NCBI GenBank assembly: GCA_021298895.1 | Contig: JAJTHK010000055.1 | Location: 1-57,684, forward strand | Reading direction: 5' to 3' | Origin: Luteolibacter sp. | GTDB taxonomy: Bacteria; Verrucomicrobiota; Verrucomicrobiia; Verrucomicrobiales; Akkermansiaceae | DNA: 57,684 nt | Made by a program: the position numbers and the translations under genes | The notes under the pieces: generated by a model | Seen by the model: the letters and a program-made list of their open reading frames with translations, nothing else | The model's database searches: none | Told to the model about the DNA's origin: nothing | Shown here: piece by piece, positions 1 to 57,684 of the stretch | Layout of the letters: the number at the start of each line of letters is the position of its first letter | Position numbering within the stretch: the stretch's first letter is position 1

Positions 1-26
1 CTGCCGCGAGACGCGGCAGCTACCAA

Positions 27-62
27 CAAAAAGCCCCGCGGTGATTATCACCGCGGGGTTTA
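27..62 (-). terminator. Rho-independent terminator downstream of cysK
   Basis: 11-bp stem CCCCGCGGTGA/TCACCGCGGGG with an A-run on its left (a U-run on the minus strand), about 150 bp past the cysK stop. Confidence 0.75.
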
Positions 63-208
63 AAAGTTTGGGCCGCCGTCGCCCCGAATCCGCATCGGGG
101 GGGATGCTGAGCGGTGGCCACCCTAAAAGCTGTTGTTAACAAAATTTTATACGGGCGGCTTTTTCGGGAGTCTTACATAAAATTTGAAATTTTTTCGACA
201 CCCAGAGA

Positions 209-1186
209 TTAGATCTCCTGGACAGGCAAATTGGAGACCTCCTCGCGTAGTTTCTCGGCAAGCGGGGTTGAAAGGTAGCGCTCGCTGGAAGAGCAGCCTA
301 TCGTAACGATGCGCTTGCCTTTGAATTCCGGGCGTTTGGCGACCTGCATCGCCGCCCAAACGTTGGCTCCTGTGGAAATACCTGCTGGCAAACCTTCTTC
401 TTGTGCAAGAGCTTGGGCGGTTGCGAAAGCATCTTCGTTGGAGACTTGGATCACCTCGTCGACGATATCGACATTGAGGTTTCCTGGGATAAAGCCCGCA
501 CCAATTCCCTGGATCATGTGCGGACCTGGCTGAATCGGCTCGCCAGCTTTTTTCTGAGTGATAACAGGACTGTTAACAGGTTCGACGGCGAAAGTTTTCA
601 TCGCGCAACGCGATTTCAAAACTTCGGAGACTCCTGTGATAGTTCCACCTGTGCCGACACCTGCAACAAACGCATCAATTTTTCCATCCGTGTCGCGCCA
701 GATTTCTTCGGCGGTGGTTTCGCGGTGAACTTGTGGGTTGGCTGGATTATCAAATTGGCTCGGACCGTATGAACCTGGGTTTTCTTCGATGAGCTTTTTC
801 GCCATCGCAATCGCACCACCCATGCCTCTAGCACGTGGAGTGAGAACGATTTCCGCACCTAACAAACGAAGCAACACGCGGCGCTCAACCGACATGCTCT
901 CTGGCATCGTGAGAATGCAGCGGTAACCTTTCGATCGTGCGACAAACGCGAGGGCGATTCCGGTGTTTCCAGAAGTTGGCTCGATGATGAGGCCACCTGG
1001 CTTGAGTTTCCCCTCGCGCTCACCGGCCTCAATCATCGATTTACCGATACGGTCTTTCACGCTGAAGAGAGGATTGAAAAATTCTGCCTTCACGCAGATC
1101 TCAGCTTCGAGACCTTTGGTGATGTGGTTTAGGCGAATCAGTGGGGTGTTGCCAATCGTGGCAACCATGTTTTCTGCGATATTCAT
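209..1186 (-). CDS. cysK: cysteine synthase A
   Basis: 325 aa; IGNTPL, SVKDR (PLP lysine), [15 protein letters not shown] and IQGIGAGF motifs. Confidence 0.96.
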
Positions 1187-1363
1187 AAGGTTTGGAGTCG
1201 TTATAAGTTGCCGCAGCTTAGGTAAGTCCGCGCGACCCCGCCAGCGGAAATCGACCCGATAAGGAAAAATCCCATTTCACTCGACCCAGCAATCATGCTT
1301 TGGGGCGAAGAAATATCCCCACTTTCACGATAGTATCGTTTTTCATGGCAGCTTTTCTCCGGA

Positions 1364-2374
1364 TCAATCCTTCACAGGCACGATCCAGATGTTACGAAAA
1401 AAGACTGGGTTGCCATGATCTTGTATATTGACCGGGCCCTCGGCATTCACGAGCGGAGTCGAAATTGGTGCGGCAGTGGTGAAGTCTTTGTTCAGCTCCA
1501 GATCTTCATGCACGAGCACGCCGTTGAGCCTCACGGTGATGCGTGGCCATGTGGTTCGTTTGCCTTCGGCATCGAATTTCGCAGCCGTTAATTCCACATC
1601 ATAAGTCTGCCATGCAAGTGGCGGCAGGCACATGTTGAGTTTCGGTTTTGAGACCGAATAAATCCCTCCGCATTCGTTGTCCTTGCCATCGAGCCCAAAG
1701 GAATCAAGCACTTGGGTTTCCCACCGACCACTGTGATAAATACCGCTGTTGCCGCGACCCTGTCCGCGAGCGGTGGGCTTATAGGGCGTGCGGAATTCTA
1801 AGTGAAGACGGTAACTTGCGAATTTTTGTTTTGAGGTACATCCCGAAGCGAGCAAACCATTTTCGACTTTTCCCTTTTCCCACTGCTCTGCCGAACTTCC
1901 ATCAAATAAAACCACCGCATCCTTCGGCGCAGCCATCCCCAGAGTCGGACTCTTACGCTCGATGCGCGACAGTTCCGATTTCTTGCCATCTTTGTCTGTT
2001 AGAATCCACTTGCCACCTTGAATTGTGGCAGCGATCGATTTGTCAGAACTTTCGAAAACGATTTTATCTTCCTGGCGGGCACCTTTCAGAATGGTGCGCT
2101 TTTTATCAGGAGTCCACCCCAAGCCCGGCAATCCTCCTTCTAACAGGCAAGCATCAAACAATCCACCACCAAGTGCTACAACCTGAACCCCCTCACTGGC
2201 GCCCCCTGCTTTTTCACCTCCATATTCACCTTGAATAGAGAAATCCGGATCTTCTCTAATAGCGACTTCAGGATCGGTCCAGGCCTTGTCTTGCTTCTTT
2301 TCTGCCGCACGAACTTGGCAAATGCCCAAGACGAAGAATGCAGACAAACAATGGAGGAGGAAAATTGGTTTCAT
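1364..2374 (-). CDS. secreted DUF1080 (3-keto-disaccharide hydrolase family) protein
   Basis: Signal peptide; VVLFDG, LHLEF, GNSGIY, WQTYDV, VRLNGV and IQDHGNPVFFRNIWI motifs. Confidence 0.85.
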   Translation of the reverse strand: MKPIFLLHCLSAFFVLGICQVRAAEKKQDKAWTDPEVAIREDPDFSIQGEYGGEKAGGASEGVQVVALGGGLFDACLLEGGLPGLGWTPDKKRTILKGARQEDKIVFESSDKSIAATIQGGKWILTDKDGKKSELSRIERKSPTLGMAAPKDAVVLFDGSSAEQWEKGKVENGLLASGCTSKQKFASYRLHLEFRTPYKPTARGQGRGNSGIYHSGRWETQVLDSFGLDGKDNECGGIYSVSKPKLNMCLPPLAWQTYDVELTAAKFDAEGKRTTWPRITVRLNGVLVHEDLELNKDFTTAAPISTPLVNAEGPVNIQDHGNPVFFRNIWIVPVKD

Positions 2375-2447
2375 GGGTTTATTTGCTTTTAAAATACCTC
2401 TACGGCTTGAGTAAAATGCATACTCTATTGACGAAATATAAAGTCAC

Positions 2448-3188
2448 CTAAATCTGGAAATCCGAAGTGTTCGACTCCTGGTGCAGTCCGCACTCAAATT
2501 TCTCGCCGTTGAAGCGGGTGCCGTTGGTGGTGCCGTCTTCGGAGGGTTTAGTACTGTGCCAATCGCCCATGGTAACGTAGCCCTGTTCGGCGAGTGGGTG
2601 ACGGGGAAGTTGGTGTTGATGAAAAAACAGATCCACCTGTGCATCAGCCCAATCGAGGATGGGATAGACTTTGAGCGTTCTCTTTTGTTGCTCAGCGAAA
2701 GGTCGATCCTGGCGCGTTTCGGAGTGTGAGCGCCGCAAACCGCTGATCCAAACATCGCCGCCAATCTCGCGCAACGCACGATTCATCGGCTCGACTTTTG
2801 TTAGAAGCGCGTAACGATCCGCGCCTTCTTTACCGTTTTCCCAAAGATTCCCCCAAAGCGCCTGAATGCGTGCGGCGGAAAGGGTGGGTTGGTAGATTCT
2901 GTAATCGAGCGGAAATTTCTCCATCAACTCTTCTGCATAGCGGTAGGTCTCGGGGAAAAGGAATCCGGTATCGATGGAAACGATAGGAATTTTCGGTGCG
3001 TGATCGTGGATGAGCTTGAGCATCACCGCCGCTTGAAGGCCGAAGCTTGTACTGGCGACAAGGCGGCTACCGAGGCGCTCATACAACAACTCAAGACGCT
3101 TCCCCGCACGAAGATTCACGAGTTCAGCGGAGAGCTGAACCGGATCTACGACTTGCGCGTCTTGGGTGTTGTTCTTCAGAGCTTCCAT
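2448..3188 (-). CDS. cysH: phosphoadenylyl-sulfate (PAPS) reductase
   Basis: TSFG, IDTGFLFPETY, SGLRR and C-terminal ECGLH motifs; directly downstream of cysI. Confidence 0.93.
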   Translation of the reverse strand: MEALKNNTQDAQVVDPVQLSAELVNLRAGKRLELLYERLGSRLVASTSFGLQAAVMLKLIHDHAPKIPIVSIDTGFLFPETYRYAEELMEKFPLDYRIYQPTLSAARIQALWGNLWENGKEGADRYALLTKVEPMNRALREIGGDVWISGLRRSHSETRQDRPFAEQQKRTLKVYPILDWADAQVDLFFHQHQLPRHPLAEQGYVTMGDWHSTKPSEDGTTNGTRFNGEKFECGLHQESNTSDFQI

Positions 3189-3200
3189 GAAAATGCGTGA

Positions 3201-4916
3201 TTAAGCTCGTGCTTCTTCTTTAATGTTCTTGTGGAAATCCTTGCCTTGCTCGGTAGCGCTCACATAGCCCGCACGAATACAAAAATCGCCGAAACGCTCA
3301 CCTTCTTTACGCTCTTTGGCGTAATGCTTGATGATGGGACCGAGGAGCGATTTAACTTCACCACCAGGGAAATTCTCTCGGAAAAGTTTCGACAACCGCT
3401 GACCCGCAAAACCACCGCCGAGATAGACGTTGTAGCAACCGGGTGAACGACCGACGAAGCCGATCTCTGAAATATAAGGGCGCGCGCAACCGTTCGGGCA
3501 GCCGGTCATACGGATAGTGATCGCATCGTGGCGGAGGCCGGCTTCTTCGATGACTTCCTCAAGTTCTGTTAGAAGCTCGGGCAGGTAACGTTCCGCCTCG
3601 GCGAGGGATAGAGCACAAGTCGGCAACGCCACGCAAGCAAGCGAGTTCAAACGCAGGCCGCTTTTCAAATGGCTGTCTTTGATACCGTATTGTTCGAGAA
3701 GCTTTTCGATTTCCGGACGTTTCTCTTTTGAAACGTTGGCGATCATCAGGTTCTGGTTTGCGGTGAGGCGGAAGTCGCCATCGTGAATTTTTGCGATTTC
3801 ACGCAAACCCGTGCGCATCGGATAGCTCGGCGTGTCGAGCACACGACCGCCTTGAATGAAAAGGGTGAGGTTGAATTTTCCATTAACGCCTTCGACCCAA
3901 CCGTAACGATCGCCGTTATCCTCAAATTTGAATTCACGAACCGGACCAAGGTTATAACCGAGGTATTCGTTGAGTTTTTCAAGGAACCACTGAGGGCCGT
4001 GATCGTCCACGGTGTATTTCAAACGCGCATGTTTGCGCTCCGTGCGGCAACCGAAATCGCGCTGCACAAGAACGACTTTTTCAGCGACGTCGTTGACTTG
4101 CTCGACCGTGCAGAAACCGATCACATCCGCCAGGCGCGGGTAGGTTTCTTCAGAGCCGTGGGTCATGCCCATGCCACCGCCGACTGCGACGTTGAAACCG
4201 ACGAGTTTGTCATTTTCAACAATGGCGATGAAGGACAAGCAGTTCGCGTAGATGTCGACATCGTTGGATGGCGGCACCGCGACCGTGATTTTAAACTTAC
4301 GTGGAAGGTAGGTTTTACCGTAGATCGGCTCGACCTCTTCTTCGCTGGATTCGATTTTCTCACCATCTAACCAGATCTCGTGATAGGCACGAGTTGCAGG
4401 CGTGAGGTGATCGGAAATCTGTTGGGAAACTTTTAGTACTTCCGCGTGAACCGATGAGAGGTAAGGGTTCGGGTTGCACATCACGTTGCGGTTCACATCG
4501 CCGCAAGCCGCAATCGTATCCATCGCCGTTTGGTTGATCTCTTTGATCGTGCGCTTGAGGTTGGATTTGATGATGCCGTGAAATTGAAACGCTTGGCGTG
4601 TGGTGAGCTTGATCGTGCCGTTAGCGAACTGCGTCGCCATGCGGTCGGTTTCGAGCCACTGCTCAGGAGTCGCGACTCCACCCGGCACGCGAATACGGAT
4701 CATGAACGAGTAGGCTTTATCCAACTTGTGTTTACGACGGTTCGCACGCAGGTCGCGATCGTCTTGTTGGTATGTGCCGTGGAATTTCAGCAACTGCTGA
4801 TCGTCCTCGCTCATCGAGCCAGTGGACGTATCGGCGAGACCTTCCTTGATGGTTCCGCGGAGGTAATTGCTGCGAATCTTGATGTATTCGTTAGCGGCTA
4901 GTTTTTGATCGGACAT
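3201..4916 (-). CDS. cysI: assimilatory sulfite reductase hemoprotein subunit
   Basis: [38 protein letters not shown] and GCPNGC (siroheme/4Fe-4S ligands). Confidence 0.96.
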
Positions 4917-4932
4917 GATGATTATAGGGAAA

Positions 4933-4974
4933 GATGGGTCGGATTGGACTGATCGGTCGGATCAGACGGATTTT
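4933..4974. repeat. degenerate 9-bp tandem repeat (single arm) between cysJ and cysI
   Basis: gatgggtcg-gattggact-gatcggtcg-gatcagacg-gatttt. Confidence 0.65.
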
Positions 4975-4976
4975 CT

Positions 4977-6743
4977 TCAATAAACGTCGCGCTGGTAACG
5001 CTTGGATTTTTTGAGGCTCTCAACGTATTCCTCGGCTTGTTCGCGGGATTTCGCGCCGTGGGTTGAAACGATGGAAATGAGTGCCTCGTGAACATCGGCT
5101 GCCATGCGACTCGCGTCGCCGCAGACATAGAAATGCGCGCCTTTTTCTAGCCATGCGTAAAGTTCCGCACCCTTTTCTAACATTTTATCTTGGACGTAGA
5201 CTTTCTCGGGTTGGTCGCGCGAAAAGGCGAGGTCGAGTTTGGTGAGATTGCCGTTTTTGAGAAAATCCTGCCACTCGAGTTGATAAAGGAAATCGTAGGT
5301 GTAGCGCTGATCACCGAAGAACAGCCAGTTTTCTCCGGTCGCTCCGGTTGCCGCACGGTGTTCAACAAAGGAACGGAATGGAGCCACACCTGTGCCCGGA
5401 CCCACCATGATGATGGGCGTCTTGTCATCGGCTGGAAGGCGGAAGTTTTTGTTAGGCTGCACGAACACCGGAACATTTTCACCGATCTTTGCGATGTCGG
5501 AGAGGTAGGTGGAGCAAACGCCTTTGCGAGTTCTACCGTGAGTTTCATATCTCACCGCTGCAACGGTGAGATGCACTTCATCTGGATGTGCGAGCGGGCT
5601 GGAAGCGATGGAATATAAGCGCACTGGAAGTTTGCGGAAAATACCAGCAAGCGCATCGGCGGACAGACCGTTGGGCGCGAAGTCGATGATCGCATCGATG
5701 ATTTCGCGACCATCCATATATTCGCGAAGCTGGTCTTTGGCTTCTTCTTCAAGAAGAGCGGTGAGCTTTGCCGTTCCTGTAGCTTCAGCGAGCTTTTTCA
5801 AAACCGCTTTGGAAAGCGCGGTGATATCGAAGTCTTCGCGTAAGGCGTCCGCCAAAAGCTTTTTGCCCTCACCTTTCACTTCGATCTCTTCGATACCTTT
5901 TAATTTCGCAGCAGCAAGGATGTCTTTGACCATCGCTGGGCAATTCGTTGGCTGAACCGCTAGCGCATCGCCGGGTTCGTATTGCAAGCCACTACCTGTT
6001 AGAGAGAGTTCAACATGAATAGTTTCTTTTGTGGAGCCTTCGCCGTTGAGAAGAAGGTTTTCGATCACTTCGGAAGGGAAAGGATTTTTCTTTCCAAAAT
6101 CGGTGCTGACAGGAGCGGCATATTCGTAAGCGGCAGGTGCAGCAGCGGCGGCAGCAGGAGTGATCGCCTTGAGTGCGATTGCGAACCACTCGGCAAACGT
6201 ATCTTCGTAATCGACATCACAATCCGCACGTGGCGCCACTCGAGTCGCACCTAACGCTTCAAGTCGGGCATCGAACTGTTTTCCGATTTCGCAGAATTTT
6301 TCGTAAGAGGTATCGCCGAGTCCGCAGACGGAAAATTTCACGCCAGTGAGTTTCACATCCTCGGACATGAAGGCTTTATGGAAACTGACAGCGGTTTCAG
6401 GAGCTTCGCCATCGCCCCATGTGGAAACGATCACGAGCAGGTTTTCGACTTTCGCGAGATCCGCCGGAGAAATGTCCGACATGTTTTTCATCACGGCTTT
6501 GAAACCTTTTTTCTTCGCTTCTTTGACGGCGCGGTCCGCGAGTTGCTCGGAGTTGCCGCTTTCCGTGCCGTAAAGCACGGTCAATTTACCAGCCGACACA
6601 GCAGCAGCGGCGGGCACGACAGCAGACGAACTGGCCGCAAGGAATCCACTGAGCCATCCGCGCTGAAGCGCATCCAAGCCAGCAAGCATCGAATCCAACG
6701 ACTTGCGCTGGTCTGGGGAAAACGGGGAACTCTCGGGAAGCAT
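4977..6743 (-). CDS. cysJ: sulfite reductase flavoprotein subunit
   Basis: Flavodoxin motifs YGTESGNS and STWGDGEAP; RLYSIASS, GPGTGVAPF and terminal RYQRDVY. Confidence 0.95.
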   Translation of the reverse strand: MLPESSPFSPDQRKSLDSMLAGLDALQRGWLSGFLAASSSAVVPAAAAVSAGKLTVLYGTESGNSEQLADRAVKEAKKKGFKAVMKNMSDISPADLAKVENLLVIVSTWGDGEAPETAVSFHKAFMSEDVKLTGVKFSVCGLGDTSYEKFCEIGKQFDARLEALGATRVAPRADCDVDYEDTFAEWFAIALKAITPAAAAAAPAAYEYAAPVSTDFGKKNPFPSEVIENLLLNGEGSTKETIHVELSLTGSGLQYEPGDALAVQPTNCPAMVKDILAAAKLKGIEEIEVKGEGKKLLADALREDFDITALSKAVLKKLAEATGTAKLTALLEEEAKDQLREYMDGREIIDAIIDFAPNGLSADALAGIFRKLPVRLYSIASSPLAHPDEVHLTVAAVRYETHGRTRKGVCSTYLSDIAKIGENVPVFVQPNKNFRLPADDKTPIIMVGPGTGVAPFRSFVEHRAATGATGENWLFFGDQRYTYDFLYQLEWQDFLKNGNLTKLDLAFSRDQPEKVYVQDKMLEKGAELYAWLEKGAHFYVCGDASRMAADVHEALISIVSTHGAKSREQAEEYVESLKKSKRYQRDVY

Positions 6744-6981
6744 AATCCTTAGTAATTTACCTTTCTTTGTCAGGTTTCAACAAAAACCTGCATTCTCATG
6801 GGCGAATTAGCAACTATTATTTCAGAAAAATCGCCACCAACCCCTTCACCACCCCTCCCCAACATCCACCCCGAAAACCACCAAATTTACAATCTTTGTC
6901 CCAGCTGTGACAAGAATTGTAAAAAGCGATGGGCGGTTAGGCGACGTTGCCTTGGTGGGTGAGCTTATTATTTAAGCTAAT

Positions 6982-7011
6982 CGGCTCATAATTTAGTCTT
7001 TTCATGAGCCG
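6982..7011 (-). terminator. possible hairpin after the GH127-like gene
   Basis: CGGCTCAT...ATGAGCCG inverted repeat about 20 bp beyond the stop; long loop and no clear U-tract. Confidence 0.3.
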
Positions 7012-7030
7012 GATCTTTTCCTGTCTCCGG

Positions 7031-8248
7031 TTACGGAAATATAATCTGCCGCCGGTAGCCGACGGCCGGGTCCAGCAGATGGTAGATCGGTTGGAGCACG
7101 AGATCCGTGCCTTCGACCAGGAAATCACGCTCGCCTCGACGGCTGAATCGCGCATCAGGCTTGACGGACACCGCCTTCGGTCCCGAGTAGCCCAGCATCA
7201 GCGGACCGTAATGGAACGTGCGATAGTCAGCGCGGTCGGCACCGTTAACCCGGTTAATGGGCGCCTTGGCCGCGACGCTCTGCTCGAATGACAACTCCAC
7301 GACGTCCCCCGCCTGCCAGCGGCGCGAAACATTGAGGAATCCACCTTGGGGGGTTAACGATACCATTGAGCCATTGAGCTTGAGGACCGGGCGCTCAGCC
7401 CAAGAGGGAGTAAACAGGTTCAGGGTTCGTGGCTCATCGCCTTGGGCAGCGGTTACCTCAAGCCGCACGTCGCCCTGCCACGGATAGCCCGTCTTTTGGA
7501 GGAGCGTGAGAGATTGTTTACCCCAACGCAAAGTGGCCCGGGCATCCTGGTAAAAGGGCACGATCACGCCCGCATCGCTCTTGAAAAAACAATACTGCGC
7601 CGCCTTGGTCAGCCCGTCGGCACCCCGCATGGTGCAGCACTGGGTTGCCTCCTGGGATACAATGGTTAGAAAGGGTTTATCCACCGAGGGGCAGCTGTTA
7701 CAGCCGAGGCCGCCATTGCTTCTCTGATTGACGCTCAGCCCGTTGTAGTAGATCCGGTGGGCATCCTCGAGGTAAGTGGCCTCGCCGGTGTAGCGCCACA
7801 ACTGCACGGCGATGATGACCGCGTCGGGCGGCATGACCGGCCCAAGGTAGCCCCGGGCGTTGACTCTGCTCGCATACATGTCGAGGCTCGCCCCAAGGTT
7901 CTTGGCTGGTCTTCCAGTGACCTGCTCCAGCAGAACGAGTCCAAGCAAGGTGCGTCCCTCTTTGTCTCCAGGCCATCCGGCGTTGGGGGAGTCGAAGAGC
8001 GCTGGGGGAGAGTAGTCTTTTTTCTCGAGACGATCGAAGCTCGCCATCAGCCGCTTGGACAGCTCGCCGGTCATCCTCACGTCGGCGAGTTCCACGGCGA
8101 CCGGCCAAGGGCATTCAGGCGGTGCCACCCCCTTGTCCCGGGCAACGCCATCCGATGCGGACGCGAGCGCCGGAAGCAGCAGGAGAAGGGCCCATCGAAA
8201 GGACGGAACGAATGGAGCGGATAGGAATTTGGCCTTCAACTTACTCAT
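7031..8248 (-). CDS. GH127/GH146 (beta-L-arabinofuranosidase-like) glycoside hydrolase, probably with an in-frame internal deletion
   Basis: Signal peptide; WPGDKEGR, QLWRYTGEATYLEDAHRIYYN, QCCTMRG, TGYPWQGDV, RRWQAGDVVEL and YGPLMLG motifs; only 405 aa. Confidence 0.7.
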   Translation of the reverse strand: MSKLKAKFLSAPFVPSFRWALLLLLPALASASDGVARDKGVAPPECPWPVAVELADVRMTGELSKRLMASFDRLEKKDYSPPALFDSPNAGWPGDKEGRTLLGLVLLEQVTGRPAKNLGASLDMYASRVNARGYLGPVMPPDAVIIAVQLWRYTGEATYLEDAHRIYYNGLSVNQRSNGGLGCNSCPSVDKPFLTIVSQEATQCCTMRGADGLTKAAQYCFFKSDAGVIVPFYQDARATLRWGKQSLTLLQKTGYPWQGDVRLEVTAAQGDEPRTLNLFTPSWAERPVLKLNGSMVSLTPQGGFLNVSRRWQAGDVVELSFEQSVAAKAPINRVNGADRADYRTFHYGPLMLGYSGPKAVSVKPDARFSRRGERDFLVEGTDLVLQPIYHLLDPAVGYRRQIIFP

Positions 8249-8350
8249 AACGTATCTAACATGGCCTTTTGCGACCCAAAAAACAATGGTAGCCTATGCC
8301 AAAAATATGTATATTCTTGCATTTTTTGATAACCTGCGGAAAATGCTGGA

Positions 8351-9226
8351 GTGAATCGAATTTTGAATGAATTCATGTGGTCTGAGCGTGGCGGTGGCAT
8401 CCCTGCCTTAGGTTCCGCCTACGAGTATTGTGGCGAACATGTAAAAAAAATCGGTCGTTATCGATGTGGTTTGTGGGTGCTTGACTATGCGTTTGCGCCT
8501 CATGGAATCGTCCGTGTCGGCTCAACGCGGAGGCCATGGTGTGTGCGACCGGCGCGGACGGCACATCTCTATCCGCCGAATACCCGCTACTGGGAGGACA
8601 CGCGAGTGGAAAAGGGGCCGCGCCACAACGGCTATCTGTTATTCGCAGCCGGCGAACAGACAGGCCTAGCCGACTGGGTGGATCCTGTCTCTAAGCACGC
8701 GCGCTTTCTGGATCCTGAAGGCGTCCTCGGAAAGCTGATCACGACAGCGGCGCGCGCGGGCGCTGAAAGCGGCGAGGCGGTTTTCTGGGATGCGCAGGCG
8801 GCGTTGTGTAGCGCATTGCATCTGCTGGTCAATGCGGCGCGCTTGGATGCAGGGATCTATCGCGTTGGTCCGGCGACCATGAGCGCCGAGACTGATTTTG
8901 TTAGAGAAGTCAACCGGCTCTTGGGGCTGGATCTAGCCACGCCGCTTAGCCTGGCACAGGTCGCTGCTGAGATGCACGTAAGTCTGTCCGCCCTATCACA
9001 CCGCTACAGGCGAGAGGCTGGCATAGCTCCCATAGCCGCCTACCGGGCTTTGCGAATTGAACGGGCAAAGGCCTTGCTGCTGCGCGGCATCCCGCTCCAT
9101 ACGATTGCCGAAGAACTGGGCTTCAGCGATGCCTTTCACCTGTCCAAGGCATTCAAGCAGGTGCTTGGACTCGCGCCGCGCTATTTCCTTCGCGACTATC
9201 AGCAGGGTAAACCCAGCCAAAAATAA
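8351..9226 (+). CDS. AraC-family transcriptional regulator
   Basis: C-terminal double HTH (SLAQVAAEMHVSLSALSHRY; IAEELGFSDAFHLSKAFKQVLGLAP); divergent from the GH gene. Confidence 0.9.
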   Translation: MNRILNEFMWSERGGGIPALGSAYEYCGEHVKKIGRYRCGLWVLDYAFAPHGIVRVGSTRRPWCVRPARTAHLYPPNTRYWEDTRVEKGPRHNGYLLFAAGEQTGLADWVDPVSKHARFLDPEGVLGKLITTAARAGAESGEAVFWDAQAALCSALHLLVNAARLDAGIYRVGPATMSAETDFVREVNRLLGLDLATPLSLAQVAAEMHVSLSALSHRYRREAGIAPIAAYRALRIERAKALLLRGIPLHTIAEELGFSDAFHLSKAFKQVLGLAPRYFLRDYQQGKPSQK

Positions 9227-9397
9227 TTTGAATAGTTGGAGGTCGAAAATAGCGGGATTACTTAATATGTGTAGTCGTCGCTGTCGCTCCTCAACCCCGC
9301 ACTAATTTCTTAGATTCGACTAGGATCGCAAATGGTAGAACAAGCATAAACCACGAATCCTCTTTTACAGACGCCATCATTGACCTAAATTCTTGAT

Positions 9398-9844
9398 GTG
9401 AAACGATTCACCTCACTACAAACCATCCCTGAAATTCAAACGATTGAGGGATCTTTCCGTCCGCACTATGAATACCAATGGCCGGCTGACCTGCCGTCTC
9501 ATTGTGAGATCTGTGGAAACGAATTTCGTGTCAGTGAAAATCTTCAATTCGGACCAAAACGCTCATCTGTAATCCTAAAAAAAATTTCCCTGCTTTCGAT
9601 ACTTGCTTCTACTGCAACTTTGTTACTCGTAGTCGCACCAGTTGCGATGTTGAATTTTAACAACTCATACATTGATATAGGGATTACCTTGATTGCCGTT
9701 CTCGCTTGCTTCGTGTTCATGGCCGCACCAGTGCTGTTTTTCATATCCATCTTTTCGCCAGATATCCGCCACTTGAATTGTAACAAATGTAGCTGGAATC
9801 GGGATTATCGCCTCCAAAAAACCCAACTTAAGCTATCAAAGTAA
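9398..9844 (+). CDS. hypothetical membrane protein, CxxC ... HxxCxxC around two hydrophobic segments
   Basis: HCEICG, two hydrophobic stretches, then DIRHLNCNKC; AT-rich; GTG start. Confidence 0.55.
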   Translation: MKRFTSLQTIPEIQTIEGSFRPHYEYQWPADLPSHCEICGNEFRVSENLQFGPKRSSVILKKISLLSILASTATLLLVVAPVAMLNFNNSYIDIGITLIAVLACFVFMAAPVLFFISIFSPDIRHLNCNKCSWNRDYRLQKTQLKLSK

Positions 9845-9911
9845 GTGACCTTTTCATGAACCCTACCAATTCAGGGTTTCCTAATTGAGGATTTAGCTTT
9901 AAACCTCCCGC

Positions 9912-10988
9912 ATGCCCACCGTCCAAGTCGCACTCGGCGATCGTTCTTATCCTGTCATGGTTGAACATGGCTTGTTGTCTTCTGTTGCTGAAATTCTGAA
10001 GCAGCAGGGGCTTTCGCATCTGCGGCCGGCGATCATTTCGGACGAAACGGTGGCCGCGCACCACGCGCAAACGGTAATCTCTAGTTTCTCTGAAAACCCA
10101 CCCACCCTGCACACGGTTCCAGCCGGTGAGGCTTCGAAATCCCTTTCCCATGCCGAAGCGATCTGCCGCGAAATGATTCGCGCGGGTCACGACCGACGCT
10201 CGCTCATCATCGCTCTCGGTGGTGGTGTGGTTGGCGATCTCGCGGGATTCGTCGCATCCATTTTCTACCGTGGCATTCCTTTCGTGCAGATTCCAACCAC
10301 GATTGTTTCCCAAGTCGATTCCTCGGTCGGCGGAAAAACCGGCGTGAATGTGGCGGAGGGAAAAAATCTGTTAGGAGCGTTTCATCAACCAAAACTGGTG
10401 ATCGTCGATCCAGAGACGTTGAAGACTTTGCCGGCGCGCGAGTTTCATGAGGGATTTGCGGAAGCCATCAAGCATGCGGCGATCCGTGATGCAGCGATGT
10501 TGGACGATTTGTTAGCGATTGATCCTGAAAAGCGCGACGTGCCAGCGGAGTTGTTGGCACGCAACATCGCGATCAAAGCCCGCGTTGTTGAAGCGGATGA
10601 ATACGAAACCAAAGACATCCGCGCTTTGCTGAATTTCGGCCACACCATTGGACACGGGATCGAGGCTTCATTGCCTTATGGTCAAATGCTTCACGGCGAA
10701 GCCATCGCGCTCGGGATACGTGCGGCCTTGGTGATTTCCGAAAAACATTCGGGGTTGAGCTCAGAAGCTTCTCAAAAAATTCTCAGCCTTCTCGCACATT
10801 TCCACCTTCCACTACAACTCTCGCCAAGCATCCCGACCGCAACCGTGATGGAGAAACTGACTCGTGACAAAAAATTCAAATCCGGAAAAATTCGTTTCGT
10901 GACCCTTTCAGATATCGGCAAATCCCAAGTCATCGAGACTGTGACCAGTGCGGATTTAGAAGCAGCGATTGAGCATCTGCGCAGCTAA
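9912..10988 (+). CDS. aroB: 3-dehydroquinate synthase
   Basis: GGGVVGDLAGF, DSSVGGKTGVN, NFGHTIGHGIE and HGEAI motifs. Confidence 0.96.
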   Translation: MPTVQVALGDRSYPVMVEHGLLSSVAEILKQQGLSHLRPAIISDETVAAHHAQTVISSFSENPPTLHTVPAGEASKSLSHAEAICREMIRAGHDRRSLIIALGGGVVGDLAGFVASIFYRGIPFVQIPTTIVSQVDSSVGGKTGVNVAEGKNLLGAFHQPKLVIVDPETLKTLPAREFHEGFAEAIKHAAIRDAAMLDDLLAIDPEKRDVPAELLARNIAIKARVVEADEYETKDIRALLNFGHTIGHGIEASLPYGQMLHGEAIALGIRAALVISEKHSGLSSEASQKILSLLAHFHLPLQLSPSIPTATVMEKLTRDKKFKSGKIRFVTLSDIGKSQVIETVTSADLEAAIEHLRS

Positions 10989-11088
10989 AATTTCAAAATT
11001 CGAATTTCAACTTTGAAAAAAACTCGCTGCGCTATCACTATTGTTTCTCTTCCTTGAACTTTGAAATTTGAAACTTGAACTTTTAAAC
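10989..11088. repeat. inverted heptamer-tract module
   Basis: aatttca-aaattcg-aatttca ... tttctcttcc-ttgaact-ttgaaat-ttgaaac-ttgaact-tttaaac. Confidence 0.75.
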
Positions 11089-11883
11089 GGCGATTGCCTG
11101 AAAGTCCTCCCTACGCTCGATGAGACATTTTTCGATCTTGTGGTGACCTCGCCGCCATACAATCTCGGGATCAACTACTCGACCTTCATAGACACCGCTC
11201 CTCGCGAGGAGTTTCTTGCCTGGTGCAAAGCGTGGGCCGCGGAAGTGAAACGCGTGATGAAAGATGACGCATCGTTTTTTCTTAACATCGGCGCCGCGCC
11301 ATCGAATCCGCTTCTCCCCCATCAACTTCTCCTCGCCCTCACCGATGGATCTGACCCTTTGTTCGTTTTGCAAAACACCTTTCACTGGGTGAAATCGATT
11401 ACCGTCACGCCGACCAGCGGCGAGCCAATTTCTGCTGGGCATTTCAAACCGATCAATTCGAATCGCTACGTCAACGACTGCCACGAGTATTTGTTTCAAC
11501 TAACAAAAAATGGCGATGTTCCACTCGATCGCCGCGCCGCTGGCGTACCTTACGTCTATAAATCGAACATCGCTCGCTGGGGGCACACCGAGGGCGAAGA
11601 CCTACGCTGCCGGGGAAACACTTGGTTCATCCCCTACGAAACCATCCAGTCCCGCAAGGGCGAGCGCCCCCACCCCGCCACCTTTCCCGTTGCTTTGGTC
11701 GAGCAATGCATCAAAATCCACGGAAAAGCCCAATCCACCCGCCTGCTCGACCCATTTCTAGGTATCGGATCCTCGGCTTTAGCGGCCAAATCCCAAAAAA
11801 TCTCCCATTTCACCGGGGTCGAGCTGGATGCGGATTACCTCGAAGTGGCGGCGGATTTCATCCGCCAAGCCGATTTTTCTTAA
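11068..11883 (+). CDS. orphan site-specific DNA methyltransferase, beta class (N4-C/N6-A)
   Basis: GDCL, motif IV TSPPY near the N-terminus, HPATFP, motif I DPFLGIGS near the C-terminus, GVELD. Confidence 0.92.
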   Translation: MKLELLNGDCLKVLPTLDETFFDLVVTSPPYNLGINYSTFIDTAPREEFLAWCKAWAAEVKRVMKDDASFFLNIGAAPSNPLLPHQLLLALTDGSDPLFVLQNTFHWVKSITVTPTSGEPISAGHFKPINSNRYVNDCHEYLFQLTKNGDVPLDRRAAGVPYVYKSNIARWGHTEGEDLRCRGNTWFIPYETIQSRKGERPHPATFPVALVEQCIKIHGKAQSTRLLDPFLGIGSSALAAKSQKISHFTGVELDADYLEVAADFIRQADFS

Positions 11884-12325
11884 CAAACTCAATTTGGATT
11901 TTAGTCCAAACTGATATTTTTTACGTAAGATTTGTATGTGAAACTAGAAATATGAAGGGTTTGGCTGGGCGGATGCAATCCGCCGCCACGGGGCTAAATC
12001 GCAAAAAATTCCCTCTCATTTTGCAATTTTCATCCACCAATCCCAATAATCTCGTAAATCCATGGCATGGCGGATAAAAACCGCCGCCACATCCCTTTAT
12101 TTTAAAGGATTTTTCATTTCGGATGGGTAATTTATTAACTTTTGCCGAATTTCAGGCTTCCCATTTCAGAAATTTTAAATAATTTGGCGATGTCCTAAGG
12201 ATTTCTAAGTTTTTTTTGAAAAAGTCCCACCAATCTTCGCTGATGTAAATCAGATGAGTTTGGATTTTCAAAAGACGACGAGGAGGTTCTCCCATGTCCC
12301 AACATGAACCTTACAACCAGCCAAC

Positions 12326-12787
12326 ATGAAAAATACATCACCTAGTGCCGCAGGCACCGTGGCGAAAGCTGACGCTGATCGCCTCGCAGACTTCGTGCTC
12401 TTCACCCAGCGCAGCTGCATCCTCAACCTATCTGGAGAACTGAACAAAGGAAACGTTTCCTTCTCTCAGTTTTTCTTACTCACCTATTTATCCAGCGAAG
12501 AATACCTCACCATGTCCGACATCGCAAAGAAAATGGGCCACTCGACCGCAGCTGCGACTGGCTTGATCGATCGTTTAGAGAAACTCGGTTATGTCGAGCG
12601 TGTGAATGCGGCGGAAGATCGTCGTAAAATCATGGTTCGCATCACCACCAAAGGAGTCGAGCTCGTATCCAGAATGCGTAAGGAAATCGCGACTGACCTC
12701 GCAGGTATCCTTGCTGGAATGGATGAAGAAGAGGCGGAAACCGTGGAACACACGAACCGCGCTCTGAAAAACCGCTCGCTAGTCTAA
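12326..12787 (+). CDS. MarR-family transcriptional regulator
   Basis: TMSDIAKKMGHSTAAATGLIDRLEKLGYVER..DRR..IT.KG winged HTH. Confidence 0.92.
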   Translation: MKNTSPSAAGTVAKADADRLADFVLFTQRSCILNLSGELNKGNVSFSQFFLLTYLSSEEYLTMSDIAKKMGHSTAAATGLIDRLEKLGYVERVNAAEDRRKIMVRITTKGVELVSRMRKEIATDLAGILAGMDEEEAETVEHTNRALKNRSLV

Positions 12788-12851
12788 TTTTTATTCATAC
12801 CAAGCGAAACCCGCTTGGCGAATTCGATGTGCCTCCGTTACGATCTTAGTC

Positions 12852-13511
12852 GTGACGGAGGTGTTTTCTTTTCTAGACCCACTGCGAGAGCTGCGAGAAT
12901 TCCAGGCATCATGGATTCCAAGGCTGGCGGGTGTGGATGTTTTGGGTGATCGCGAATTTGCGTTGAGCAATCTCGCGCCGCATCACGATCGCTGGATTGA
13001 GGAACGTTTCCCGAAAATTTCCACCCGCCATCATGCCGAGCAGATTCATGGGAATCAAATCGCGGTCATCACAGGCACTTCCGAGCAATCAACCATCCAA
13101 TACCGTGGAGTCGATGGATTGGTCACAAATCTACCCAACCAGTTGCTTGCGATCTACGTCGCCGACTGTGCCGCGATCTACTTGGCTGATCCCGTCACTC
13201 GTTCGATCGGGTTGTTACATTCGGGAAAAAAAGGAACCGAAGGCAACATCCTACGTGAGGGGGTCATGCAGATGCAGAAAAATTATGGCACTCGTCCAAG
13301 CGATCTGGTCTGCGTAGTTTCGCCGTGCATTCGTCCTCCAGATTACGATATCGATTTTGCGGCAACCATTCGCAAACAGGCGAAGGAGTTAGGAATCGTA
13401 AACTTTCAAGATACCTGCGAGAACACCGCAGCGGATCTGGAGCTGCATTACTCATATCGCATCGAAAAAGGCCAGACAGGCAGAATGCTCGCCCTACTAT
13501 CGCTTCAATAA
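12852..13511 (+). CDS. YfiH/PgeF-like (laccase-domain, purine nucleoside phosphorylase-like) protein
   Basis: EQIHGN, DGLVT, VADCA, LHSGKKG and YSYR...GR motifs. Confidence 0.85.
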   Translation: MTEVFSFLDPLRELREFQASWIPRLAGVDVLGDREFALSNLAPHHDRWIEERFPKISTRHHAEQIHGNQIAVITGTSEQSTIQYRGVDGLVTNLPNQLLAIYVADCAAIYLADPVTRSIGLLHSGKKGTEGNILREGVMQMQKNYGTRPSDLVCVVSPCIRPPDYDIDFAATIRKQAKELGIVNFQDTCENTAADLELHYSYRIEKGQTGRMLALLSLQ

Positions 13512-13549
13512 CATCTCCCATTTGACTTCACTTCGTTCCCTCTAAGCTT

Positions 13550-13657
13550 TAAATAGTGAGTGTTGAAGAGTGAATAGTGAAATGATTGTGATTATTGCCT
13601 ACTCTTCCCTCTTCCCTCTTCCCTCTTCCCTCTTCACTATTCACTATTCCCTCTTCC
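13550..13657. repeat. inverted heptamer-tract module upstream of ispE
   Basis: tgaagag-tgaatag ... (ctcttcc)n-ctcttca-ctattca-ctattcc-ctcttcc-ACC-ATG. Confidence 0.85.
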
Positions 13658-13660
13658 ACC

Positions 13661-14479
13661 ATGCTCTCACCTGCCAAACTCAATCTCTCGCTCCGCGTCC
13701 TTTCGAAACGTCCGGATGGTTTCCATGAAATCGAAACCCTGATGGTCAAGCTCCCGGGTTTGGCGGATGAAATCACCATCCTACCTTCTGATCAGTTTTC
13801 CTTCACCTGTTCGGACCCAAGTTTGCCGACCGATTCGAGAAACCTAGCAGTGAAAGCCGTCGAAGCACTGGCTGAAAAAACAGGACATCCCCAACATTAC
13901 CAGATCCATTTGGAAAAGCGCATTCCGCACGGTGCGGGTCTCGGTGGAGGTTCGAGCAATGCCGCCACCGTGCTCTTGGCTCTCAACTCCCAACTTGCCA
14001 ATCCTCTCTCTCCGCAGGAGCTGCACGAACTCGCCGCAACCATAGGATCCGACGTTCCGTTTTTCCTCTATGCTGGCGCAGCATGGTGCAGAGGCCGCGG
14101 TGAAATCATTGAGGCCGCCCCAGCACCGCCGGCTCTACCCATCGTTCTGTTCAAACCCGGTTTCAGTGTTTCAACCGCAGATGCCTACCACAACTGCTTG
14201 GAAGCCGAACCGCTCCCGGGCATCCGCTACGACCCCTATACCTACGAAGGCTTGGAACTGGTGAACGATTTGGAAAAACCTGTTTTTACCAAACATCGCT
14301 ACCTCGCCGAATTCAAAGATTGGTTGCAAAACCGCCGCGATACAAAAACCGCTCTAATGACAGGTTCAGGATCAACCATGATCGCCATCCTCCGGCCCAA
14401 AGGTCGGGCGGACAATCTAATCTACACCGCTCACAAATATTTCGATGCGAATCTGTGGACGTGGAGCGGGACGCTGTGA
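13661..14479 (+). CDS. ispE: 4-diphosphocytidyl-2-C-methyl-D-erythritol kinase
   Basis: PAKLNLSL, GFHEIET, KRIPHGAGLGGGSSNAA, GSDVPFF and MTGSGST; start placed at ATG 13661 because the upstream in-frame extension is translated repeat. Confidence 0.93.
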   Translation: MLSPAKLNLSLRVLSKRPDGFHEIETLMVKLPGLADEITILPSDQFSFTCSDPSLPTDSRNLAVKAVEALAEKTGHPQHYQIHLEKRIPHGAGLGGGSSNAATVLLALNSQLANPLSPQELHELAATIGSDVPFFLYAGAAWCRGRGEIIEAAPAPPALPIVLFKPGFSVSTADAYHNCLEAEPLPGIRYDPYTYEGLELVNDLEKPVFTKHRYLAEFKDWLQNRRDTKTALMTGSGSTMIAILRPKGRADNLIYTAHKYFDANLWTWSGTL

Positions 14480-14490
14480 AAGCTTGTTTT

Positions 14491-14825
14491 TTCCAGCCCT
14501 CCGTTCTCTCCGTTTCCTTCTGTAAAAAGATTTCTTCACAGAAGGTAACAAAGGAAACGAAGGAGCTCCGCGCTTAACTTTAACTTCTAGAATTTTTGTA
14601 ATTGTGATGCGATAGCTGGGTTGTTCCAACCCTCCGTTATCTTCGTTGCCTTCTGTAAAAAGATTTTCTTCACAGGAGGTAACAGAGGAAACGGAGGGGC
14701 TTAGCACTCAGCTTTCGATTACATTCCTCTGCATTAAATATTTCTCAGAAGAAGAGTAAATTAGAGGTGATAGCTAGGTTGCTCCAGCCCTCCGTTATCT
14801 CCGTTTGCTCCTGTGAAAAATATTT
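14491..14825. repeat. tandem array of ~9-bp-unit inverted-repeat modules (BIME-like)
   Basis: Three CCCTCCGTT..C(C/T)GTT..CTGT arms (about 14497, 14630, 14788) and two complementary ACAG.AGGTAACA.AGGAAACG.AGG arms (14538, about 14672), between convergent genes. Confidence 0.85.
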
Positions 14826-14929
14826 TCTCATCATCTCATTAATCCGCGGATACAGATTTGATGACAATAGCCCAAGCCCCTTTCAACCAGCCTCATTTGA
14901 ACTTGGCTGTACCTAAGAATTTAGGAACG

Positions 14930-15733
14930 TTATAACGTCTCCACAGCATCCAAAAACGAAGGATATTTCGGCTGCCAACCAGTTGCTTTGAGCTTGGCGT
15001 TGGAAACCTGTTTGTGGGTCCAACCGCGTTTACGGTTCAAATCACGCGGTCCACTCGGCGGGAGAGGTTTGCTGAAAATTTTTGCCAGTCCTTGATAAAC
15101 TTCCAGCTGAGTTAAACTCTCCGAATCACAGATGTTAAAAATTTCTCCTGCTGGAAATTTTGTTAGATTAAACAAATGCAACAACGCGCTAGCTGCGTCA
15201 TCGCGGTGGATCTGATTGATGAAACGCCGACCGTCTTCCTCGATGACTGCTTCATCGTTTTTAAACTTACTCAAAAGCACACTGCGATTCGGCCCGTAAA
15301 TTCCTGCGAGCCTTGCGACCACGCCGCCGGCATCTAGCACGATATTTTCCGCAGCTAACAACAACCTGCCCGTTTCACGATCTGGAATGGTTTCGGATTC
15401 CTCGTTCACCGTCTCACCGTTGTGCTGAGCATAAACCGAACTGCTGGAGGTGAAGGCAATCTTGGCTTGAGGGAATCGACGGACGAGATTCTCGCAGCCT
15501 TTCAAATAAACGTTACGATACGCATCCTCACCACCACGTCCCGATGCCGCACAATGAATCACCGCATCCGCATCCGGAAGCGCGGCAACCGATTCCGAAT
15601 CACTCACATCACAGGCGATCAGATTTTCTCCACCGCTCAGTGATACACCTGTCGCTTGCCATCCTGCGGCTTTGAACTGCCGCAAAATTTCCTCGCCCAA
15701 ATACCCAGCTCCTATCACCAAAAGTTTATTCAT
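14930..15733 (-). CDS. NAD-dependent epimerase/dehydratase (SDR)
   Basis: GAGYLG Rossmann motif, TSSSSVY, RLAGIYGP, IHRDD; start placed at MNKLL. Confidence 0.88.
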   Translation of the reverse strand: MNKLLVIGAGYLGEEILRQFKAAGWQATGVSLSGGENLIACDVSDSESVAALPDADAVIHCAASGRGGEDAYRNVYLKGCENLVRRFPQAKIAFTSSSSVYAQHNGETVNEESETIPDRETGRLLLAAENIVLDAGGVVARLAGIYGPNRSVLLSKFKNDEAVIEEDGRRFINQIHRDDAASALLHLFNLTKFPAGEIFNICDSESLTQLEVYQGLAKIFSKPLPPSGPRDLNRKRGWTHKQVSNAKLKATGWQPKYPSFLDAVETL

Positions 15734-15743
15734 ATCTACGCAA

Positions 15744-16472
15744 CTAATCGTTTTTCCGCGCCACAAACCATAGCAGCAAACCGCCAACCGTAAGTCCGCC
15801 GAAAAAGATCAGCCAGAAAAGCTCATGAACAAAATCCGGTAAATTCACATTCATCCCAAACAAGCTGCCCAATGCAACCACGGGCAAAAAGAAGCCAGTG
15901 ACAAGGTTGAGCTTAAAAAGAATTTTTCCCAATCGATCTGAGGATCTCGCATGTTCTTCGGAAGCCTCTGCTTGCCAAAAGATCAAGGTTTCGCGCGCAT
16001 CACTTTGAAGAAGTTCAGCCGCTCGTTCAAGTTCTCTTGCGCGGTCGCGGAAGGATAGGATTTCACGATCTTCAGGCTCTTGAGCGAGAGCATCCTCAAG
16101 CGCATGAACCAGATTTCGACTGCTTCGCGTAATAGGCCCTGCATGTCTGAGGATTTTGAAAACCAGCTCCGTGGACTCCGTTTTTTCTAACAATTCCTCG
16201 TTCAGATCAATCGCCTTCGCGTAGCGATCTAGTAAAGAACTAAGCTCACTCAGGCCCGACCCATTGGGCTGCAACCAGGTTCCATCGCGCCGCCTCCAAA
16301 AGAAAATCGCCTTACGTTCGGGGATACCTGCCTCTGGGACCTCATGCACTACCAGCAGCAATTCACTCTCCCCCACCACACAACGCTGATGCCCAGGCCG
16401 ACCGCTGAGCTGCTCCCTCAACGTGCGCTCAATTTCAAAAAGTGGCGGCAATATCAGTAATTCCTCATGCAT
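15744..16472 (-). CDS. CorA-like divalent cation transporter (short form)
   Basis: C-terminal pair of TM helices containing the LFGMN signature. Confidence 0.7.
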   Translation of the reverse strand: MHEELLILPPLFEIERTLREQLSGRPGHQRCVVGESELLLVVHEVPEAGIPERKAIFFWRRRDGTWLQPNGSGLSELSSLLDRYAKAIDLNEELLEKTESTELVFKILRHAGPITRSSRNLVHALEDALAQEPEDREILSFRDRARELERAAELLQSDARETLIFWQAEASEEHARSSDRLGKILFKLNLVTGFFLPVVALGSLFGMNVNLPDFVHELFWLIFFGGLTVGGLLLWFVARKND

Positions 16473-16566
16473 GACTTGATGATTTATGGGATTTTTTACA
16501 TATCCGCAACCTTACGATTGGCCGTGCTTGCATATCCGCCCAAATCAAGCTAATTACTTCGCATTC

Positions 16567-17175
16567 ATGAAATACTTTGTCCTATTCGCTTGCTCGATGC
16601 TACTGATTTCCTGCGTCGATACCAAACCTCCAGGATCCGATTATCTCGCTGGCATTGGCGGTCCAATCCATCGCCCAACCTCTGGCGGCCCTCACCATCC
16701 TGCCCCAGCTATCCCTGATGATGTGTCCTATTGGGAAGGCGATGACGTCAAAGGTCCCTCGGTCATCAAAATTGTGCGCTCCCAACAAAAGGCATTCTTT
16801 TACAAAGGCAACAAACTGGTAGGGGTTTCCAAAATCTCCTCCGGAAAAGAAGATTCCGGCACCCCTCCAGGAAAATACAAAATCTCTCAGAAAAATAAAG
16901 ATCACAAATCATCCCTTTACGGCTCCATCAAAGACAAGGCCACCGGCCAAGTCATCAACGACAATGCCGACATCCGCGTCGATCAAGTCGGCCCAGGTCA
17001 GGTCTTTTACCATGCACCCATGCCTTACTACATGCGCTTCAACAACGCCATCGGCATGCACACCGGCTACCTACCCGGCTACGCCGCATCACATGGTTGT
17101 GTTAGAATGCCCCACCACATGGCCGAGAAGTTTTTCGAAAACGTAACCGTCGGAACGCCGGTGATTGTTGAGTAA
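16567..17175 (+). CDS. L,D-transpeptidase (YkuD) family lipoprotein
   Basis: Lipobox LISC; TPPGKY, MPYYMR, GMHTG and ASHGCVRM (catalytic His/Cys). Confidence 0.9.
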   Translation: MKYFVLFACSMLLISCVDTKPPGSDYLAGIGGPIHRPTSGGPHHPAPAIPDDVSYWEGDDVKGPSVIKIVRSQQKAFFYKGNKLVGVSKISSGKEDSGTPPGKYKISQKNKDHKSSLYGSIKDKATGQVINDNADIRVDQVGPGQVFYHAPMPYYMRFNNAIGMHTGYLPGYAASHGCVRMPHHMAEKFFENVTVGTPVIVE

Positions 17176-17240
17176 CTCAGCTAATGACATGTCTTTTAGC
17201 GCTCGCGCAACTGCTGATAGCAGGTTGCAAGAGTCCTCGT

Positions 17241-17291
17241 CAACGGCCATCCATCAGCAAGCATTCGTGTTATTCGAGAAATTCGTAGTTA
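17241..17291 (+). repeat. partial (right-half) copy of the CACGAATTT module
   Basis: caacggccatccatcagcaagcattcgtgttattcgagaaattcgtagtta matches about 18428-18475 and the reverse complement of about 22440-22492. Confidence 0.8.
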
Positions 17292-17379
17292 AATTTCTTC
17301 ATCTTACGATTTTTACGTCAGAAAACCTACCAGCAATCATTTGGTCGACGCTGCCTAACTTATCGTTTATCAATGGCGC

Positions 17380-18372
17380 ATGGGAACACCTGCGTTGAAA
17401 CGGATCGATTGTCATGTGCATTTGTTAGGAGACGGCAGCTCCGGTAGCGGGTGCTGGCTGCAGATGAGGACGCCGCTTCATCAGTTGATGGCTCGTTTTA
17501 TCGTGAAATCAACAGGCTTACCAGCGGGTTGCTTGGATACAGGACTGGATGAGGCGTTGTTGGATCGACTGGTTCACTTGGTGCGGACCTCATCTTTGGA
17601 TTCCGTGGTGCTGTTAGCTCAGGACTTGCCCTACACCGACGACGGCATCGCCATGCCGGAGAAAGGGGCTTTCTATGTCCCTAACGAATATCTGCTGAAA
17701 GTCTGCGCCGAGTATCCGGATCTTTTTATCCCTGCCGTCTCCATCCATCCATCGAAACCCAATGCCATGGAGGAACTGGACCGCTGCATCGCCGCAGGCG
17801 CGCGGGTGCTTAAATTGCTGCCGAACTGCCTCAACGTCGATTACTCAAATCCAAAACATCAACCGTTTTTCAAAAAAATGGCCGCCGCCGGAATGATCCT
17901 GCTATCCCACACCGGCGGTGAAATCTCTCTGCCTGTCATCGATCCACTCCTCGCCGATCCTCGCTTGTTAGAATATCCGCTTGCTTGCGGTGTCACCGTG
18001 ATCGCCGCGCACTGCGCGGGTCGCTCAGGATTATGGGATGCCGACTACACAGACGACCTCATCGAAATGTTTGAAAAATGGCCGCGCTTGTATGGCGACA
18101 ACTCCGCCCTATGCAGCCCCATCCGCTGCCAGACTCTACCCAAAGTCCTTCCTGAAAACGTACGCAATCGCATCATCCACGGCAGCGACTTTCCCATCTC
18201 CGTCAATGGCTTCGGCCCATGGCGCATGCGCTTGATCGATTTCAAAACCTGGCGCGCCGCAGACCGCGACCCCAATGTCCTTGAACGCGATGTCTTCCTG
18301 AAAACCAAAGTCGGCTTCGATGATGCGCAGCTAACACGCATGGCGGAAATTTTGGAATCTTCTAAAATCTAA
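17380..18372 (+). CDS. amidohydrolase family protein (Amidohydro_2)
   Basis: IDCHVH, SIHP, SHTG, AAHC and HGSDFP motifs. Confidence 0.85.
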   Translation: MGTPALKRIDCHVHLLGDGSSGSGCWLQMRTPLHQLMARFIVKSTGLPAGCLDTGLDEALLDRLVHLVRTSSLDSVVLLAQDLPYTDDGIAMPEKGAFYVPNEYLLKVCAEYPDLFIPAVSIHPSKPNAMEELDRCIAAGARVLKLLPNCLNVDYSNPKHQPFFKKMAAAGMILLSHTGGEISLPVIDPLLADPRLLEYPLACGVTVIAAHCAGRSGLWDADYTDDLIEMFEKWPRLYGDNSALCSPIRCQTLPKVLPENVRNRIIHGSDFPISVNGFGPWRMRLIDFKTWRAADRDPNVLERDVFLKTKVGFDDAQLTRMAEILESSKI

Positions 18373-18475
18373 CCACGAATTTCACGAATTGCACAAATAT
18401 GAAGACAGATTAGCTGATGTTTATTCGCAGCGAACATCCATCAGCAAGCATTCGTGTTATTCGTGAAATTCGTGG
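18370..18475 (+). mobile_element. MITE-like ~106-bp element with (CACGAATTT)-type nonamer arms, copy 1
   Basis: aaccacgaatttcacgaattgcacaaat ... attcgtgttattcgtgaaattcgtgg; close match to the reverse complement of 22440-22547. Confidence 0.75.
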
Positions 18476-18507
18476 ACAAAAAATACCTCAGCGCTCGAAG
18501 AGTTTTA

Positions 18508-18641
18508 AACCACCGAACGCACGGAACACACGGAATGTGTGTTACTACACTGATCTTTGAATTTTCAACTACGCAGCGAACATCAAAGCACCAATACAGC
18601 GCTTTAGCTCCCACTCCGTGCGTTCCGTGCTCTCCGTGGTT
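18508..18641. repeat. nonamer inverted-repeat module (CACGGAACN arms)
   Basis: aaccaccgaacgcacggaacacacggaatg ... cactccgtgcgttccgtgctctccgtggtt. Confidence 0.8.
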
Positions 18642-18831
18642 AATTTCATATCAACCCCAGCTATTCCTCTTATTTTTCTGCCGAAATTTTCTATCTGAGG
18701 TCTTCTGCTCCTATGAGTGATGCCCATATGGTGGGCGTTGAGGACAGTCTCACGTCCGTTAGATGAATCGCGCGTTAAGATTTTTGAAGTGGGTCGACTC
18801 AGCGAGGCGACCCTACCGTTTATGAAATCAC

Positions 18832-18862
18832 AAAAAAAAGCGAACCTCATCGGCTCGCTTTT
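18832..18862 (-). terminator. Rho-independent terminator after the PEP-CTERM gene
   Basis: AAAAAGCGA...TCGCTTTTT hairpin with an A-run, about 25 bp past the stop. Confidence 0.6.
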
Positions 18863-18885
18863 CTCTATTTGAAATTTAAAATCTC

Positions 18886-19524
18886 TTACCGACGACGACG
18901 CAGAAGTCCGAGAACTCCCAAAGAAGCTAACAGGAAGGTTGAGGGCTCGGGGATGGCGACTAAATTGTAAGCTGGAACTGCAATTGTTCCTCCAAAAGAA
19001 GTAAAAGTATGCTGAAAGTTATTGTAACCACCTTGTACCAGCGTTCCTGCTGCATTCTGTACGTTAATAGTATCGGTGGATGGCTCCGAAGATGCAAACG
19101 TCGATGGTTTACTCCAAACTAAAAACTCAGTTGCAGCAGTGACACCTAAAGCTGTGAACCCAGCGGCAGAATTTGTAATCACCAAATAAAGGGGCTGACC
19201 TGCATATGGAGCAGCCAAAGGCGTGCCACTAATATTACCACTAAATATACCATTTCCATCTGCACCAACAAATCCAGCTCCAAAATTAAGAAGATTACCG
19301 TATGGGTTAAACGTACTTACTAACGTTGCTAGTGAAGCACCTGGCACATCAACAACCCCACTAAAATAACCAACTTGAACGGAACCAGCGCCATTGGCAA
19401 TCAATGTTCCGTTAGACAATGTAATCGCATTAGAATCATTTGGGTTATTTACATTGCCGACTGTGAACGTTGCGGCATTAGCAAAACTTGCTAGTATGAT
19501 CAAAATTAGAGGCGCGAACTTCAT
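18886..19524 (-). CDS. PEP-CTERM sorting domain protein
   Basis: Signal peptide (MKFAPLILIILASFANA); C-terminal IPEPST, hydrophobic helix, RRRR. Confidence 0.92.
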   Translation of the reverse strand: MKFAPLILIILASFANAATFTVGNVNNPNDSNAITLSNGTLIANGAGSVQVGYFSGVVDVPGASLATLVSTFNPYGNLLNFGAGFVGADGNGIFSGNISGTPLAAPYAGQPLYLVITNSAAGFTALGVTAATEFLVWSKPSTFASSEPSTDTINVQNAAGTLVQGGYNNFQHTFTSFGGTIAVPAYNLVAIPEPSTFLLASLGVLGLLRRRR

Positions 19525-19567
19525 ATTACTAAAAATCAATTATTTGTAACTGTTTGACTAAATACCA

Positions 19568-20536
19568 TTAATTAGCAGTTAGAGTCACGTTGTAAGCAGA
19601 CTGACGACGGTTAATGATAATTGCTGGTGTTAGTGGAACAGCTGCTTGATTTGTGGAACCCCCGCCGACGAGCCGCCAACCGACTCCAGCGAATCCACCG
19701 TTTGAATAAAAGTAAGTTAAGTATCCACCAGATCCATTTGGCATCATAATTAAATCAGCTGTATTTGAATTACCTTGTAGCACCGAAGCCGCCAAGCCAC
19801 TGGTAGCTAAAGTAGGGGCACTGCCAAAAACCGTTGATATATACTCATAAGTCTGAGCGATGCCAATCTTTGTTTGATCCAATTTAACCTCACCATTTAA
19901 TACTAAGTCCAGATCCGTTAGGCCCCTACGCTGGATGAAAATCGCATCAGTATACACGATAGGATCTGCTGCAAAATTTGTCGATCCACCTCCAACTTTT
20001 CTCCATCCGATACCTGCAAACCCACCGGTAGAATAAAAATATGATGTAAATCCCCCAGAACCGTTAGGAATAAGTATTAAATCAGCAGTATTCGAATTAC
20101 CTCCGAGCAATCCCGATTGATTAGTAGCTCCAAAGATTGAGGATAGCGTTGCTGCAGGTCTGATCCTGTATGGCTCGTCGCCCGCAAGAGCCGCCACGAA
20201 AGAGGAAGGCAACCCTTGGATCTCGGTGGCGGTAAATGTAGTAAACTCCTGAATAGCTCCTGAATTTGGACCTGAGCCCGTTATCTCGATAATATTGACC
20301 CCAGATGCAAGAGATGAAGTGAATGTAGCTTCAGTATCGGCGATACTTGTTGAAGTCGGTTTAGAGTTAAGTATTCCTGAAAAGACTGTTGTTCCATGTA
20401 CGTTAAGCCCTATTAAATTATACTGACCTGCCTTAAGTGTCTGAGTCGTGTATCCTACCGGCGTCGTATAAACCTGAGCAAACGCAGCATGCGAAACTGT
20501 TAGGCAGGCGAGCGCGAAAATCGTAGTCGTTCTCAT
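19568..20536 (-). CDS. TIGR02597-like secreted protein of Verrucomicrobia
   Basis: Signal peptide followed by VYTTPVGY; GEV motif; internal duplication (GNSNTADLI..PNGSGG..YFYS.GGFAG.GWR.VGGGSTN twice). Confidence 0.65.
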   Translation of the reverse strand: MRTTTIFALACLTVSHAAFAQVYTTPVGYTTQTLKAGQYNLIGLNVHGTTVFSGILNSKPTSTSIADTEATFTSSLASGVNIIEITGSGPNSGAIQEFTTFTATEIQGLPSSFVAALAGDEPYRIRPAATLSSIFGATNQSGLLGGNSNTADLILIPNGSGGFTSYFYSTGGFAGIGWRKVGGGSTNFAADPIVYTDAIFIQRRGLTDLDLVLNGEVKLDQTKIGIAQTYEYISTVFGSAPTLATSGLAASVLQGNSNTADLIMMPNGSGGYLTYFYSNGGFAGVGWRLVGGGSTNQAAVPLTPAIIINRRQSAYNVTLTAN

Positions 20537-20816
20537 AATTGGATGTTTTTTTGAGGGTTTGGGTTTTTGGGTGACGGATGTGTCACCAATCAGATGAGCC
20601 ATACTAGTAAATCCCCTATGACTGACAATCCAAAAGTTGGATATTTTTCAGGGAGAACCATACCTGAAAATAGGTAGGTTTGACATTGCGTTATTTAAGT
20701 TAAGTTAAGGGTTATTAGGGGGGTGAGTCAGGATGGGAACATCCTTATGGATGAAGGGATATTGGGGTTTTTGATCACCCATTAACCCTGTGATAGCGCA
20801 TCTGAATTGGTCAGCC

Positions 20817-20857
20817 TGATTGACGATTGATGATTGTTGAGGTTTGATTTTTGATTT
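20817..20857. repeat. heptamer tract (GATTGNN)
   Basis: gattgac-gattgat-gattgtt-gaggttt-gattttt; same unit as the tract at 55238. Confidence 0.7.
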
Positions 20858-20888
20858 GGCCCTCATTCGCCTCTTCTCAGACTCTCCA

Positions 20889-21004
20889 TTAACCTGGCCA
20901 ATGGGTGAGATTTTTGAGCAATTTCAGGCGATTTTCGATGTCTTCTCTGGAAATATGGGCGAGGCGATTGGCGGAAAAAGCCTCGCAGGTGAAGGAGGCG
21001 ACGA
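20889..21004 (-). pseudogene. duplicated 3' end of the pfkB-family gene
   Basis: 20896-21004 matches 21313-21421 at 106 of 109 nt; ends ...THWPG* instead of ...THWPE*. Confidence 0.9.
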
Positions 21005-21260
21005 AGAGAACGAAGGATGTTCCAACCCCTTTTTCTCAAATTTCCTGCCAGAGAAATGCAGAAGCCTAGACAAGGCCGATGTGCGAAGCTCCTTCGTTGA
21101 CTTCGTTACCTTCTGTTTAAAAAATCCAAGAATTTAAACAGGAGCAAACAGAGATAACTGAGGATGTTCCAAACCATTCATCACAGCCCTTTCTCCTGAA
21201 TTTAAGATCAAAAGAATCGAGCAACGCCCCTCCGTTTTCTCCGTTACCTCCTGTTCAAAT
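21001..21260. repeat. pair of ~9-bp-unit inverted-repeat modules (same family as the 14491 array)
   Basis: acgaagagaacgaagga ... tccttcgttgacttcgttaccttctgttt; aaacaggagcaaacagagataactgagg ... cctccgttttctccgttacctcctgtt. Confidence 0.8.
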
Positions 21261-21305
21261 TCTTCTTATTGGACTCTAAAGCCGGCCGGAGGCACGGCTC
21301 TCCAG

Positions 21306-22283
21306 CTACTCAGGCCAATGGGTGAGATTTTTGAGGAGTTTCAGGCGATTTTCGATGTCTTCTCTGGAAATATGGGCGAGGCGATTGGCGGAAAATGCCT
21401 CGCAGGTGAAGGAGGCGACGACTGAGCCGTAGACCACGGCTTGGCGGATGTCGTCGAAGGAAAACTCGCTTTTTCCTGTGGAAGCGAGGTGACCGGCGAG
21501 GGCGCCGAGGAAGGAATCGCCCGCGCCCGTGGGGTCGGCGACCTCGGCGAGGGGGAAGGCGGCACAGCGGAAGAGGTCGAATTTCGTGCCCGGGAGGGTG
21601 AATTCGGTGGCAGGTGAGCCATCGGGGTGTTTGGAAAAGAGGATGGCGCCGAATTCGCCGAGTTTGATGATGACATTGGCGGGGCCTTTATCGAGAAGGA
21701 TTTGACCAGCGACGATGAGGTTGGAGGTTTTGCAGAAATCGCGGGCCTCGGATTCGTTGATGACGAGGAGGTTGATTTTTTTAAGGACTTTATGAAGGTC
21801 GTCGTTGGCGATGGTGATCCAGAGATCCATGGTATCGGCTGCGATGAAAGGCTTTTGAGCCGTGAGCTGATCGATCATCTGGAGTTGATTGATCGGGTGC
21901 ATATTGGCGAGCACGACGACTTGGGAGGAGGTCATTTCCGCAGGGATTTTCGGGGTCCAGTTTTCTAGGACATTGATCGCGACCGAGAGGGTATCGCGAT
22001 CGTTCATGTTTTCATGGTATTCGCCGGACCATGAGAAGGTATCGCCTTCTGAGCGCTCGAGGCCATGAGTGGAAATGTTTTTTGAAGCGAACAAATTCAG
22101 GTGCTCTTGGGGGAAATCCTTGCCGATGATGCCGATGAGATGCACTGGCGAGGCAAAATAACTGGCGGCAATCCCCGTGAAAGAAGCGGAGCCACCGAGG
22201 AGGTTTTTCCCTTCTGCGACGGGGGTTTTGATGTGATCGATGGCGATCGAGCCGCCGATAAGGACTGAAGATGCTACTGACAT
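21306..22283 (-). CDS. PfkB-family carbohydrate/nucleoside kinase
   Basis: LLGGSA, IIGKDF, INESEA, KLGEFGA and DPTGAGDSF signature. Confidence 0.93.
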   Translation of the reverse strand: MSVASSVLIGGSIAIDHIKTPVAEGKNLLGGSASFTGIAASYFASPVHLIGIIGKDFPQEHLNLFASKNISTHGLERSEGDTFSWSGEYHENMNDRDTLSVAINVLENWTPKIPAEMTSSQVVVLANMHPINQLQMIDQLTAQKPFIAADTMDLWITIANDDLHKVLKKINLLVINESEARDFCKTSNLIVAGQILLDKGPANVIIKLGEFGAILFSKHPDGSPATEFTLPGTKFDLFRCAAFPLAEVADPTGAGDSFLGALAGHLASTGKSEFSFDDIRQAVVYGSVVASFTCEAFSANRLAHISREDIENRLKLLKNLTHWPE

Positions 22284-22297
22284 GCAGCGGTTCTAAG

Positions 22298-22332
22298 TCT
22301 CAAAATTCAAAATTCAACTTTCAAATTCCAAT
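22298..22332. repeat. heptamer tract upstream of the pfkB-family start
   Basis: caaaatt-caaaatt-caacttt-caaattc. Confidence 0.65.
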
Positions 22333-22333
22333 T

Positions 22334-22651
22334 AAGATTTAAACGGAGGATCGGAGATAACGGAGAGAACTGTTAAGATTGCTGATGATTAGACCTTAGA
22401 CAGAAAAATAAGAGGAATAGCTGGGGTTGATGTGGTCTAAACCACGAATTTCACGAATAACACGAATACACGCTGATGAATGGCCGTTGCGAATAAACAT
22501 TAGCTAATCTGTCTTCATATTTCTGCAATTCGTGAAATTCGTGGTTAAATTTTTAAATTTTCACCCGCAAGTTTTCTGACAGCGGTCTCCAGCTAATCCA
22601 ATTACCCTCTTATCCGTTTCCTCCGCATCTCCGATCCTCCGTTTAAATCTT
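22334..22651. mobile_element. outer inverted-repeat module (perfect 25-bp arms) enclosing a nested element
   Basis: AAGATTTAAACGGAGGATCGGAGAT (22334-22358) and ATCTCCGATCCTCCGTTTAAATCTT (22627-22651). Confidence 0.7.
22440..22547 (-). mobile_element. MITE-like CACGAATTT element, copy 2 (inverted relative to copy 1)
   Basis: Reverse complement aligns with 18370-18475 over arms and core (atatgaagacagattagct.atgtttattcgca). Confidence 0.75.
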
Positions 22652-22704
22652 CTCTGTAATTTGGAAGTTGCTGAAAACGTAGGGAAGTGATGCATTTCAC
22701 AAGT

Positions 22705-23625
22705 ATGAAGTTACCTACTCTCCGTCATTGTTTCATGGGCATTTTAGCGACTGCGTTGGTTTTGCCGATGGCTGCTTTTGCTGAAGGCGAAAAACCCGCT
22801 AATAAGAAACTTATCCTAATCGCCGGCAAACCGAGCCACGGACCTGGCGACCACGAATTCAATGCTGGCTGCATGCTTTTCCAAAAGTGTCTCAAAGACA
22901 TCCCAGGCCTTGATGTGGAGGTGCATAACAATCACTGGGTGAAAGACGATGCGGTTCTGGAAACAGCCGATGCGGTGGTCATTTATTCCGATGGTGGAAA
23001 AGGCCACCCCGCACTCCAGAGTAACCACAGCGAACTTCTCCAGAAGGTAGCGAATCGCGGCGGCGGGATCATGATGATGCACTACGCCGTCGAGTGTAAC
23101 GCTGGTGAAGCTGCAACTGGCGATCTTTTCCGTAGCTGGATAGGCGGTGCATATGAAAGCAATTTCTCCTGCAATCCGATGTGGGAGGCCGATTACAAAA
23201 AATTTCCTCAACATCCCATCTCACGTGGAGTGAGCCCATTTAAAATCCGCGACGAATGGTATTTCTCCATCCGTTTCCCCGAGGGTATGAAGGGTGTGAA
23301 ATCGATCTTGGTTGCAACTCCGACAGACGAAACCCGCGATGGTCCTTACGTTCACCCAAAAGGTCCTTACCCACACATCCAAGCTAGAAAAGGCGAGGAA
23401 GAAACCATGATGTGGTGCATTGAGCGTCCTGATGGTGGACGTGGCGTTGGTTTTACTGGCGGTCATTTCCACAAAAACTGGGCAGACGACAACATGCGCA
23501 AAGTCGTGCTCAACGCCTTGCTTTGGATCACTAAAGTCGAGGTCCCTGCAAACGGAGTGGAGTCCAAGGTGACCGAGGAAGACATGGCAGCAAATCTCGA
23601 TCCAAAAGGCAGCCGCAAGAAATGA
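22705..23625 (+). CDS. secreted ThuA-like domain protein
   Basis: Signal peptide; SHGPGDHEFNAG, HPISRGV, DEWY and GGRGVGFTGGHFH motifs. Confidence 0.85.
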   Translation: MKLPTLRHCFMGILATALVLPMAAFAEGEKPANKKLILIAGKPSHGPGDHEFNAGCMLFQKCLKDIPGLDVEVHNNHWVKDDAVLETADAVVIYSDGGKGHPALQSNHSELLQKVANRGGGIMMMHYAVECNAGEAATGDLFRSWIGGAYESNFSCNPMWEADYKKFPQHPISRGVSPFKIRDEWYFSIRFPEGMKGVKSILVATPTDETRDGPYVHPKGPYPHIQARKGEEETMMWCIERPDGGRGVGFTGGHFHKNWADDNMRKVVLNALLWITKVEVPANGVESKVTEEDMAANLDPKGSRKK

Positions 23626-24554
23626 GCGGAGGCAAAGGCATGCTCGTGGCATTGCCCGAGCGCTGGGATGAAGCCTGTTTTGCAGTTCCTGCAGTGCGGG
23701 CCTTAGAACGCAGCGGATTGATCGGCGCGTTGGTTTACCATGAGGAACAGGAAAATTTCTGGAAGACGGCCAGCTCTCTGCCGTGTTTCACGTTTTCTAA
23801 CAAATCCAGTGCAGGACAACTCGCAAAATTGTTAGGAAACGATTGGGAAGCCTCGCTGACATGGGAAGACGGGATTGCCGCGAGAGCCTTTGCCAAAGCC
23901 AAAATCCAGCGCAGACTCGGCCCCGCCAGCGCGAACTTAAAAAAGCTCATCACCCACCCGCTTCAAGCCCACGAAGCGCCCACCGAACACCGTGTGCGGC
24001 TTTACCTCAACACCTGCGAGGAAATGGGGATTTCCGTAAACCATCCCGAGCTTTTTGTTCCCGCTTCCTTGGGCATTCCCGCAAAACCGCAATCCGTCCT
24101 GCTCTGCCCGGACTCCGACTACGGCCCCAGCCACGAATGGCCACTCGACCGTTGGCAGATGGTCGCTGAACATTTGTTAGAAAAAGGAAAGCATCTGACT
24201 GTCGCGGGATTAGTTGGCGGTCGCAACCTTGGAAAAATTCTAACAAGTCGGATCGGCGGCGATATTGATTTTTTCCACGCCAACCCGCTCAATGCTATCA
24301 TCCCAACCCTCTCCACCTTCCAATCCGTCATTGCCGCCGATGGTTTCCTTCCCCACCTCGCAGCTTACACGGGATGCACCTGCATGACTCTCTTCGGCCC
24401 CAACGATCCCAACTGGAAACGCCCTCTCGGCAAGCAAAACGTCGTCGTCAAACATCACGTCGAATGCGCGCCGTGCCTTTCGCCGCAATGCAAGATGGAC
24501 AATCGTTGTCAGAATGAGCTGCGGGTTGCTGATATATTGGAATTTTGTTCCTAG
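23622..24554 (+). CDS. glycosyltransferase family 9 (LPS heptosyltransferase-like)
   Basis: CPDSDYGPSHEWP, DGFLPHLA, TLFGP and CAPC...C motifs; ATGA overlap with the upstream gene. Confidence 0.85.
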   Translation: MSGGKGMLVALPERWDEACFAVPAVRALERSGLIGALVYHEEQENFWKTASSLPCFTFSNKSSAGQLAKLLGNDWEASLTWEDGIAARAFAKAKIQRRLGPASANLKKLITHPLQAHEAPTEHRVRLYLNTCEEMGISVNHPELFVPASLGIPAKPQSVLLCPDSDYGPSHEWPLDRWQMVAEHLLEKGKHLTVAGLVGGRNLGKILTSRIGGDIDFFHANPLNAIIPTLSTFQSVIAADGFLPHLAAYTGCTCMTLFGPNDPNWKRPLGKQNVVVKHHVECAPCLSPQCKMDNRCQNELRVADILEFCS

Positions 24555-24625
24555 TTCCTAGTTCCTGGTTCCTGATTCCTGGTTGAGCTTCGCGCTACAG
24601 CATAATCGAACTAAGAACTAAGAAC
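24547..24625. repeat. inverted heptamer-tract module between convergent genes
   Basis: gttccta-gttccta-gttcctg-gttcctg-attcctg ... gaactaa-gaactaa-gaac. Confidence 0.8.
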
Positions 24626-24638
24626 AGCGCCGAAGGCG

Positions 24639-25004
24639 CTACCCCTTAAACAACATCTTCGCGCCGATGACAAGTAACACGACGCCGAATATTCTTGTTA
24701 GAGTTTGACTGGAAAGTTTATGCATGAGATCGGTGCCGAACCATGCCGCGATAGCCGATGCTATTCCGACAATGGCGACGATTTTCCAATCGATCAAATG
24801 CCCTGCTTTGATTAGATTATTCGACGAAGCGACCAAAGACGTGATCACGATCACTGCCAAGGATGTCGCGATCGCTTGTTGCTGCGTGAACCCCAGAGCC
24901 AGCACAAAGGCCGGAACCATCAAAATCCCTCCCCCTACTCCGCACAACGCACTGATCAACCCCGCGGCCAACCCAACAACAATTGCAATTAAAATGACTT
25001 TCAC
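24639..25004 (-). CDS. TauE/SafE (TSUP) family membrane protein, half size
   Basis: GVGGGILMVP and AIATSL motifs; 121 aa, hydrophobic. Confidence 0.85.
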   Translation of the reverse strand: MKVILIAIVVGLAAGLISALCGVGGGILMVPAFVLALGFTQQQAIATSLAVIVITSLVASSNNLIKAGHLIDWKIVAIVGIASAIAAWFGTDLMHKLSSQTLTRIFGVVLLVIGAKMLFKG

Positions 25005-25097
25005 AGCCCCAAGCTGAATGGCGCGCAGGAAAATTTCAATAAATGAGTTTGGTTGTGACCGTTAATACAGGAGATGCCCTGTAGGGGTTAAGATAAA

Positions 25098-25246
25098 CTC
25101 GCGCAAAGCCGCCAAGACGCAAAGGAAGACCTGCGATAGAAAAATGGGGGCAGAAAAATATAAAAATTTAACCATATCAACCCCAGCTATTCCTGTTTTT
25201 TCGACGTGTACTCTTCTATCTTTGCGTCTTGGCGGCTTTGCGCGAG
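25098..25246. repeat. inverted-repeat module with perfect 27-bp CGCAAAG-type arms
   Basis: CTCGCGCAAAGCCGCCAAGACGCAAAG and CTTTGCGTCTTGGCGGCTTTGCGCGAG. Confidence 0.9.
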
Positions 25247-25255
25247 ACATTATCT

Positions 25256-25297
25256 TTTCAAATTTAGAGTTTAAAGTTTAGGATTTAAAATTTAAAC
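25256..25297. repeat. heptamer tract upstream of purU
   Basis: tttcaaa-tttagag-tttaaag-tttagga-tttaaaa-tttaaac. Confidence 0.75.
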
Positions 25298-25304
25298 CCC
25301 CTCT

Positions 25305-26162
25305 ATGCGTTCCGGACTCATCCTCAAACTCTCCTCTCCCGACCAACCAGGAATCGTGGCAAAAATCGCTTCTTACGTTGCGACGTATAACGGCAACTTG
25401 ATTGAGTTCAGCCAGTTTTCCGATCAGATCGGGAAGAAATTTTTTGCACGCCTTGAGATCGATACCACGGAGCTCAATGTCGATGTTGAAGTTTTCAAAT
25501 CGAACTTCACTCCGCTCGCTCACTCCCTCGATGCAAAATGGCATTTCCGCATTCTTCCCTACAAAATGCGCACGGCGGTTTTGGTGACAAAGACCGATCA
25601 CTGCCTCAATGAAATCATCTGGCGCTCCGAACTCAGCGAGTTGCCCATCGAAATCACTTCCGTCATCGGCAACCGCAACAACTGCCGCGCCATCGCTGAG
25701 CGTTCCGATCTACCGTTTCACCTCATCGAAATGGACGGAGGCAAACGTGAAAGCGGCTTCGAACAAATCCGCGAACTCCTCATCGCTCAGGATGTCGAGC
25801 TCATCGTTCTAGCGCGTTTCATGCAAATTCTTCCTGCGGATTTTTGCGATGAATTTTCCGGAAAAATCATCAACATCCATCATTCATTCCTGCCCGCCTT
25901 CATCGGTGCAAATCCTTACCGCCAAGCCTACGATCGCGGCGTGAAGCTGATCGGCGCAACCTGCCATTACGTCACCAACGACCTGGACGCTGGGCCCATC
26001 ATCGAACAAGAAGTTGAACGCGTGCATCATTTCCATTCACCTGCCGACCTATCACGCCTCGGCCGCCAATGCGAACGAATCGCCCTCGCCAAAGGCATTC
26101 GCTACCACGTCCATGACCGCACCCTCATCGACGGCAATCGAGCCATCGTATTTCCAGATTAA
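25305..26162 (+). CDS. purU: formyltetrahydrofolate deformylase
   Basis: N-terminal ACT domain (PDQPGIVA); LARFMQIL, INIHHSFLPAF and GVKLIGATCHYV motifs. Confidence 0.96.
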   Translation: MRSGLILKLSSPDQPGIVAKIASYVATYNGNLIEFSQFSDQIGKKFFARLEIDTTELNVDVEVFKSNFTPLAHSLDAKWHFRILPYKMRTAVLVTKTDHCLNEIIWRSELSELPIEITSVIGNRNNCRAIAERSDLPFHLIEMDGGKRESGFEQIRELLIAQDVELIVLARFMQILPADFCDEFSGKIINIHHSFLPAFIGANPYRQAYDRGVKLIGATCHYVTNDLDAGPIIEQEVERVHHFHSPADLSRLGRQCERIALAKGIRYHVHDRTLIDGNRAIVFPD

Positions 26163-26251
26163 ACTTTAAATTTTAAACTCTAAACTTCAAGAAGAGTGCT
26201 GCACACGTCTTATCTCTTCCTTGAAGTTTAGAGTTTAAAATTTAAAGTTTA
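26160..26251. repeat. heptamer-tract module with a perfect 32-bp inverted repeat, probable bidirectional terminator
   Basis: TAAACTTTAAATTTTAAACTCTAAACTTCAAG and CTTGAAGTTTAGAGTTTAAAATTTAAAGTTTA; the ends coincide with the TAA stops of both convergent genes. Confidence 0.9.
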
Positions 26252-27313
26252 CCTCGGCGCCGGCCCTATCGTCCCGCCTTCCACAAACTCCGCCAACGCT
26301 AAACCTTGGCGCTTATCCACCACTCCGCGAGCAACTTGGTTCGTCCAGTTTACCACTCGCCTGACAATGGGTTCATGATTCCAGCGGATATGTGAAATCG
26401 CTGGATCACACCACGAAAACGCTTGATCCGGATCGTCACAAACCAAAGAAATATCGCGTGGTGCAATGATCCCTTTCTGCGCAAAATAATCCTTTGCTGA
26501 GATAAACATTCGAGGCTCGCATATGATCATCGCCGTCGGTGGCGTGTGTTTGAAAAGCGAGTCAAGACAACGATGATATCCCGCGACACTCTCCTCCCAC
26601 TCAGGAAGATGATATGGCCCAGTTTTAATTCCATGTATCTCTAACTCATCCAAAAACGCCTGCTCAAAAAGAGCTGGTTTCGGTTTGCGTCTTTCCTCAC
26701 GGGCGATCATCACGATTCGCTTGTGACCTAAGGCAATCATTTTTCTAACAGCCTCCCTCATAGCTGGAGATTTTCTAACACCCATCCCAGCGATAGGTAG
26801 CCCGCTCGGCCTACCGAATTGCGCAATAATTGGAACAGGCTGAGTCGCAAACCACTCCAAAATCTCCCGTGATCCCGATATAATCACCCATGCATCCACT
26901 TTGGATTTTCTCGCAAATTCCGCGACACGACCCACATTCATCCCCAGTTCTTGTAGAGTCTTTTCCGCAAAAAACGGAGCGTGTCCCGCCTGTTCCAAGC
27001 GATGCAATAAATCGACCTTATCGGTCATAACCCGATCCATAGGCTCATAAAGCAATATGCCTACCCGCAGCACCGCTTTGCTTTTTTCAACCTGCGGCGT
27101 GATCTGGCATCGCCTCCGCTCACCTTGCCCACGCAACAACCCCTCATGCTCCAACTGCGCCACCGCCGCGATGATTGTCTTCGGACTCACCGCCAGCTCC
27201 TTCGCCAGACGATTGACCCCAGGTAGGTTTTCCCCCATCGAGCCAGCGATAATTTGCTCACGCAAATAGGCAGCAAGTTGCTCGACGGCAGTGAGGGCGC
27301 GAAACGGTTTCAT
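26249..27313 (-). CDS. GntR-HTH plus LacI-type substrate-binding domain transcriptional regulator
   Basis: LPGVNRLAKELAVSPKT wHTH; LGHKRI, PPTA, PRDISLV and GGTIGP in the C-terminal domain. Confidence 0.85.
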   Translation of the reverse strand: MKPFRALTAVEQLAAYLREQIIAGSMGENLPGVNRLAKELAVSPKTIIAAVAQLEHEGLLRGQGERRRCQITPQVEKSKAVLRVGILLYEPMDRVMTDKVDLLHRLEQAGHAPFFAEKTLQELGMNVGRVAEFARKSKVDAWVIISGSREILEWFATQPVPIIAQFGRPSGLPIAGMGVRKSPAMREAVRKMIALGHKRIVMIAREERRKPKPALFEQAFLDELEIHGIKTGPYHLPEWEESVAGYHRCLDSLFKHTPPTAMIICEPRMFISAKDYFAQKGIIAPRDISLVCDDPDQAFSWCDPAISHIRWNHEPIVRRVVNWTNQVARGVVDKRQGLALAEFVEGGTIGPAPR

Positions 27314-27324
27314 GACAAATAAAC

Positions 27325-27345
27325 CTGTTACCCCAGCGGTAACAG
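27325..27345. promoter_or_regulatory. candidate operator palindrome
   Basis: CTGTTACC-N5-GGTAACAG, 11 bp upstream of the regulator ATG, in the divergent regulator/tig spacer. Confidence 0.55.
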
Positions 27346-27443
27346 ATGTCCAGCAGGAATGAGCTCAAAGCTCCATAATCAGATATTTCGTTGCCAATCC
27401 CACCCTTCCACGCCTAGCTTCGCTCCCCCTAAGTAGAACATTC

Positions 27444-28781
27444 ATGAATATTGCCGTAGAAAAACAGCCAAAATGCATCGCTATCTTAAACGTTGAGATC
27501 CCATCTACCGACGTCGCAGCCAAACGCGAATCCATCACCTCATCCTACGCTTCTCAGGCAAAACTACCTGGCTTCCGCCCTGGCAAAGCCCCCAAAGCCG
27601 TAATCGAAAAACGTTTTGGAAAACAAATTTCCGAGGAGCTCACCGAGTCCCTCTTCAGTGCCGCTTGCGACAAAGCCCTCGAAACAGAGAACCTCAAAGT
27701 CCTCGACTTCGGCTTCCCAGACAACATCAACGAACGCCCAGACGGCTCGATCGCTTTCGCGACGCGCCTCATCCTCGCTCCGGAATTTACCCTTCCAAAT
27801 TACAAAGGCATCGAAATCAAAGCCCCATCCACTGAAGTGACCGATGAGGAAATCAACACCCAACTCGAAAGCATCCGCGAGCGTCTAGCTGAATTTGAAG
27901 AAGTCACCGACCGCGCTATTCAGAACGACGACATCGCAGTTGTCGATTTCACCACCACTCTTGATGGCAAATCGCTCACCGACGCCATTGGTGAAAAAGG
28001 CCAATACCTCGCCAAGCGCGAAAACCATTGGCTGCCCATCAAGGAAGGCTCTTTTCTTCCTGGCTATGCCGAGCAACTCGTCGGTTCCAAGCAAGGGGAT
28101 CAAAAAGACGTCACCATCACCCTCGACGACGCATTTCCATTCGAAGAACTCCGCGGCAAAGCCATTGTCCTCCACACCACCGTGCAAGGCATCAAGGCCC
28201 CAAAACTCCCTGAGTTGAACGATGAGTTCGCAGAGAAACTCGTTCCTGGAAAAACCCTCGATGAGATCAAAGCCATCATCCGCGAGAATATGGGGATCGA
28301 GAAAACCAAGCAGATCAACGAACTCAAAGTTTCCCAGATCGTGGAAAAACTGAACACCGCTGTCAGCTTCGAACTCCCAGAAGAAATCGTGAAACGCGAA
28401 GTTCAGAACCAAGCCAACTCACTCGTCGAACAAGGCAGCAAACAAGGCGCTTCCGATGAAGACATGTTGAAACAACAAGAGGAAATTTTTTCAGTCGCCA
28501 CCAAACGCGCCGTCACCAACCTCCGCACCAATTTCCTTCTCCAAGAAATCGCCCAGGCGGAAAAAATCACGGTTTCCGATGCGGATCTCCTCGGTCACAT
28601 TTCCCAGATCGCCCAGCAACGCAAGCAACCGATCAAAAAAGTCATCAAGGACCTCCAGAAAAACCGCCAAATCCAATCCATCCGTAATTCGATGTTGATC
28701 GGTCAAACGATTGACTTCCTCGTTGAACAAGCGAATGTGACTGAAGTCTCAGCCGAAGAATTCGAGGCCAACCCTGCTTAA
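27444..28781 (+). CDS. tig: trigger factor
   Basis: PGFRPGKAP ribosome-binding motif, FKBP domain, position upstream of clpP-clpX. Confidence 0.96.
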   Translation: MNIAVEKQPKCIAILNVEIPSTDVAAKRESITSSYASQAKLPGFRPGKAPKAVIEKRFGKQISEELTESLFSAACDKALETENLKVLDFGFPDNINERPDGSIAFATRLILAPEFTLPNYKGIEIKAPSTEVTDEEINTQLESIRERLAEFEEVTDRAIQNDDIAVVDFTTTLDGKSLTDAIGEKGQYLAKRENHWLPIKEGSFLPGYAEQLVGSKQGDQKDVTITLDDAFPFEELRGKAIVLHTTVQGIKAPKLPELNDEFAEKLVPGKTLDEIKAIIRENMGIEKTKQINELKVSQIVEKLNTAVSFELPEEIVKREVQNQANSLVEQGSKQGASDEDMLKQQEEIFSVATKRAVTNLRTNFLLQEIAQAEKITVSDADLLGHISQIAQQRKQPIKKVIKDLQKNRQIQSIRNSMLIGQTIDFLVEQANVTEVSAEEFEANPA

Positions 28782-28787
28782 TCCATC

Positions 28788-29471
28788 ATGAATCTTTTTC
28801 CTCCCTCTAACAGCTCTGGTTCCAATCAGTCGCCAAAGAACAGTTACTACGTGCCCATCGTCATCGAATCCGATGGACGCGGCGAACGCTCGTTCGACAT
28901 CTACTCACGCCTTCTCAAGGATCGCATCATCTTCATCGGCACAGGCATTGATGACTACGTTGCGAACTCGGTGATCGCCCAGTTGCTTTTCCTCCAAATG
29001 CAGGATCCGAAAAAGGACATCCACATTTACATCAACTCCCCCGGCGGTTCCGTCACTGCCGGCCTCGCGATGTATGACACCATGCAATTCCTCACATGCG
29101 ACGTGAACACCTACTGCATCGGCATCGCCGCTTCCATGGGTTCCGTGCTCCTCACAGCAGGCACCAAAGGCAAACGCTTCTGCTTACCTAACTCACACGT
29201 CATGATCCACCAAGTTTCAGGCGGAGCCCAAGGCACTGCTTCCGACGTCGAGCGCACCATCGGCTTTATGTTCAACCTAAAAAAACGCCTTAACGGCATC
29301 CTTGCCAAACACACCGGCAAGACCATTGAACAAATCGAACACGATTCCGACCGCGACAACTACATGTCCGCTGAAGAATCGGTTGCCTACGGCCTCGTCG
29401 ATAAAGTCCTCGAATCCCGCAAACAACTCCCGGATGCCGTCAAAGAAGAACTCGATAAGAAAAAGTCCTGA
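28788..29471 (+). CDS. clpP: ATP-dependent Clp protease proteolytic subunit
   Basis: [31 protein letters not shown] and DRDNYMS motifs. Confidence 0.97.
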
Positions 29472-29481
29472 TCCTCCATCC

Positions 29482-29513
29482 TTCGAGTTTAAAATTTAAA
29501 GTTTAAAGTTTCC
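29482..29513. repeat. heptamer tract abutting the clpX start
   Basis: ttcgag-tttaaaa-tttaaag-tttaaag-tttcc-ATG. Confidence 0.75.
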
Positions 29514-30812
29514 ATGGCCCGCGCTTCCAATCTTACTATGTGCTCCTTCTGCGGAAAGAGCCACTCCGAGGTTAAAAAACTCATCGCCGGCCCTGGGGTC
29601 TATATTTGCAACGAATGCGTCGATGTCTGCAGCAACATCCTCGAAAAAGAACTCAATCAAGCCAATCCCACAAACGGCAAAAAACGCAAAGGCAACACCA
29701 CACGCACTCGTGAGGAAATGCCAACCCCAGCGGAACTGCTCGCAGAACTGGACCAATACGTGATCGGTCAAGAAACCGCCAAACGCGTGCTATCGGTTGC
29801 AGTTTACAATCACTACCTGCGCCTCAACCAAAACAATCTCTCGATCTCCTCTGAACACGACGATGTCGAGATCGAGAAATCCAACGTCCTCCTGTTAGGC
29901 TCAACGGGTTCCGGTAAAACCCTTCTCGCCCGCACTCTCGCACGGGTGCTCGATGTGCCATTCTGCATCGTCGATGCCACCACCCTAACAGAAGCGGGTT
30001 ACGTTGGTGAAGATGTGGAAAACATCATCCTTCGCCTGCTGCAAGCCGCGGAATTCGATGTCGAACGCGCCGAGCGAGGTATCATCTATGTCGATGAGAT
30101 CGATAAGATTGGCCGCAAAACCGAAAACGTTTCCATCACCCGCGATGTATCTGGTGAAGGTGTTCAACAAGCACTTCTCAAAATTCTCGAAGGCACTGTC
30201 TGCAATGTCCCACCTCAGGGCGGTCGCAAACATCCTCAACAGGAATACATCCAGATCAACACCGAGAAAATTCTCTTCATCTGCGGTGGCGCATTTGTCG
30301 GACTCGAAGATATCGTCCGTCGCCGCCTCGGAAGTAAAACTTTGGGTTTCCACTCCGACAACTCATCCAACGACCTCGATGAAAAAACCTCGAAAATTCT
30401 CGAGAAAGTCCTCCCTGAAGACCTCCTCCACTTTGGCTTGATCCCAGAATTCATTGGCCGACTCCCCGTCATCACCGCCCTGCGCAAACTCACCGAGGAC
30501 GAACTCGTCAAAATCCTCACCGAGCCGAAAAACGCTCTGGTCAAACAATACGCCAAACAACTCGCGCTCAATAACGTCAAACTCAACATCACCCGCGACG
30601 CTCTCCGCGCAATGGCTCACATCGCCGTCGAACGCGGCACTGGCGCCCGCGCCCTGCGCTCGATCCTGGAGAAACTCATGCTCGACGTCATGTTCGAAGT
30701 CCCCTCACGCGGCGATATCGAAGAAGTCACCATCAACCGCCAAGCCGCCGAAGGTTCCAAACCGCCAACCCTCCGTCGCCGCAAAGCAAAAGATAAAGAA
30801 GACGCGGCTTAG
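29514..30812 (+). CDS. clpX: ATP-dependent Clp protease ATP-binding subunit
   Basis: Zinc-binding [29 protein letters not shown] and TGARALR motifs. Confidence 0.97.
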
Positions 30813-30823
30813 ACTCAAGTTTG

Positions 30824-30996
30824 TCGCGCAAAGTCGCGAAGACGCAAAGGAAGAGGTTTTTGACTGATAAGCATCATCTATTGATTGAGATCGGTGGTTC
30901 TTTTTTCGTAACTCGTGTGCTTTATCCTTAAACATCCGGCGTTACATGGCTTCATATCAAGCCCCCTTAACTTTGCGTCTTTGCGACTTTGCGCGA
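30824..30996. repeat. inverted-repeat module with CGCAAAG-type arms (same family as 25098)
   Basis: TCGCGCAAAGTCGCGAAGACGCAAAG and CTTTGCGTCTTTGCGACTTTGCGCGA (25 of 26 complementary). Confidence 0.9.
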
Positions 30997-31117
30997 GACG
31001 GACATCTTCCACCCCGCATTTTTCCGAAAATTTTGTAAACAAATCTCAATTCCGGTGTCGCAAATTTGTCAGTTACATTTAAAAACCCTGCCAACCCATC
31101 TCAATTCAGCCATCCCT

Positions 31118-31843
31118 ATGATCGAAGTCATCAATATCAGCAAACATTTCGGCGCCAAACTTGCCGTTGATAACCTATCCTTCACCGTCAAAAAAGGTGA
31201 GGTGCTAGGTTTCCTCGGACCCAACGGTGCAGGAAAATCCACTACCATGCGCATGGTCACTGGCTTTATCCCACCCAGCTCCGGAGACGCGAAAGTCTGT
31301 GGTATTTCCATCACCGAAAATCCCTACGAAGCGAAAACCAAGATCGGCTACCTCCCAGAATCCGCACCGCTATACAACGACATGACGGTCATCGGTTTCC
31401 TGAAATTCTGCGCAAGCGTCCGCAAGTTATCTGGTTCAGCGAAAAATGATGCTGTGGAAAAAGCCATCGAAACCTGCTTCCTCACCAGTGTCGCCCATCA
31501 ATCCATCGACACCCTCTCCAAAGGCTACCGCCACCGCACCTGCCTCGCCCAAGCCCTCCTTCATGATCCGGAAGTTCTCATTCTCGATGAGCCCACCGAT
31601 GGCCTCGACCCCAACCAAAAATACGAAGTCCGCCAACTCATCAAACGCCTCGGCAAAGACAAAGCCATCCTGTTTTCCACGCACATCCTCGAAGAAGTCG
31701 AAGCCGCTTGCACCCGCGCGGTCATCGTCGATCGCGGAAAAATCGTTGCCGACGGCACACCCGCCCAGCTCATCGCACAAGCTCCGCACGGCTCTCTAAC
31801 AGAACTCTTCCGCAAAGTCACCAGCACCGACACCGCCGCGTAA
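31118..31843 (+). CDS. ABC transporter ATP-binding protein (GldA-like)
   Basis: GPNGAGKST, LSKGY and ILDEPTDGLDP motifs; start placed at MIEV. Confidence 0.92.
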   Translation: MIEVINISKHFGAKLAVDNLSFTVKKGEVLGFLGPNGAGKSTTMRMVTGFIPPSSGDAKVCGISITENPYEAKTKIGYLPESAPLYNDMTVIGFLKFCASVRKLSGSAKNDAVEKAIETCFLTSVAHQSIDTLSKGYRHRTCLAQALLHDPEVLILDEPTDGLDPNQKYEVRQLIKRLGKDKAILFSTHILEEVEAACTRAVIVDRGKIVADGTPAQLIAQAPHGSLTELFRKVTSTDTAA

Positions 31844-31844
31844 A

Positions 31845-31867
31845 GTAGCGGCGATCACTGGTCGCCG
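31845..31867 (+). repeat. GTAG-headed REP-like palindrome
   Basis: GTAG-CGGCGA-tcactgg-TCGCCG. Confidence 0.5.
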
Positions 31868-31886
31868 TCTTCCAAAAAAAACAATT

Positions 31887-31940
31887 CTCCCGACTCCCGA
31901 CTCCCGACTCCCGACTCCCGACTCCCGACTCCCGACTCCC
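31887..31940 (+). repeat. perfect heptamer VNTR, (CTCCCGA)7 plus a partial unit
   Basis: Seven exact units ending 7 bp before the permease ATG. Confidence 0.97.
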
Positions 31941-31947
31941 TTCCACC

Positions 31948-32676
31948 ATGAACACCCTCACCATCTACCTTCGCGAATTAAAATCCTACTTCGCACAACC
32001 CACCGCCTACGCGATCATCGTCATCTTCGTATTTCTCTCACTCGGCATGACATTCACTTTCGGCCAATTCATGCGTGCCGGTGATGCATCGCTGTTTTCC
32101 TTTTTCTTCTGGCACCCATGGCTCTACATGCTGCTTGCTCCAGCCATCGCCATGAAACTTTGGGCGGATGAACAACGCAACGGCACCATCGAACTACTCG
32201 GCACGTTTCCAGTTTCCACATGGTCAGCGATCGCAGGAAAATTTCTCGCCGCTGCCACAGTTTCGCTCGTCGCTCTCTTGCTGACTTTCCCCATGGTGAT
32301 CACCGTCAACTATCTGGGAAACCCTGATAACAGCGCGATCATCTCCAGCTACATCGGCTCCTTCCTCGTGTGCTGCACTTTCATCGCCATCACCATGCTC
32401 GTCTCCGCATTCACCCGTGACCAAGTCGTCTGCCTGATCGTATCCGTTGCAATCTGCACTATCATGGTGCTCTGCGGTTATGAGCCCGTCACCACCGAAC
32501 TCGCAAAAGCCACTTCTCCAGGCACTGTTGAGGCCGTTGTTTCTCTGGGCGTATGGAGCCACTTCGCCTCACTCGACCGCGGCATGTTCCGCCTCCAAGA
32601 CTTCATCTGGTTCGCCAGCTTCATCAGCATCAGCCTCCTCGGCACATCCACCATCCTCAGCGCCAAACGCGCCTAA
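31948..32676 (+). CDS. ABC-2 permease (GldF-like)
   Basis: RELKSYF, WADEQRNGTIELL and GKFLAA motifs; multiple TM helices. Confidence 0.88.
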   Translation: MNTLTIYLRELKSYFAQPTAYAIIVIFVFLSLGMTFTFGQFMRAGDASLFSFFFWHPWLYMLLAPAIAMKLWADEQRNGTIELLGTFPVSTWSAIAGKFLAAATVSLVALLLTFPMVITVNYLGNPDNSAIISSYIGSFLVCCTFIAITMLVSAFTRDQVVCLIVSVAICTIMVLCGYEPVTTELAKATSPGTVEAVVSLGVWSHFASLDRGMFRLQDFIWFASFISISLLGTSTILSAKRA

Positions 32677-32678
32677 TA

Positions 32679-32765
32679 TTCAACTCCAGATCTCTAACTT
32701 CTAATCCAAGTAAAGCATCCATTCATTTCTTCCTTTTGATGGTTGAAATTTGAAATTTGAAATTT
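32679..32765. repeat. degenerate inverted heptamer-tract module abutting the GldG-like start
   Basis: ttcaact-ccagatc-tctaact-tctaatc ... tttcttcc ... ttgaaat-ttgaaat-ttgaaat-tt-ATG. Confidence 0.65.
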
Positions 32766-34652
32766 ATGAAAACTCCCATCGCCCGCGCCACCTTCGGCAT
32801 CATCGCTCTTGTCGCCATCGCTGTTCTCGCCAACTGGCTGATCTCTCTAACACCTTACGGAAACAGAGGAGCCGACTTCACAGAAAATAAAATCCATACG
32901 CTTTCCGATGGCACTAAATCCATCCTTAGCGAACTCGATACCCCTGTCGTCATCCGCTACTATGCTTCTCGTAGTAGCGATTACATGCCGGAGCAATTGA
33001 AAGTTCATCTCCGCCGTGTCGATGACCTACTCAAAGAATACGCCAATCTTTCCAATGGAAAATTGCGCATCGAATACCTCGATCCACAACCTGATACCGA
33101 TGCGGAGGACTCCGCCAACCTTGATGAAATCTCCGGACAGCAGATCAACGAGGACAACCTCTTTTTCGGTATGGCAGTCACCGCTTTGGATAAAAAAGTC
33201 AGCCTACCTTTCCTCAATCCACAAGAGGAAACCATGTTGGAATACCAAATCTCAAAAGCCATCGCGGAAGTTTCAACTCCCGTCAAACCAGTGATCGGAA
33301 TCATTTCAGGAATCGACCTCGCAGGCGCACCCGCCATGATGCCTGGCCAACAAGGCCAACAACCTTGGGTTATCTATCAACAACTCAAACAATCCTTCGA
33401 ACTGGTAGACCTTGGAATGAATCCGGAAAAAATCGACCCGAATGCCATCAAACTTCTTCTCGTTTTCCATCCTGCAGGAATTTCCCCTCAAACCGAATTC
33501 GCCATCGATCAATATCTTCTTAACGGAGGCTCCGTTGTTGCCTGCCTTGATGCTCATTCCGTCGCCGCAGAAATGACTGGCGGCGGAAACCCCATGATGG
33601 GACAAGCAGGGTCACCTACCTCATCCACCCTCCCTACTTTGCTCAATGCGTGGGGCGTGAAATTTAATTCACAGCAAGTCGTTGCCGACCCAGTTCACTA
33701 CACTTCATTCGGTGACGGTCGTGGTAGCGTTACCGTGTTAAATCTTCCGCAAACTGCTATGCCTCAAAAAGATAGCATCATCACCAAAACTCTTACTTCG
33801 GTAACTCTCTATCTACCTGGCGCTTTTGAAAATACAGGCAACAGCGGTGTCTCCGCAAACTCGCTGATCCGCTCGTCCACATCCGCTGGCTTCGTCGATC
33901 CAATCAAGGCTTCACAGCTCGACCCATCGATCGAAAAAAATATCAAAGCTGGCGGCAAGGCGCTCGATCTCGTCACTTTCCTATCTGGAAATTTCAAAAC
34001 CGCCTTCCCCGATGGTAAACCTAAAAGCGAAACACCCGAAACCCCTGAAGGCGAAAACAAGGACGCTCCGAAAGAGGAATCTCTCAAAGAAGCCATGAAA
34101 CCCGGTAACGTATTCCTCATCGCCGACATCGATGCCTTTTACGATCGCTTCGCTTACAACGTCCAAAACTTCGGCGGTATGCAAATGGCAACTCCTACTA
34201 ACGGCAACTCCGTCCTGCTATTTAACATCATCGATCAAGCCATCGGCTCAAAACACCTCATCGGTTCACGCTCGCGCGCCGCTACTCGCCGTCCTTTCAC
34301 TGTTGTCCAAGAAATGGAAACGAAATTCAAAGAGCAAGTCGGCCAAAAAGTCGGAGAATTTGAAAAGAAACGAGAAGAAGCCCAAGCTAAACTTCAAGAA
34401 CTCCAAGCCCAAAAAGCCCGCGGCAAAGAGCTTTATCTCTCACCTGAGCAGGAGGCTGAAATCGCCAAACTCACTCAACAACAGGTCGAATACTCACGCC
34501 TGATCCGCGAACAAGAAAAAGACCTGCGCCGTAAGAAAGACAGACTCGCTGGAAACATCACTCTGCTCAACGTCGCAGTCGTCCCATTGTTAGTCATCCT
34601 CTTTGGTCTCTTACTCCACTTCATTCGCCGTGCATCGACTCGCGCCCGCTGA
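32766..34652 (+). CDS. GldG-family ABC auxiliary protein
   Basis: N- and C-terminal TM anchors; DFTENKIHTLS, LEYQISKAI and AIDQYLLNGG motifs. Confidence 0.88.
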   Translation: MKTPIARATFGIIALVAIAVLANWLISLTPYGNRGADFTENKIHTLSDGTKSILSELDTPVVIRYYASRSSDYMPEQLKVHLRRVDDLLKEYANLSNGKLRIEYLDPQPDTDAEDSANLDEISGQQINEDNLFFGMAVTALDKKVSLPFLNPQEETMLEYQISKAIAEVSTPVKPVIGIISGIDLAGAPAMMPGQQGQQPWVIYQQLKQSFELVDLGMNPEKIDPNAIKLLLVFHPAGISPQTEFAIDQYLLNGGSVVACLDAHSVAAEMTGGGNPMMGQAGSPTSSTLPTLLNAWGVKFNSQQVVADPVHYTSFGDGRGSVTVLNLPQTAMPQKDSIITKTLTSVTLYLPGAFENTGNSGVSANSLIRSSTSAGFVDPIKASQLDPSIEKNIKAGGKALDLVTFLSGNFKTAFPDGKPKSETPETPEGENKDAPKEESLKEAMKPGNVFLIADIDAFYDRFAYNVQNFGGMQMATPTNGNSVLLFNIIDQAIGSKHLIGSRSRAATRRPFTVVQEMETKFKEQVGQKVGEFEKKREEAQAKLQELQAQKARGKELYLSPEQEAEIAKLTQQQVEYSRLIREQEKDLRRKKDRLAGNITLLNVAVVPLLVILFGLLLHFIRRASTRAR

Positions 34653-34697
34653 TTTAACCCTATCCTCATTCTTTAATCCTCAATCTCTAACAAAAAG

Positions 34698-35912
34698 ATG
34701 AAACCACGTACCGTTATCATTCTCTGGATCATTGCCCTAGCTCTTGGCGTTTCCGTTTATGCCGTCAAAAAAGCCTCTGGTGACAACATCAAAACCACCA
34801 CGCAACGTTCTGCCGGACAAACACTCATCGCTGATTTCCCAGCCAAAGATATCAGCTCCATCCACATCACCGATGCCGATCTATCCGTCACACTTCAGAA
34901 AAAAGACGGCAACTGGATCGTTGTTGAACGTGATGGATTCAATGCCAACTCCACAGAAATCACAGGATTCCTCCGCACTCTGATCGATCTGAAAGTCACT
35001 CAAGGCATCGAAGCTGGCCCATCCTTCGCATCTCGTTTCGGGATGGATGAAAAATCCTCCGACCCCACTCAACGCGGAGTCACCGCAGAGTTCAAAGACA
35101 CTTCCGGCAAATCCCTCGCCACGATCTCCTTTGGGAAAAACCTCGACTCCACCGCATCCTCCTCACCCTTCGGCGGCGGCTCGGTCGGACGCTTCGTTCG
35201 CAACCACGCCGATGAATCTGGATTCTATGCCGTCTCCGAACTCTTCCCAAGTCTTTCTGCCAATCCTAAAAATTGGCTCTCTGAAGAATTTATCAAAATC
35301 GAAAAAATCCAATCCATCTCCCTCACCCAACCCGGCTCAGATAAAAATGAATGGGAACTCGATCGCGATAGCGAAGAAGCCGATTTCAAATTCACTTCAG
35401 CTTTCCCTGGCGTGAAAATCGACAAAGCCGCTGCCGATCCTCTCAAGTCATTTTTATCATACGGCAGATTTGACGACATCGTCCCGACCGCTGAAATCGA
35501 AAAACGCGCGAGCCCTGATAAACTCCAAACCGCCACGATCAAAACCTTTGAAGGAATCACCTACGTTCTCGCCCTCCAGCCATCCAAATCTAACAGCGAA
35601 AACTATCTTCTTACCTTCAAAGTTTCCGGTGAACTTCCGGAAAAGCGCAAAGCCGCCGAAAACGAAAAACCTGAGGACGCCGCTGCTGCCGAAAAAGCTT
35701 TTGCAGATCGTCGCAAAGCGCTCGCGGATAGCATCGCTCAAACCAAAAAACTTGAGCTCATCACCTTCGAGGTCAGCAAATTCACCGTCGACGCCCTACT
35801 CAAATCCCGCACCGACCTGATGGACAAAGGCCCCGGCCCACAAGCCCAGCCTGCTCCAGGCGAGGGACTTGGTCCTGTCTTCTCACCTCCCGTCTCCATC
35901 CCACAACAGTAG
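34698..35912 (+). CDS. DUF4340-like protein
   Basis: N-terminal anchor, LQKKDGNW, position directly after a gldAFG-like trio. Confidence 0.75.
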   Translation: MKPRTVIILWIIALALGVSVYAVKKASGDNIKTTTQRSAGQTLIADFPAKDISSIHITDADLSVTLQKKDGNWIVVERDGFNANSTEITGFLRTLIDLKVTQGIEAGPSFASRFGMDEKSSDPTQRGVTAEFKDTSGKSLATISFGKNLDSTASSSPFGGGSVGRFVRNHADESGFYAVSELFPSLSANPKNWLSEEFIKIEKIQSISLTQPGSDKNEWELDRDSEEADFKFTSAFPGVKIDKAAADPLKSFLSYGRFDDIVPTAEIEKRASPDKLQTATIKTFEGITYVLALQPSKSNSENYLLTFKVSGELPEKRKAAENEKPEDAAAAEKAFADRRKALADSIAQTKKLELITFEVSKFTVDALLKSRTDLMDKGPGPQAQPAPGEGLGPVFSPPVSIPQQ

Positions 35913-35977
35913 GTTTTACGGCGTTTCTGAACTTGGAGTCTGACGCTTCATAAGCTAAACTCTTCTCCAAGTTCATT

Positions 35978-36259
35978 ATGTCGAATCCACACGACCATCC
36001 CACCGCCCTCAGAGATCTCCAAGATTCCATCTACCGGGAAAAAATCCTGCGTGCCCGATCGATGACAGAAGAGCAGCGAATTTCAGAGGTTTTCGAGCTT
36101 TCAAATAGACAATTTAAAATAATGCTCGCTGGTGCTATGGCAAAAATTGGCACTAATGATAAAGAACTCGGCTGGCAGGAGGTCAGTAAAAACATGGATC
36201 GCCTTGATCGCATCCGTGATTTCGGTCTCTACACCGCTGAAAAGCCCGCTGAGATATAA
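35978..36259 (+). CDS. hypothetical 93-aa protein
   Basis: ATG-started ORF with a KILRARSMTEEQRI segment. Confidence 0.6.
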   Translation: MSNPHDHPTALRDLQDSIYREKILRARSMTEEQRISEVFELSNRQFKIMLAGAMAKIGTNDKELGWQEVSKNMDRLDRIRDFGLYTAEKPAEI

Positions 36260-36328
36260 AACTCAAATTCGAGTTCATTTGGAAAACTGACAAAGCTCAA
36301 ACTGATTCCAAAGAAAACATCACTCTTT

Positions 36329-36366
36329 CTCTGCGTCCCTTTGCGACCTCTGCGCCTCTGCGGTTA
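36329..36366. repeat. single arm of a ~9-bp-unit repeat
   Basis: ctctgcgtcc-ctttgcgac-ctctgcgc-ctctgcggtta. Confidence 0.7.
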
Positions 36367-36494
36367 AAAAATAAACCCTAACTGCAGATTCGACCCTAAA
36401 ACCGACACCCTGGCCCGTATCCCCCCATTGTGAGCTCAAAATCCGTCACTTAAAACTCGCCAATTCCCGTCCCGCAAGTTTCCATATCCACCCC

Positions 36495-37556
36495 GTGACC
36501 AAACACCGCACAGACGACCTCCGTATTTCCGGCATCAATCCCCTGATTTCACCGGCAGTCCTCGCTTACTATCTTCCCATCAACGAACAAGCCGCTGAAG
36601 TGGTTCACTCCGCGCGCGCGCAGGCCGATGCGATTCTCTCACGCCAAGACGATCGCCTCATGGCCATCGTCGGTCCCTGCTCGATTCACGATCCGGAAGC
36701 CGCGCTCGAATACGCCGCCAAACTCAAGGCTGAGGCGGATCGCCTCAAAGATGACGTGTTCATCATGATGCGGGTCTATTTCGAAAAACCCCGCACCACG
36801 GTCGGCTGGAAAGGCTTGATCAATGATCCCGCCCTCGATGATTCCTTCGACATCAACCAAGGCCTGCGCGTCGCGCGCAAACTCCTGCTCGACCTCGCCC
36901 ACATGGGGATGTCCTCCGCCACCGAGTTCCTCGATACCATTTCCCCCCAATACATCGCGGACCTCATCTCCTGGGGCGCGATCGGTGCCCGCACCACGGA
37001 ATCCCAAATCCACCGCGAACTCGCTTCCGGCCTCTCCATGCCGGTCGGTTTCAAAAACGGCACCGGCGGCTCCATCCAGCTCGCCCTCGACGCAATCCAA
37101 TCCGCCTCCCGCTCACATCATTTTCTCTCCGTCACCAAACAAGGTGTCTCCGCCATCGTTTCCACCACCGGAAACAAATCCTGCCACCTCATCCTGCGCG
37201 GAGGCAAAACCGGCCCGAACTACGAGGCCGAGCACGTTGCCGAAGTGGAGAAAATGCTCACCGAGCAAAACCTGCCGCTCTCGATCATGATCGATTGCTC
37301 ACACGGCAACTCAAACAAGGACTACCGCAACCAACCGCTGGTCGCGAAAAACATCGCCAACCAGATCGCAGCAGGCTCAAAAACCATCACTTCGGTGATG
37401 ATCGAGTCCAATCTCGTCGAGGGCAACCAGAAGCTCCAGCCAGACCTTTCCAAGCTCAACCGCGGCCAGTCCGTCACCGACGCCTGCATCAACTGGGACG
37501 ACACGGTGGAGACCCTCGAAGTACTCGCCGAAGCCGTTAGAAAACGCCGCGGTTAA
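36495..37556 (+). CDS. 3-deoxy-7-phosphoheptulonate (DAHP) synthase, class I
   Basis: GPCSIHD, KPRTTVGWKGL, IGARTTESQ, DCSHGNS and TDAC motifs; AroF/G/H subtype not resolvable by eye. Confidence 0.96.
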   Translation: MTKHRTDDLRISGINPLISPAVLAYYLPINEQAAEVVHSARAQADAILSRQDDRLMAIVGPCSIHDPEAALEYAAKLKAEADRLKDDVFIMMRVYFEKPRTTVGWKGLINDPALDDSFDINQGLRVARKLLLDLAHMGMSSATEFLDTISPQYIADLISWGAIGARTTESQIHRELASGLSMPVGFKNGTGGSIQLALDAIQSASRSHHFLSVTKQGVSAIVSTTGNKSCHLILRGGKTGPNYEAEHVAEVEKMLTEQNLPLSIMIDCSHGNSNKDYRNQPLVAKNIANQIAAGSKTITSVMIESNLVEGNQKLQPDLSKLNRGQSVTDACINWDDTVETLEVLAEAVRKRRG

Positions 37557-37571
37557 TTTCAGCAAAAAATG

Positions 37572-37596
37572 GTAGGGCGGTTTTGACAAAACCGCC
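37572..37596 (+). repeat. GTAG-headed REP-like palindrome or terminator
   Basis: GTAG-GGCGGTTTTG-a-CAAAACCGCC. Confidence 0.55.
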
Positions 37597-37632
37597 GCCG
37601 CGCAGCCAAGCGCCACAGGCTCTGGAATCACG

Positions 37633-37673
37633 TGCTTTTGCTATAGATAAAACCACTAGGCTCCGTATGCTGC
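37633..37673 (+). promoter_or_regulatory. shared promoter/operator motif, copy 1
   Basis: TGCTTTTG-NN-ATAGATAAAAC-N9-CCGTAT-NN-TGC; TAGATA-N16-TATGCT. Confidence 0.6.
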
Positions 37674-37700
37674 GAACGGCCCACTTCGGTTTCTCTTACC

Positions 37701-39245
37701 ATGAAAATCCATTTCTCCATCATTCTCTTTTTATCCATCCAACTGGGATTTGCCGCCGAGAAAAAACCCAACATCCTCGTCATCATGACGGATGATCTCG
37801 GTTACTCGGATCTCGGTTGCTATGGCTCGGAAATCGACACCCCCAACCTCGATCGCCTCGCCGCAAACGGCGTGCGTTTCTCCCAGTTCTACAATACCGC
37901 CAAGTGCCACTCTTCACGCGTCAGTCTTCTCACTGGCCGTTGGTGCATCCAAGCGGGCGAGAAGTCGATGAAAAAGGCGGTCACCATCCCGGAAGTCCTC
38001 GCACCCGCCGGTTACTCCACGATGATGACAGGCAAGTGGCACCTCGACAAACAACCCACCGACTTCGGTTTCCAAAAATTCTTCGGCCACCTCTCCGGCT
38101 ACTGCAACTATTTCAGAGGCGACGACACCTTCCGCCTGAACGGAGAAAAATGGGAAGTCCCAAAAGAAGATTTCTACACCACCACCGCCAATGTGGATTA
38201 CGGACTCAAATTCATCTCGCAGGCCCGCGAAGAGAAAAAACCATGGTTCCTCTACATCGCCTTCAACGCTCCTCACGAACCACTCCAACCCTTAAAACAA
38301 GATTACGAAAAATACCGCCATCGCTACACCGGCGGTTGGGATGAAATGAATCACTGTCGCTTCGAAAAACAAAAAAAAGTTGGAGTGATGCCCAATGAAA
38401 CCCAACCCTCACCCCGCCCCGCCCACATTCCCGCATGGAAGACTCTCTCCGCTGAAATCCGCGATTGGGAATCCCGCCGCATGGCGGCTTATGCCGCGCT
38501 CATCGATCGGGTCGATCAAGAACTCGGCCGCATCATCACCGATCTCGAAGCCAATGGCGAACTCGACAACACCCTCATCGTTTTCCTCTCCGACAACGGA
38601 GCCTGCCCCTTCGACCGTCAAAACATCGGAAAAGATCTGGAACCTCACGATCCGGAAAGCAAATGGACCGACAGCACCGGCTGGGCTTGGGCGCGCAACA
38701 CTCCGTTCCGCTTCTACAAACAAAACCAGTTCGAGGGCGGCATCGCCACCCCCGCCATCTTCCACTGGCCCGCAGGCATCAAAGCCACTAAAGGCTCTGT
38801 GACCACCAGCCCCGCACACCTCGTCGACCTCCTCCCCACCCTTGCGGAAATTGCAGGCGCGAAAATTCCCACCACCTTTCCCGACCGCCTACCTACTCCT
38901 CTTGCCGGCGTTTCACTTTTCCCCATTCTCGCCGGAGAAAAACGAGAATCCCGCCCGCCCATCCACCTACTTTACGAAAAAGACCGAGCCCTGCGCGATG
39001 GCGATTGGAAACTTGTTTCCTTCCGCAGCGGCCCATGGGAACTCTACAACATCGCCAAAGACCGCACCGAGCTGAACAATCTCGCCGCCACCGAACCCGA
39101 CCGCGTCGCCGCGATGTCGAAAGCTTGGCACGAAATCGCTCAATCAACCATGGACAAGCCCTTCGAACCTGTTTCCGAAACAATCCTCCATCAAATTCAC
39201 CGCGAATGGTCGGACTATTTTGGAAAAAGAGAAAAAAAGAAGTGA
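37701..39245 (+). CDS. arylsulfatase (formylglycine-dependent, family S1)
   Basis: Signal peptide; DDLG, CHSSR (CxxxR variant of CxPxR), GKWHL and SDNG motifs. Confidence 0.93.
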   Translation: MKIHFSIILFLSIQLGFAAEKKPNILVIMTDDLGYSDLGCYGSEIDTPNLDRLAANGVRFSQFYNTAKCHSSRVSLLTGRWCIQAGEKSMKKAVTIPEVLAPAGYSTMMTGKWHLDKQPTDFGFQKFFGHLSGYCNYFRGDDTFRLNGEKWEVPKEDFYTTTANVDYGLKFISQAREEKKPWFLYIAFNAPHEPLQPLKQDYEKYRHRYTGGWDEMNHCRFEKQKKVGVMPNETQPSPRPAHIPAWKTLSAEIRDWESRRMAAYAALIDRVDQELGRIITDLEANGELDNTLIVFLSDNGACPFDRQNIGKDLEPHDPESKWTDSTGWAWARNTPFRFYKQNQFEGGIATPAIFHWPAGIKATKGSVTTSPAHLVDLLPTLAEIAGAKIPTTFPDRLPTPLAGVSLFPILAGEKRESRPPIHLLYEKDRALRDGDWKLVSFRSGPWELYNIAKDRTELNNLAATEPDRVAAMSKAWHEIAQSTMDKPFEPVSETILHQIHREWSDYFGKREKKK

Positions 39246-39260
39246 GCCGATTCTTATTTC

Positions 39261-39301
39261 TGCTTTTGAGATAGATAAAACGGTTTCGCCCCGTATAATG
39301 C
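39261..39301 (+). promoter_or_regulatory. shared promoter/operator motif, copy 2
   Basis: Same motif and spacing as copy 1; TAGATA-N16-TATAAT. Confidence 0.65.
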
Positions 39302-39332
39302 TAGCGATCTCTCCCCCGAATTTTTTATATCC

Positions 39333-42300
39333 ATGAAAGGTTATTGCTCCATTCTCTTTTTTCTAGCACTTCAGCCAAGCTTTGCGTCTGAAAGAATGAT
39401 CTCCTACTCGCGAGAGATCTTGCCGATACTCTCGGACAAATGCTTCTTCTGCCACGGCCCCGATAAGGAAAAACAAGAAGCCGACCTCCGCCTCGACATC
39501 CGCGAGGATGCGATCGAAGCCTTCGCCTGGGACCCCGAAAACCCTCCCGAATCGGAAGCCCTGATCCGCATTTTTTCCAAAGACCCCAAGGAGGTCATGC
39601 CTCCACCGAAGTCCCACCTCACCCTCACGGAAAAGGAAAAAAACCTGCTCAAAACCTGGGTCGAGCAAGGAGCCGAGTATGAGGCTCACTGGGCTTTTGT
39701 CGCGCCGCCAACAGAAGTTCCCATTCCAGAAACAGAGAATCCAACCTGCGGGACACATCCCATCGATTCATTCATCCTCGCCCGTCTCGAAAAAGAAAAG
39801 CTCCAACCCAGCCCACCAGCCTCTCACGAGCGTTGGCTACGCCGCGTGACGTTTGATCTAACAGGCCTTCCACCCACCCAAGCCGAGATCGATGCTTTTC
39901 TGGCAGACAAATCCCGCGGCGCAAAAGAAACCGTGGTCAATCGCCTGCTCGCCTCACCCCGTTTCGGCGAACGCATGGCGACCCCTTGGCTTGATGTCGC
40001 GCGCTACGCGGATTCCTTCGGCTACCAGGCCGATATCAACACCAATGCCTGGCCCTACCGCGATTGGGTGATCAAGGCTTTCAATGAAAATTTACCGCTC
40101 GATCAATTCATTATCCAACAACTCGCCGGAGATCTTTTACCCAACGCCACCCGCGATCAAAAACTCGCCACCGCGTTCAACCGCATCCACCGCAAAACCA
40201 ACGAGGGAGGCTCAGTGCCTGAGGAATTCCGCCAAGAGGGTATTTCAGACCGCATCCACACGATCAGCACCGCGTTCATGGCGCTCACCATGGAATGCGC
40301 CCGCTGCCACGATCACAAATACGATCCCATCTCCGCCAAAGACTACTATTCGATGGGAGCGTTTTTCAACAGCATCGATGAGTTCGGCCTCATCCAGGGT
40401 GACTCCACTCGCGGCGGGGTGCTGCCGCAACCCGCCTTGTTGCTTCCCACCCCGGAACAGGAAGCGCAACTCGCGAGTCTGGAAAAAAACATCCAATCCG
40501 CCGCCAACGAACTGACCACCTACACCCAATCCGCAGAAGCCGCTTTTCAAACATGGCAATCGTCTAACAAAAAATTTCCTTCCCCCGAACTCGTCGGAAA
40601 ATTTTCCTTCGAAACCGAGGACAAGGATACTCTCGTCAACGAAGTTGATCCGAAAAAGCCAGCCAAAACCGGCGGCAACAAACTCGCTCCCGGAAAGCAT
40701 GGCAATGGCGTCCTTGCTGATGGCGACAGCCGCACCAATTTTCCTGATATCGGCATCCGGCACGCCGACCAAGCCCTCTCCATCTCTCTCTGGCTAAAGC
40801 CCGGCGAGAATTACAAACGCGCCGTTGTATTCTCTAACACCTCATCCTTCGATATCCCGTTTTCCGGATACGAGCTCCTGATGGAAGAAGGTCGTCTCAC
40901 ATGGAATTTGGCGCGCGAGCTCCCGGGTTGCGCGGCTTCCATCACCACCACCCAAACCATCCCCACCGGAGAATGGACCCACGTCACCGTCACTCATGAT
41001 GGCTCACGCAAAGCGGCTGGATCGAAAATTTTCATCAACGGAAAACCTGCCGAAACAACCATCGTCCGTGATAACCTCACTCGCGATTACAACATCGGCG
41101 GCGGCTTGGGTTTCACCGCACGCGGGCGCGACATCGGATTACGCGGCGGAATGATCGATGAAGTCCACATTCACACCCGCGCGATCTCGGCACTCGAAGC
41201 CGCCGCGCTTCACGCCGGCAAACCCGCATCCGAAATTTCCGCCACTCCCCAAGAACTCCGCGAGTTTTATTTTTCCGCCATCGATCCAAAAGCCCGCGAA
41301 CTTTCCAATAAATTATCCGCCGCGCGCGCGGCTTATCGCGACGCGGAAAAGCCCGTGCGTGAAATCGTCACGATGCGCGAATCCGAAAAACCCGTCCCCG
41401 CCTACATTCTCGCCCGCGGCGACTACACCTCGCCCACCAAACAAGTCGAGCGCGAGACTCCGGATTGGCTTCCTCCATTCCCCAAAGACCAACCCCGCAA
41501 CCGCCTAGGCTTCGCGAAATGGCTGACCTCTCCCGATCATCCGCTCACTGCACGCGTCATGATCAATCGCATCTGGCAGGAAATGTTCGGAACCGGCCTC
41601 GTCGAAACTTCCGATAACTTCGGACTGCAAGGCTCTCAACCCAGTCATCCGGATTTGTTAGATTGGCTGGCTCGGGATCTGATGAATCACGGTTGGGATC
41701 AGAAACGTGCGATCAAACAAATCGTGCTCTCCGCGACGTATGGTCAAGATTCCAGAGCTTCCGCCCAGCTCCGCGAGCGCGATCCCGCCAACACGCTCCT
41801 CGCCCGCGGCCCCGCGCGCCGGCTCACCGGAGAAATGCTTCGTGACTCGGCCCTCTCTCACTCCGGCCTGCTTGCCCCAACCATCGGCGGCCCACCTGCC
41901 CATCCTTACCAAGCCCCGGGCTCGATGTGGAAGGACATCAACAATTTCCTCCCGGAATACAAGCCCGACAAAGGCGAAGGCCTCTACCGCCGCTCCCTCT
42001 ACACATTCTGGCGCCGCACCACCACTCCTCCGAACATGACTTTATTCGACACCTCCACCCGTGAAGTCTGCTCCACCCGCCGCATGCCCACGAACACGCC
42101 TCTCCAAGCCCTCGTCATGCTCAACGATCCGCAATTCATCGAAGCTGCCCGCAAGCTCTCTGAACGCATGATCCGGGATGGCGGCACCACCGACGTAGCC
42201 CGCGCAACATGGGCCTACCGCGAGGTCATCGGCAGCGCACCCACCCAAGAACAAGTCAAACTTCTCACCGAACTCATCACCGAGCAACGCGGCTTCTTCA

Positions 42301-42443
42301 CCTCGAAATCCTCCGACGCCGAGGCGCTACTGAAAATTGGCGACTCACCCGCTGATCCCAAGTTGGAAAAAACCGAAATCGCCACCTTCACCACCCTCGC
42401 CCAAGCCCTCCTCAACCTAGACGCCAACATCACGCTGCGCTGA
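39333..42443 (+). CDS. planctomycete cytochrome c / DUF1549 / LamG-like / DUF1553 protein
   Basis: CFFCHG and CARCHDH heme-binding motifs; [17 protein letters not shown] (LamG-like), [11 protein letters not shown] and TNTPLQAL. Confidence 0.92.
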
Positions 42444-42502
42444 ATGGCTAACTTGCTTATTTATCCTTTACAAAAGTATAAATAATACTTAATTTCTCCT
42501 CT

Positions 42503-43822
42503 ATGAAAGGAGAAATTAAAGAGACCTTGCAACAAAAACTCAACGACGCTCTCGTTGCAGAAATACCTCACCTGACGCGCCGCGAGATACGCCTTCCGGC
42601 GGTCCAGGACAAAGCCCATGCCGTGATCGGTATGCGCCGCAGCGGCAAAACTTGCTTTTTGTCCCAATGCATGGCGGATCTGCTCGCATCTGGAGCACCG
42701 CGAGAATCCCTGATTCTCATCAATTTCGAAGATGAGCGCCTGAGCGGAATCGATGCCACTGATCTTTCCTCTCTTCTGGAAATGTATTACCAACGCCACC
42801 CAGAATTCAGGGATCATACCAAGATCACTTTGCTGCTCGATGAAATCCAACTCGTCCCCGGTTGGGAAACTTTTGCTCGTCGCGTGCTCGATACCGAAAA
42901 ATTATGCCTGTTTTTATCCGGCTCCTCGGCCTCCATGCTCAGCCGCGAAGTCCATACCAGCATGCGCGGACGGGCGATGGAAACTTGCGTCTATCCGTTC
43001 AGTTTTCGAGAGGCTTTAAGCCATCGGAATCTGCTTCCTAACCAAGAGTGGAAAACTCTGCCAAAGTCACAGCGTTCAGTGATTCAAAAAGCATTCCTCA
43101 CTTATCTTGCCGAGGGAGGTTTCCCAGAAGCGCAGGGCATCGATCCGCGCGATCGCCGCCCACTGCTTCAGAGCTATGTGGATGTGGCTGTCTTGCGGGA
43201 TATCATCGAGCGTCATGGCGTTTCCAATCCAATGGCGCTCCGTTGGCTTCAGCGACATCTGTTAGGAAACCCCTGCGCCCCCTTCAGCATTCAGAAATTT
43301 TATGACGTGTTAAAATCTCAAGGACTTCCTGTATCCAAGGACAGCCTTCACGCGTTTCTCGGTCATTTTGAAGACGCCTTCCTGATCCATACCGTTTCCC
43401 TGTTCAGCGCATCCGAACGCCAGCGCATGGTCAACCCACGGAAAGCCTACCCCATCGATCACGGACTCATTTCAATCTATGAACGAGCTGGCCGCGACAA
43501 CCTTGGGCACACTCTGGAATCCGCTGTCTATATCGAGCTCCGTCGGCGGAGTTGCGAGGTTCACTACTTCCGCACCAAAGAAGGCAGTGAAGTGGATTTC
43601 CATGCGATGGATCTATTGGGCAAGGTTTCTCTCATCCAAGTCTGTGCCAATGCTGACGATCCCACCACACTTCATCGCGAACTGCGCTCCTTGATCCAAG
43701 CTAAAGCCCAAATCCCCCAAGCCAAAGCCCAATGCATTCTTCTCGAACCGCTTCACCCGAATACGGAAATTCCAGCCGGAGTTGAAATCATTTCGGCCAT
43801 CGAATGGTTTCTTCAAGAATAA
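42503..43822 (+). CDS. AAA_14 / DUF4143 ATP-binding protein
   Basis: GMRRSGKT, INFED, LDEIQ, GSS, GGFP, KAYPIDHG and C-terminal EVDF...IQV. Confidence 0.9.
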   Translation: MKGEIKETLQQKLNDALVAEIPHLTRREIRLPAVQDKAHAVIGMRRSGKTCFLSQCMADLLASGAPRESLILINFEDERLSGIDATDLSSLLEMYYQRHPEFRDHTKITLLLDEIQLVPGWETFARRVLDTEKLCLFLSGSSASMLSREVHTSMRGRAMETCVYPFSFREALSHRNLLPNQEWKTLPKSQRSVIQKAFLTYLAEGGFPEAQGIDPRDRRPLLQSYVDVAVLRDIIERHGVSNPMALRWLQRHLLGNPCAPFSIQKFYDVLKSQGLPVSKDSLHAFLGHFEDAFLIHTVSLFSASERQRMVNPRKAYPIDHGLISIYERAGRDNLGHTLESAVYIELRRRSCEVHYFRTKEGSEVDFHAMDLLGKVSLIQVCANADDPTTLHRELRSLIQAKAQIPQAKAQCILLEPLHPNTEIPAGVEIISAIEWFLQE

Positions 43823-43831
43823 GAAAATTTT

Positions 43832-44172
43832 CTAAAATCGCGGCACCGGCCCAATCGTTCCACCCTCGATGAATTTTGACTCGGTGCCGATTTGTTCGCG
43901 GTCTTCCTTGCCCCGCGCCACGTGATTTGCCCAGCGCACCACTCGACGCACCACCGGTCGATAATCCAAATGGATTTCGGAAACCTCGGGAAAGCACCAC
44001 TCGAAACTTCTATCACTTTCCGCCACAACGAGTGATACATCCCGACGTGCGACTATCCCCCGATCCGCAAGATGCAAACGGGCAGCGATAAATAGCGATG
44101 TTTCCTGAAAAAGGATCGCTGCCGGAGGACTGAAACGAAAGTGCTCGTCGGTTTCCCCATGGAGGCGGATTC
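43832..44172 (-). pseudogene. C-terminal remnant of a GntR/LacI-type regulator paralogous to 26249..27313
   Basis: PPAAIL..RDVSLV..RRVVRWANHVARG..EGGTIGPVPR aligns with the paralog; no HTH, and similarity appears to change frame near 44140. Confidence 0.8.
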
Positions 44173-44449
44173 TACACACACCACCATTCGCATAGGGTAT
44201 CGCTGCGACGTTAGCGATACTCCTCGTCGCCAAAAAAAATTTGCAAGAGCCTCAATCCTTGCAGCCACATCTGTTGGCTGGTGTTACTATCGCAAAGGCT
44301 TCTTGAGTTGCAGAAATAAATTCACCTTTGTTCATCATCCCACACATTTTCACACTGGCGCAAAGACACCGCCAACTCCACATTGACAAGCCGCTGCTAT
44401 GGTGCGCAAATGAATATTCCTGATTTATAATTGTGATTTCAAAACAACT

Positions 44450-46234
44450 ATGAAAATAAAAATCATCCTGACCGCAGCGCTGCTGTGCATTCTCTCGCCG
44501 CCCTCCTCCGCCAAACCCCTCAAGGTGTTCATCCTCGCGGGTCAATCTAACATGGAAGGTCATGCGCAGATCAGCACTTTCGACTACATCGGCAAAGATC
44601 CGAAAACCGCGCCCTTGCTCAAAGAGATGCGCAATCCCGATGGAACTCCACGCGTATGCGACAAGGTCTGGATGTCCTATCTAACAGGTCCTTATGACGG
44701 CAGCGCCAATGGCGAGGGACTGGGCAAGTTAACCGCGGGTTTTGGTGAACGAGGAGGCAACCCGACTCAACTCAGCAGCAAGATCGGCCCAGAATTCACC
44801 TTTGGCATCTTCATGGAAAAAGAACTGAAAGAACCTATTCTCATCATCAAGACCGCTTGGGGCGGCCGATCGCTCAACACGGAATTCCGTCCACCGAGTG
44901 CCGGACCATATAAACTACCTAAGGCGATTCAGGATGTGTGGGATCAGCATCCCCAAGGAGCCCACGGAGTTCCTAAACTTGAGGAGCGGAAAAAATGGCA
45001 GGATGATAAGGATGCCGCCTCAGGAGTATTTTACCGCATGATGATCGACCATGTGAAAAAAGTTCTAACAGATCCGAAACGGGTATGTCCGGAATATAAT
45101 GAGAAAGATGGTTATGAAATAGCGGGTTTTGTCTGGCTTCAGGGTTTTAACGACTTGGTCGATGGAACGACCTATCCCAATGAAAACTATGATGAATACT
45201 CACGCCTGTTGTCACACTTCATTCGCGATGTTCGCAAAGACTTGTCGGCCCCGAAGATGCCCTTCGTGATCGGTGTGTTGGGAGTTGACGGTGATAAGAA
45301 TGTCAATTTCCGCAAGGCCATGGCCGCGCCCGCCGCCATGCCCGAGTTCAAGGGCAATGTGGTTGCCGTTGATACCGCGCCTTTCTGGGATCATGACATT
45401 GCCGCAGCAGAACCTAAACAGGGTCAATACAATGAGATCATCGGTATCTCTCAAACACTCAAAGAAGATGGCTCGATCAACAAAGATTGGAAATGGGGGA
45501 ATTTCTGGAAACCCATTGGCAAGCCTCTCCCCGAGGAGAGAACTTGGCGCTACGCAACGGTGGATGCCACCGAAAAGAAGGACATATTGGAAAAATATGA
45601 CGGCAGACGTTTCCGCGAAATCACTCTTCCAGCCGGGATGGAGAATTGGCACAAGCCAGACTTCGATGACAGCAAATGGACAACCGGCAAAGCACCCATT
45701 GGCAAGGGCTCATGGAAACATAACGGAATCACCTTGGACAAATTTCCCTCGCCATGGGGCAAGGGCGAATTCTTGATCATGCGAAACACCTTTGAAGTCG
45801 AAGATCTGAACTGCGAGTCGTATCGCATTGCGATTCTAGCAAGACAAGGTTTCAAAGTTTATCTGAACGGCAATGAAATTTACACCTACATCTGGTGGCA
45901 GGATCATGCGCGTTACAGCACCATCGTCCTCAATGAAGATCAGGTCAAATATCTGAAAAAAGGTAAGAACGTTTTAGCGGTCTATGCCAATGACCAATAC
46001 GAAGAAAATTCTCCCGAACGCTATGCCGCATTGGACTTGTGGGTGGAAGGCATCACCAAAGCAGACAAGCAGAAGCTCGATCTCGCCTTAGAAGAAGTCC
46101 TTTCACAAAAAGACAGAGAAGCCCTCAAAGGCGCTTCCAATGGCGGTTACCACTATTTCGGCAGCGCGAAGATCTTTGCACAAATGGGCAAAGCTTTCGC
46201 TGAGGCAAACCTCAAAATGATGAAGAAGCCCTGA
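44450..46234 (+). CDS. sialate O-acetylesterase-like SGNH hydrolase (SASA/DUF303) with an inserted domain
   Basis: Signal peptide; AGQSNM, IGPE, KTAWGG, WLQGFND and C-terminal GGYHY motifs. Confidence 0.85.
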   Translation: MKIKIILTAALLCILSPPSSAKPLKVFILAGQSNMEGHAQISTFDYIGKDPKTAPLLKEMRNPDGTPRVCDKVWMSYLTGPYDGSANGEGLGKLTAGFGERGGNPTQLSSKIGPEFTFGIFMEKELKEPILIIKTAWGGRSLNTEFRPPSAGPYKLPKAIQDVWDQHPQGAHGVPKLEERKKWQDDKDAASGVFYRMMIDHVKKVLTDPKRVCPEYNEKDGYEIAGFVWLQGFNDLVDGTTYPNENYDEYSRLLSHFIRDVRKDLSAPKMPFVIGVLGVDGDKNVNFRKAMAAPAAMPEFKGNVVAVDTAPFWDHDIAAAEPKQGQYNEIIGISQTLKEDGSINKDWKWGNFWKPIGKPLPEERTWRYATVDATEKKDILEKYDGRRFREITLPAGMENWHKPDFDDSKWTTGKAPIGKGSWKHNGITLDKFPSPWGKGEFLIMRNTFEVEDLNCESYRIAILARQGFKVYLNGNEIYTYIWWQDHARYSTIVLNEDQVKYLKKGKNVLAVYANDQYEENSPERYAALDLWVEGITKADKQKLDLALEEVLSQKDREALKGASNGGYHYFGSAKIFAQMGKAFAEANLKMMKKP

Positions 46235-46553
46235 GCGATAATCCAAAATACAATCAGCTCGTATGCATTGCATCCGCAGGTTGGTCCACTCACTCGTCCT
46301 TCGCCGGTCTGATCGCCCAGCCCACACATCCGCATCCACATCCACTATCTCCCCCGTAGTGTTTGCTGAAATAAATCAGCGTTTTGCTTGGACCTTCCTC
46401 AAATTAAACAGGTCCAAGCCATTACGATTATTGATAATAAATCAAAATCCTCCCTGTAGTAGTCTAGCTGACCCATACTAGGTCATTCAGAGCACGAAAT
46501 TTCGCTATTCGAGTAAGTCTTGATCTAGTAACAACCACTTTCAAACCTGCATC

Positions 46554-49500
46554 ATGACAATCCCTAACCTAGATCATCCGATCAGAGGCACCATAAAGCA
46601 CATCGCCATTATTAACCCGTCGGTGCGCGCCGTAAAGCGACTCGGCAGTTCCTTTCGCCTTCCCCAGATGTTCCTAGTGATACTCTCCTATTCAGCATTA
46701 ACCCCGTTGCTATTAGGACAGCAGCCGGAAATACGCTATGGTCGAGACATCCGTCCTATCCTTTCTGATAAGTGCTTTTTCTGTCATGGTCCGGATCCAA
46801 AAACCCGTGAGGAAGATCTGCGGCTCGATATCCGCGAGGACGCCATCGCCAGCAAAGCTTTCATTCCCGGAAATCCGGAAAAGAGTCGTTTGATCAAACT
46901 GATCAACGCGACCGATGAGGACGACATCATGCCTCCTCCAGCGAGCCACAAGGTGCTGACCAAGACAGAAAAACAACTGCTCCATGACTGGATTAAAGCA
47001 GGTGCTGAATACGAACCCCACTGGGCCTATACCCAACCTGTTCGCAAACCCGGGGAAACGATTGATTCGCTCGTCGCCAACGATTTGAAGCGACGCAATC
47101 TCGATTTTTCCCCGCCCGCCGATCCCTCCACCTTGTTGCGTCGCATGCACCTCGATGTCATCGGCCTGCCACCAAGTCCCGAGCAAGTCGCAAACTTCCA
47201 GAAGGCACACGCCGAAAACCCTGCTGCGGCCGTCCGCCAAATCGTCGAGGAACTACTCGCCTCACCCCATTTCGGCGAACGCATGGCCTTGTCTTGGCTT
47301 GATGTCGTACGTTATGCCGACTCCGTTGGTTACCACGGTGACAACGAACGATCAGCCTCGCCATTTCGTGATTACGTTATCGAATCATTCAACTCCGATA
47401 AACCCTTTGATCAATTCACCATCGAACAATTAGCTGGCGACTTACTTCCGAATGCCACGCTTCAACAGCAAATCGGATCTTCATACAACCGCCTTAACCA
47501 ACTCTCTGAAGAAGGCGGAATCCAAGATGCTGAGTATCTCGCAAAATACCAAGCTGAGCGCGTGCGCACAACCTCCGCTGCCTGGCTCGGATCCACCTTG
47601 GCCTGCGCCGAATGCCACGACCACAAGTTCGACCCTTTCAAAGCCAAAGACTTCTATTCGTTCGCAGCTTATTTCAGCGACATCCTCGAAAAGGGCGCCT
47701 GGAACGGCAATGGAAAATATCAGGAAGATATCGCAAAATGGACCACCCTTGGCATCCCCTTTAATAAATGGGGACCTGTGCTCAATGTCCCGACCCCAGA
47801 GCAGGAGTCTCGACTTCGAGAGATTGACCAAAAAATACTTCAGCTTCGAGCGCAACTCAACGCACCCGCCGAGACCGACCAGAAGGAGCTGGATACTTGG
47901 ATCACTGATCAGAGAGCCCTGCTTGACTCTAAGGAACCATACGATGCTCCGCTGTTAGATGAAACCTTGCCTGAACCGGCCTCGATCGACGACACCAAAC
48001 TGGTCGACCGCTCGGTTGCGCCCGTGCAATCCGGTAGCCATTCGCGCAAACAGGAAGCCGCCGGGCTGTATCAACACATCGCCAAACTTAAAAATCCGGC
48101 GGCCGTCCACGAAGGTGACCAATTATATCTCTGGGTCTATCTCGATCCCACGAAGCCACCACGCGCTTTGATGCTGCAAGTAAACGTAAATGGCAAATGG
48201 GAACACCGCGCCTACTGGGGCGAGGCTGTCATCGAATACGGTAAGTCCGCCGGCGGCCACGCCTATCACCACGCTGGCGCACTACCCAAAGCCGGCGAAT
48301 GGACCCGCCTCAGCGTTTCTGCCGCTTCGTTAGGTATAGCCCCAAAAGCATTGATCAGCCAACTCGCCTGCGCGCAGTTCGACGGCTTGGTCTACTGGGA
48401 TAATGTCGGAATCCACAGCACGAATCCGGCCCGCCGTCTCGCCCACTTACCGCCGGAGGCAATCACACAACTTAGCGCCGCAGTCACCGACAAGGCCAAG
48501 CTCGCGCAAATCTATCGCCGGACTACGCCCGCCTGGAAAAAACTCTCGGCGGAGATAACCTCTTTGGAAAATGAGCGCGCCGGTATCCTTAAGACGACGC
48601 CCTCCGTGCCCATGACCATTTCCGCTAAGCCGCGCGAAATCCGACTCCTCAACCGCGGCGACTGGCAAGACAAGTCCGGTCCTATCGTTTCTCCCGCCAC
48701 ACCTGGTTTTCTAACAACAGCGACCAGCACTAACGACCCTTCAACTCGGCCGACTCGCCTTGACCTCGCGAAATGGATAGTCTCCAAGGAGAATCCACTC
48801 ACCGCCCGCGTCTTCACTAACCGCATTTGGGCGCGGTTGTTAGGCACCGGACTCTCTAAGGACACTGGCGATCTCGGACTGCAAGGTGAATACCCTAGCC
48901 ACCCAGAGTTGTTAGATTGGTTAGCTCTCGAGTTCATGGAAAATAAATGGAGCTCGAAACACCTGTTGCGCTCCATCCTGCTTTCACGCACCTACCAGCA
49001 GTCCAGTACACCAAGTCCGGCCCTCGCCGAGTCTGATCCTAACAACCGCTTACTGGCGCGCCAAAGTCAGCTCCGACTTCCTGCGGAACTCATCCGCGAT
49101 AATGCTCTTGCCGTTTCCGGTCTACTGCATCCCGAGATCGGCGGACCCAGTGCAAAACCTTATCAACCTTCCGGATACTACCGCCACTTGAACTTCCCAG
49201 CGCGCGAATACAAAGCGGACACGGGATCACAACTTTACCGCCGTGGACTCTACACCCACTGGCAACGAACCTTCCTCCATCCGATGCTTAAAGCCTTCGA
49301 TGCGCCGTCCCGCGAGGAATGCACTCCCGACCGCTCCTCCTCGAATACCCCGCTGCAAGCACTCAACCAACTCAACGACCCAGCCTTCACCGAAGCCGCC
49401 CGTGCACTAGCTGCCAAACTGTTAGAAGAACCGGAAGGAGAAACCAACCTAGTCGCCCGCGCCTGGATCCGTTGCCTAGGCCGCACTGCGACCGCCGAAG

Positions 49501-49691
49501 AAATTCGTATCCTTGGCGAATTTCACGGGCAGGAACTTGAACGCTTCACCGCCAACCCAGCTGAAGCCACCACATTACTAAAGGTCGGCCATTCCCCCGC
49601 ACCAGCGGCAATTCCTCCCACCAAACTCGCCGCCGCAACCTCGATGGCCCGCGCCATACTCAACCTTCACGAAACCATCACCCGCTACTGA
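46554..49691 (+). CDS. planctomycete cytochrome c / DUF1549 / DUF1553 protein
   Basis: CFFCHG, CAECHDH, WLDVVRYADS, PSHPELLDWLA and SNTPLQAL; true start may be ATG 46668. Confidence 0.92.
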   Translation: MTIPNLDHPIRGTIKHIAIINPSVRAVKRLGSSFRLPQMFLVILSYSALTPLLLGQQPEIRYGRDIRPILSDKCFFCHGPDPKTREEDLRLDIREDAIASKAFIPGNPEKSRLIKLINATDEDDIMPPPASHKVLTKTEKQLLHDWIKAGAEYEPHWAYTQPVRKPGETIDSLVANDLKRRNLDFSPPADPSTLLRRMHLDVIGLPPSPEQVANFQKAHAENPAAAVRQIVEELLASPHFGERMALSWLDVVRYADSVGYHGDNERSASPFRDYVIESFNSDKPFDQFTIEQLAGDLLPNATLQQQIGSSYNRLNQLSEEGGIQDAEYLAKYQAERVRTTSAAWLGSTLACAECHDHKFDPFKAKDFYSFAAYFSDILEKGAWNGNGKYQEDIAKWTTLGIPFNKWGPVLNVPTPEQESRLREIDQKILQLRAQLNAPAETDQKELDTWITDQRALLDSKEPYDAPLLDETLPEPASIDDTKLVDRSVAPVQSGSHSRKQEAAGLYQHIAKLKNPAAVHEGDQLYLWVYLDPTKPPRALMLQVNVNGKWEHRAYWGEAVIEYGKSAGGHAYHHAGALPKAGEWTRLSVSAASLGIAPKALISQLACAQFDGLVYWDNVGIHSTNPARRLAHLPPEAITQLSAAVTDKAKLAQIYRRTTPAWKKLSAEITSLENERAGILKTTPSVPMTISAKPREIRLLNRGDWQDKSGPIVSPATPGFLTTATSTNDPSTRPTRLDLAKWIVSKENPLTARVFTNRIWARLLGTGLSKDTGDLGLQGEYPSHPELLDWLALEFMENKWSSKHLLRSILLSRTYQQSSTPSPALAESDPNNRLLARQSQLRLPAELIRDNALAVSGLLHPEIGGPSAKPYQPSGYYRHLNFPAREYKADTGSQLYRRGLYTHWQRTFLHPMLKAFDAPSREECTPDRSSSNTPLQALNQLNDPAFTEAARALAAKLLEEPEGETNLVARAWIRCLGRTATAEEIRILGEFHGQELERFTANPAEATTLLKVGHSPAPAAIPPTKLAAATSMARAILNLHETITRY

Positions 49692-49699
49692 TCGATCCC

Positions 49700-51079
49700 A
49701 TGTTCCACCACTCCAATCGCCGCACCTTCCTCGGTCAAGGCCTCACCGGCCTCGGCACGATCGCTCTATCACGTCTGTTAGGAGCTGAAATTGCCTCTGG
49801 CCCCGCCCCTAAGTTACAACCCAAGGTCAAACGCGTCATCTTCCTCAGCATGGCGGGAGGTCCATCCCATTTGGAAACCTTCGATTTCAAACCGAAGCTC
49901 CGCGAACTACACGGCAAGCCAATGCCAGAGTCCTTCACCAAAGGCCAACAACTCGCGCAACTTCAAGGCATGACTCTCAACTGCCTAGGTCCTCAACACG
50001 ATTTCTCCCGCCACGGTAAATCTGGGTTAGAGATCAGCAATGTCTTCCCCCACATCTCGAAACACGCTGACGAGATCGCGGTGATCCGCTCGATGCACAC
50101 CAAGCAGATCAACCACGATCCCGCCCACACCTTCATGAACACCGGTTCGATCATCCCAGGCCGACCATCGATGGGAGCCTGGGTGCTTTACGGACTCGGC
50201 AGCGAAAGCCAGAACCTGCCGGGTTTCGTGGTGCTCACCAGCGTCGGCGGCGGCCAAGCCCAACCGATCTCGTCGCGCCAGTGGAGTAGCGGCTTCCTCC
50301 CAGGCCACCTGCAAGGCGTCGAGTTCCAATCCGCCGGCGACCCAGTACACTACGTCCGGACTCCTCCCGGCAACACGCCCGCATCCCAACAACAACTCAT
50401 TCAAACCGTCAACCGCCTCAACGCGCTCAACTCACCTACAACCCGCGATCCGGAAATCGCCACCCGCATCCAGCAGTATGAACTCGCCTTCCGCATGCAG
50501 GCCTCCGTGCCGGAATTGATGTCCTACCAGGATGAGAGTAAAGAGACACTCGAAATGTATGGATGCACCCCGGGCGATGGCTCTTTCGCGTCGAACTGCT
50601 TACTAGCGCGCCGTCTCGCTGAGCGCGGCACTCGCTTCATCCAAGTCTATCACCGCGGCTGGGACCACCACGGCGGAGTCAAGAACGGCGTCGCCACTAC
50701 CGGAAAAATTGTCGATCAAGCGACCTCCGCCCTACTCACCGATCTCAAGCAACGCGGTCTGTTAGAAGATACGCTGGTCGTCTGGGGCGGTGAGTTCGGC
50801 CGTACCCCGATGGCCCAAGGCGATGGTCGAGACCATCACATCAAGGCTTTCTCCATCTTCCTCGCAGGCGGCGGCATCAAGGGCGGCACCGTGCATGGTG
50901 AATCAGATGAACTAGGTTACGGGATCGCCCGCGACCCTGTCTCCGTTCACGATCTCCACGCGACCCTGCTTCATCTGTTAGGCCTCGACTACCAGCGCTT
51001 CTCATATCGCCATCAGGGACTCGACCAGAAGCTCACCGGGGTCGAGCCAGCATCAGTCATCAAGCAAATCCTCGCCTAG
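49700..51079 (+). CDS. DUF1501 family protein (Tat signal)
   Basis: NRRTFL, GGPSHLETFD, WDHH, GEFGRTP and GRDHH motifs. Confidence 0.93.
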   Translation: MFHHSNRRTFLGQGLTGLGTIALSRLLGAEIASGPAPKLQPKVKRVIFLSMAGGPSHLETFDFKPKLRELHGKPMPESFTKGQQLAQLQGMTLNCLGPQHDFSRHGKSGLEISNVFPHISKHADEIAVIRSMHTKQINHDPAHTFMNTGSIIPGRPSMGAWVLYGLGSESQNLPGFVVLTSVGGGQAQPISSRQWSSGFLPGHLQGVEFQSAGDPVHYVRTPPGNTPASQQQLIQTVNRLNALNSPTTRDPEIATRIQQYELAFRMQASVPELMSYQDESKETLEMYGCTPGDGSFASNCLLARRLAERGTRFIQVYHRGWDHHGGVKNGVATTGKIVDQATSALLTDLKQRGLLEDTLVVWGGEFGRTPMAQGDGRDHHIKAFSIFLAGGGIKGGTVHGESDELGYGIARDPVSVHDLHATLLHLLGLDYQRFSYRHQGLDQKLTGVEPASVIKQILA

Positions 51080-51293
51080 GGAAAATCCTTTCATTCAAAC
51101 CAAGAGAAGCCCTCATAGTCACTTCTAATGGCAGCAACCCCTAATTCGGCAGCGCAAAGATCTTCGCGCAGATGGGAAAGATTTTGCTGAAGCTGATCTC
51201 AAGATCAGCAAGTTGTCTTGCCTGTAATCTTTACAAATCTGGCATAAAAACTAATATCAATCGAATATAAAAAACCACCCGATACGATATCGC

Positions 51294-53624
51294 ATGACCA
51301 AGAAAATGAAAAAACTCAAAATACTTGTATCCAGCCGCTTGATGACGGCTGCCTTTGCAACGCTAATCCTCACAGCAGTCGACGCCAAAACATGGACCAG
51401 TGCCGACGGAGCAAAATCCTTCGAAGGCGAACTCAAGTCCTACGACGCCGAAAAGGGCTTAGTTACGGTAACTCTTCCCAACGGTAAGCCGATTAACTTC
51501 TCAGAAAAGATTCTTGCGCCAGCTGACATTGCTTACCTCAAAGAAAATGGAAGTAAGATCGCTGCTGCAGCGACAACCGTTGTAAACACCAAAGACATTC
51601 CCGATGTTTGGCCTCCTACAGACGAGAAACCCTACAACGGCAAAAATCTTAAATCTGAATACGCGGCCGAACTGAAGTCTCTGTTAGCTGATCTCTCCCG
51701 CTCACTACCTAAGGTTGGAGGCAACGGATTTGCAGAACTTGAAACAGCAGTCAAGGCTAGCGCCGAAGCAGAAGCAAAAGCGGAAGCTGCGCAAAAAGAG
51801 TTCGGCCAAATCGGTGGAGCTAAGGCATTGATCGACCACGCCAAAGGCAAATGGATCGGCGGCGCGAACAAAAACATAGCAGATGCGCAAGCAGCTATCA
51901 AAAATGCAAAAAGCCCAGCTGAAAAAAGCGCTGCAGAGAGAAGCCTCGCCGATGCAAAGAAAAACCTCGCTGATGGAGAAGCCGCCCTCAAAGAACGCAC
52001 AGAGGCCTATGAAAAAGCCAAGGCCAACGAAACAACTCTCAAGAAAAACCACGAGCAAGCACAGGCAGTTTTGGCCGAAGCTAAAAACCGTGAATCAGAT
52101 GCCGCTAAAAAACTGATTGGTTCCATGAGTTCATTTCTCTCTAGCAACTCACTAGACGGAAAGCTCGCTAAGGCATTTATTCTAACAGTATCTACTCCAG
52201 ATGGACTTGGCGCTTTCGCCGATAAAAGCGTTGTTAATGCTGCCGCAGTCGAACAACTACTAGCCAATGATGAATTGATGATGGAGATGATGGTAGCCGG
52301 TGGCGCGCGCTACGGAAAATTCGGCGAAGCCATGAAGATTTTCACCACGATTCAGAAAATCAGCCCGCAGGCAAAAGATGGAGTCTTACGCCGTTTTGCC
52401 CTAGCCACCAGCCTAGAACACGGGCAGCCAGTCAAAGCAAATCTGAGCCCTAACGTCGCAGATCAATCTCCAAATATTCACCCCATCAAGCGATATCTAC
52501 AATACGAAAAAGCTTACTTAGCTGACGAGCTGGACCCCGCCTTCAAAACGCTAAACACATGGGAAATGCGCTTTGTCGCAAACAGTGAGGATCCCGATGA
52601 AATCCTTGTCTGGGGTCGTGAAATGCTGCGCACCTACCGGCCGGACCACATTTACAACCCGGACTATGGCTGGCGCTACGTTTCCAGCGTGAGGACCGAG
52701 GTCCCTTATGGATCGCAGAATGTGAAGTTTGACGATCCATCAAATCATCAACACCAGAACATCATCCGTAACGGAGGCGTCTGCGGACGCCGGGCATTTT
52801 ATGGCCGTTTTATTCTTCGCTCCTTCGGGATCCCCACCTGGGGTGTCACCCAAAAAGCCCACGCCGCCCTCAGCCATTGGACACCCAAAGGCTGGGTAGT
52901 TAACCTTGGCGCCGGATTCCAACACAGCTGGTGGGACAAAGATGAGGAGAAGCTCAGCGGCAGCCAGTTTTTGTTAGAAACCCAGGCACGCGCCCACAAG
53001 GACGAATACATCAAAATTGTGCGGGCGGAGATGGTGAGCCGCATTCTCGGAGAAAAGGCCTATAACGAACGCGGCAATGAGCAGGGCGGGCATTGGAGCA
53101 ATGTCGCCCTCAACCTGTCCCGCCTCCTCGCTTCCAGCACCGCCGCCCTCGGCCCGCTCGGCCAAGAACTCGCCGAGGCCAACGAAAAAGAGCAAGAACT
53201 CCAATCAGAGGCTACCTCAAAAGAGGATCTTGAAATCCAGGAAAAAGGCGGCGTGATCACCGTTCCGGTCATCGCCCACAAATCAATCTCCGGCAAATCG
53301 GCATCCATGCGCTCTTTCTCGGGCGGCATGCAAATCCACGCCTTCGGCGGCTTCAATGCGGAGTATAAAATCCAAGCGCAACGATCAGGAGACTATCTGC
53401 TGACCGCCAAGGTTGCCACAGCTCAAACTGGCCAAGGATTCGTTTACACCGTGAATGACGCGCAACCCGTTCAACAAGCCGCTCCCTATACGATTGGTGT
53501 CTGGAAAAACTCCGAAGCTATCCCGGTCAAACTCAAAAGTGGATCAAACACCCTTCAATTCCAAATCACGGATGGCAGCCGTGGCGTAACCCTCAAGGAA
53601 TTCACCCTGACTCCGGCCAGGTAA
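51294..53624 (+). CDS. secreted multidomain protein (SHD1-like, coiled coil, transglutaminase-like core, C-terminal beta-sandwich)
   Basis: KTWTSADG..F.G SHD1-like start; Ala/Lys/Glu-rich coil; GGVCGRRA..FGIP..HA; LKSGSNTL. Confidence 0.6.
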   Translation: MTKKMKKLKILVSSRLMTAAFATLILTAVDAKTWTSADGAKSFEGELKSYDAEKGLVTVTLPNGKPINFSEKILAPADIAYLKENGSKIAAAATTVVNTKDIPDVWPPTDEKPYNGKNLKSEYAAELKSLLADLSRSLPKVGGNGFAELETAVKASAEAEAKAEAAQKEFGQIGGAKALIDHAKGKWIGGANKNIADAQAAIKNAKSPAEKSAAERSLADAKKNLADGEAALKERTEAYEKAKANETTLKKNHEQAQAVLAEAKNRESDAAKKLIGSMSSFLSSNSLDGKLAKAFILTVSTPDGLGAFADKSVVNAAAVEQLLANDELMMEMMVAGGARYGKFGEAMKIFTTIQKISPQAKDGVLRRFALATSLEHGQPVKANLSPNVADQSPNIHPIKRYLQYEKAYLADELDPAFKTLNTWEMRFVANSEDPDEILVWGREMLRTYRPDHIYNPDYGWRYVSSVRTEVPYGSQNVKFDDPSNHQHQNIIRNGGVCGRRAFYGRFILRSFGIPTWGVTQKAHAALSHWTPKGWVVNLGAGFQHSWWDKDEEKLSGSQFLLETQARAHKDEYIKIVRAEMVSRILGEKAYNERGNEQGGHWSNVALNLSRLLASSTAALGPLGQELAEANEKEQELQSEATSKEDLEIQEKGGVITVPVIAHKSISGKSASMRSFSGGMQIHAFGGFNAEYKIQAQRSGDYLLTAKVATAQTGQGFVYTVNDAQPVQQAAPYTIGVWKNSEAIPVKLKSGSNTLQFQITDGSRGVTLKEFTLTPAR

Positions 53625-53642
53625 TTCTCGCTTCCAAGGAAT

Positions 53643-53685
53643 GACAAACCGTCGTCAGGGATATGACGAGGGTTTGTCGGCTTTT
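53643..53685 (+). terminator. hairpin terminator
   Basis: GACAAACC-g-TCGTCA ... TGACGA-g-GGTTTGTC followed by ggctttt. Confidence 0.65.
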
Positions 53686-53767
53686 AAAAAAAAATTGAAA
53701 ATCCCGAGCTTCCCCTCACGTATCAGGAACTATCACTTGCGGCTCCACCCCACTCACCCTTGATTCC

Positions 53768-55228
53768 ATGTTCGAAATCACCCGTCGTCATTTTCTTTCC
53801 AAGCTCTCCACCGGAATCGGTGGGGCAGCTCTAGCATCGATGTTGCCTCAGCGCGCTTCGGGCGCCAATGCGTTAGCAGAGAAACTTCTGAGAGACCACG
53901 CACCCAAGGCAAAACGGGTGATCTACCTGTTCATGTCCGGCGGTCCTTCGCACATGGATCTTTTTGACTACAAGCCCAAGCTCAACGAGCTCAATGGCCA
54001 GCAACTGCCTGACTCCGTCCGCAATGGTCAGCGCCTCACCGGCATGTCAGGAAACCAAGCCGTGTTGCCGCTTGCGGGCTCACAGTTCAAATTCGCCCAA
54101 TATGGAAAATCCGGCGCCTGGGTCAGTGAATTGCTACCGCACACCGCAAAAGTCGTGGACGATCTTTGCTTCGTGAAATCCCTCTGGACAGAAGCGATCA
54201 ATCACGATCCCGCGATGACCTTTTTTCAAACCGGCTCCCAGATCGCCGGCCGCCCTTCACTCGGCTCATGGGTCACTTACGGCCTGGGCTCGGAAAATGA
54301 AAACCTACCGGGTTTTGTGGTCCTGGTGACAAAAAAACCTACTGACCAACCGCTTGCCGCCCGCCTCTGGGGCACCGGCTTCCTCGACTCTCGCTACCAG
54401 GGCGTGCGTTTCTCCTCCGGAAAAGACGCGGTGTTCTACCTCTCCAATCCCGATGGGGTTTGCCAATCGGGCCGACGCGCGCTCTTGGATAAACTCTCCG
54501 CTCTCAATAAAATGGATTTCCAAAATGAAATCGATCCCGAGATCGAAACGAGGATCGCCCAATATGAAATGGCTTATCGCATGCAGACCAGCGTGCCGGA
54601 AGTCACCGATATCAGTGGCGAGCCACAATCCATCAAAGATCTCTACGGTCCGGATGCCCAAAATCCCGGCACTTTTGCCGCCAATTGCCTGCTTGCGCGC
54701 CGCCTCGCGGAAAAAGGAGTCCGTTTCATCCAGCTCTATCATCCAGGATGGGATCAACATGACAACCTGCCTTCCGCGATTCGCAAACAAACCCAGGAAA
54801 CCGATCAAGGCTGCGCGGCTTTGATTGCGGATCTCAAGCAACGCGGCATGTTGGAAGACACGCTCGTCGTCTGGGGGGGTGAGTTCGGACGCACCGCTTA
54901 CTCGCAAGGCACATTAACCAAAGACAACTACGGCCGGGATCACCACCCGCGCTGCTTCACCGCATGGATGGCCGGGGGCGGGATCAAACCCGGAATGACT
55001 TACGGAGCGACCGATGACTATGGCTACAACATTGTCGGTGCCGATGGCCAAGCGATCAATCCATCGAAAGATAAATACATTCCCGGTACCGTTCACGTAC
55101 ACGATTTCCATGCCACCATCCTCAACCAACTCGGCATCGACCACACCCGCCTCTCCCACACCTTCCAGGGCAGACGATTCCGCCTAACAGATGTACATGG
55201 ACATATTGTGAAGGAGCTGCTTTTATAG
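53768..55228 (+). CDS. DUF1501 family protein (Tat signal)
   Basis: TRRHFL, GGPSHMDLFD, WDQH, GEFGRT and GRDHH motifs. Confidence 0.93.
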   Translation: MFEITRRHFLSKLSTGIGGAALASMLPQRASGANALAEKLLRDHAPKAKRVIYLFMSGGPSHMDLFDYKPKLNELNGQQLPDSVRNGQRLTGMSGNQAVLPLAGSQFKFAQYGKSGAWVSELLPHTAKVVDDLCFVKSLWTEAINHDPAMTFFQTGSQIAGRPSLGSWVTYGLGSENENLPGFVVLVTKKPTDQPLAARLWGTGFLDSRYQGVRFSSGKDAVFYLSNPDGVCQSGRRALLDKLSALNKMDFQNEIDPEIETRIAQYEMAYRMQTSVPEVTDISGEPQSIKDLYGPDAQNPGTFAANCLLARRLAEKGVRFIQLYHPGWDQHDNLPSAIRKQTQETDQGCAALIADLKQRGMLEDTLVVWGGEFGRTAYSQGTLTKDNYGRDHHPRCFTAWMAGGGIKPGMTYGATDDYGYNIVGADGQAINPSKDKYIPGTVHVHDFHATILNQLGIDHTRLSHTFQGRRFRLTDVHGHIVKELLL

Positions 55229-55237
55229 GAGAGAAAT

Positions 55238-55338
55238 GATTGACGATTGCTGATTGACGATTGTTGATATTTGATTTGAAAGAGAAATCAAAACAGCATC
55301 GCTTACTCTTCATTCAACAATCAACAATCGTCATTCAA
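55238..55338. repeat. inverted heptamer-tract module
   Basis: gattgac-gattgct-gattgac-gattgtt-gatattt-gatttgaaagag ... ctcttca-ttcaacaatcaacaatcgtcattcaa. Confidence 0.85.
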
Positions 55339-55404
55339 TACAGATCATGTGTTCGCTATTCTCATAGCTATTAAATGATTTATAAAATCCCAGCAACCCA
55401 CACC

Positions 55405-56367
55405 ATGAAAACCCCACTATTCGCCGCATTACTCACTTTAACTCCCATATTTGGAGCTGAGGTTTTAAAAACCACCGAAACCGATAGCGCCATCACGATC
55501 ACCCACGGCGAGAATACGGTTCTGGTTTATCACAAAGCTGAGCTCACACCTCCTGAAGGCGTCAAACCCATCTACAAACGCTCTGGCTTCATTCATCCGC
55601 TTTGCACTCCAGCAGGACATGCGGTGACCGGCATCCATCCCCCCGATCACTATCACCATCTCGGGCTTTTTCACGCATGGGTGCAAACCAAACATGGTGA
55701 GGACAAAATCGATTTCTGGAATCTCGATAAAGCAACTGGCAGAGTGCGTTATACTTCTACGATTTCGGTTACCAAGGGCGAGCAGTCCAAAGCAACGGGT
55801 TTCAGCGTGAAGCAGGAACACGTCGCATACAAAGGCAAAGAAAAAAAGGAAACGGTTGTCCTTGAAGAAATTTTCACCATCACCGCCGAGTCTATGGATG
55901 GTCACAATGTCATCACTTACGACGTCGCACAAACCAATATCACTGACACAGCTCTAACACTTCCCGTCTTTCGTTACGGTGGATGCCTTGGCTGGCGCGG
56001 CCCTCATACATGGAACAAAGACAACAGCACCATACGGACATCCGAAGGCAAAGGCCGCGATGACAGCCACACCACACGCGCAAAATGGATCGCTTATGAA
56101 GGCTCTGTAGAAAAAGGCCAAGTCACCTTCGCGGTCTTGATCCATCCGGATAATCATGATTTCCCCCAACGCCTCCGCACATGGACGGCAAAAGATAACA
56201 ATGGCGCACCCTTCCTAAGCATCTGCCCCGTCCAAGAAAAACCCTGGGAAATCACTCCTAAACAAACCATCAAAATGCGCTACACCCTCATCACCTGCGA
56301 TGGCACTGTCGAAGTCGCTAAAATCGATGAATGGTGGAAATCCCTAACCCAACGCATTAACAAATAA
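55405..56367 (+). CDS. secreted DUF6807 ('PmoA family') protein
   Basis: RSGFIHPL.TP.G, PPDHYHHLGLF, DFW, YGG..WR and HPDN motifs. Confidence 0.75.
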   Translation: MKTPLFAALLTLTPIFGAEVLKTTETDSAITITHGENTVLVYHKAELTPPEGVKPIYKRSGFIHPLCTPAGHAVTGIHPPDHYHHLGLFHAWVQTKHGEDKIDFWNLDKATGRVRYTSTISVTKGEQSKATGFSVKQEHVAYKGKEKKETVVLEEIFTITAESMDGHNVITYDVAQTNITDTALTLPVFRYGGCLGWRGPHTWNKDNSTIRTSEGKGRDDSHTTRAKWIAYEGSVEKGQVTFAVLIHPDNHDFPQRLRTWTAKDNNGAPFLSICPVQEKPWEITPKQTIKMRYTLITCDGTVEVAKIDEWWKSLTQRINK

Positions 56368-56397
56368 CAATCCCCCTATCTCCCTATCCTCTTTCCC

Positions 56398-57327
56398 ATG
56401 AAACTCCTAATCCGCACCATCGCGTTACTCACCGCTATCGCTCCTCTTGCTATCCGTGCTCAGGAAGTTGCTGCGCATCCCGTCAAGCCGCTGCTCTGGA
56501 AAATCGAAGGCGGCGATCTAAAAAAACCATCCTACCTCTTCGGCACAATCCATCTTGGCGGCGGCGCACTGAACAAGCTTCATCCCACAGCTCAGAAAGC
56601 TTTCGATGAATCCGAAATCTTGCTTACCGAAGTACCCATGGATGCAAAAACTCAGATGGGCATAGCGATGAAAGTCATGCGCAAAGACGGTAAAACCCTC
56701 GCGGATTCGATAGGTGCGGATTTATCCAATCAACTAGATGACGAACTCAAGGCGATCAATCCCGCTTTGAATTCAAAACCTTTCCAACCCATGTGCACAT
56801 GGGCGATTGCCGCTACCTTGCCCATGTTGGAAGCTCAACTCACTGGCGCGACCGCTCTTGACCAAAAGCTCTGGGCCGCGGCCGTCAAACAAGGCAAAAA
56901 AACCGATGCGATGGAGACCGCTGATTTCCAAGTGGATCTACTCGCTTCATTCACCGAAGCGGAGCAAGTGAATTTCCTATCTGAAACCCTCCGCTACATG
57001 CGCAAAGATCGCGAAGAGGGAACAAACAGCGTGAAAGAGCTCACCGATGCCTACATCAAGGGCGATGCCGAACTCCTGGAGAAACTGATCGAAAAATCGT
57101 TTAAAGAAATGCGCGAAGGCCCGCATAAAGAGCTCGGTGAGAAATTTTGCGACAAACTCCTGACCCAACGCGACAAAACCATGGCGGCCACCATCGCCGA
57201 GAAGCTCAAAAAATCACCCGACACCATCCATTTCTTCGCCGCCGGCTCAGCCCATTTCACGGGAGACCCAAGCATCCGCAGTCATTTAGAAAAAGCCGGC
57301 TACCGCATCACCCGCATCGCGGAGTAG
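56398..57327 (+). CDS. TraB/GumN family protein
   Basis: LLWKI, SYLFGTIH, ETADFQ, RDKTM and FFAAGSAH motifs. Confidence 0.9.
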   Translation: MKLLIRTIALLTAIAPLAIRAQEVAAHPVKPLLWKIEGGDLKKPSYLFGTIHLGGGALNKLHPTAQKAFDESEILLTEVPMDAKTQMGIAMKVMRKDGKTLADSIGADLSNQLDDELKAINPALNSKPFQPMCTWAIAATLPMLEAQLTGATALDQKLWAAAVKQGKKTDAMETADFQVDLLASFTEAEQVNFLSETLRYMRKDREEGTNSVKELTDAYIKGDAELLEKLIEKSFKEMREGPHKELGEKFCDKLLTQRDKTMAATIAEKLKKSPDTIHFFAAGSAHFTGDPSIRSHLEKAGYRITRIAE

Positions 57328-57684
57328 GCTGGGATCAGCTAAATACCCCCAAGCTTAAGCCTTTCAGAGCCTTAATTACTGGGATATTTCACCATTTCAC
57401 CGTACCACACCCTACTTTGCGACCCCTCTTGCAGCTTCCTGCCCTCGTAGACTCCTTGACCACCATATTTATAGCGACGGCGGGGGCTTAGTGGAGTGCT
57501 TTTAACCCGGAACTCAATATGGAGATTCGGGTTTTTACCACAGAGCAGTGGTGTTAGTGTGCAAGTGAAAATTCTGGATTTGCTACAAGTTTATTTAGAA
57601 CACAGAGCATTTTACGCATTACGGCAACGATCGCAATTTTTGCACTTTTTCCAGATAGGCGCAGGCGCTCGTAAAAGGCTTTTA

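Follow-up and report, generated by a model that had tools for sequence, protein, structure and literature searches.

The window, by which we mean the whole 57,684-nt contig that was analysed, includes cysI (NIR_SIR), cysJ, whose product is a sulfite reductase subunit with flavodoxin/FAD/NAD-binding parts, and a DUF4340 gene. It also encodes a 271-residue N6_N4_Mtase (PF01555; 11068..11883, + strand), which was considered as the methylase of the word described here and rejected, as a search of the motif-richest genome tested turned up no short enzyme of this kind. Dispersed through these genes is the hexamer TGTTAG, read as CTAACA when it lies on the − strand:

859..57557, both strands: 62 dispersed copies in all, a local sample of 2,344 genome-wide
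+ strand, first 16 starts of TGTTAG: 1997, 2799, 3567, 5450, 5997, 8899, 10369, 10510, 15161, 17100, 17423, 17612, 17966, 19628, 20498, 23830
+ strand, last 16 starts of TGTTAG: 24175, 24696, 29893, 34588, 41656, 43260, 47953, 48838, 48910, 49420, 49776, 50760, 50976, 51682, 52972, 57552
− strand, first 15 starts (CTAACA on +): 859, 2140, 5177, 8256, 11500, 15355, 16187, 18331, 18927, 23797, 24240, 26745, 26775, 28807, 29985
− strand, last 15 starts (CTAACA on +): 31796, 32847, 34687, 35590, 39858, 40564, 40834, 44547, 44681, 45065, 48711, 49039, 52182, 55184, 55954
3567..3572, + strand: copy in cysI, coding strand CTT-CTA-ACA, the genome's most enriched frame
5177..5182, − strand: copy in cysJ, ATG-TTA-GAA, the most frequent frame class (26 of 59 coding sites)
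34687..34692, − strand: intergenic copy 11 nt upstream of the DUF4340 start codon
8256 (− strand) and 57552 (+ strand): the other two intergenic copies

The copy at 34687 lies in the A/C-rich leader, at a position that CTAACA occupies fairly often.

Under a maximal-order Markov model the word ranks first among the hexamers of the window, with 62 occurrences against 36.0 expected (z 6.9). An earlier note had estimated about 32 TGTTAG and 30 CTAACA on the + strand; these prove to be the exact counts, and the word is present at every position that it gave. Its tallies of one-base variants, pooled over both strands, hold for GGTTAG (10) and AGTTAG (8), whereas CGTTAG occurs 16 times and not 14. 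The codon contexts it described are also correct (ATG-TTA-GAA at 5177, CTT-CTA-ACA at 3567, TCT-AAC-AGC at 28807, GCT/GGT-GTT-AGA at 26745/26775 and TGT-GTT-AGA at 17100). Fifty-nine of the 62 copies (95%) lie in ORFs, mostly in Leu-Leu-Asp/Glu contexts, and are divided 26, 21, 8 and 4 among the four frames without a stop-codon conflict. The statement that the word occurs in all frames is thus right for these four stop-free frames, but not for all six.

In the Luteolibacter-like genome G000 (2,760,843 bp) there are 2,344 sites, or about one per kb on both strands, compared with 1,356, 630, 509, 605 and 1,336 expected under Markov models of orders 0 to 4. The genome-wide k-mer count that the earlier note had called for ranks TGTTAG first among all hexamers (z 41.5). 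Each of the four open frames exceeds a synonymous-codon shuffle by 1.8- to 8.4-fold (937 observed versus 231 expected, 174 versus 95, 588 versus 70, and 374 versus 194), the greatest enrichment falling in the class of the cysI site, and the excess persists in all four when codon order is shuffled instead. Furthermore, the two orientations relative to the coding strand are enriched alike (3.4- and 3.6-fold). Neither a ratio near 1 under Markov or codon nulls nor enrichment confined to a single frame, the outcomes that the earlier note had named as contrary to a DNA-level signal, was found in G000.

The full form of the word is Y-TGTTAG-A/G, in agreement with the proposed context Y-TGTTAG-R: a pyrimidine precedes 71% of sites, and the following base is A in 63% and G in 21%. 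Specifically, YTGTTAGA occurs 952 times when 78.5 copies are expected (12-fold). Substitutions at positions 2, 4, 5 and 6 remove the excess (observed/expected 0.47–1.25); positions 1, 3 and 7 show graded tolerance. No transition-specific depletion of near-miss words was seen in G000. TGTTAG is asymmetric, and both CGATCG and GATC are depleted in this genome.

Individual sites are also conserved above control words. At 79% identity, 100 of 185 sites are retained in orthologs, compared with 15.5% of other TTAG words. The codon TTA is kept in 52 of 71 cases within the word versus 74 of 372 elsewhere, and CTA in 35 of 56 versus 41 of 362. Together with the four-frame enrichment and the equal orientations, this conservation supports the claim of a DNA-level signal.

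In each of three data sets, the replichore-skew check revealed no orientation bias other than that expected from base composition. The leading:lagging ratio in a 400-kb sample from a complete chromosome is 292:224, which matches same-composition hexamers (median 57%), and both strands of this sample are enriched about fourfold. The G-rich strand carries 56.6% of the copies (57–63% for same-composition hexamers), and the strand ratio in a further genome, G139, is 202:190. In contrast, GGGNAGGG is polarised with replication in the same samples. The word is distributed round the entire chromosome and is not ter-limited. Its density is 0.53 per kb outside genes versus 0.89 inside, and spacers differ by type: convergent spacers hold 34 sites (10.2 expected), tandem spacers 94 (44.8 expected) and divergent spacers 13 (18.3 expected), a ranking that is unchanged in pooled samples from four relatives. 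Consecutive sites show no excess of inverted pairs (+−/−+ 492/499; ++/−− 585/579), and close pairs are depleted in G000. The analysis of spacing covered pair distances up to 6 kb and the dispersion between windows; the variance/mean is 0.36 in G139, indicating even placement, and 1.12 in G110, where evenness is not seen. Restriction-type genes carry 14 sites versus 34, a gene set drawn in part from low-density lists and therefore partly circular.

Among 79 genomes of the family, 36 have a strong excess and 22 have none, the excess having been lost repeatedly, and a 27-row AddB quick tree forces at least seven changes; the genomes compared are related, so that such counts overstate independence. 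Outside the family, G525 is strongly enriched (index 12.7) and G574 moderately so (index 4.1), the latter having no match to the AP2-like protein described below in an assembly that is 86% complete. Across the genomes and gene families tested, no shared methyltransferase, MutH, RecC, AddB residue or competence gene tracks the excess.

A candidate reader of the word is encoded outside the window:

G000:C120:9805-10065 (locus L319:3806-4066), − strand: gene for an unannotated basic protein of 86 residues, net charge +0.128 per residue

This protein is found in 80 of 80 family genomes, and its gene adjoins rpoA or rplQ. With codon bias taken as a proxy for expression, it ranks 24 of 2,285 genes in G000, where HU ranks 41, and its codon usage is of the ribosomal type. 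Its AlphaFold model (pLDDT 84.8) has strands at residues 7–11, 18–26 and 29–36 and a helix at 43–63, which matches the AP2 layout of a three-stranded antiparallel sheet against one helix. Entries titled as AP2 domains occupy VIA ranks 4 to 6, namely the PfSIP2–DNA complex (6sy0; Z 6.7, rmsd 2.4, 58 aligned), WRINKLED1 (7wq5; Z 5.8) and TEM1 (7et4; Z 5.2), all of which stay under the mark of Z 8 that the tool itself sets. Ranks 1 to 3 and 7 are Toxoplasma mitoribosome chains, and the candidate may therefore have an RNA-binding role. A Foldseek search of the model returned nothing at E ≤ 0.001; PF00847 (AP2) matches 4 of 59 homologs weakly (best E 0.0046), and the G000 protein, the sole AP2-like protein of its genome, has no Pfam match. 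Homologs outside the family are divergent and mostly longer proteins. No residue of the candidate tells the 35 rich genomes from the 21 poor ones, and the protein, sheet residues included, is essentially unchanged where the excess is missing, so it cannot by itself account for losses of the excess.

Sites resembling operators precede the candidate gene. The pattern TG[TCA]TAG[AG], searched from −160 to −21, is present in 39 of 70 genomes (shuffle 3.7, maximum 11) and in 48 of 68 distinct metagenome loci (shuffle 3.6, maximum 11), compared with 34 of 472 control windows of the same loci, 184 of 1,941 G000 genes, and 9 of 164 in nine other orthologous upstream sets. The site remains beside the gene despite a change of upstream neighbour, and it varies mostly at the tolerated positions 1 and 3. 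In G000 the sole upstream copy is at −16, and CTAACA occurs at such leaders in 46 of 1,881 cases; outside the family, just 1 of 18 homolog genes has an upstream copy. Operators are scarcer in poor genomes (8 of 21) than in rich or other genomes (31 of 49), and in several sister pairs the poor member lacks one, which also fits the AP2-like gene being the target of another factor. They are nevertheless present in 10 of 14 motif-poor metagenome flanks. Upstream of hupB, paired exact sites at about −145 to −165 or beyond occur in 4 of 6 genomes from three genera, and are missing from poor G163 and also from rich G172.

These patterns suggest that the word likely marks where an abundant protein of the nucleoid type would bind the chromosome, and on sequence grounds it is most likely a HIP1-like chromosomal signal for putative protein binding. 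We consider it moderately probable that the putative reader works on the chromosome within the cell. Its identity with the 86-residue AP2-like protein is a tentative assignment, held at somewhat less than an even chance, and the same tentativeness applies to the combined proposal that an abundant nucleoid-type protein, probably this one, binds the word. Among the three options raised in the earlier note, the nucleoid-protein site is favoured by the avoidance of promoter zones and by the conserved sites upstream of hupB and the AP2-like gene; BREX/PglX methylation found no support, and none of the tests favours an uptake sequence over a chromosomal role.

AP2 domains read 6–8 bp words via a three-stranded sheet, and the candidate might read its asymmetric 6–8 bp word in the same way. 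Bound sites would help to organise or compact the chromosome, and this role would therefore place weak selection on synonymous codons, seeding sites within genes and in spacers on the terminator side. Binding at promoters would disturb initiation, such that promoter sites would be tolerated solely as operators. These could provide negative feedback on the AP2-like gene, mostly via TGCTAGA/TGATAGA, presumed to be weaker sites, and the same word could mediate cross-control of HU. The fullest form of this proposal is doubtful as a whole: an Akkermansiaceae chromosome organised by a stand-alone-AP2 nucleoid protein, with a 7-bp site written in synonymous codons, self-repression, tuning of HU, and lineages that repeatedly gain or lose the code.

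The same type of chromosomal site could instead be read by an HU/IHF paralog or a repeatedly lost factor, with the AP2-like gene and hupB as its targets. Gene loss would be the simplest account of the forced changes on the AddB tree, and it suits the thinning of operators in poor lineages, the missing hupB sites of G163, and the enrichment of the word in other families that lack a close ortholog of the AP2-like protein. We nonetheless judge this rather unlikely. HU-family genes occur in 5 of 5 genomes, rich as well as poor, the families tested yielded no factor with a fitting presence pattern, operators persist in 8 of the 21 poor genomes and in 10 of the 14 motif-poor flanks, and hupB sites are missing from rich G172 too.

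A DNA uptake sequence of the Neisseria/Pasteurellaceae type, spread by biased uptake through a pilus-associated receptor and recombination, is unlikely. It would predict a word that is spread genome-wide without strand bias and has a sharp core with graded flanks, as observed; ComEC and DprA are present in 5 of 5 genomes and PilT in 45 of 45; restriction-type genes are word-poor, with the circularity mentioned above; and the patchy losses resemble sporadic competence as treated in PMC1626085. An extracellular receptor, however, should cause neither a lower density outside genes nor the lack of an excess in divergent promoter regions, so both patterns count against uptake. Known uptake sequences show an intergenic excess, often as inverted terminator pairs, but inverted pairs are not in excess here. 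Moreover, operator-like conserved copies precede two nucleoid-type genes, and neither ComEA-like HHH_3 proteins nor the other competence genes track the excess; ComEC, DprA and PilT occur in rich and poor genomes, and these searches turned up no sequence-specific receptor.

We regard as quite improbable the idea that the word is a methylation target (BREX- or MmeI-like, at A5) or a strand mark for mismatch repair and has multiplied through biased repair or because local fidelity is selected for. Position 5 is indeed A, and G000 encodes MmeI- and Eco57I-like enzymes. The family's MutL lacks the canonical endonuclease motifs as these are usually defined, so a strand signal of unknown kind may exist. 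The preference for gene bodies is like that of Dam GATC sites, which favour gene bodies. Nevertheless, the complete, motif-rich genome G110 has no match to an Eco57I-type (gamma-class, PF07669) methyltransferase, that of G139 is sub-threshold, and only 3 of 5 rich genomes exceed the cut-off; a short PF01555 enzyme is absent from G147, and these two methyltransferase families are the ones that the cross-genome searches covered. Likewise, MutH is absent from 5 of 5 genomes and MutL is degenerate to the same degree in rich and poor genomes, and the graded flanks and the lack of transition-specific depletion among near-miss words also count against it.

It is very improbable that AddAB reads the word as a Chi-like recombination signal, even though AddAB is present, RecC is absent, and Chi words likewise lie mainly in genes, some being weakly polarised. 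The lack of polarity opposes it, none of the AddB residues distinguishes the 16 rich genomes from the 11 poor ones, genera that share the word have AddB proteins of only about 30% identity, and the operator-like promoter copies would be left unexplained. The ORF location and Leu-Leu-Asp/Glu contexts of the window sites might suggest that the word follows from codon or amino-acid usage, but this is refuted by the enrichment of all four open frames over both shuffles, the excess in convergent spacers, and the conservation of rare codons inside the word only.

Few lineages have known hyper-abundant chromosomal words, and our literature searches found no description of this one, in agreement with the earlier note, which knew of no such word in Verrucomicrobiota. 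TGTTAG shapes codon usage (TTA, CTA, ACA) and could act as a binning or host-assignment signature. The candidate reader and the rich and poor sister lineages make selection on dispersed genic sites directly testable. Should the proposal be correct, a hyper-abundant motif of the HIP1 kind would have its reader identified, the chromatin proteins of bacteria would include a new type, and AP2 domains would have a core function in bacteria.

HIP1 (GCGATCGC) of cyanobacteria is described in PMC5861425 as hyper-abundant, enriched and conserved in all frames without a strand or RNA role, and proposed to act in chromosome structure via an unknown protein, with two decades having passed without an identified binding protein. 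TGTTAG is similarly over-represented beyond Markov and codon expectation, with conserved sites. Unlike HIP1, it is a non-palindromic 6–8-mer of the Verrucomicrobiales with graded flanks, lacks a GATC/CGATCG methylation core and a divergent-promoter excess, and revealed no link to a methyltransferase in the families compared; it also has a specific candidate reader, whose gene is itself preceded by operator-like sites. Like the DUS/USS of Neisseria and Pasteurellaceae, TGTTAG occurs at about one copy per kb on both strands and has a strong consensus compared with near-misses (PMC1626085), and it is patchy among relatives. It differs in its shorter core, its scarcity outside genes, and its lack of inverted pairs or a tracking competence gene. 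Chi (RecBCD/AddAB) and KOPS (FtsK) are non-palindromic, over-represented and conserved in the core genome; unlike them, TGTTAG has no replication polarity.

The predicted three strands and helix of the candidate resemble AP2/ERF and ApiAP2 domains, but it is a stand-alone bacterial core-genome protein with an extra hairpin and a basic C-terminal helix. Bacterial AP2 domains are known mostly from mobile nucleases and integrases, whereas the candidate has no HNH nuclease or integrase domain. Nucleoid proteins such as IHF, Fis, MatP (with matS) and Borrelia EbfC are small, basic and abundant, and often regulate their own genes and those for HU. We know of no sequence-preferring nucleoid protein with an AP2 fold, and of none that has made its word the top hexamer of a genome. 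Unlike matS, the TGTTAG word is chromosome-wide and not ter-confined; like IHF, Fis and EbfC, the candidate is small and basic, with high codon bias as a proxy for abundance.

The copy numbers given for the window in the earlier note, 32 TGTTAG and 30 CTAACA, are exact. Its claim of over-representation also holds, as the word is the top hexamer of the window (62 copies against 36.0 expected under a maximal-order Markov model). Fifty-nine of the 62 copies lie inside ordinary housekeeping and carbohydrate genes. The source genome (G000; 2.76 Mb, 89% complete), which includes the window as contig C133, carries 2,344 copies, or 0.85 per kb. One gene of the window has its nearest titled matches in Luteolibacter sp. 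(96% and 94%) and in Akkermansiaceae MAGs, which points to that family. There the word again ranks first among hexamers, at 1.75 times the maximal-order and 4.6 times the order-2 Markov expectation. The proposal that the word occurs in all frames stands for the four frames not forbidden by a stop codon, and the remaining frames are excluded. A within-gene synonymous shuffle of our own G000 gene calls (2,454 genes) gave observed versus expected counts in these four frames of 937 versus 231, 174 versus 95, 588 versus 70 and 374 versus 194. A codon-order shuffle yielded similar values, indicating that the excess is mostly synonymous; an artefact of codon usage is scarcely conceivable. Of the places where protein sequence permits it, the word occupies 12%; CGTTAG and TGTTAC occupy 2-3% of theirs, and the word in reverse 10%.

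Among variants counted in G000, YTGTTAGA is enriched 12-fold, and substitution at position 2, 4, 5 or 6 of the word eliminates the excess. The effect is graded at position 1 (1.9-2.5x), at position 3 (A 1.4x, C 1.8x) and at position 7 (G 5.4x). These tolerated variants are weaker in relatives (AGTTAGR 1.1-2.1, TGATAGR 1.1-1.6, TGCTAGR 1.0-1.1).

Orthologous regions of G000 and its word-rich relative G139 were compared at 79% identity over 195 kb. Of 185 sites in G000, 100 are kept in G139, against 15.5% of other TTAG words, and turnover is balanced (85 private sites in G000, 90 in G139). At conserved amino acids, 52 of 71 TTA codons within the word survive, compared with 74 of 372 elsewhere; for CTA codons the counts are 35 of 56 and 41 of 362. 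This conservation of both codons and sites means that selection or drive maintains individual sites.

To describe the distribution of the word, TGTTAGA was counted in 251 genomes of the family Akkermansiaceae and the control THTTAGA in 80 selected genomes. An index (3xTGTTAGA/THTTAGA) for the 79 genomes with both counts ranges from 0.5 to 58, with 36 genomes at 5 or more, 21 intermediate and 22 at 1.5 or less. Larger genomes tend to have a higher index (Spearman 0.51, from related and hence non-independent genomes). When the rich or poor label is mapped onto a quick tree built from AddB of 27 genomes, nine changes are required, of which supported branches force at least seven. Elsewhere in the order, most genomes of other families have few copies and a few have high values (index 12.7 in G525, 4.1 in G574, 2.9 in G559). 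The excess in G536 is of TGTTAGG rather than TGTTAGA; this leaning, shared by other genomes of genus g10, G559 and G544, may represent either a repeat or a dialect form of the word. No substitute word is prominent in 100-180 kb samples of five poor genomes (G123, G083, G163, G094 and G002).

The word is found on both strands of the complete genomes sampled. Across 115 contigs of G000, the ratio of copies on the G-rich strand to those on the other is 935:716, a skew below that of 116 of 119 hexamers of the same composition. Twenty samples from one 624-kb contig gave 202:190, and 20 samples around a complete 4.65-Mb chromosome gave 292:224, which equals the compositional median. Replichore polarity was thus absent from all three sets, and every 20 kb of the complete chromosome holds 15-35 copies. 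In G000 the number of pairs is 0.4 of that expected below 25 bp and 0.8 of it from 25 to 100 bp; the depletion recurs in G139 and is hardly seen in the complete, rich genome G110. Close inverted pairs are not in excess, which rules out integron attC-like and other paired repeats.

Word density in G000 is 0.89 per kb within genes and 0.53 outside. Its spacers hold 34 copies versus 10.2 expected when convergent, 94 versus 44.8 when tandem and 13 versus 18.3 when divergent. Pooled samples of four relatives show the same order (1.62, 1.06 and 0.76 per kb, respectively), and controls trend the opposite way. An extended -10 element (TGnTAnnnT) was ruled out because T is not preferred at the relevant position genome-wide (23%) and divergent promoters are not enriched. 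Ribosomal-protein genes carry six copies in 17.5 kb, and 15 restriction-type genes, a set partly chosen from low-density lists, carry 14 versus 34. The longest word-free gap in G000 spans 12.1 kb of core-looking genes (C25:5831-17945).

The word takes no account of strand, persists at individual sites, keeps its copies apart over short distances and is avoided in promoters, save as a putative operator ahead of two genes of nucleoid type. These traits suit a cytoplasmic protein that binds the chromosome, and the reader is probably of this kind, whether AP2-like or other. Such a protein would recognise the word on double-stranded DNA, might act as a repressor and might influence chromosome shape. 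A candidate was picked from 139 small basic G000 proteins by an AP2-like pattern, before its promoter was examined. Its gene, and the hupB region that also carries the word, are:

G000:C120:9805-10065, minus strand (locus L319:3806-4066): gene for the candidate reader, 86 aa, predicted AP2-like fold, outside the window
L224:15135-15434 (G000:C147): region upstream of the HU gene hupB with paired word copies; also in loci L411, L413 and L414

The candidate has no Pfam match, and its homologs are annotated as hypothetical. Its predicted structure is confident (pLDDT 84.8). Structural matches ranked 4-6 are titled as AP2 proteins (PfSIP2-DNA, WRINKLED1 and TEM1; Z 6.7-5.2, the tool's mark being 8), behind three Toxoplasma mitoribosome chains that we take to be ApiAP2 proteins; Foldseek returned nothing significant for the model. 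The gene is present in 80 of 80 family genomes and is divergent and multiplied in genus g14, where many genomes (G050, G121 and others) have 4-7 divergent AP2-like copies and no genome-wide excess. Among 121 further genomes of the order and 161 of the phylum, close forms occur only in family f6 and one f3 genome; none was encoded on viral contigs. The gene ranks 24 of 2,285 in codon bias, and contigs from two of four RNA libraries cover it, which shows presence only and not expression rank. In several genera it lies divergent from rpoA, with a photolyase gene directly following it; another genus has it after rplQ (L321-L349). A conserved, apparently structured element upstream corresponds to the rpoA leader and has no Rfam match, nor did Rfam match anything around the gene in eight loci.

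The exact word occurs within 300 bp upstream of the candidate gene in 39 of 70 genomes; for mutL and addB the counts are 1 of 29 and 1 of 26, respectively. Leaders contain CTAACA fairly often (46 of 1,881 genes), so the recount was limited to -160 to -21 with tolerated variants included, and again found 39 of 70 (shuffle 3.7, maximum 11): 8 of 21 poor genomes and 31 of 49 others. Among 80 independent metagenome loci, 68 were distinct with enough upstream DNA, and 48 of these carry a site (shuffle 3.6). Controls gave 34 of 472 for other upstream windows in those loci and 9 of 164 for nine other orthologous upstream sets. The site position is genus-specific (about -45, -40, -67 or -87); the site accompanies the gene, and most of its variation falls at tolerated positions. 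Paired copies also lie 145-300 bp upstream of hupB in four of six genomes. G000 intergenic regions additionally contain heptamer-like arrays (AAGAACC/AAGAACT, GAAGAGT), a REP-like palindrome and an element repeated at contig ends (examples at C5:298, C5:10145, C22:11 and C11:4645), and one such repeat element lies upstream of the AP2-like gene.

We tentatively propose the AP2-like protein as the reader. In g10, counts are elevated only with a homolog (8 of 12 homolog-bearing genomes versus 0 of 8 lacking one). Several results count against the proposal. Rich and poor genomes are not distinguished by any residue of the protein, operators become less frequent in poor lineages, and the sole upstream copy in G000, at -16, is of the leader type. 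Among the distant homologs of other families, 1 of 18 outside f6 has an upstream copy, and 3 of 31 genomes without a homolog match are also elevated. It may thus be that the protein acts together with a partner, or that something else reads the word and the protein's gene is one of its targets. That a different cytoplasmic chromosome-binding protein reads the word has a modest chance of being correct.

A role as a DNA uptake sequence is unlikely. As causes of the excess, ComEC, DprA and HU (each in 5 of 5 genomes) and PilT (45 of 45) were rejected, being present regardless of it. The HHH_3 domain of Tex/ComEA-like proteins matched the excess perfectly in five genomes and failed to track it in 80. 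The sole ComEA-like protein of G000 (L151:5821-6732, 303 aa) looks secreted, has a C-terminal HhH domain and lies on a mobile-looking contig.

A methylation or repair mark is quite improbable. The BREX/PglX enzyme suggested earlier was discarded: no Eco57I-type methyltransferase matched in G110, which is complete and rich, so a PglX/MmeI enzyme common to all carriers is eliminated. Gamma-class methyltransferases are not shared by all rich genomes, and the type encoded in the window is not found in genome G147. The loci concerned are:

window 11068-11883: orphan-looking N6/N4 methyltransferase, adjoining aroB
L163:10107-11846 (G000:C44) and L272-L301: mutL

Short words are avoided in G000, to an extreme for GTAC (2,214 versus 8,485 expected) and likewise for GGCC, GATC, CCGG, GCGC and CCWGG; GTAC is also avoided in samples of G163 and G123. 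MutL lacks canonical endonuclease motifs, judged by what we take to be their consensus, in 31 of 31 family genomes aligned, g14 included, with rich and poor alike, and no MutH was found in 5 of 5 genomes; neither usual activity for the nicking step of mismatch repair is thus evident in the family. A Chi-like signal is highly improbable: RecC is absent from 5 of 5 genomes, and AddAB is present (AddB in 28 of 30) with no AddB residue separating rich from poor. In G000, addB and addA are unlinked, among unrelated genes (C2:1865-4579 and C147:32782-35799, respectively).

Full-text searches of the main text of open literature returned no description of this word, or of an uptake sequence, nucleoid protein or such AP2 protein in Verrucomicrobia. 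Passages on HIP1 (PMC5861425) and on uptake sequences (PMC1626085) served for comparison. The word lacks the polarity of Chi and KOPS, and the enzyme expected for BREX is not shared. It behaves like HIP1 but is not a palindrome, and we class it with the highly iterated chromosomal motifs as a further form. Its candidate reader, if true, would make the word more than a HIP1-like variant.

What the first reader, a model, noticed from the sequence alone, without database searches (positions are those of the whole stretch)
14491..36366. Family of intergenic hairpin modules with ~9-bp tandem-unit arms whose sequence changes while architecture is kept
Seen: at least five arm types share one plan, namely about three tandem 8-10-bp units, a core of roughly 50-120 bp (longer when nested), then the reverse complement. 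The types are ACAGAAGGTA/ACGGAGG (14491-14825, 21001-21260), CACGAATTT (17241, 18370, 22440), CACGGAACN (18508), CGGAGGAT (22334-22651) and CGCAAAGN (25098, 30824), with lone arms at 4933 and 36329. Arms within a module match each other better than arms of other modules. Between 25098 and 30824 a C-to-T change in the left arm (AAAGCCGC to AAAGTCGC) is mirrored in the right arm (GCGGCTTT to GCGACTTT). No transposase or RAYT gene is in the window. Inference: these are non-autonomous elements in which periodicity and fold-back, not primary sequence, are recognised, or in which one arm is templated from the other. From memory (unverified), similar nonamer tracts flank GxxExxY PD-(D/E)XK-like genes in other genomes, which would be a candidate trans-acting factor.
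Basis: partly seen in the sequence, partly recalled or inferred. Interest (0 to 1): 0.72.

Follow-up and report, generated by a model that had tools for sequence, protein, structure and literature searches.

The report
Nuclease-linked hairpins swapping between gene junctions
Hairpin-forming DNA repeats between this bacterium's genes share their mirrored ends with small cassettes that carry a predicted nuclease gene, come and go at the same gene junctions between strains and species, and are likely moved by that nuclease, which would make them an undescribed kind of selfish DNA.

Summary
The modules are real. Periodic-arm hairpins of period 8, 9 and 10 fill 31, 37 and 26 of 1,256 intergenic regions; shuffles give none. 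The same arms enclose small GxxExxY genes (Cas4/lambda-exonuclease fold) in this genome and in 58 of 76 loci across phyla. Modules differ between close strains. At one junction, pheS|pheT, nuclease cassettes, four-helix-bundle cassettes and empty hairpins replace each other almost independently of the flanking-gene tree, while each nuclease clade keeps one site. There is no target duplication, no RAYT link and no RNA-strand bias. Best reading: homing-like selfish cassettes with gene-less derivatives. That the nuclease drives the swap is untested (about 0.5); non-nuclease cassettes turn over likewise. Nine literature searches found no description. This scan noted the arm-nuclease link before on other DNA; site fidelity, slot competition and gene-end co-transfer were not in the excerpts I saw.

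The parts
14498..14815 (.). Tandem array of ACAGGAG-type modules between convergent ispE and epimerase genes: lone right arm 14498-14523, module 14538-14656, module 14672-14815
   Evidence: whole 450-bp insert absent in close strain L100 and in G003
17241..17289 (-). Lone right arm of CACGAA type (17264-17289) with part of the 18373 core
   Evidence: absent in G003, present in L100
18373..18475 (.). CACGAA-type module; inverted whole-module copy of 22440-22546
   Evidence: 91% over 112 bp to the 22440 module, and a further copy on contig C76
18508..18641 (.). CACGGA-type module
   Evidence: the same arm class encloses the GxxExxY gene on contig C51
20885..21004 (-). Relic second copy of the pfkB 3' end, forming a direct repeat of about 110 bp around the two modules that follow
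   Evidence: absent in L100; the only such case among 128 arm-bearing intergenic regions
20993..21255 (.). Two ACAGGAG-type modules (20993-21114, 21137-21255) after the pfkB stop
   Evidence: absent in L100 and G003
22315..22670 (.). Nested module: outer AAACGGAG-type arms (22340-22365, 22620-22645) around CACGAA-type module 22440-22546
   Evidence: same outer arms enclose the GxxExxY gene on contig C126; outer arms kept in G003 with a different inner core, absent in four other relatives
25097..25247 (.). CGCAAAG-type (period 8) module before purU
   Evidence: absent in G003
30822..30998 (.). CGCAAAG-type module after clpX
   Evidence: not at this junction in G006, G008, G020, G034
36329..36366 (-). 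Lone right arm of CGCAGAG type
4933..4972 (.). Periodic tract of another class (RGACNGAT units); not part of the CRCNRAG family
   Evidence: similar tracts lie beside one of the two four-helix-bundle-suffix (TIGR04258) genes of the genome

Best explanation
The modules share their inverted arms with small cassettes that carry a GxxExxY gene for a predicted nuclease, and are likely gene-less derivatives of those cassettes, likely spread by that nuclease in a homing-like way. Shown: each arm is an AT-rich tail plus about three CRCNRAG-like heptamers 8-10 bp apart; the full cassette sits between co-transcribed housekeeping genes; each nuclease clade keeps one junction; the occupant of a junction changes between strains and species, often together with the last tens of bases of the neighbouring genes; whole empty modules also have copies at unrelated sites, ending 10-15 bp outside the arms with no target duplication. 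Inferred: the protein binds the heptamer arrays in DNA and cuts at an arm-bearing junction; the break is repaired from an incoming or ectopic copy using the gene ends or the arms as short homology; this replaces the occupant, and gives empty, nested, lone and chimeric arms.
For: Arms enclose 3 of 5 GxxExxY genes in this genome and lie beside the other 2; 58 of 76 loci across bacteria and archaea v 88 of 751 cross-locus pairs. Catalytic E, D, (E)xK and Q conserved in 74 proteins; model pLDDT 93.8, best matches LHK-Exo and Cas4 SSO0001, E 1.9e-4. Site fidelity: 76 of 93 proteins at 7 recurring sites, 6 site changes on the tree (the minimum) v 34-38 in the ten shuffles printed. pheS|pheT in 95 loci: 21 GxxExxY, 18 four-helix, 56 neither, none with both; 48 changes v 51.7 shuffled. 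An internally deleted cassette (L312) and an empty module with the cassette's arms (L324) sit at that site. Lateral swap: L280/L296 junctions 99% alike, distal coding 90%; L266/L269 96% v 89%. Close strain L100: at least 30 differences in 360 bp of gene ends facing polymorphic junctions v 4 in 900 elsewhere. No G.U strand bias, which fits double-stranded DNA sites. Rare on phages (2 of 50,697 records) and plasmids (7 of 72,556).
Against: No activity or binding was shown. Four-helix-bundle cassettes with 7-mer arms have no known nuclease fold (field knowledge) yet turn over at the same site. Ten genus genomes without a GxxExxY hit still carry 1-18 triple-heptamer matches, mean 8.7. The protein is about 125 aa with no separate DNA-binding domain, and structural Z is at most 7.8. 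The co-transfer gradient over all genus pairs is small (0.848 v 0.798 in the first 30 bp, 36 v 735 pairs). One of the three strain polymorphisms (corA|ykuD) is a module inside an ordinary terminal-repeat element with 8-10 bp duplications; without it the count is at least 21 in 240 bp, from one strain pair. Arm type follows the protein tree (14 changes v 34.6), but linkage alone gives that. The flank tree has 38 of 90 forks open, and sampling was not random.
Confidence: 0.5

Rival explanations
1. Host-driven turnover: the arms extrude cruciforms that host nucleases and recombinases cut and repair, so any hairpin junction is a recombination hot spot; GxxExxY and four-helix genes are passengers whose arms are only their own binding or control sites.
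For: Two unrelated protein families share the architecture and the same slots; arms persist in genomes without a GxxExxY hit; folding is strong on both strands.
Against: Does not explain why catalytic residues are kept across phyla, nor why the heptamer is conserved when any inverted repeat would do.
Confidence: 0.27
2. The modules ride on conventional elements: DDE-type MITEs or RAYT/REPIN systems carry them to new sites.
For: One module lies inside a 223-224 bp terminal-repeat element with 8-10 bp direct repeats at different sites in L100 and G022. The genome has 12 Y1-transposase matches and 50 REP-like copies.
Against: 0 of 87 modules in this genome lie inside that outer element; 0 of 12 Y1 matches have the arm doublet; 5 of 273 arms have a REP tetranucleotide; no target duplication (4.22 v 4.21 bp).
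Confidence: 0.1
3. The arms work in RNA: they pair to loop the insert out of operon mRNA (RNase III processing as in 23S rRNA intervening sequences, or translational coupling), and persist for that benefit.
For: At pheS|pheT the arms sit directly after the stop and before the start; lone right arms outnumber left ones in co-oriented junctions 34 to 17, p 0.02, from a census that missed some partners.
Against: No excess of G.U over A.C on the sense strand: 46 v 40 in 31 cassettes, 51 v 51 in 42 modules. 33 of 75 placed modules lie between divergent or convergent genes. It gives no route of spread.
Confidence: 0.09
4. Spread through RNA and reverse transcription, with four-helix (Avd-like) proteins as helpers.
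For: One reverse-transcriptase match in the genome; a relic pfkB 3' end brackets two modules. The Avd likeness is recalled, not tested.
Against: The relic gene end is 1 case in 128 arm-bearing regions; no strand bias; I did not examine the neighbourhood of the RT gene.
Confidence: 0.04

Closest known systems
REPIN-RAYT systems (PMC3116915, PMC3733652; passages read)
   Same: Extragenic inverted doublets around a spacer, nested and tandem clusters, many gene-less copies, a resident enzyme gene flanked by the same repeat, several repeat types per genome, strain-level polymorphism.
   Different: The enzyme is a PD-(D/E)XK protein, not a Y1 transposase; arms are tandem heptamers, not short palindromes with GTAG/CGTC; the gene cassette itself is replaced laterally at fixed junctions.
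Free-standing homing endonucleases of T4-like phages, intronless homing (PMC2988022, passages read)
   Same: Intergenic nuclease gene at a fixed site between conserved genes, patchy across relatives, with co-transfer of flanking sequence; rival occupants of one slot.
   Different: Chromosomal and rare on phages; about 125 aa without GIY-YIG/HNH or a separate binding domain; wrapped in periodic inverted arms; dozens of gene-less copies at other sites; cut site unknown.
Bacterial MITEs and their DDE insertion sequences (field knowledge)
   Same: Terminal inverted repeats around a non-coding core; whole-element copies at unrelated sites; a gene-bearing parent with the same ends.
   Different: No target duplication, fuzzy ends, no DDE transposase in the parent, parent site-faithful; 68 of 80 modules have no core relative at 72% identity.
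Four-helix-bundle protein cassettes (PF05635/TIGR02436) and ORF-bearing 23S rRNA intervening sequences
   Same: Small gene inside a long inverted repeat; here they occupy the same operon slots and also leave empty hairpins.
   Different: 7-mer arms, no known nuclease fold; these cassettes are not in rRNA and show no RNA pairing bias in the 8-10-mer class.
PDDEXK_3 / GxxExxY protein family (PF13366, TIGR04256; PMC3424549, one table row read)
   Same: The cassette protein is a member; that table lists function unknown and multiple transfers.
   Different: No flanking repeats or gene-less copies appear in the passage read.

Membership tests
REP/REPIN-RAYT | Repeat flanks a RAYT (Y1) gene | tested here: not met
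   0 of 12 Y1 matches carry the arm doublet
REP/REPIN-RAYT | GTAG/GTGG/CGTC tetranucleotide at the repeat end | tested here: not met
   5 of 273 intergenic arms
REP/REPIN-RAYT | Extragenic inverted doublets in many copies | tested here: met
   87 paired modules, 273 intergenic arms
MITE / DDE insertion sequence | Target-site duplication | tested here: not met
   4.22 v 4.21 bp in 87 modules; none at the ispE|epimerase empty site
MITE / DDE insertion sequence | Parent with the same ends encodes a DDE transposase | tested here: not met
   enclosed gene is TIGR04256 GxxExxY
MITE / DDE insertion sequence | Whole-element copies at unrelated sites | tested here: met
   10 paralogous pairs among 80 modules; 18373 and 22440
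Free-standing homing endonuclease | Nuclease gene at a fixed intergenic site, patchy among relatives | tested here: met
Free-standing homing endonuclease | Co-conversion of flanking sequence | tested here: inconclusive
   strong in one strain pair and a few species pairs, small over all pairs
Free-standing homing endonuclease | GIY-YIG, HNH or other known homing-nuclease family | tested here: not met
   only family hit is TIGR04256; I-Bth0305I catalytic domain is a weak fold match, E 0.027
Free-standing homing endonuclease | Cuts the allele lacking the gene and is over-inherited | not testable with these tools
   needs cleavage and inheritance assays
rRNA intervening sequence / structured RNA | Pairing selected on the transcript (G.U bias) or an Rfam match | tested here: not met
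rRNA intervening sequence / structured RNA | Excision from the transcript | tested here: inconclusive
   two RNA runs covered 4 and 5 of 30 bins, none over a module
PD-(D/E)XK nuclease, Cas4/lambda-exonuclease-like | Fold and catalytic E, D, (E/D)xK, Q residues | tested here: met
PD-(D/E)XK nuclease, Cas4/lambda-exonuclease-like | Nuclease activity | not testable with these tools
   no assay

The most novel reading that the evidence does not exclude
A new class of chromosomal selfish DNA, spread across many bacterial phyla and some archaea: a 125-residue Cas4-like nuclease reads three-heptamer arrays in inverted arms and drives replacement of whole gene junctions through only tens of bases of homology. 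Nuclease cassettes, four-helix-bundle cassettes and empty hairpins compete for the same operon slots, and recombination is focused on the ends of housekeeping genes.
Probability: 0.4. Interest if true: 0.88.

Novelty: categorically new. Interest (0 to 1): 0.76.

Why it matters
It gives a testable role to two very common families of unknown function (GxxExxY and four-helix-bundle proteins) and explains an abundant, undescribed class of intergenic repeats. If the nuclease drives junction replacement, it is a mobility route that is neither transposition nor classical homing, uses one of the smallest nucleases known to me, and concentrates gene exchange at the ends of essential genes such as pheS, pheT and metH. 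The defined heptamer makes the binding and cutting tests cheap.

Tried and rejected
Reads laid on 14000-20500: two DNA runs showed no empty-site joint (joints were paralogous copies); two RNA runs covered no module, so nothing can be said on splicing or ends. Homodimer prediction gave no verdict. Rfam: no match in 8 sources. Sequence search of solved structures: only T7 endonuclease I at E 0.4. No solved fold reached Z 8. Co-occurrence of arms and gene across 121 genomes was not clean. Relic gene ends as a general insertion mark: rejected, 1 of 128 v 1 of 584. Other cargo genes between lone arms: none found within 3 kb. More of the L100 contig could not be obtained, so junctions beyond 22022 have no strain-level comparison. 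One search was an uninformative alignment. Literature: searches found no description of the arm-gene link; the library lacks most subscription journals, and I read no supplements (bioRxiv ones are closed), so a mention there is not excluded.
Full report
Setting. The window is contig C133 of a 2.76-Mb assembly in 190 contigs, 89% complete. Its gene content (PEP-CTERM, DUF1501, DUF1553) points to Verrucomicrobiota; that label is my inference.

Observation. Genome-wide, hairpins with periodic arms occur in 31, 37 and 26 of 1,256 intergenic regions at periods 8, 9 and 10, in 77 at period 7, and in none at 11-12; three shuffles gave 0, with one hit at period 7. A pattern census found 324 arms of ten types, 273 intergenic, and 87 pairs; it missed some window arms, so pairs are under-counted and lone arms over-counted. 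Module ends lie a median 38 bp from stop codons (87 ends) and 74 bp from starts (76 ends). Arms match their partner a little better than same-type arms (0.848 v 0.812). The single mirrored change cited is weak alone (8 of 15). The 4933 tract is another class.

The gene-bearing form. The genome has 5 GxxExxY matches, 13 four-helix-bundle matches and 12 Y1 matches. Three GxxExxY genes are enclosed by inverted arms of the window's kind, one has a left arm and one an empty module just downstream. The arms on C126 are those of window module 22340-22645. The 11 four-helix genes examined have periodic flanks of their own, mostly 7-mer, read by eye. No Y1 match has the arm doublet. Among 80 GxxExxY loci from genomes of many phyla, 76 had both flanks; 58 had inverted arms scoring 30 or more, against 88 of 751 cross-locus pairs; 29 also scored in direct orientation, at least partly because whole hairpins flank some genes, and own arms beat all others in only 26. 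These 80 were the best matches to one sub-clade, so they are not a random sample.

Sequence of the arms. The types share a heptamer, CRCNRAG in the broad set and MRCNRAK over the genome's types, with 1-3 linker bases; spacings of 8, 9 and 10 dominate (112, 131, 92). A doublet flanks both sides in 32 of 76 loci, 0.02 in shuffles. Mismatches show no G.U preference on the sense strand (46 v 40; 51 v 51), which fits DNA sites better than an RNA stem. Rfam has no match.

The protein. An AlphaFold model has pLDDT 93.8. Foldseek ranks LHK exonuclease and Cas4 SSO0001 first (E 1.9e-4), then lambda exonuclease; Hjc resolvases are weaker. The wide search gives restriction-like folds at Z up to 7.8, none at 8. 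G26, E29, D68 and K80 are invariant in 74 sequences, E78 and Q92 nearly so. So it is a predicted active PD-(D/E)XK nuclease; the substrate is unknown. It is rare on phages and plasmids.

Mobility. The closest species G003 lacks the modules at ispE|epimerase, ykuD|amidohydrolase and before purU, keeps the outer arms at pfkB|thuA, and has an extra one at corA|ykuD. A close strain, L100 (93-99% identical in aligned blocks), lacks the 450-bp ispE|epimerase array and the pfkB modules, and has modules at dhqS|methylase and corA|ykuD that the window lacks. Gene ends facing three polymorphic junctions differ at 30 or more of 360 bases, other ends at 4 of 900; two of the six ends show no difference, and the amidohydrolase gene is diverged throughout. 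The corA|ykuD module sits in an ordinary terminal-repeat element with short duplications, seen also in G022 at another site, so hitch-hiking is one real route; none of the 87 modules here lies in that element. Whole-module paralogues exist (10 pairs among 80; 68 modules have none); similarity fades 10-15 bp outside the arms, with no target duplication.

One junction across the genus. Of 101 pheS|pheT loci (30 best DNA matches to this genome's allele, 60 taken down the list, 11 chosen for GxxExxY), 6 lacked pheT; the other 95 held 21 GxxExxY cassettes, 18 four-helix cassettes and 56 others: empty modules of several types, lone arms, 7-mer/9-mer chimeras, or as few as 3 bases. On a tree of the flanking 600 bp (93 rows after removing duplicates) the occupant changes 48 times v 51.7 shuffled; well-supported branches alone force at least 6 and 7 changes for the two cassettes. 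Twelve of 4,278 pairs have a junction more alike than their distal coding flanks, the clearest 99% v 90%. In contrast, 93 GxxExxY proteins from the genus sit at 24 sites, 76 at seven recurring ones, and site changes on the protein tree are at the minimum. Site-faithful but host-independent is the pattern of homing, not of insertion-sequence hopping.

Mechanism. I commit to nuclease-driven, homing-like replacement of junctions, with gene-less modules as trans-dependent derivatives (0.5). Shown are the shared ends, the heptamer, site fidelity, turnover and some gene-end co-transfer. Inferred are binding, cutting and repair by short homology. The main objection is that four-helix cassettes behave alike without a known nuclease, and that arms persist in 10 genomes without a GxxExxY hit; this keeps host-driven cruciform recombination at 0.27. 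That the modules are mobile gene-less relatives of the cassettes I put near 0.9.

Comparison and novelty. It works like a blend of REPIN-RAYT (PMC3116915, PMC3733652; passages) and intronless homing (PMC2988022; passages) but fails a defining test of each, and of MITEs. 'GxxExxY' occurs in 3 papers of the library, 2 listed: one passage read concerns a gene beside a reverse transcriptase (10.1101/2021.01.26.428298), the other I saw only as a listing. PMC3424549 lists the family as function unknown with multiple transfers (one table row). Other papers were seen as listings only. Eight earlier notes of this scan report the arm-nuclease link in other genomes; they are unchecked AI notes, I had the link before reading them, and they count here neither for nor against.

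Verdict. Real, mobile, tied to an uncharacterised nuclease family, not found in print by nine searches; mechanism open but directly testable. Interest 0.76.

Noticed in passing
window 24550-24630, 26160-26251, 55237-55337, 20820-20860: Empty hairpins and lone tracts with 7-mer arms; this class flanks four-helix-bundle genes in the genome and fills 77 of 1,256 intergenic regions.
   Followed up: partly
window 11842-12093: Cluster of REP-like palindromes starting GTGG; about 50 copies in the genome. A separate, conventional-looking repeat family; its enzyme was not identified.
   Followed up: partly
G000, about 30 copies; not located in the window: A highly uniform repeat of over 100 bp beginning CAGGGCG dominates the 16-mer count; possibly a recent MITE.
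   Followed up: no
L100 5030-5260 and L057 about 3670-3890: A 223-224 bp terminal-repeat element with 8-10 bp direct repeats carries a period-10 module at different sites in two species.
   Followed up: partly
window 22400-22420, 25135-25165, 18655-18685: A further short repeated tract (AGAAAAAT-like) lies in or beside modules; in G003 it forms a middle layer of the nested pfkB|thuA element. My pattern found only 2 copies.
   Followed up: partly
window 18886-20602 v L100 1015-2614: The PEP-CTERM genes between the module clusters are replaced by different ones in the close strain; a variable surface-protein slot bounded by module-bearing junctions.
   Followed up: no
L001 and 35 other loci (site S1): The junction between the two halves of split metH holds GxxExxY cassettes of several different protein clades and arm types.
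   Followed up: partly
L301, L311, L330: At pheS|pheT an unrelated small ORF sits next to right arms in three genomes; possibly a third cargo family.
   Followed up: no
L040 about 3570-4600: An insertion-sequence-like transposase lies between clpP and clpX in G015.
   Followed up: no
G000:C125:16622-17077: One reverse-transcriptase match in a 518-aa frame; context not examined.
   Followed up: no
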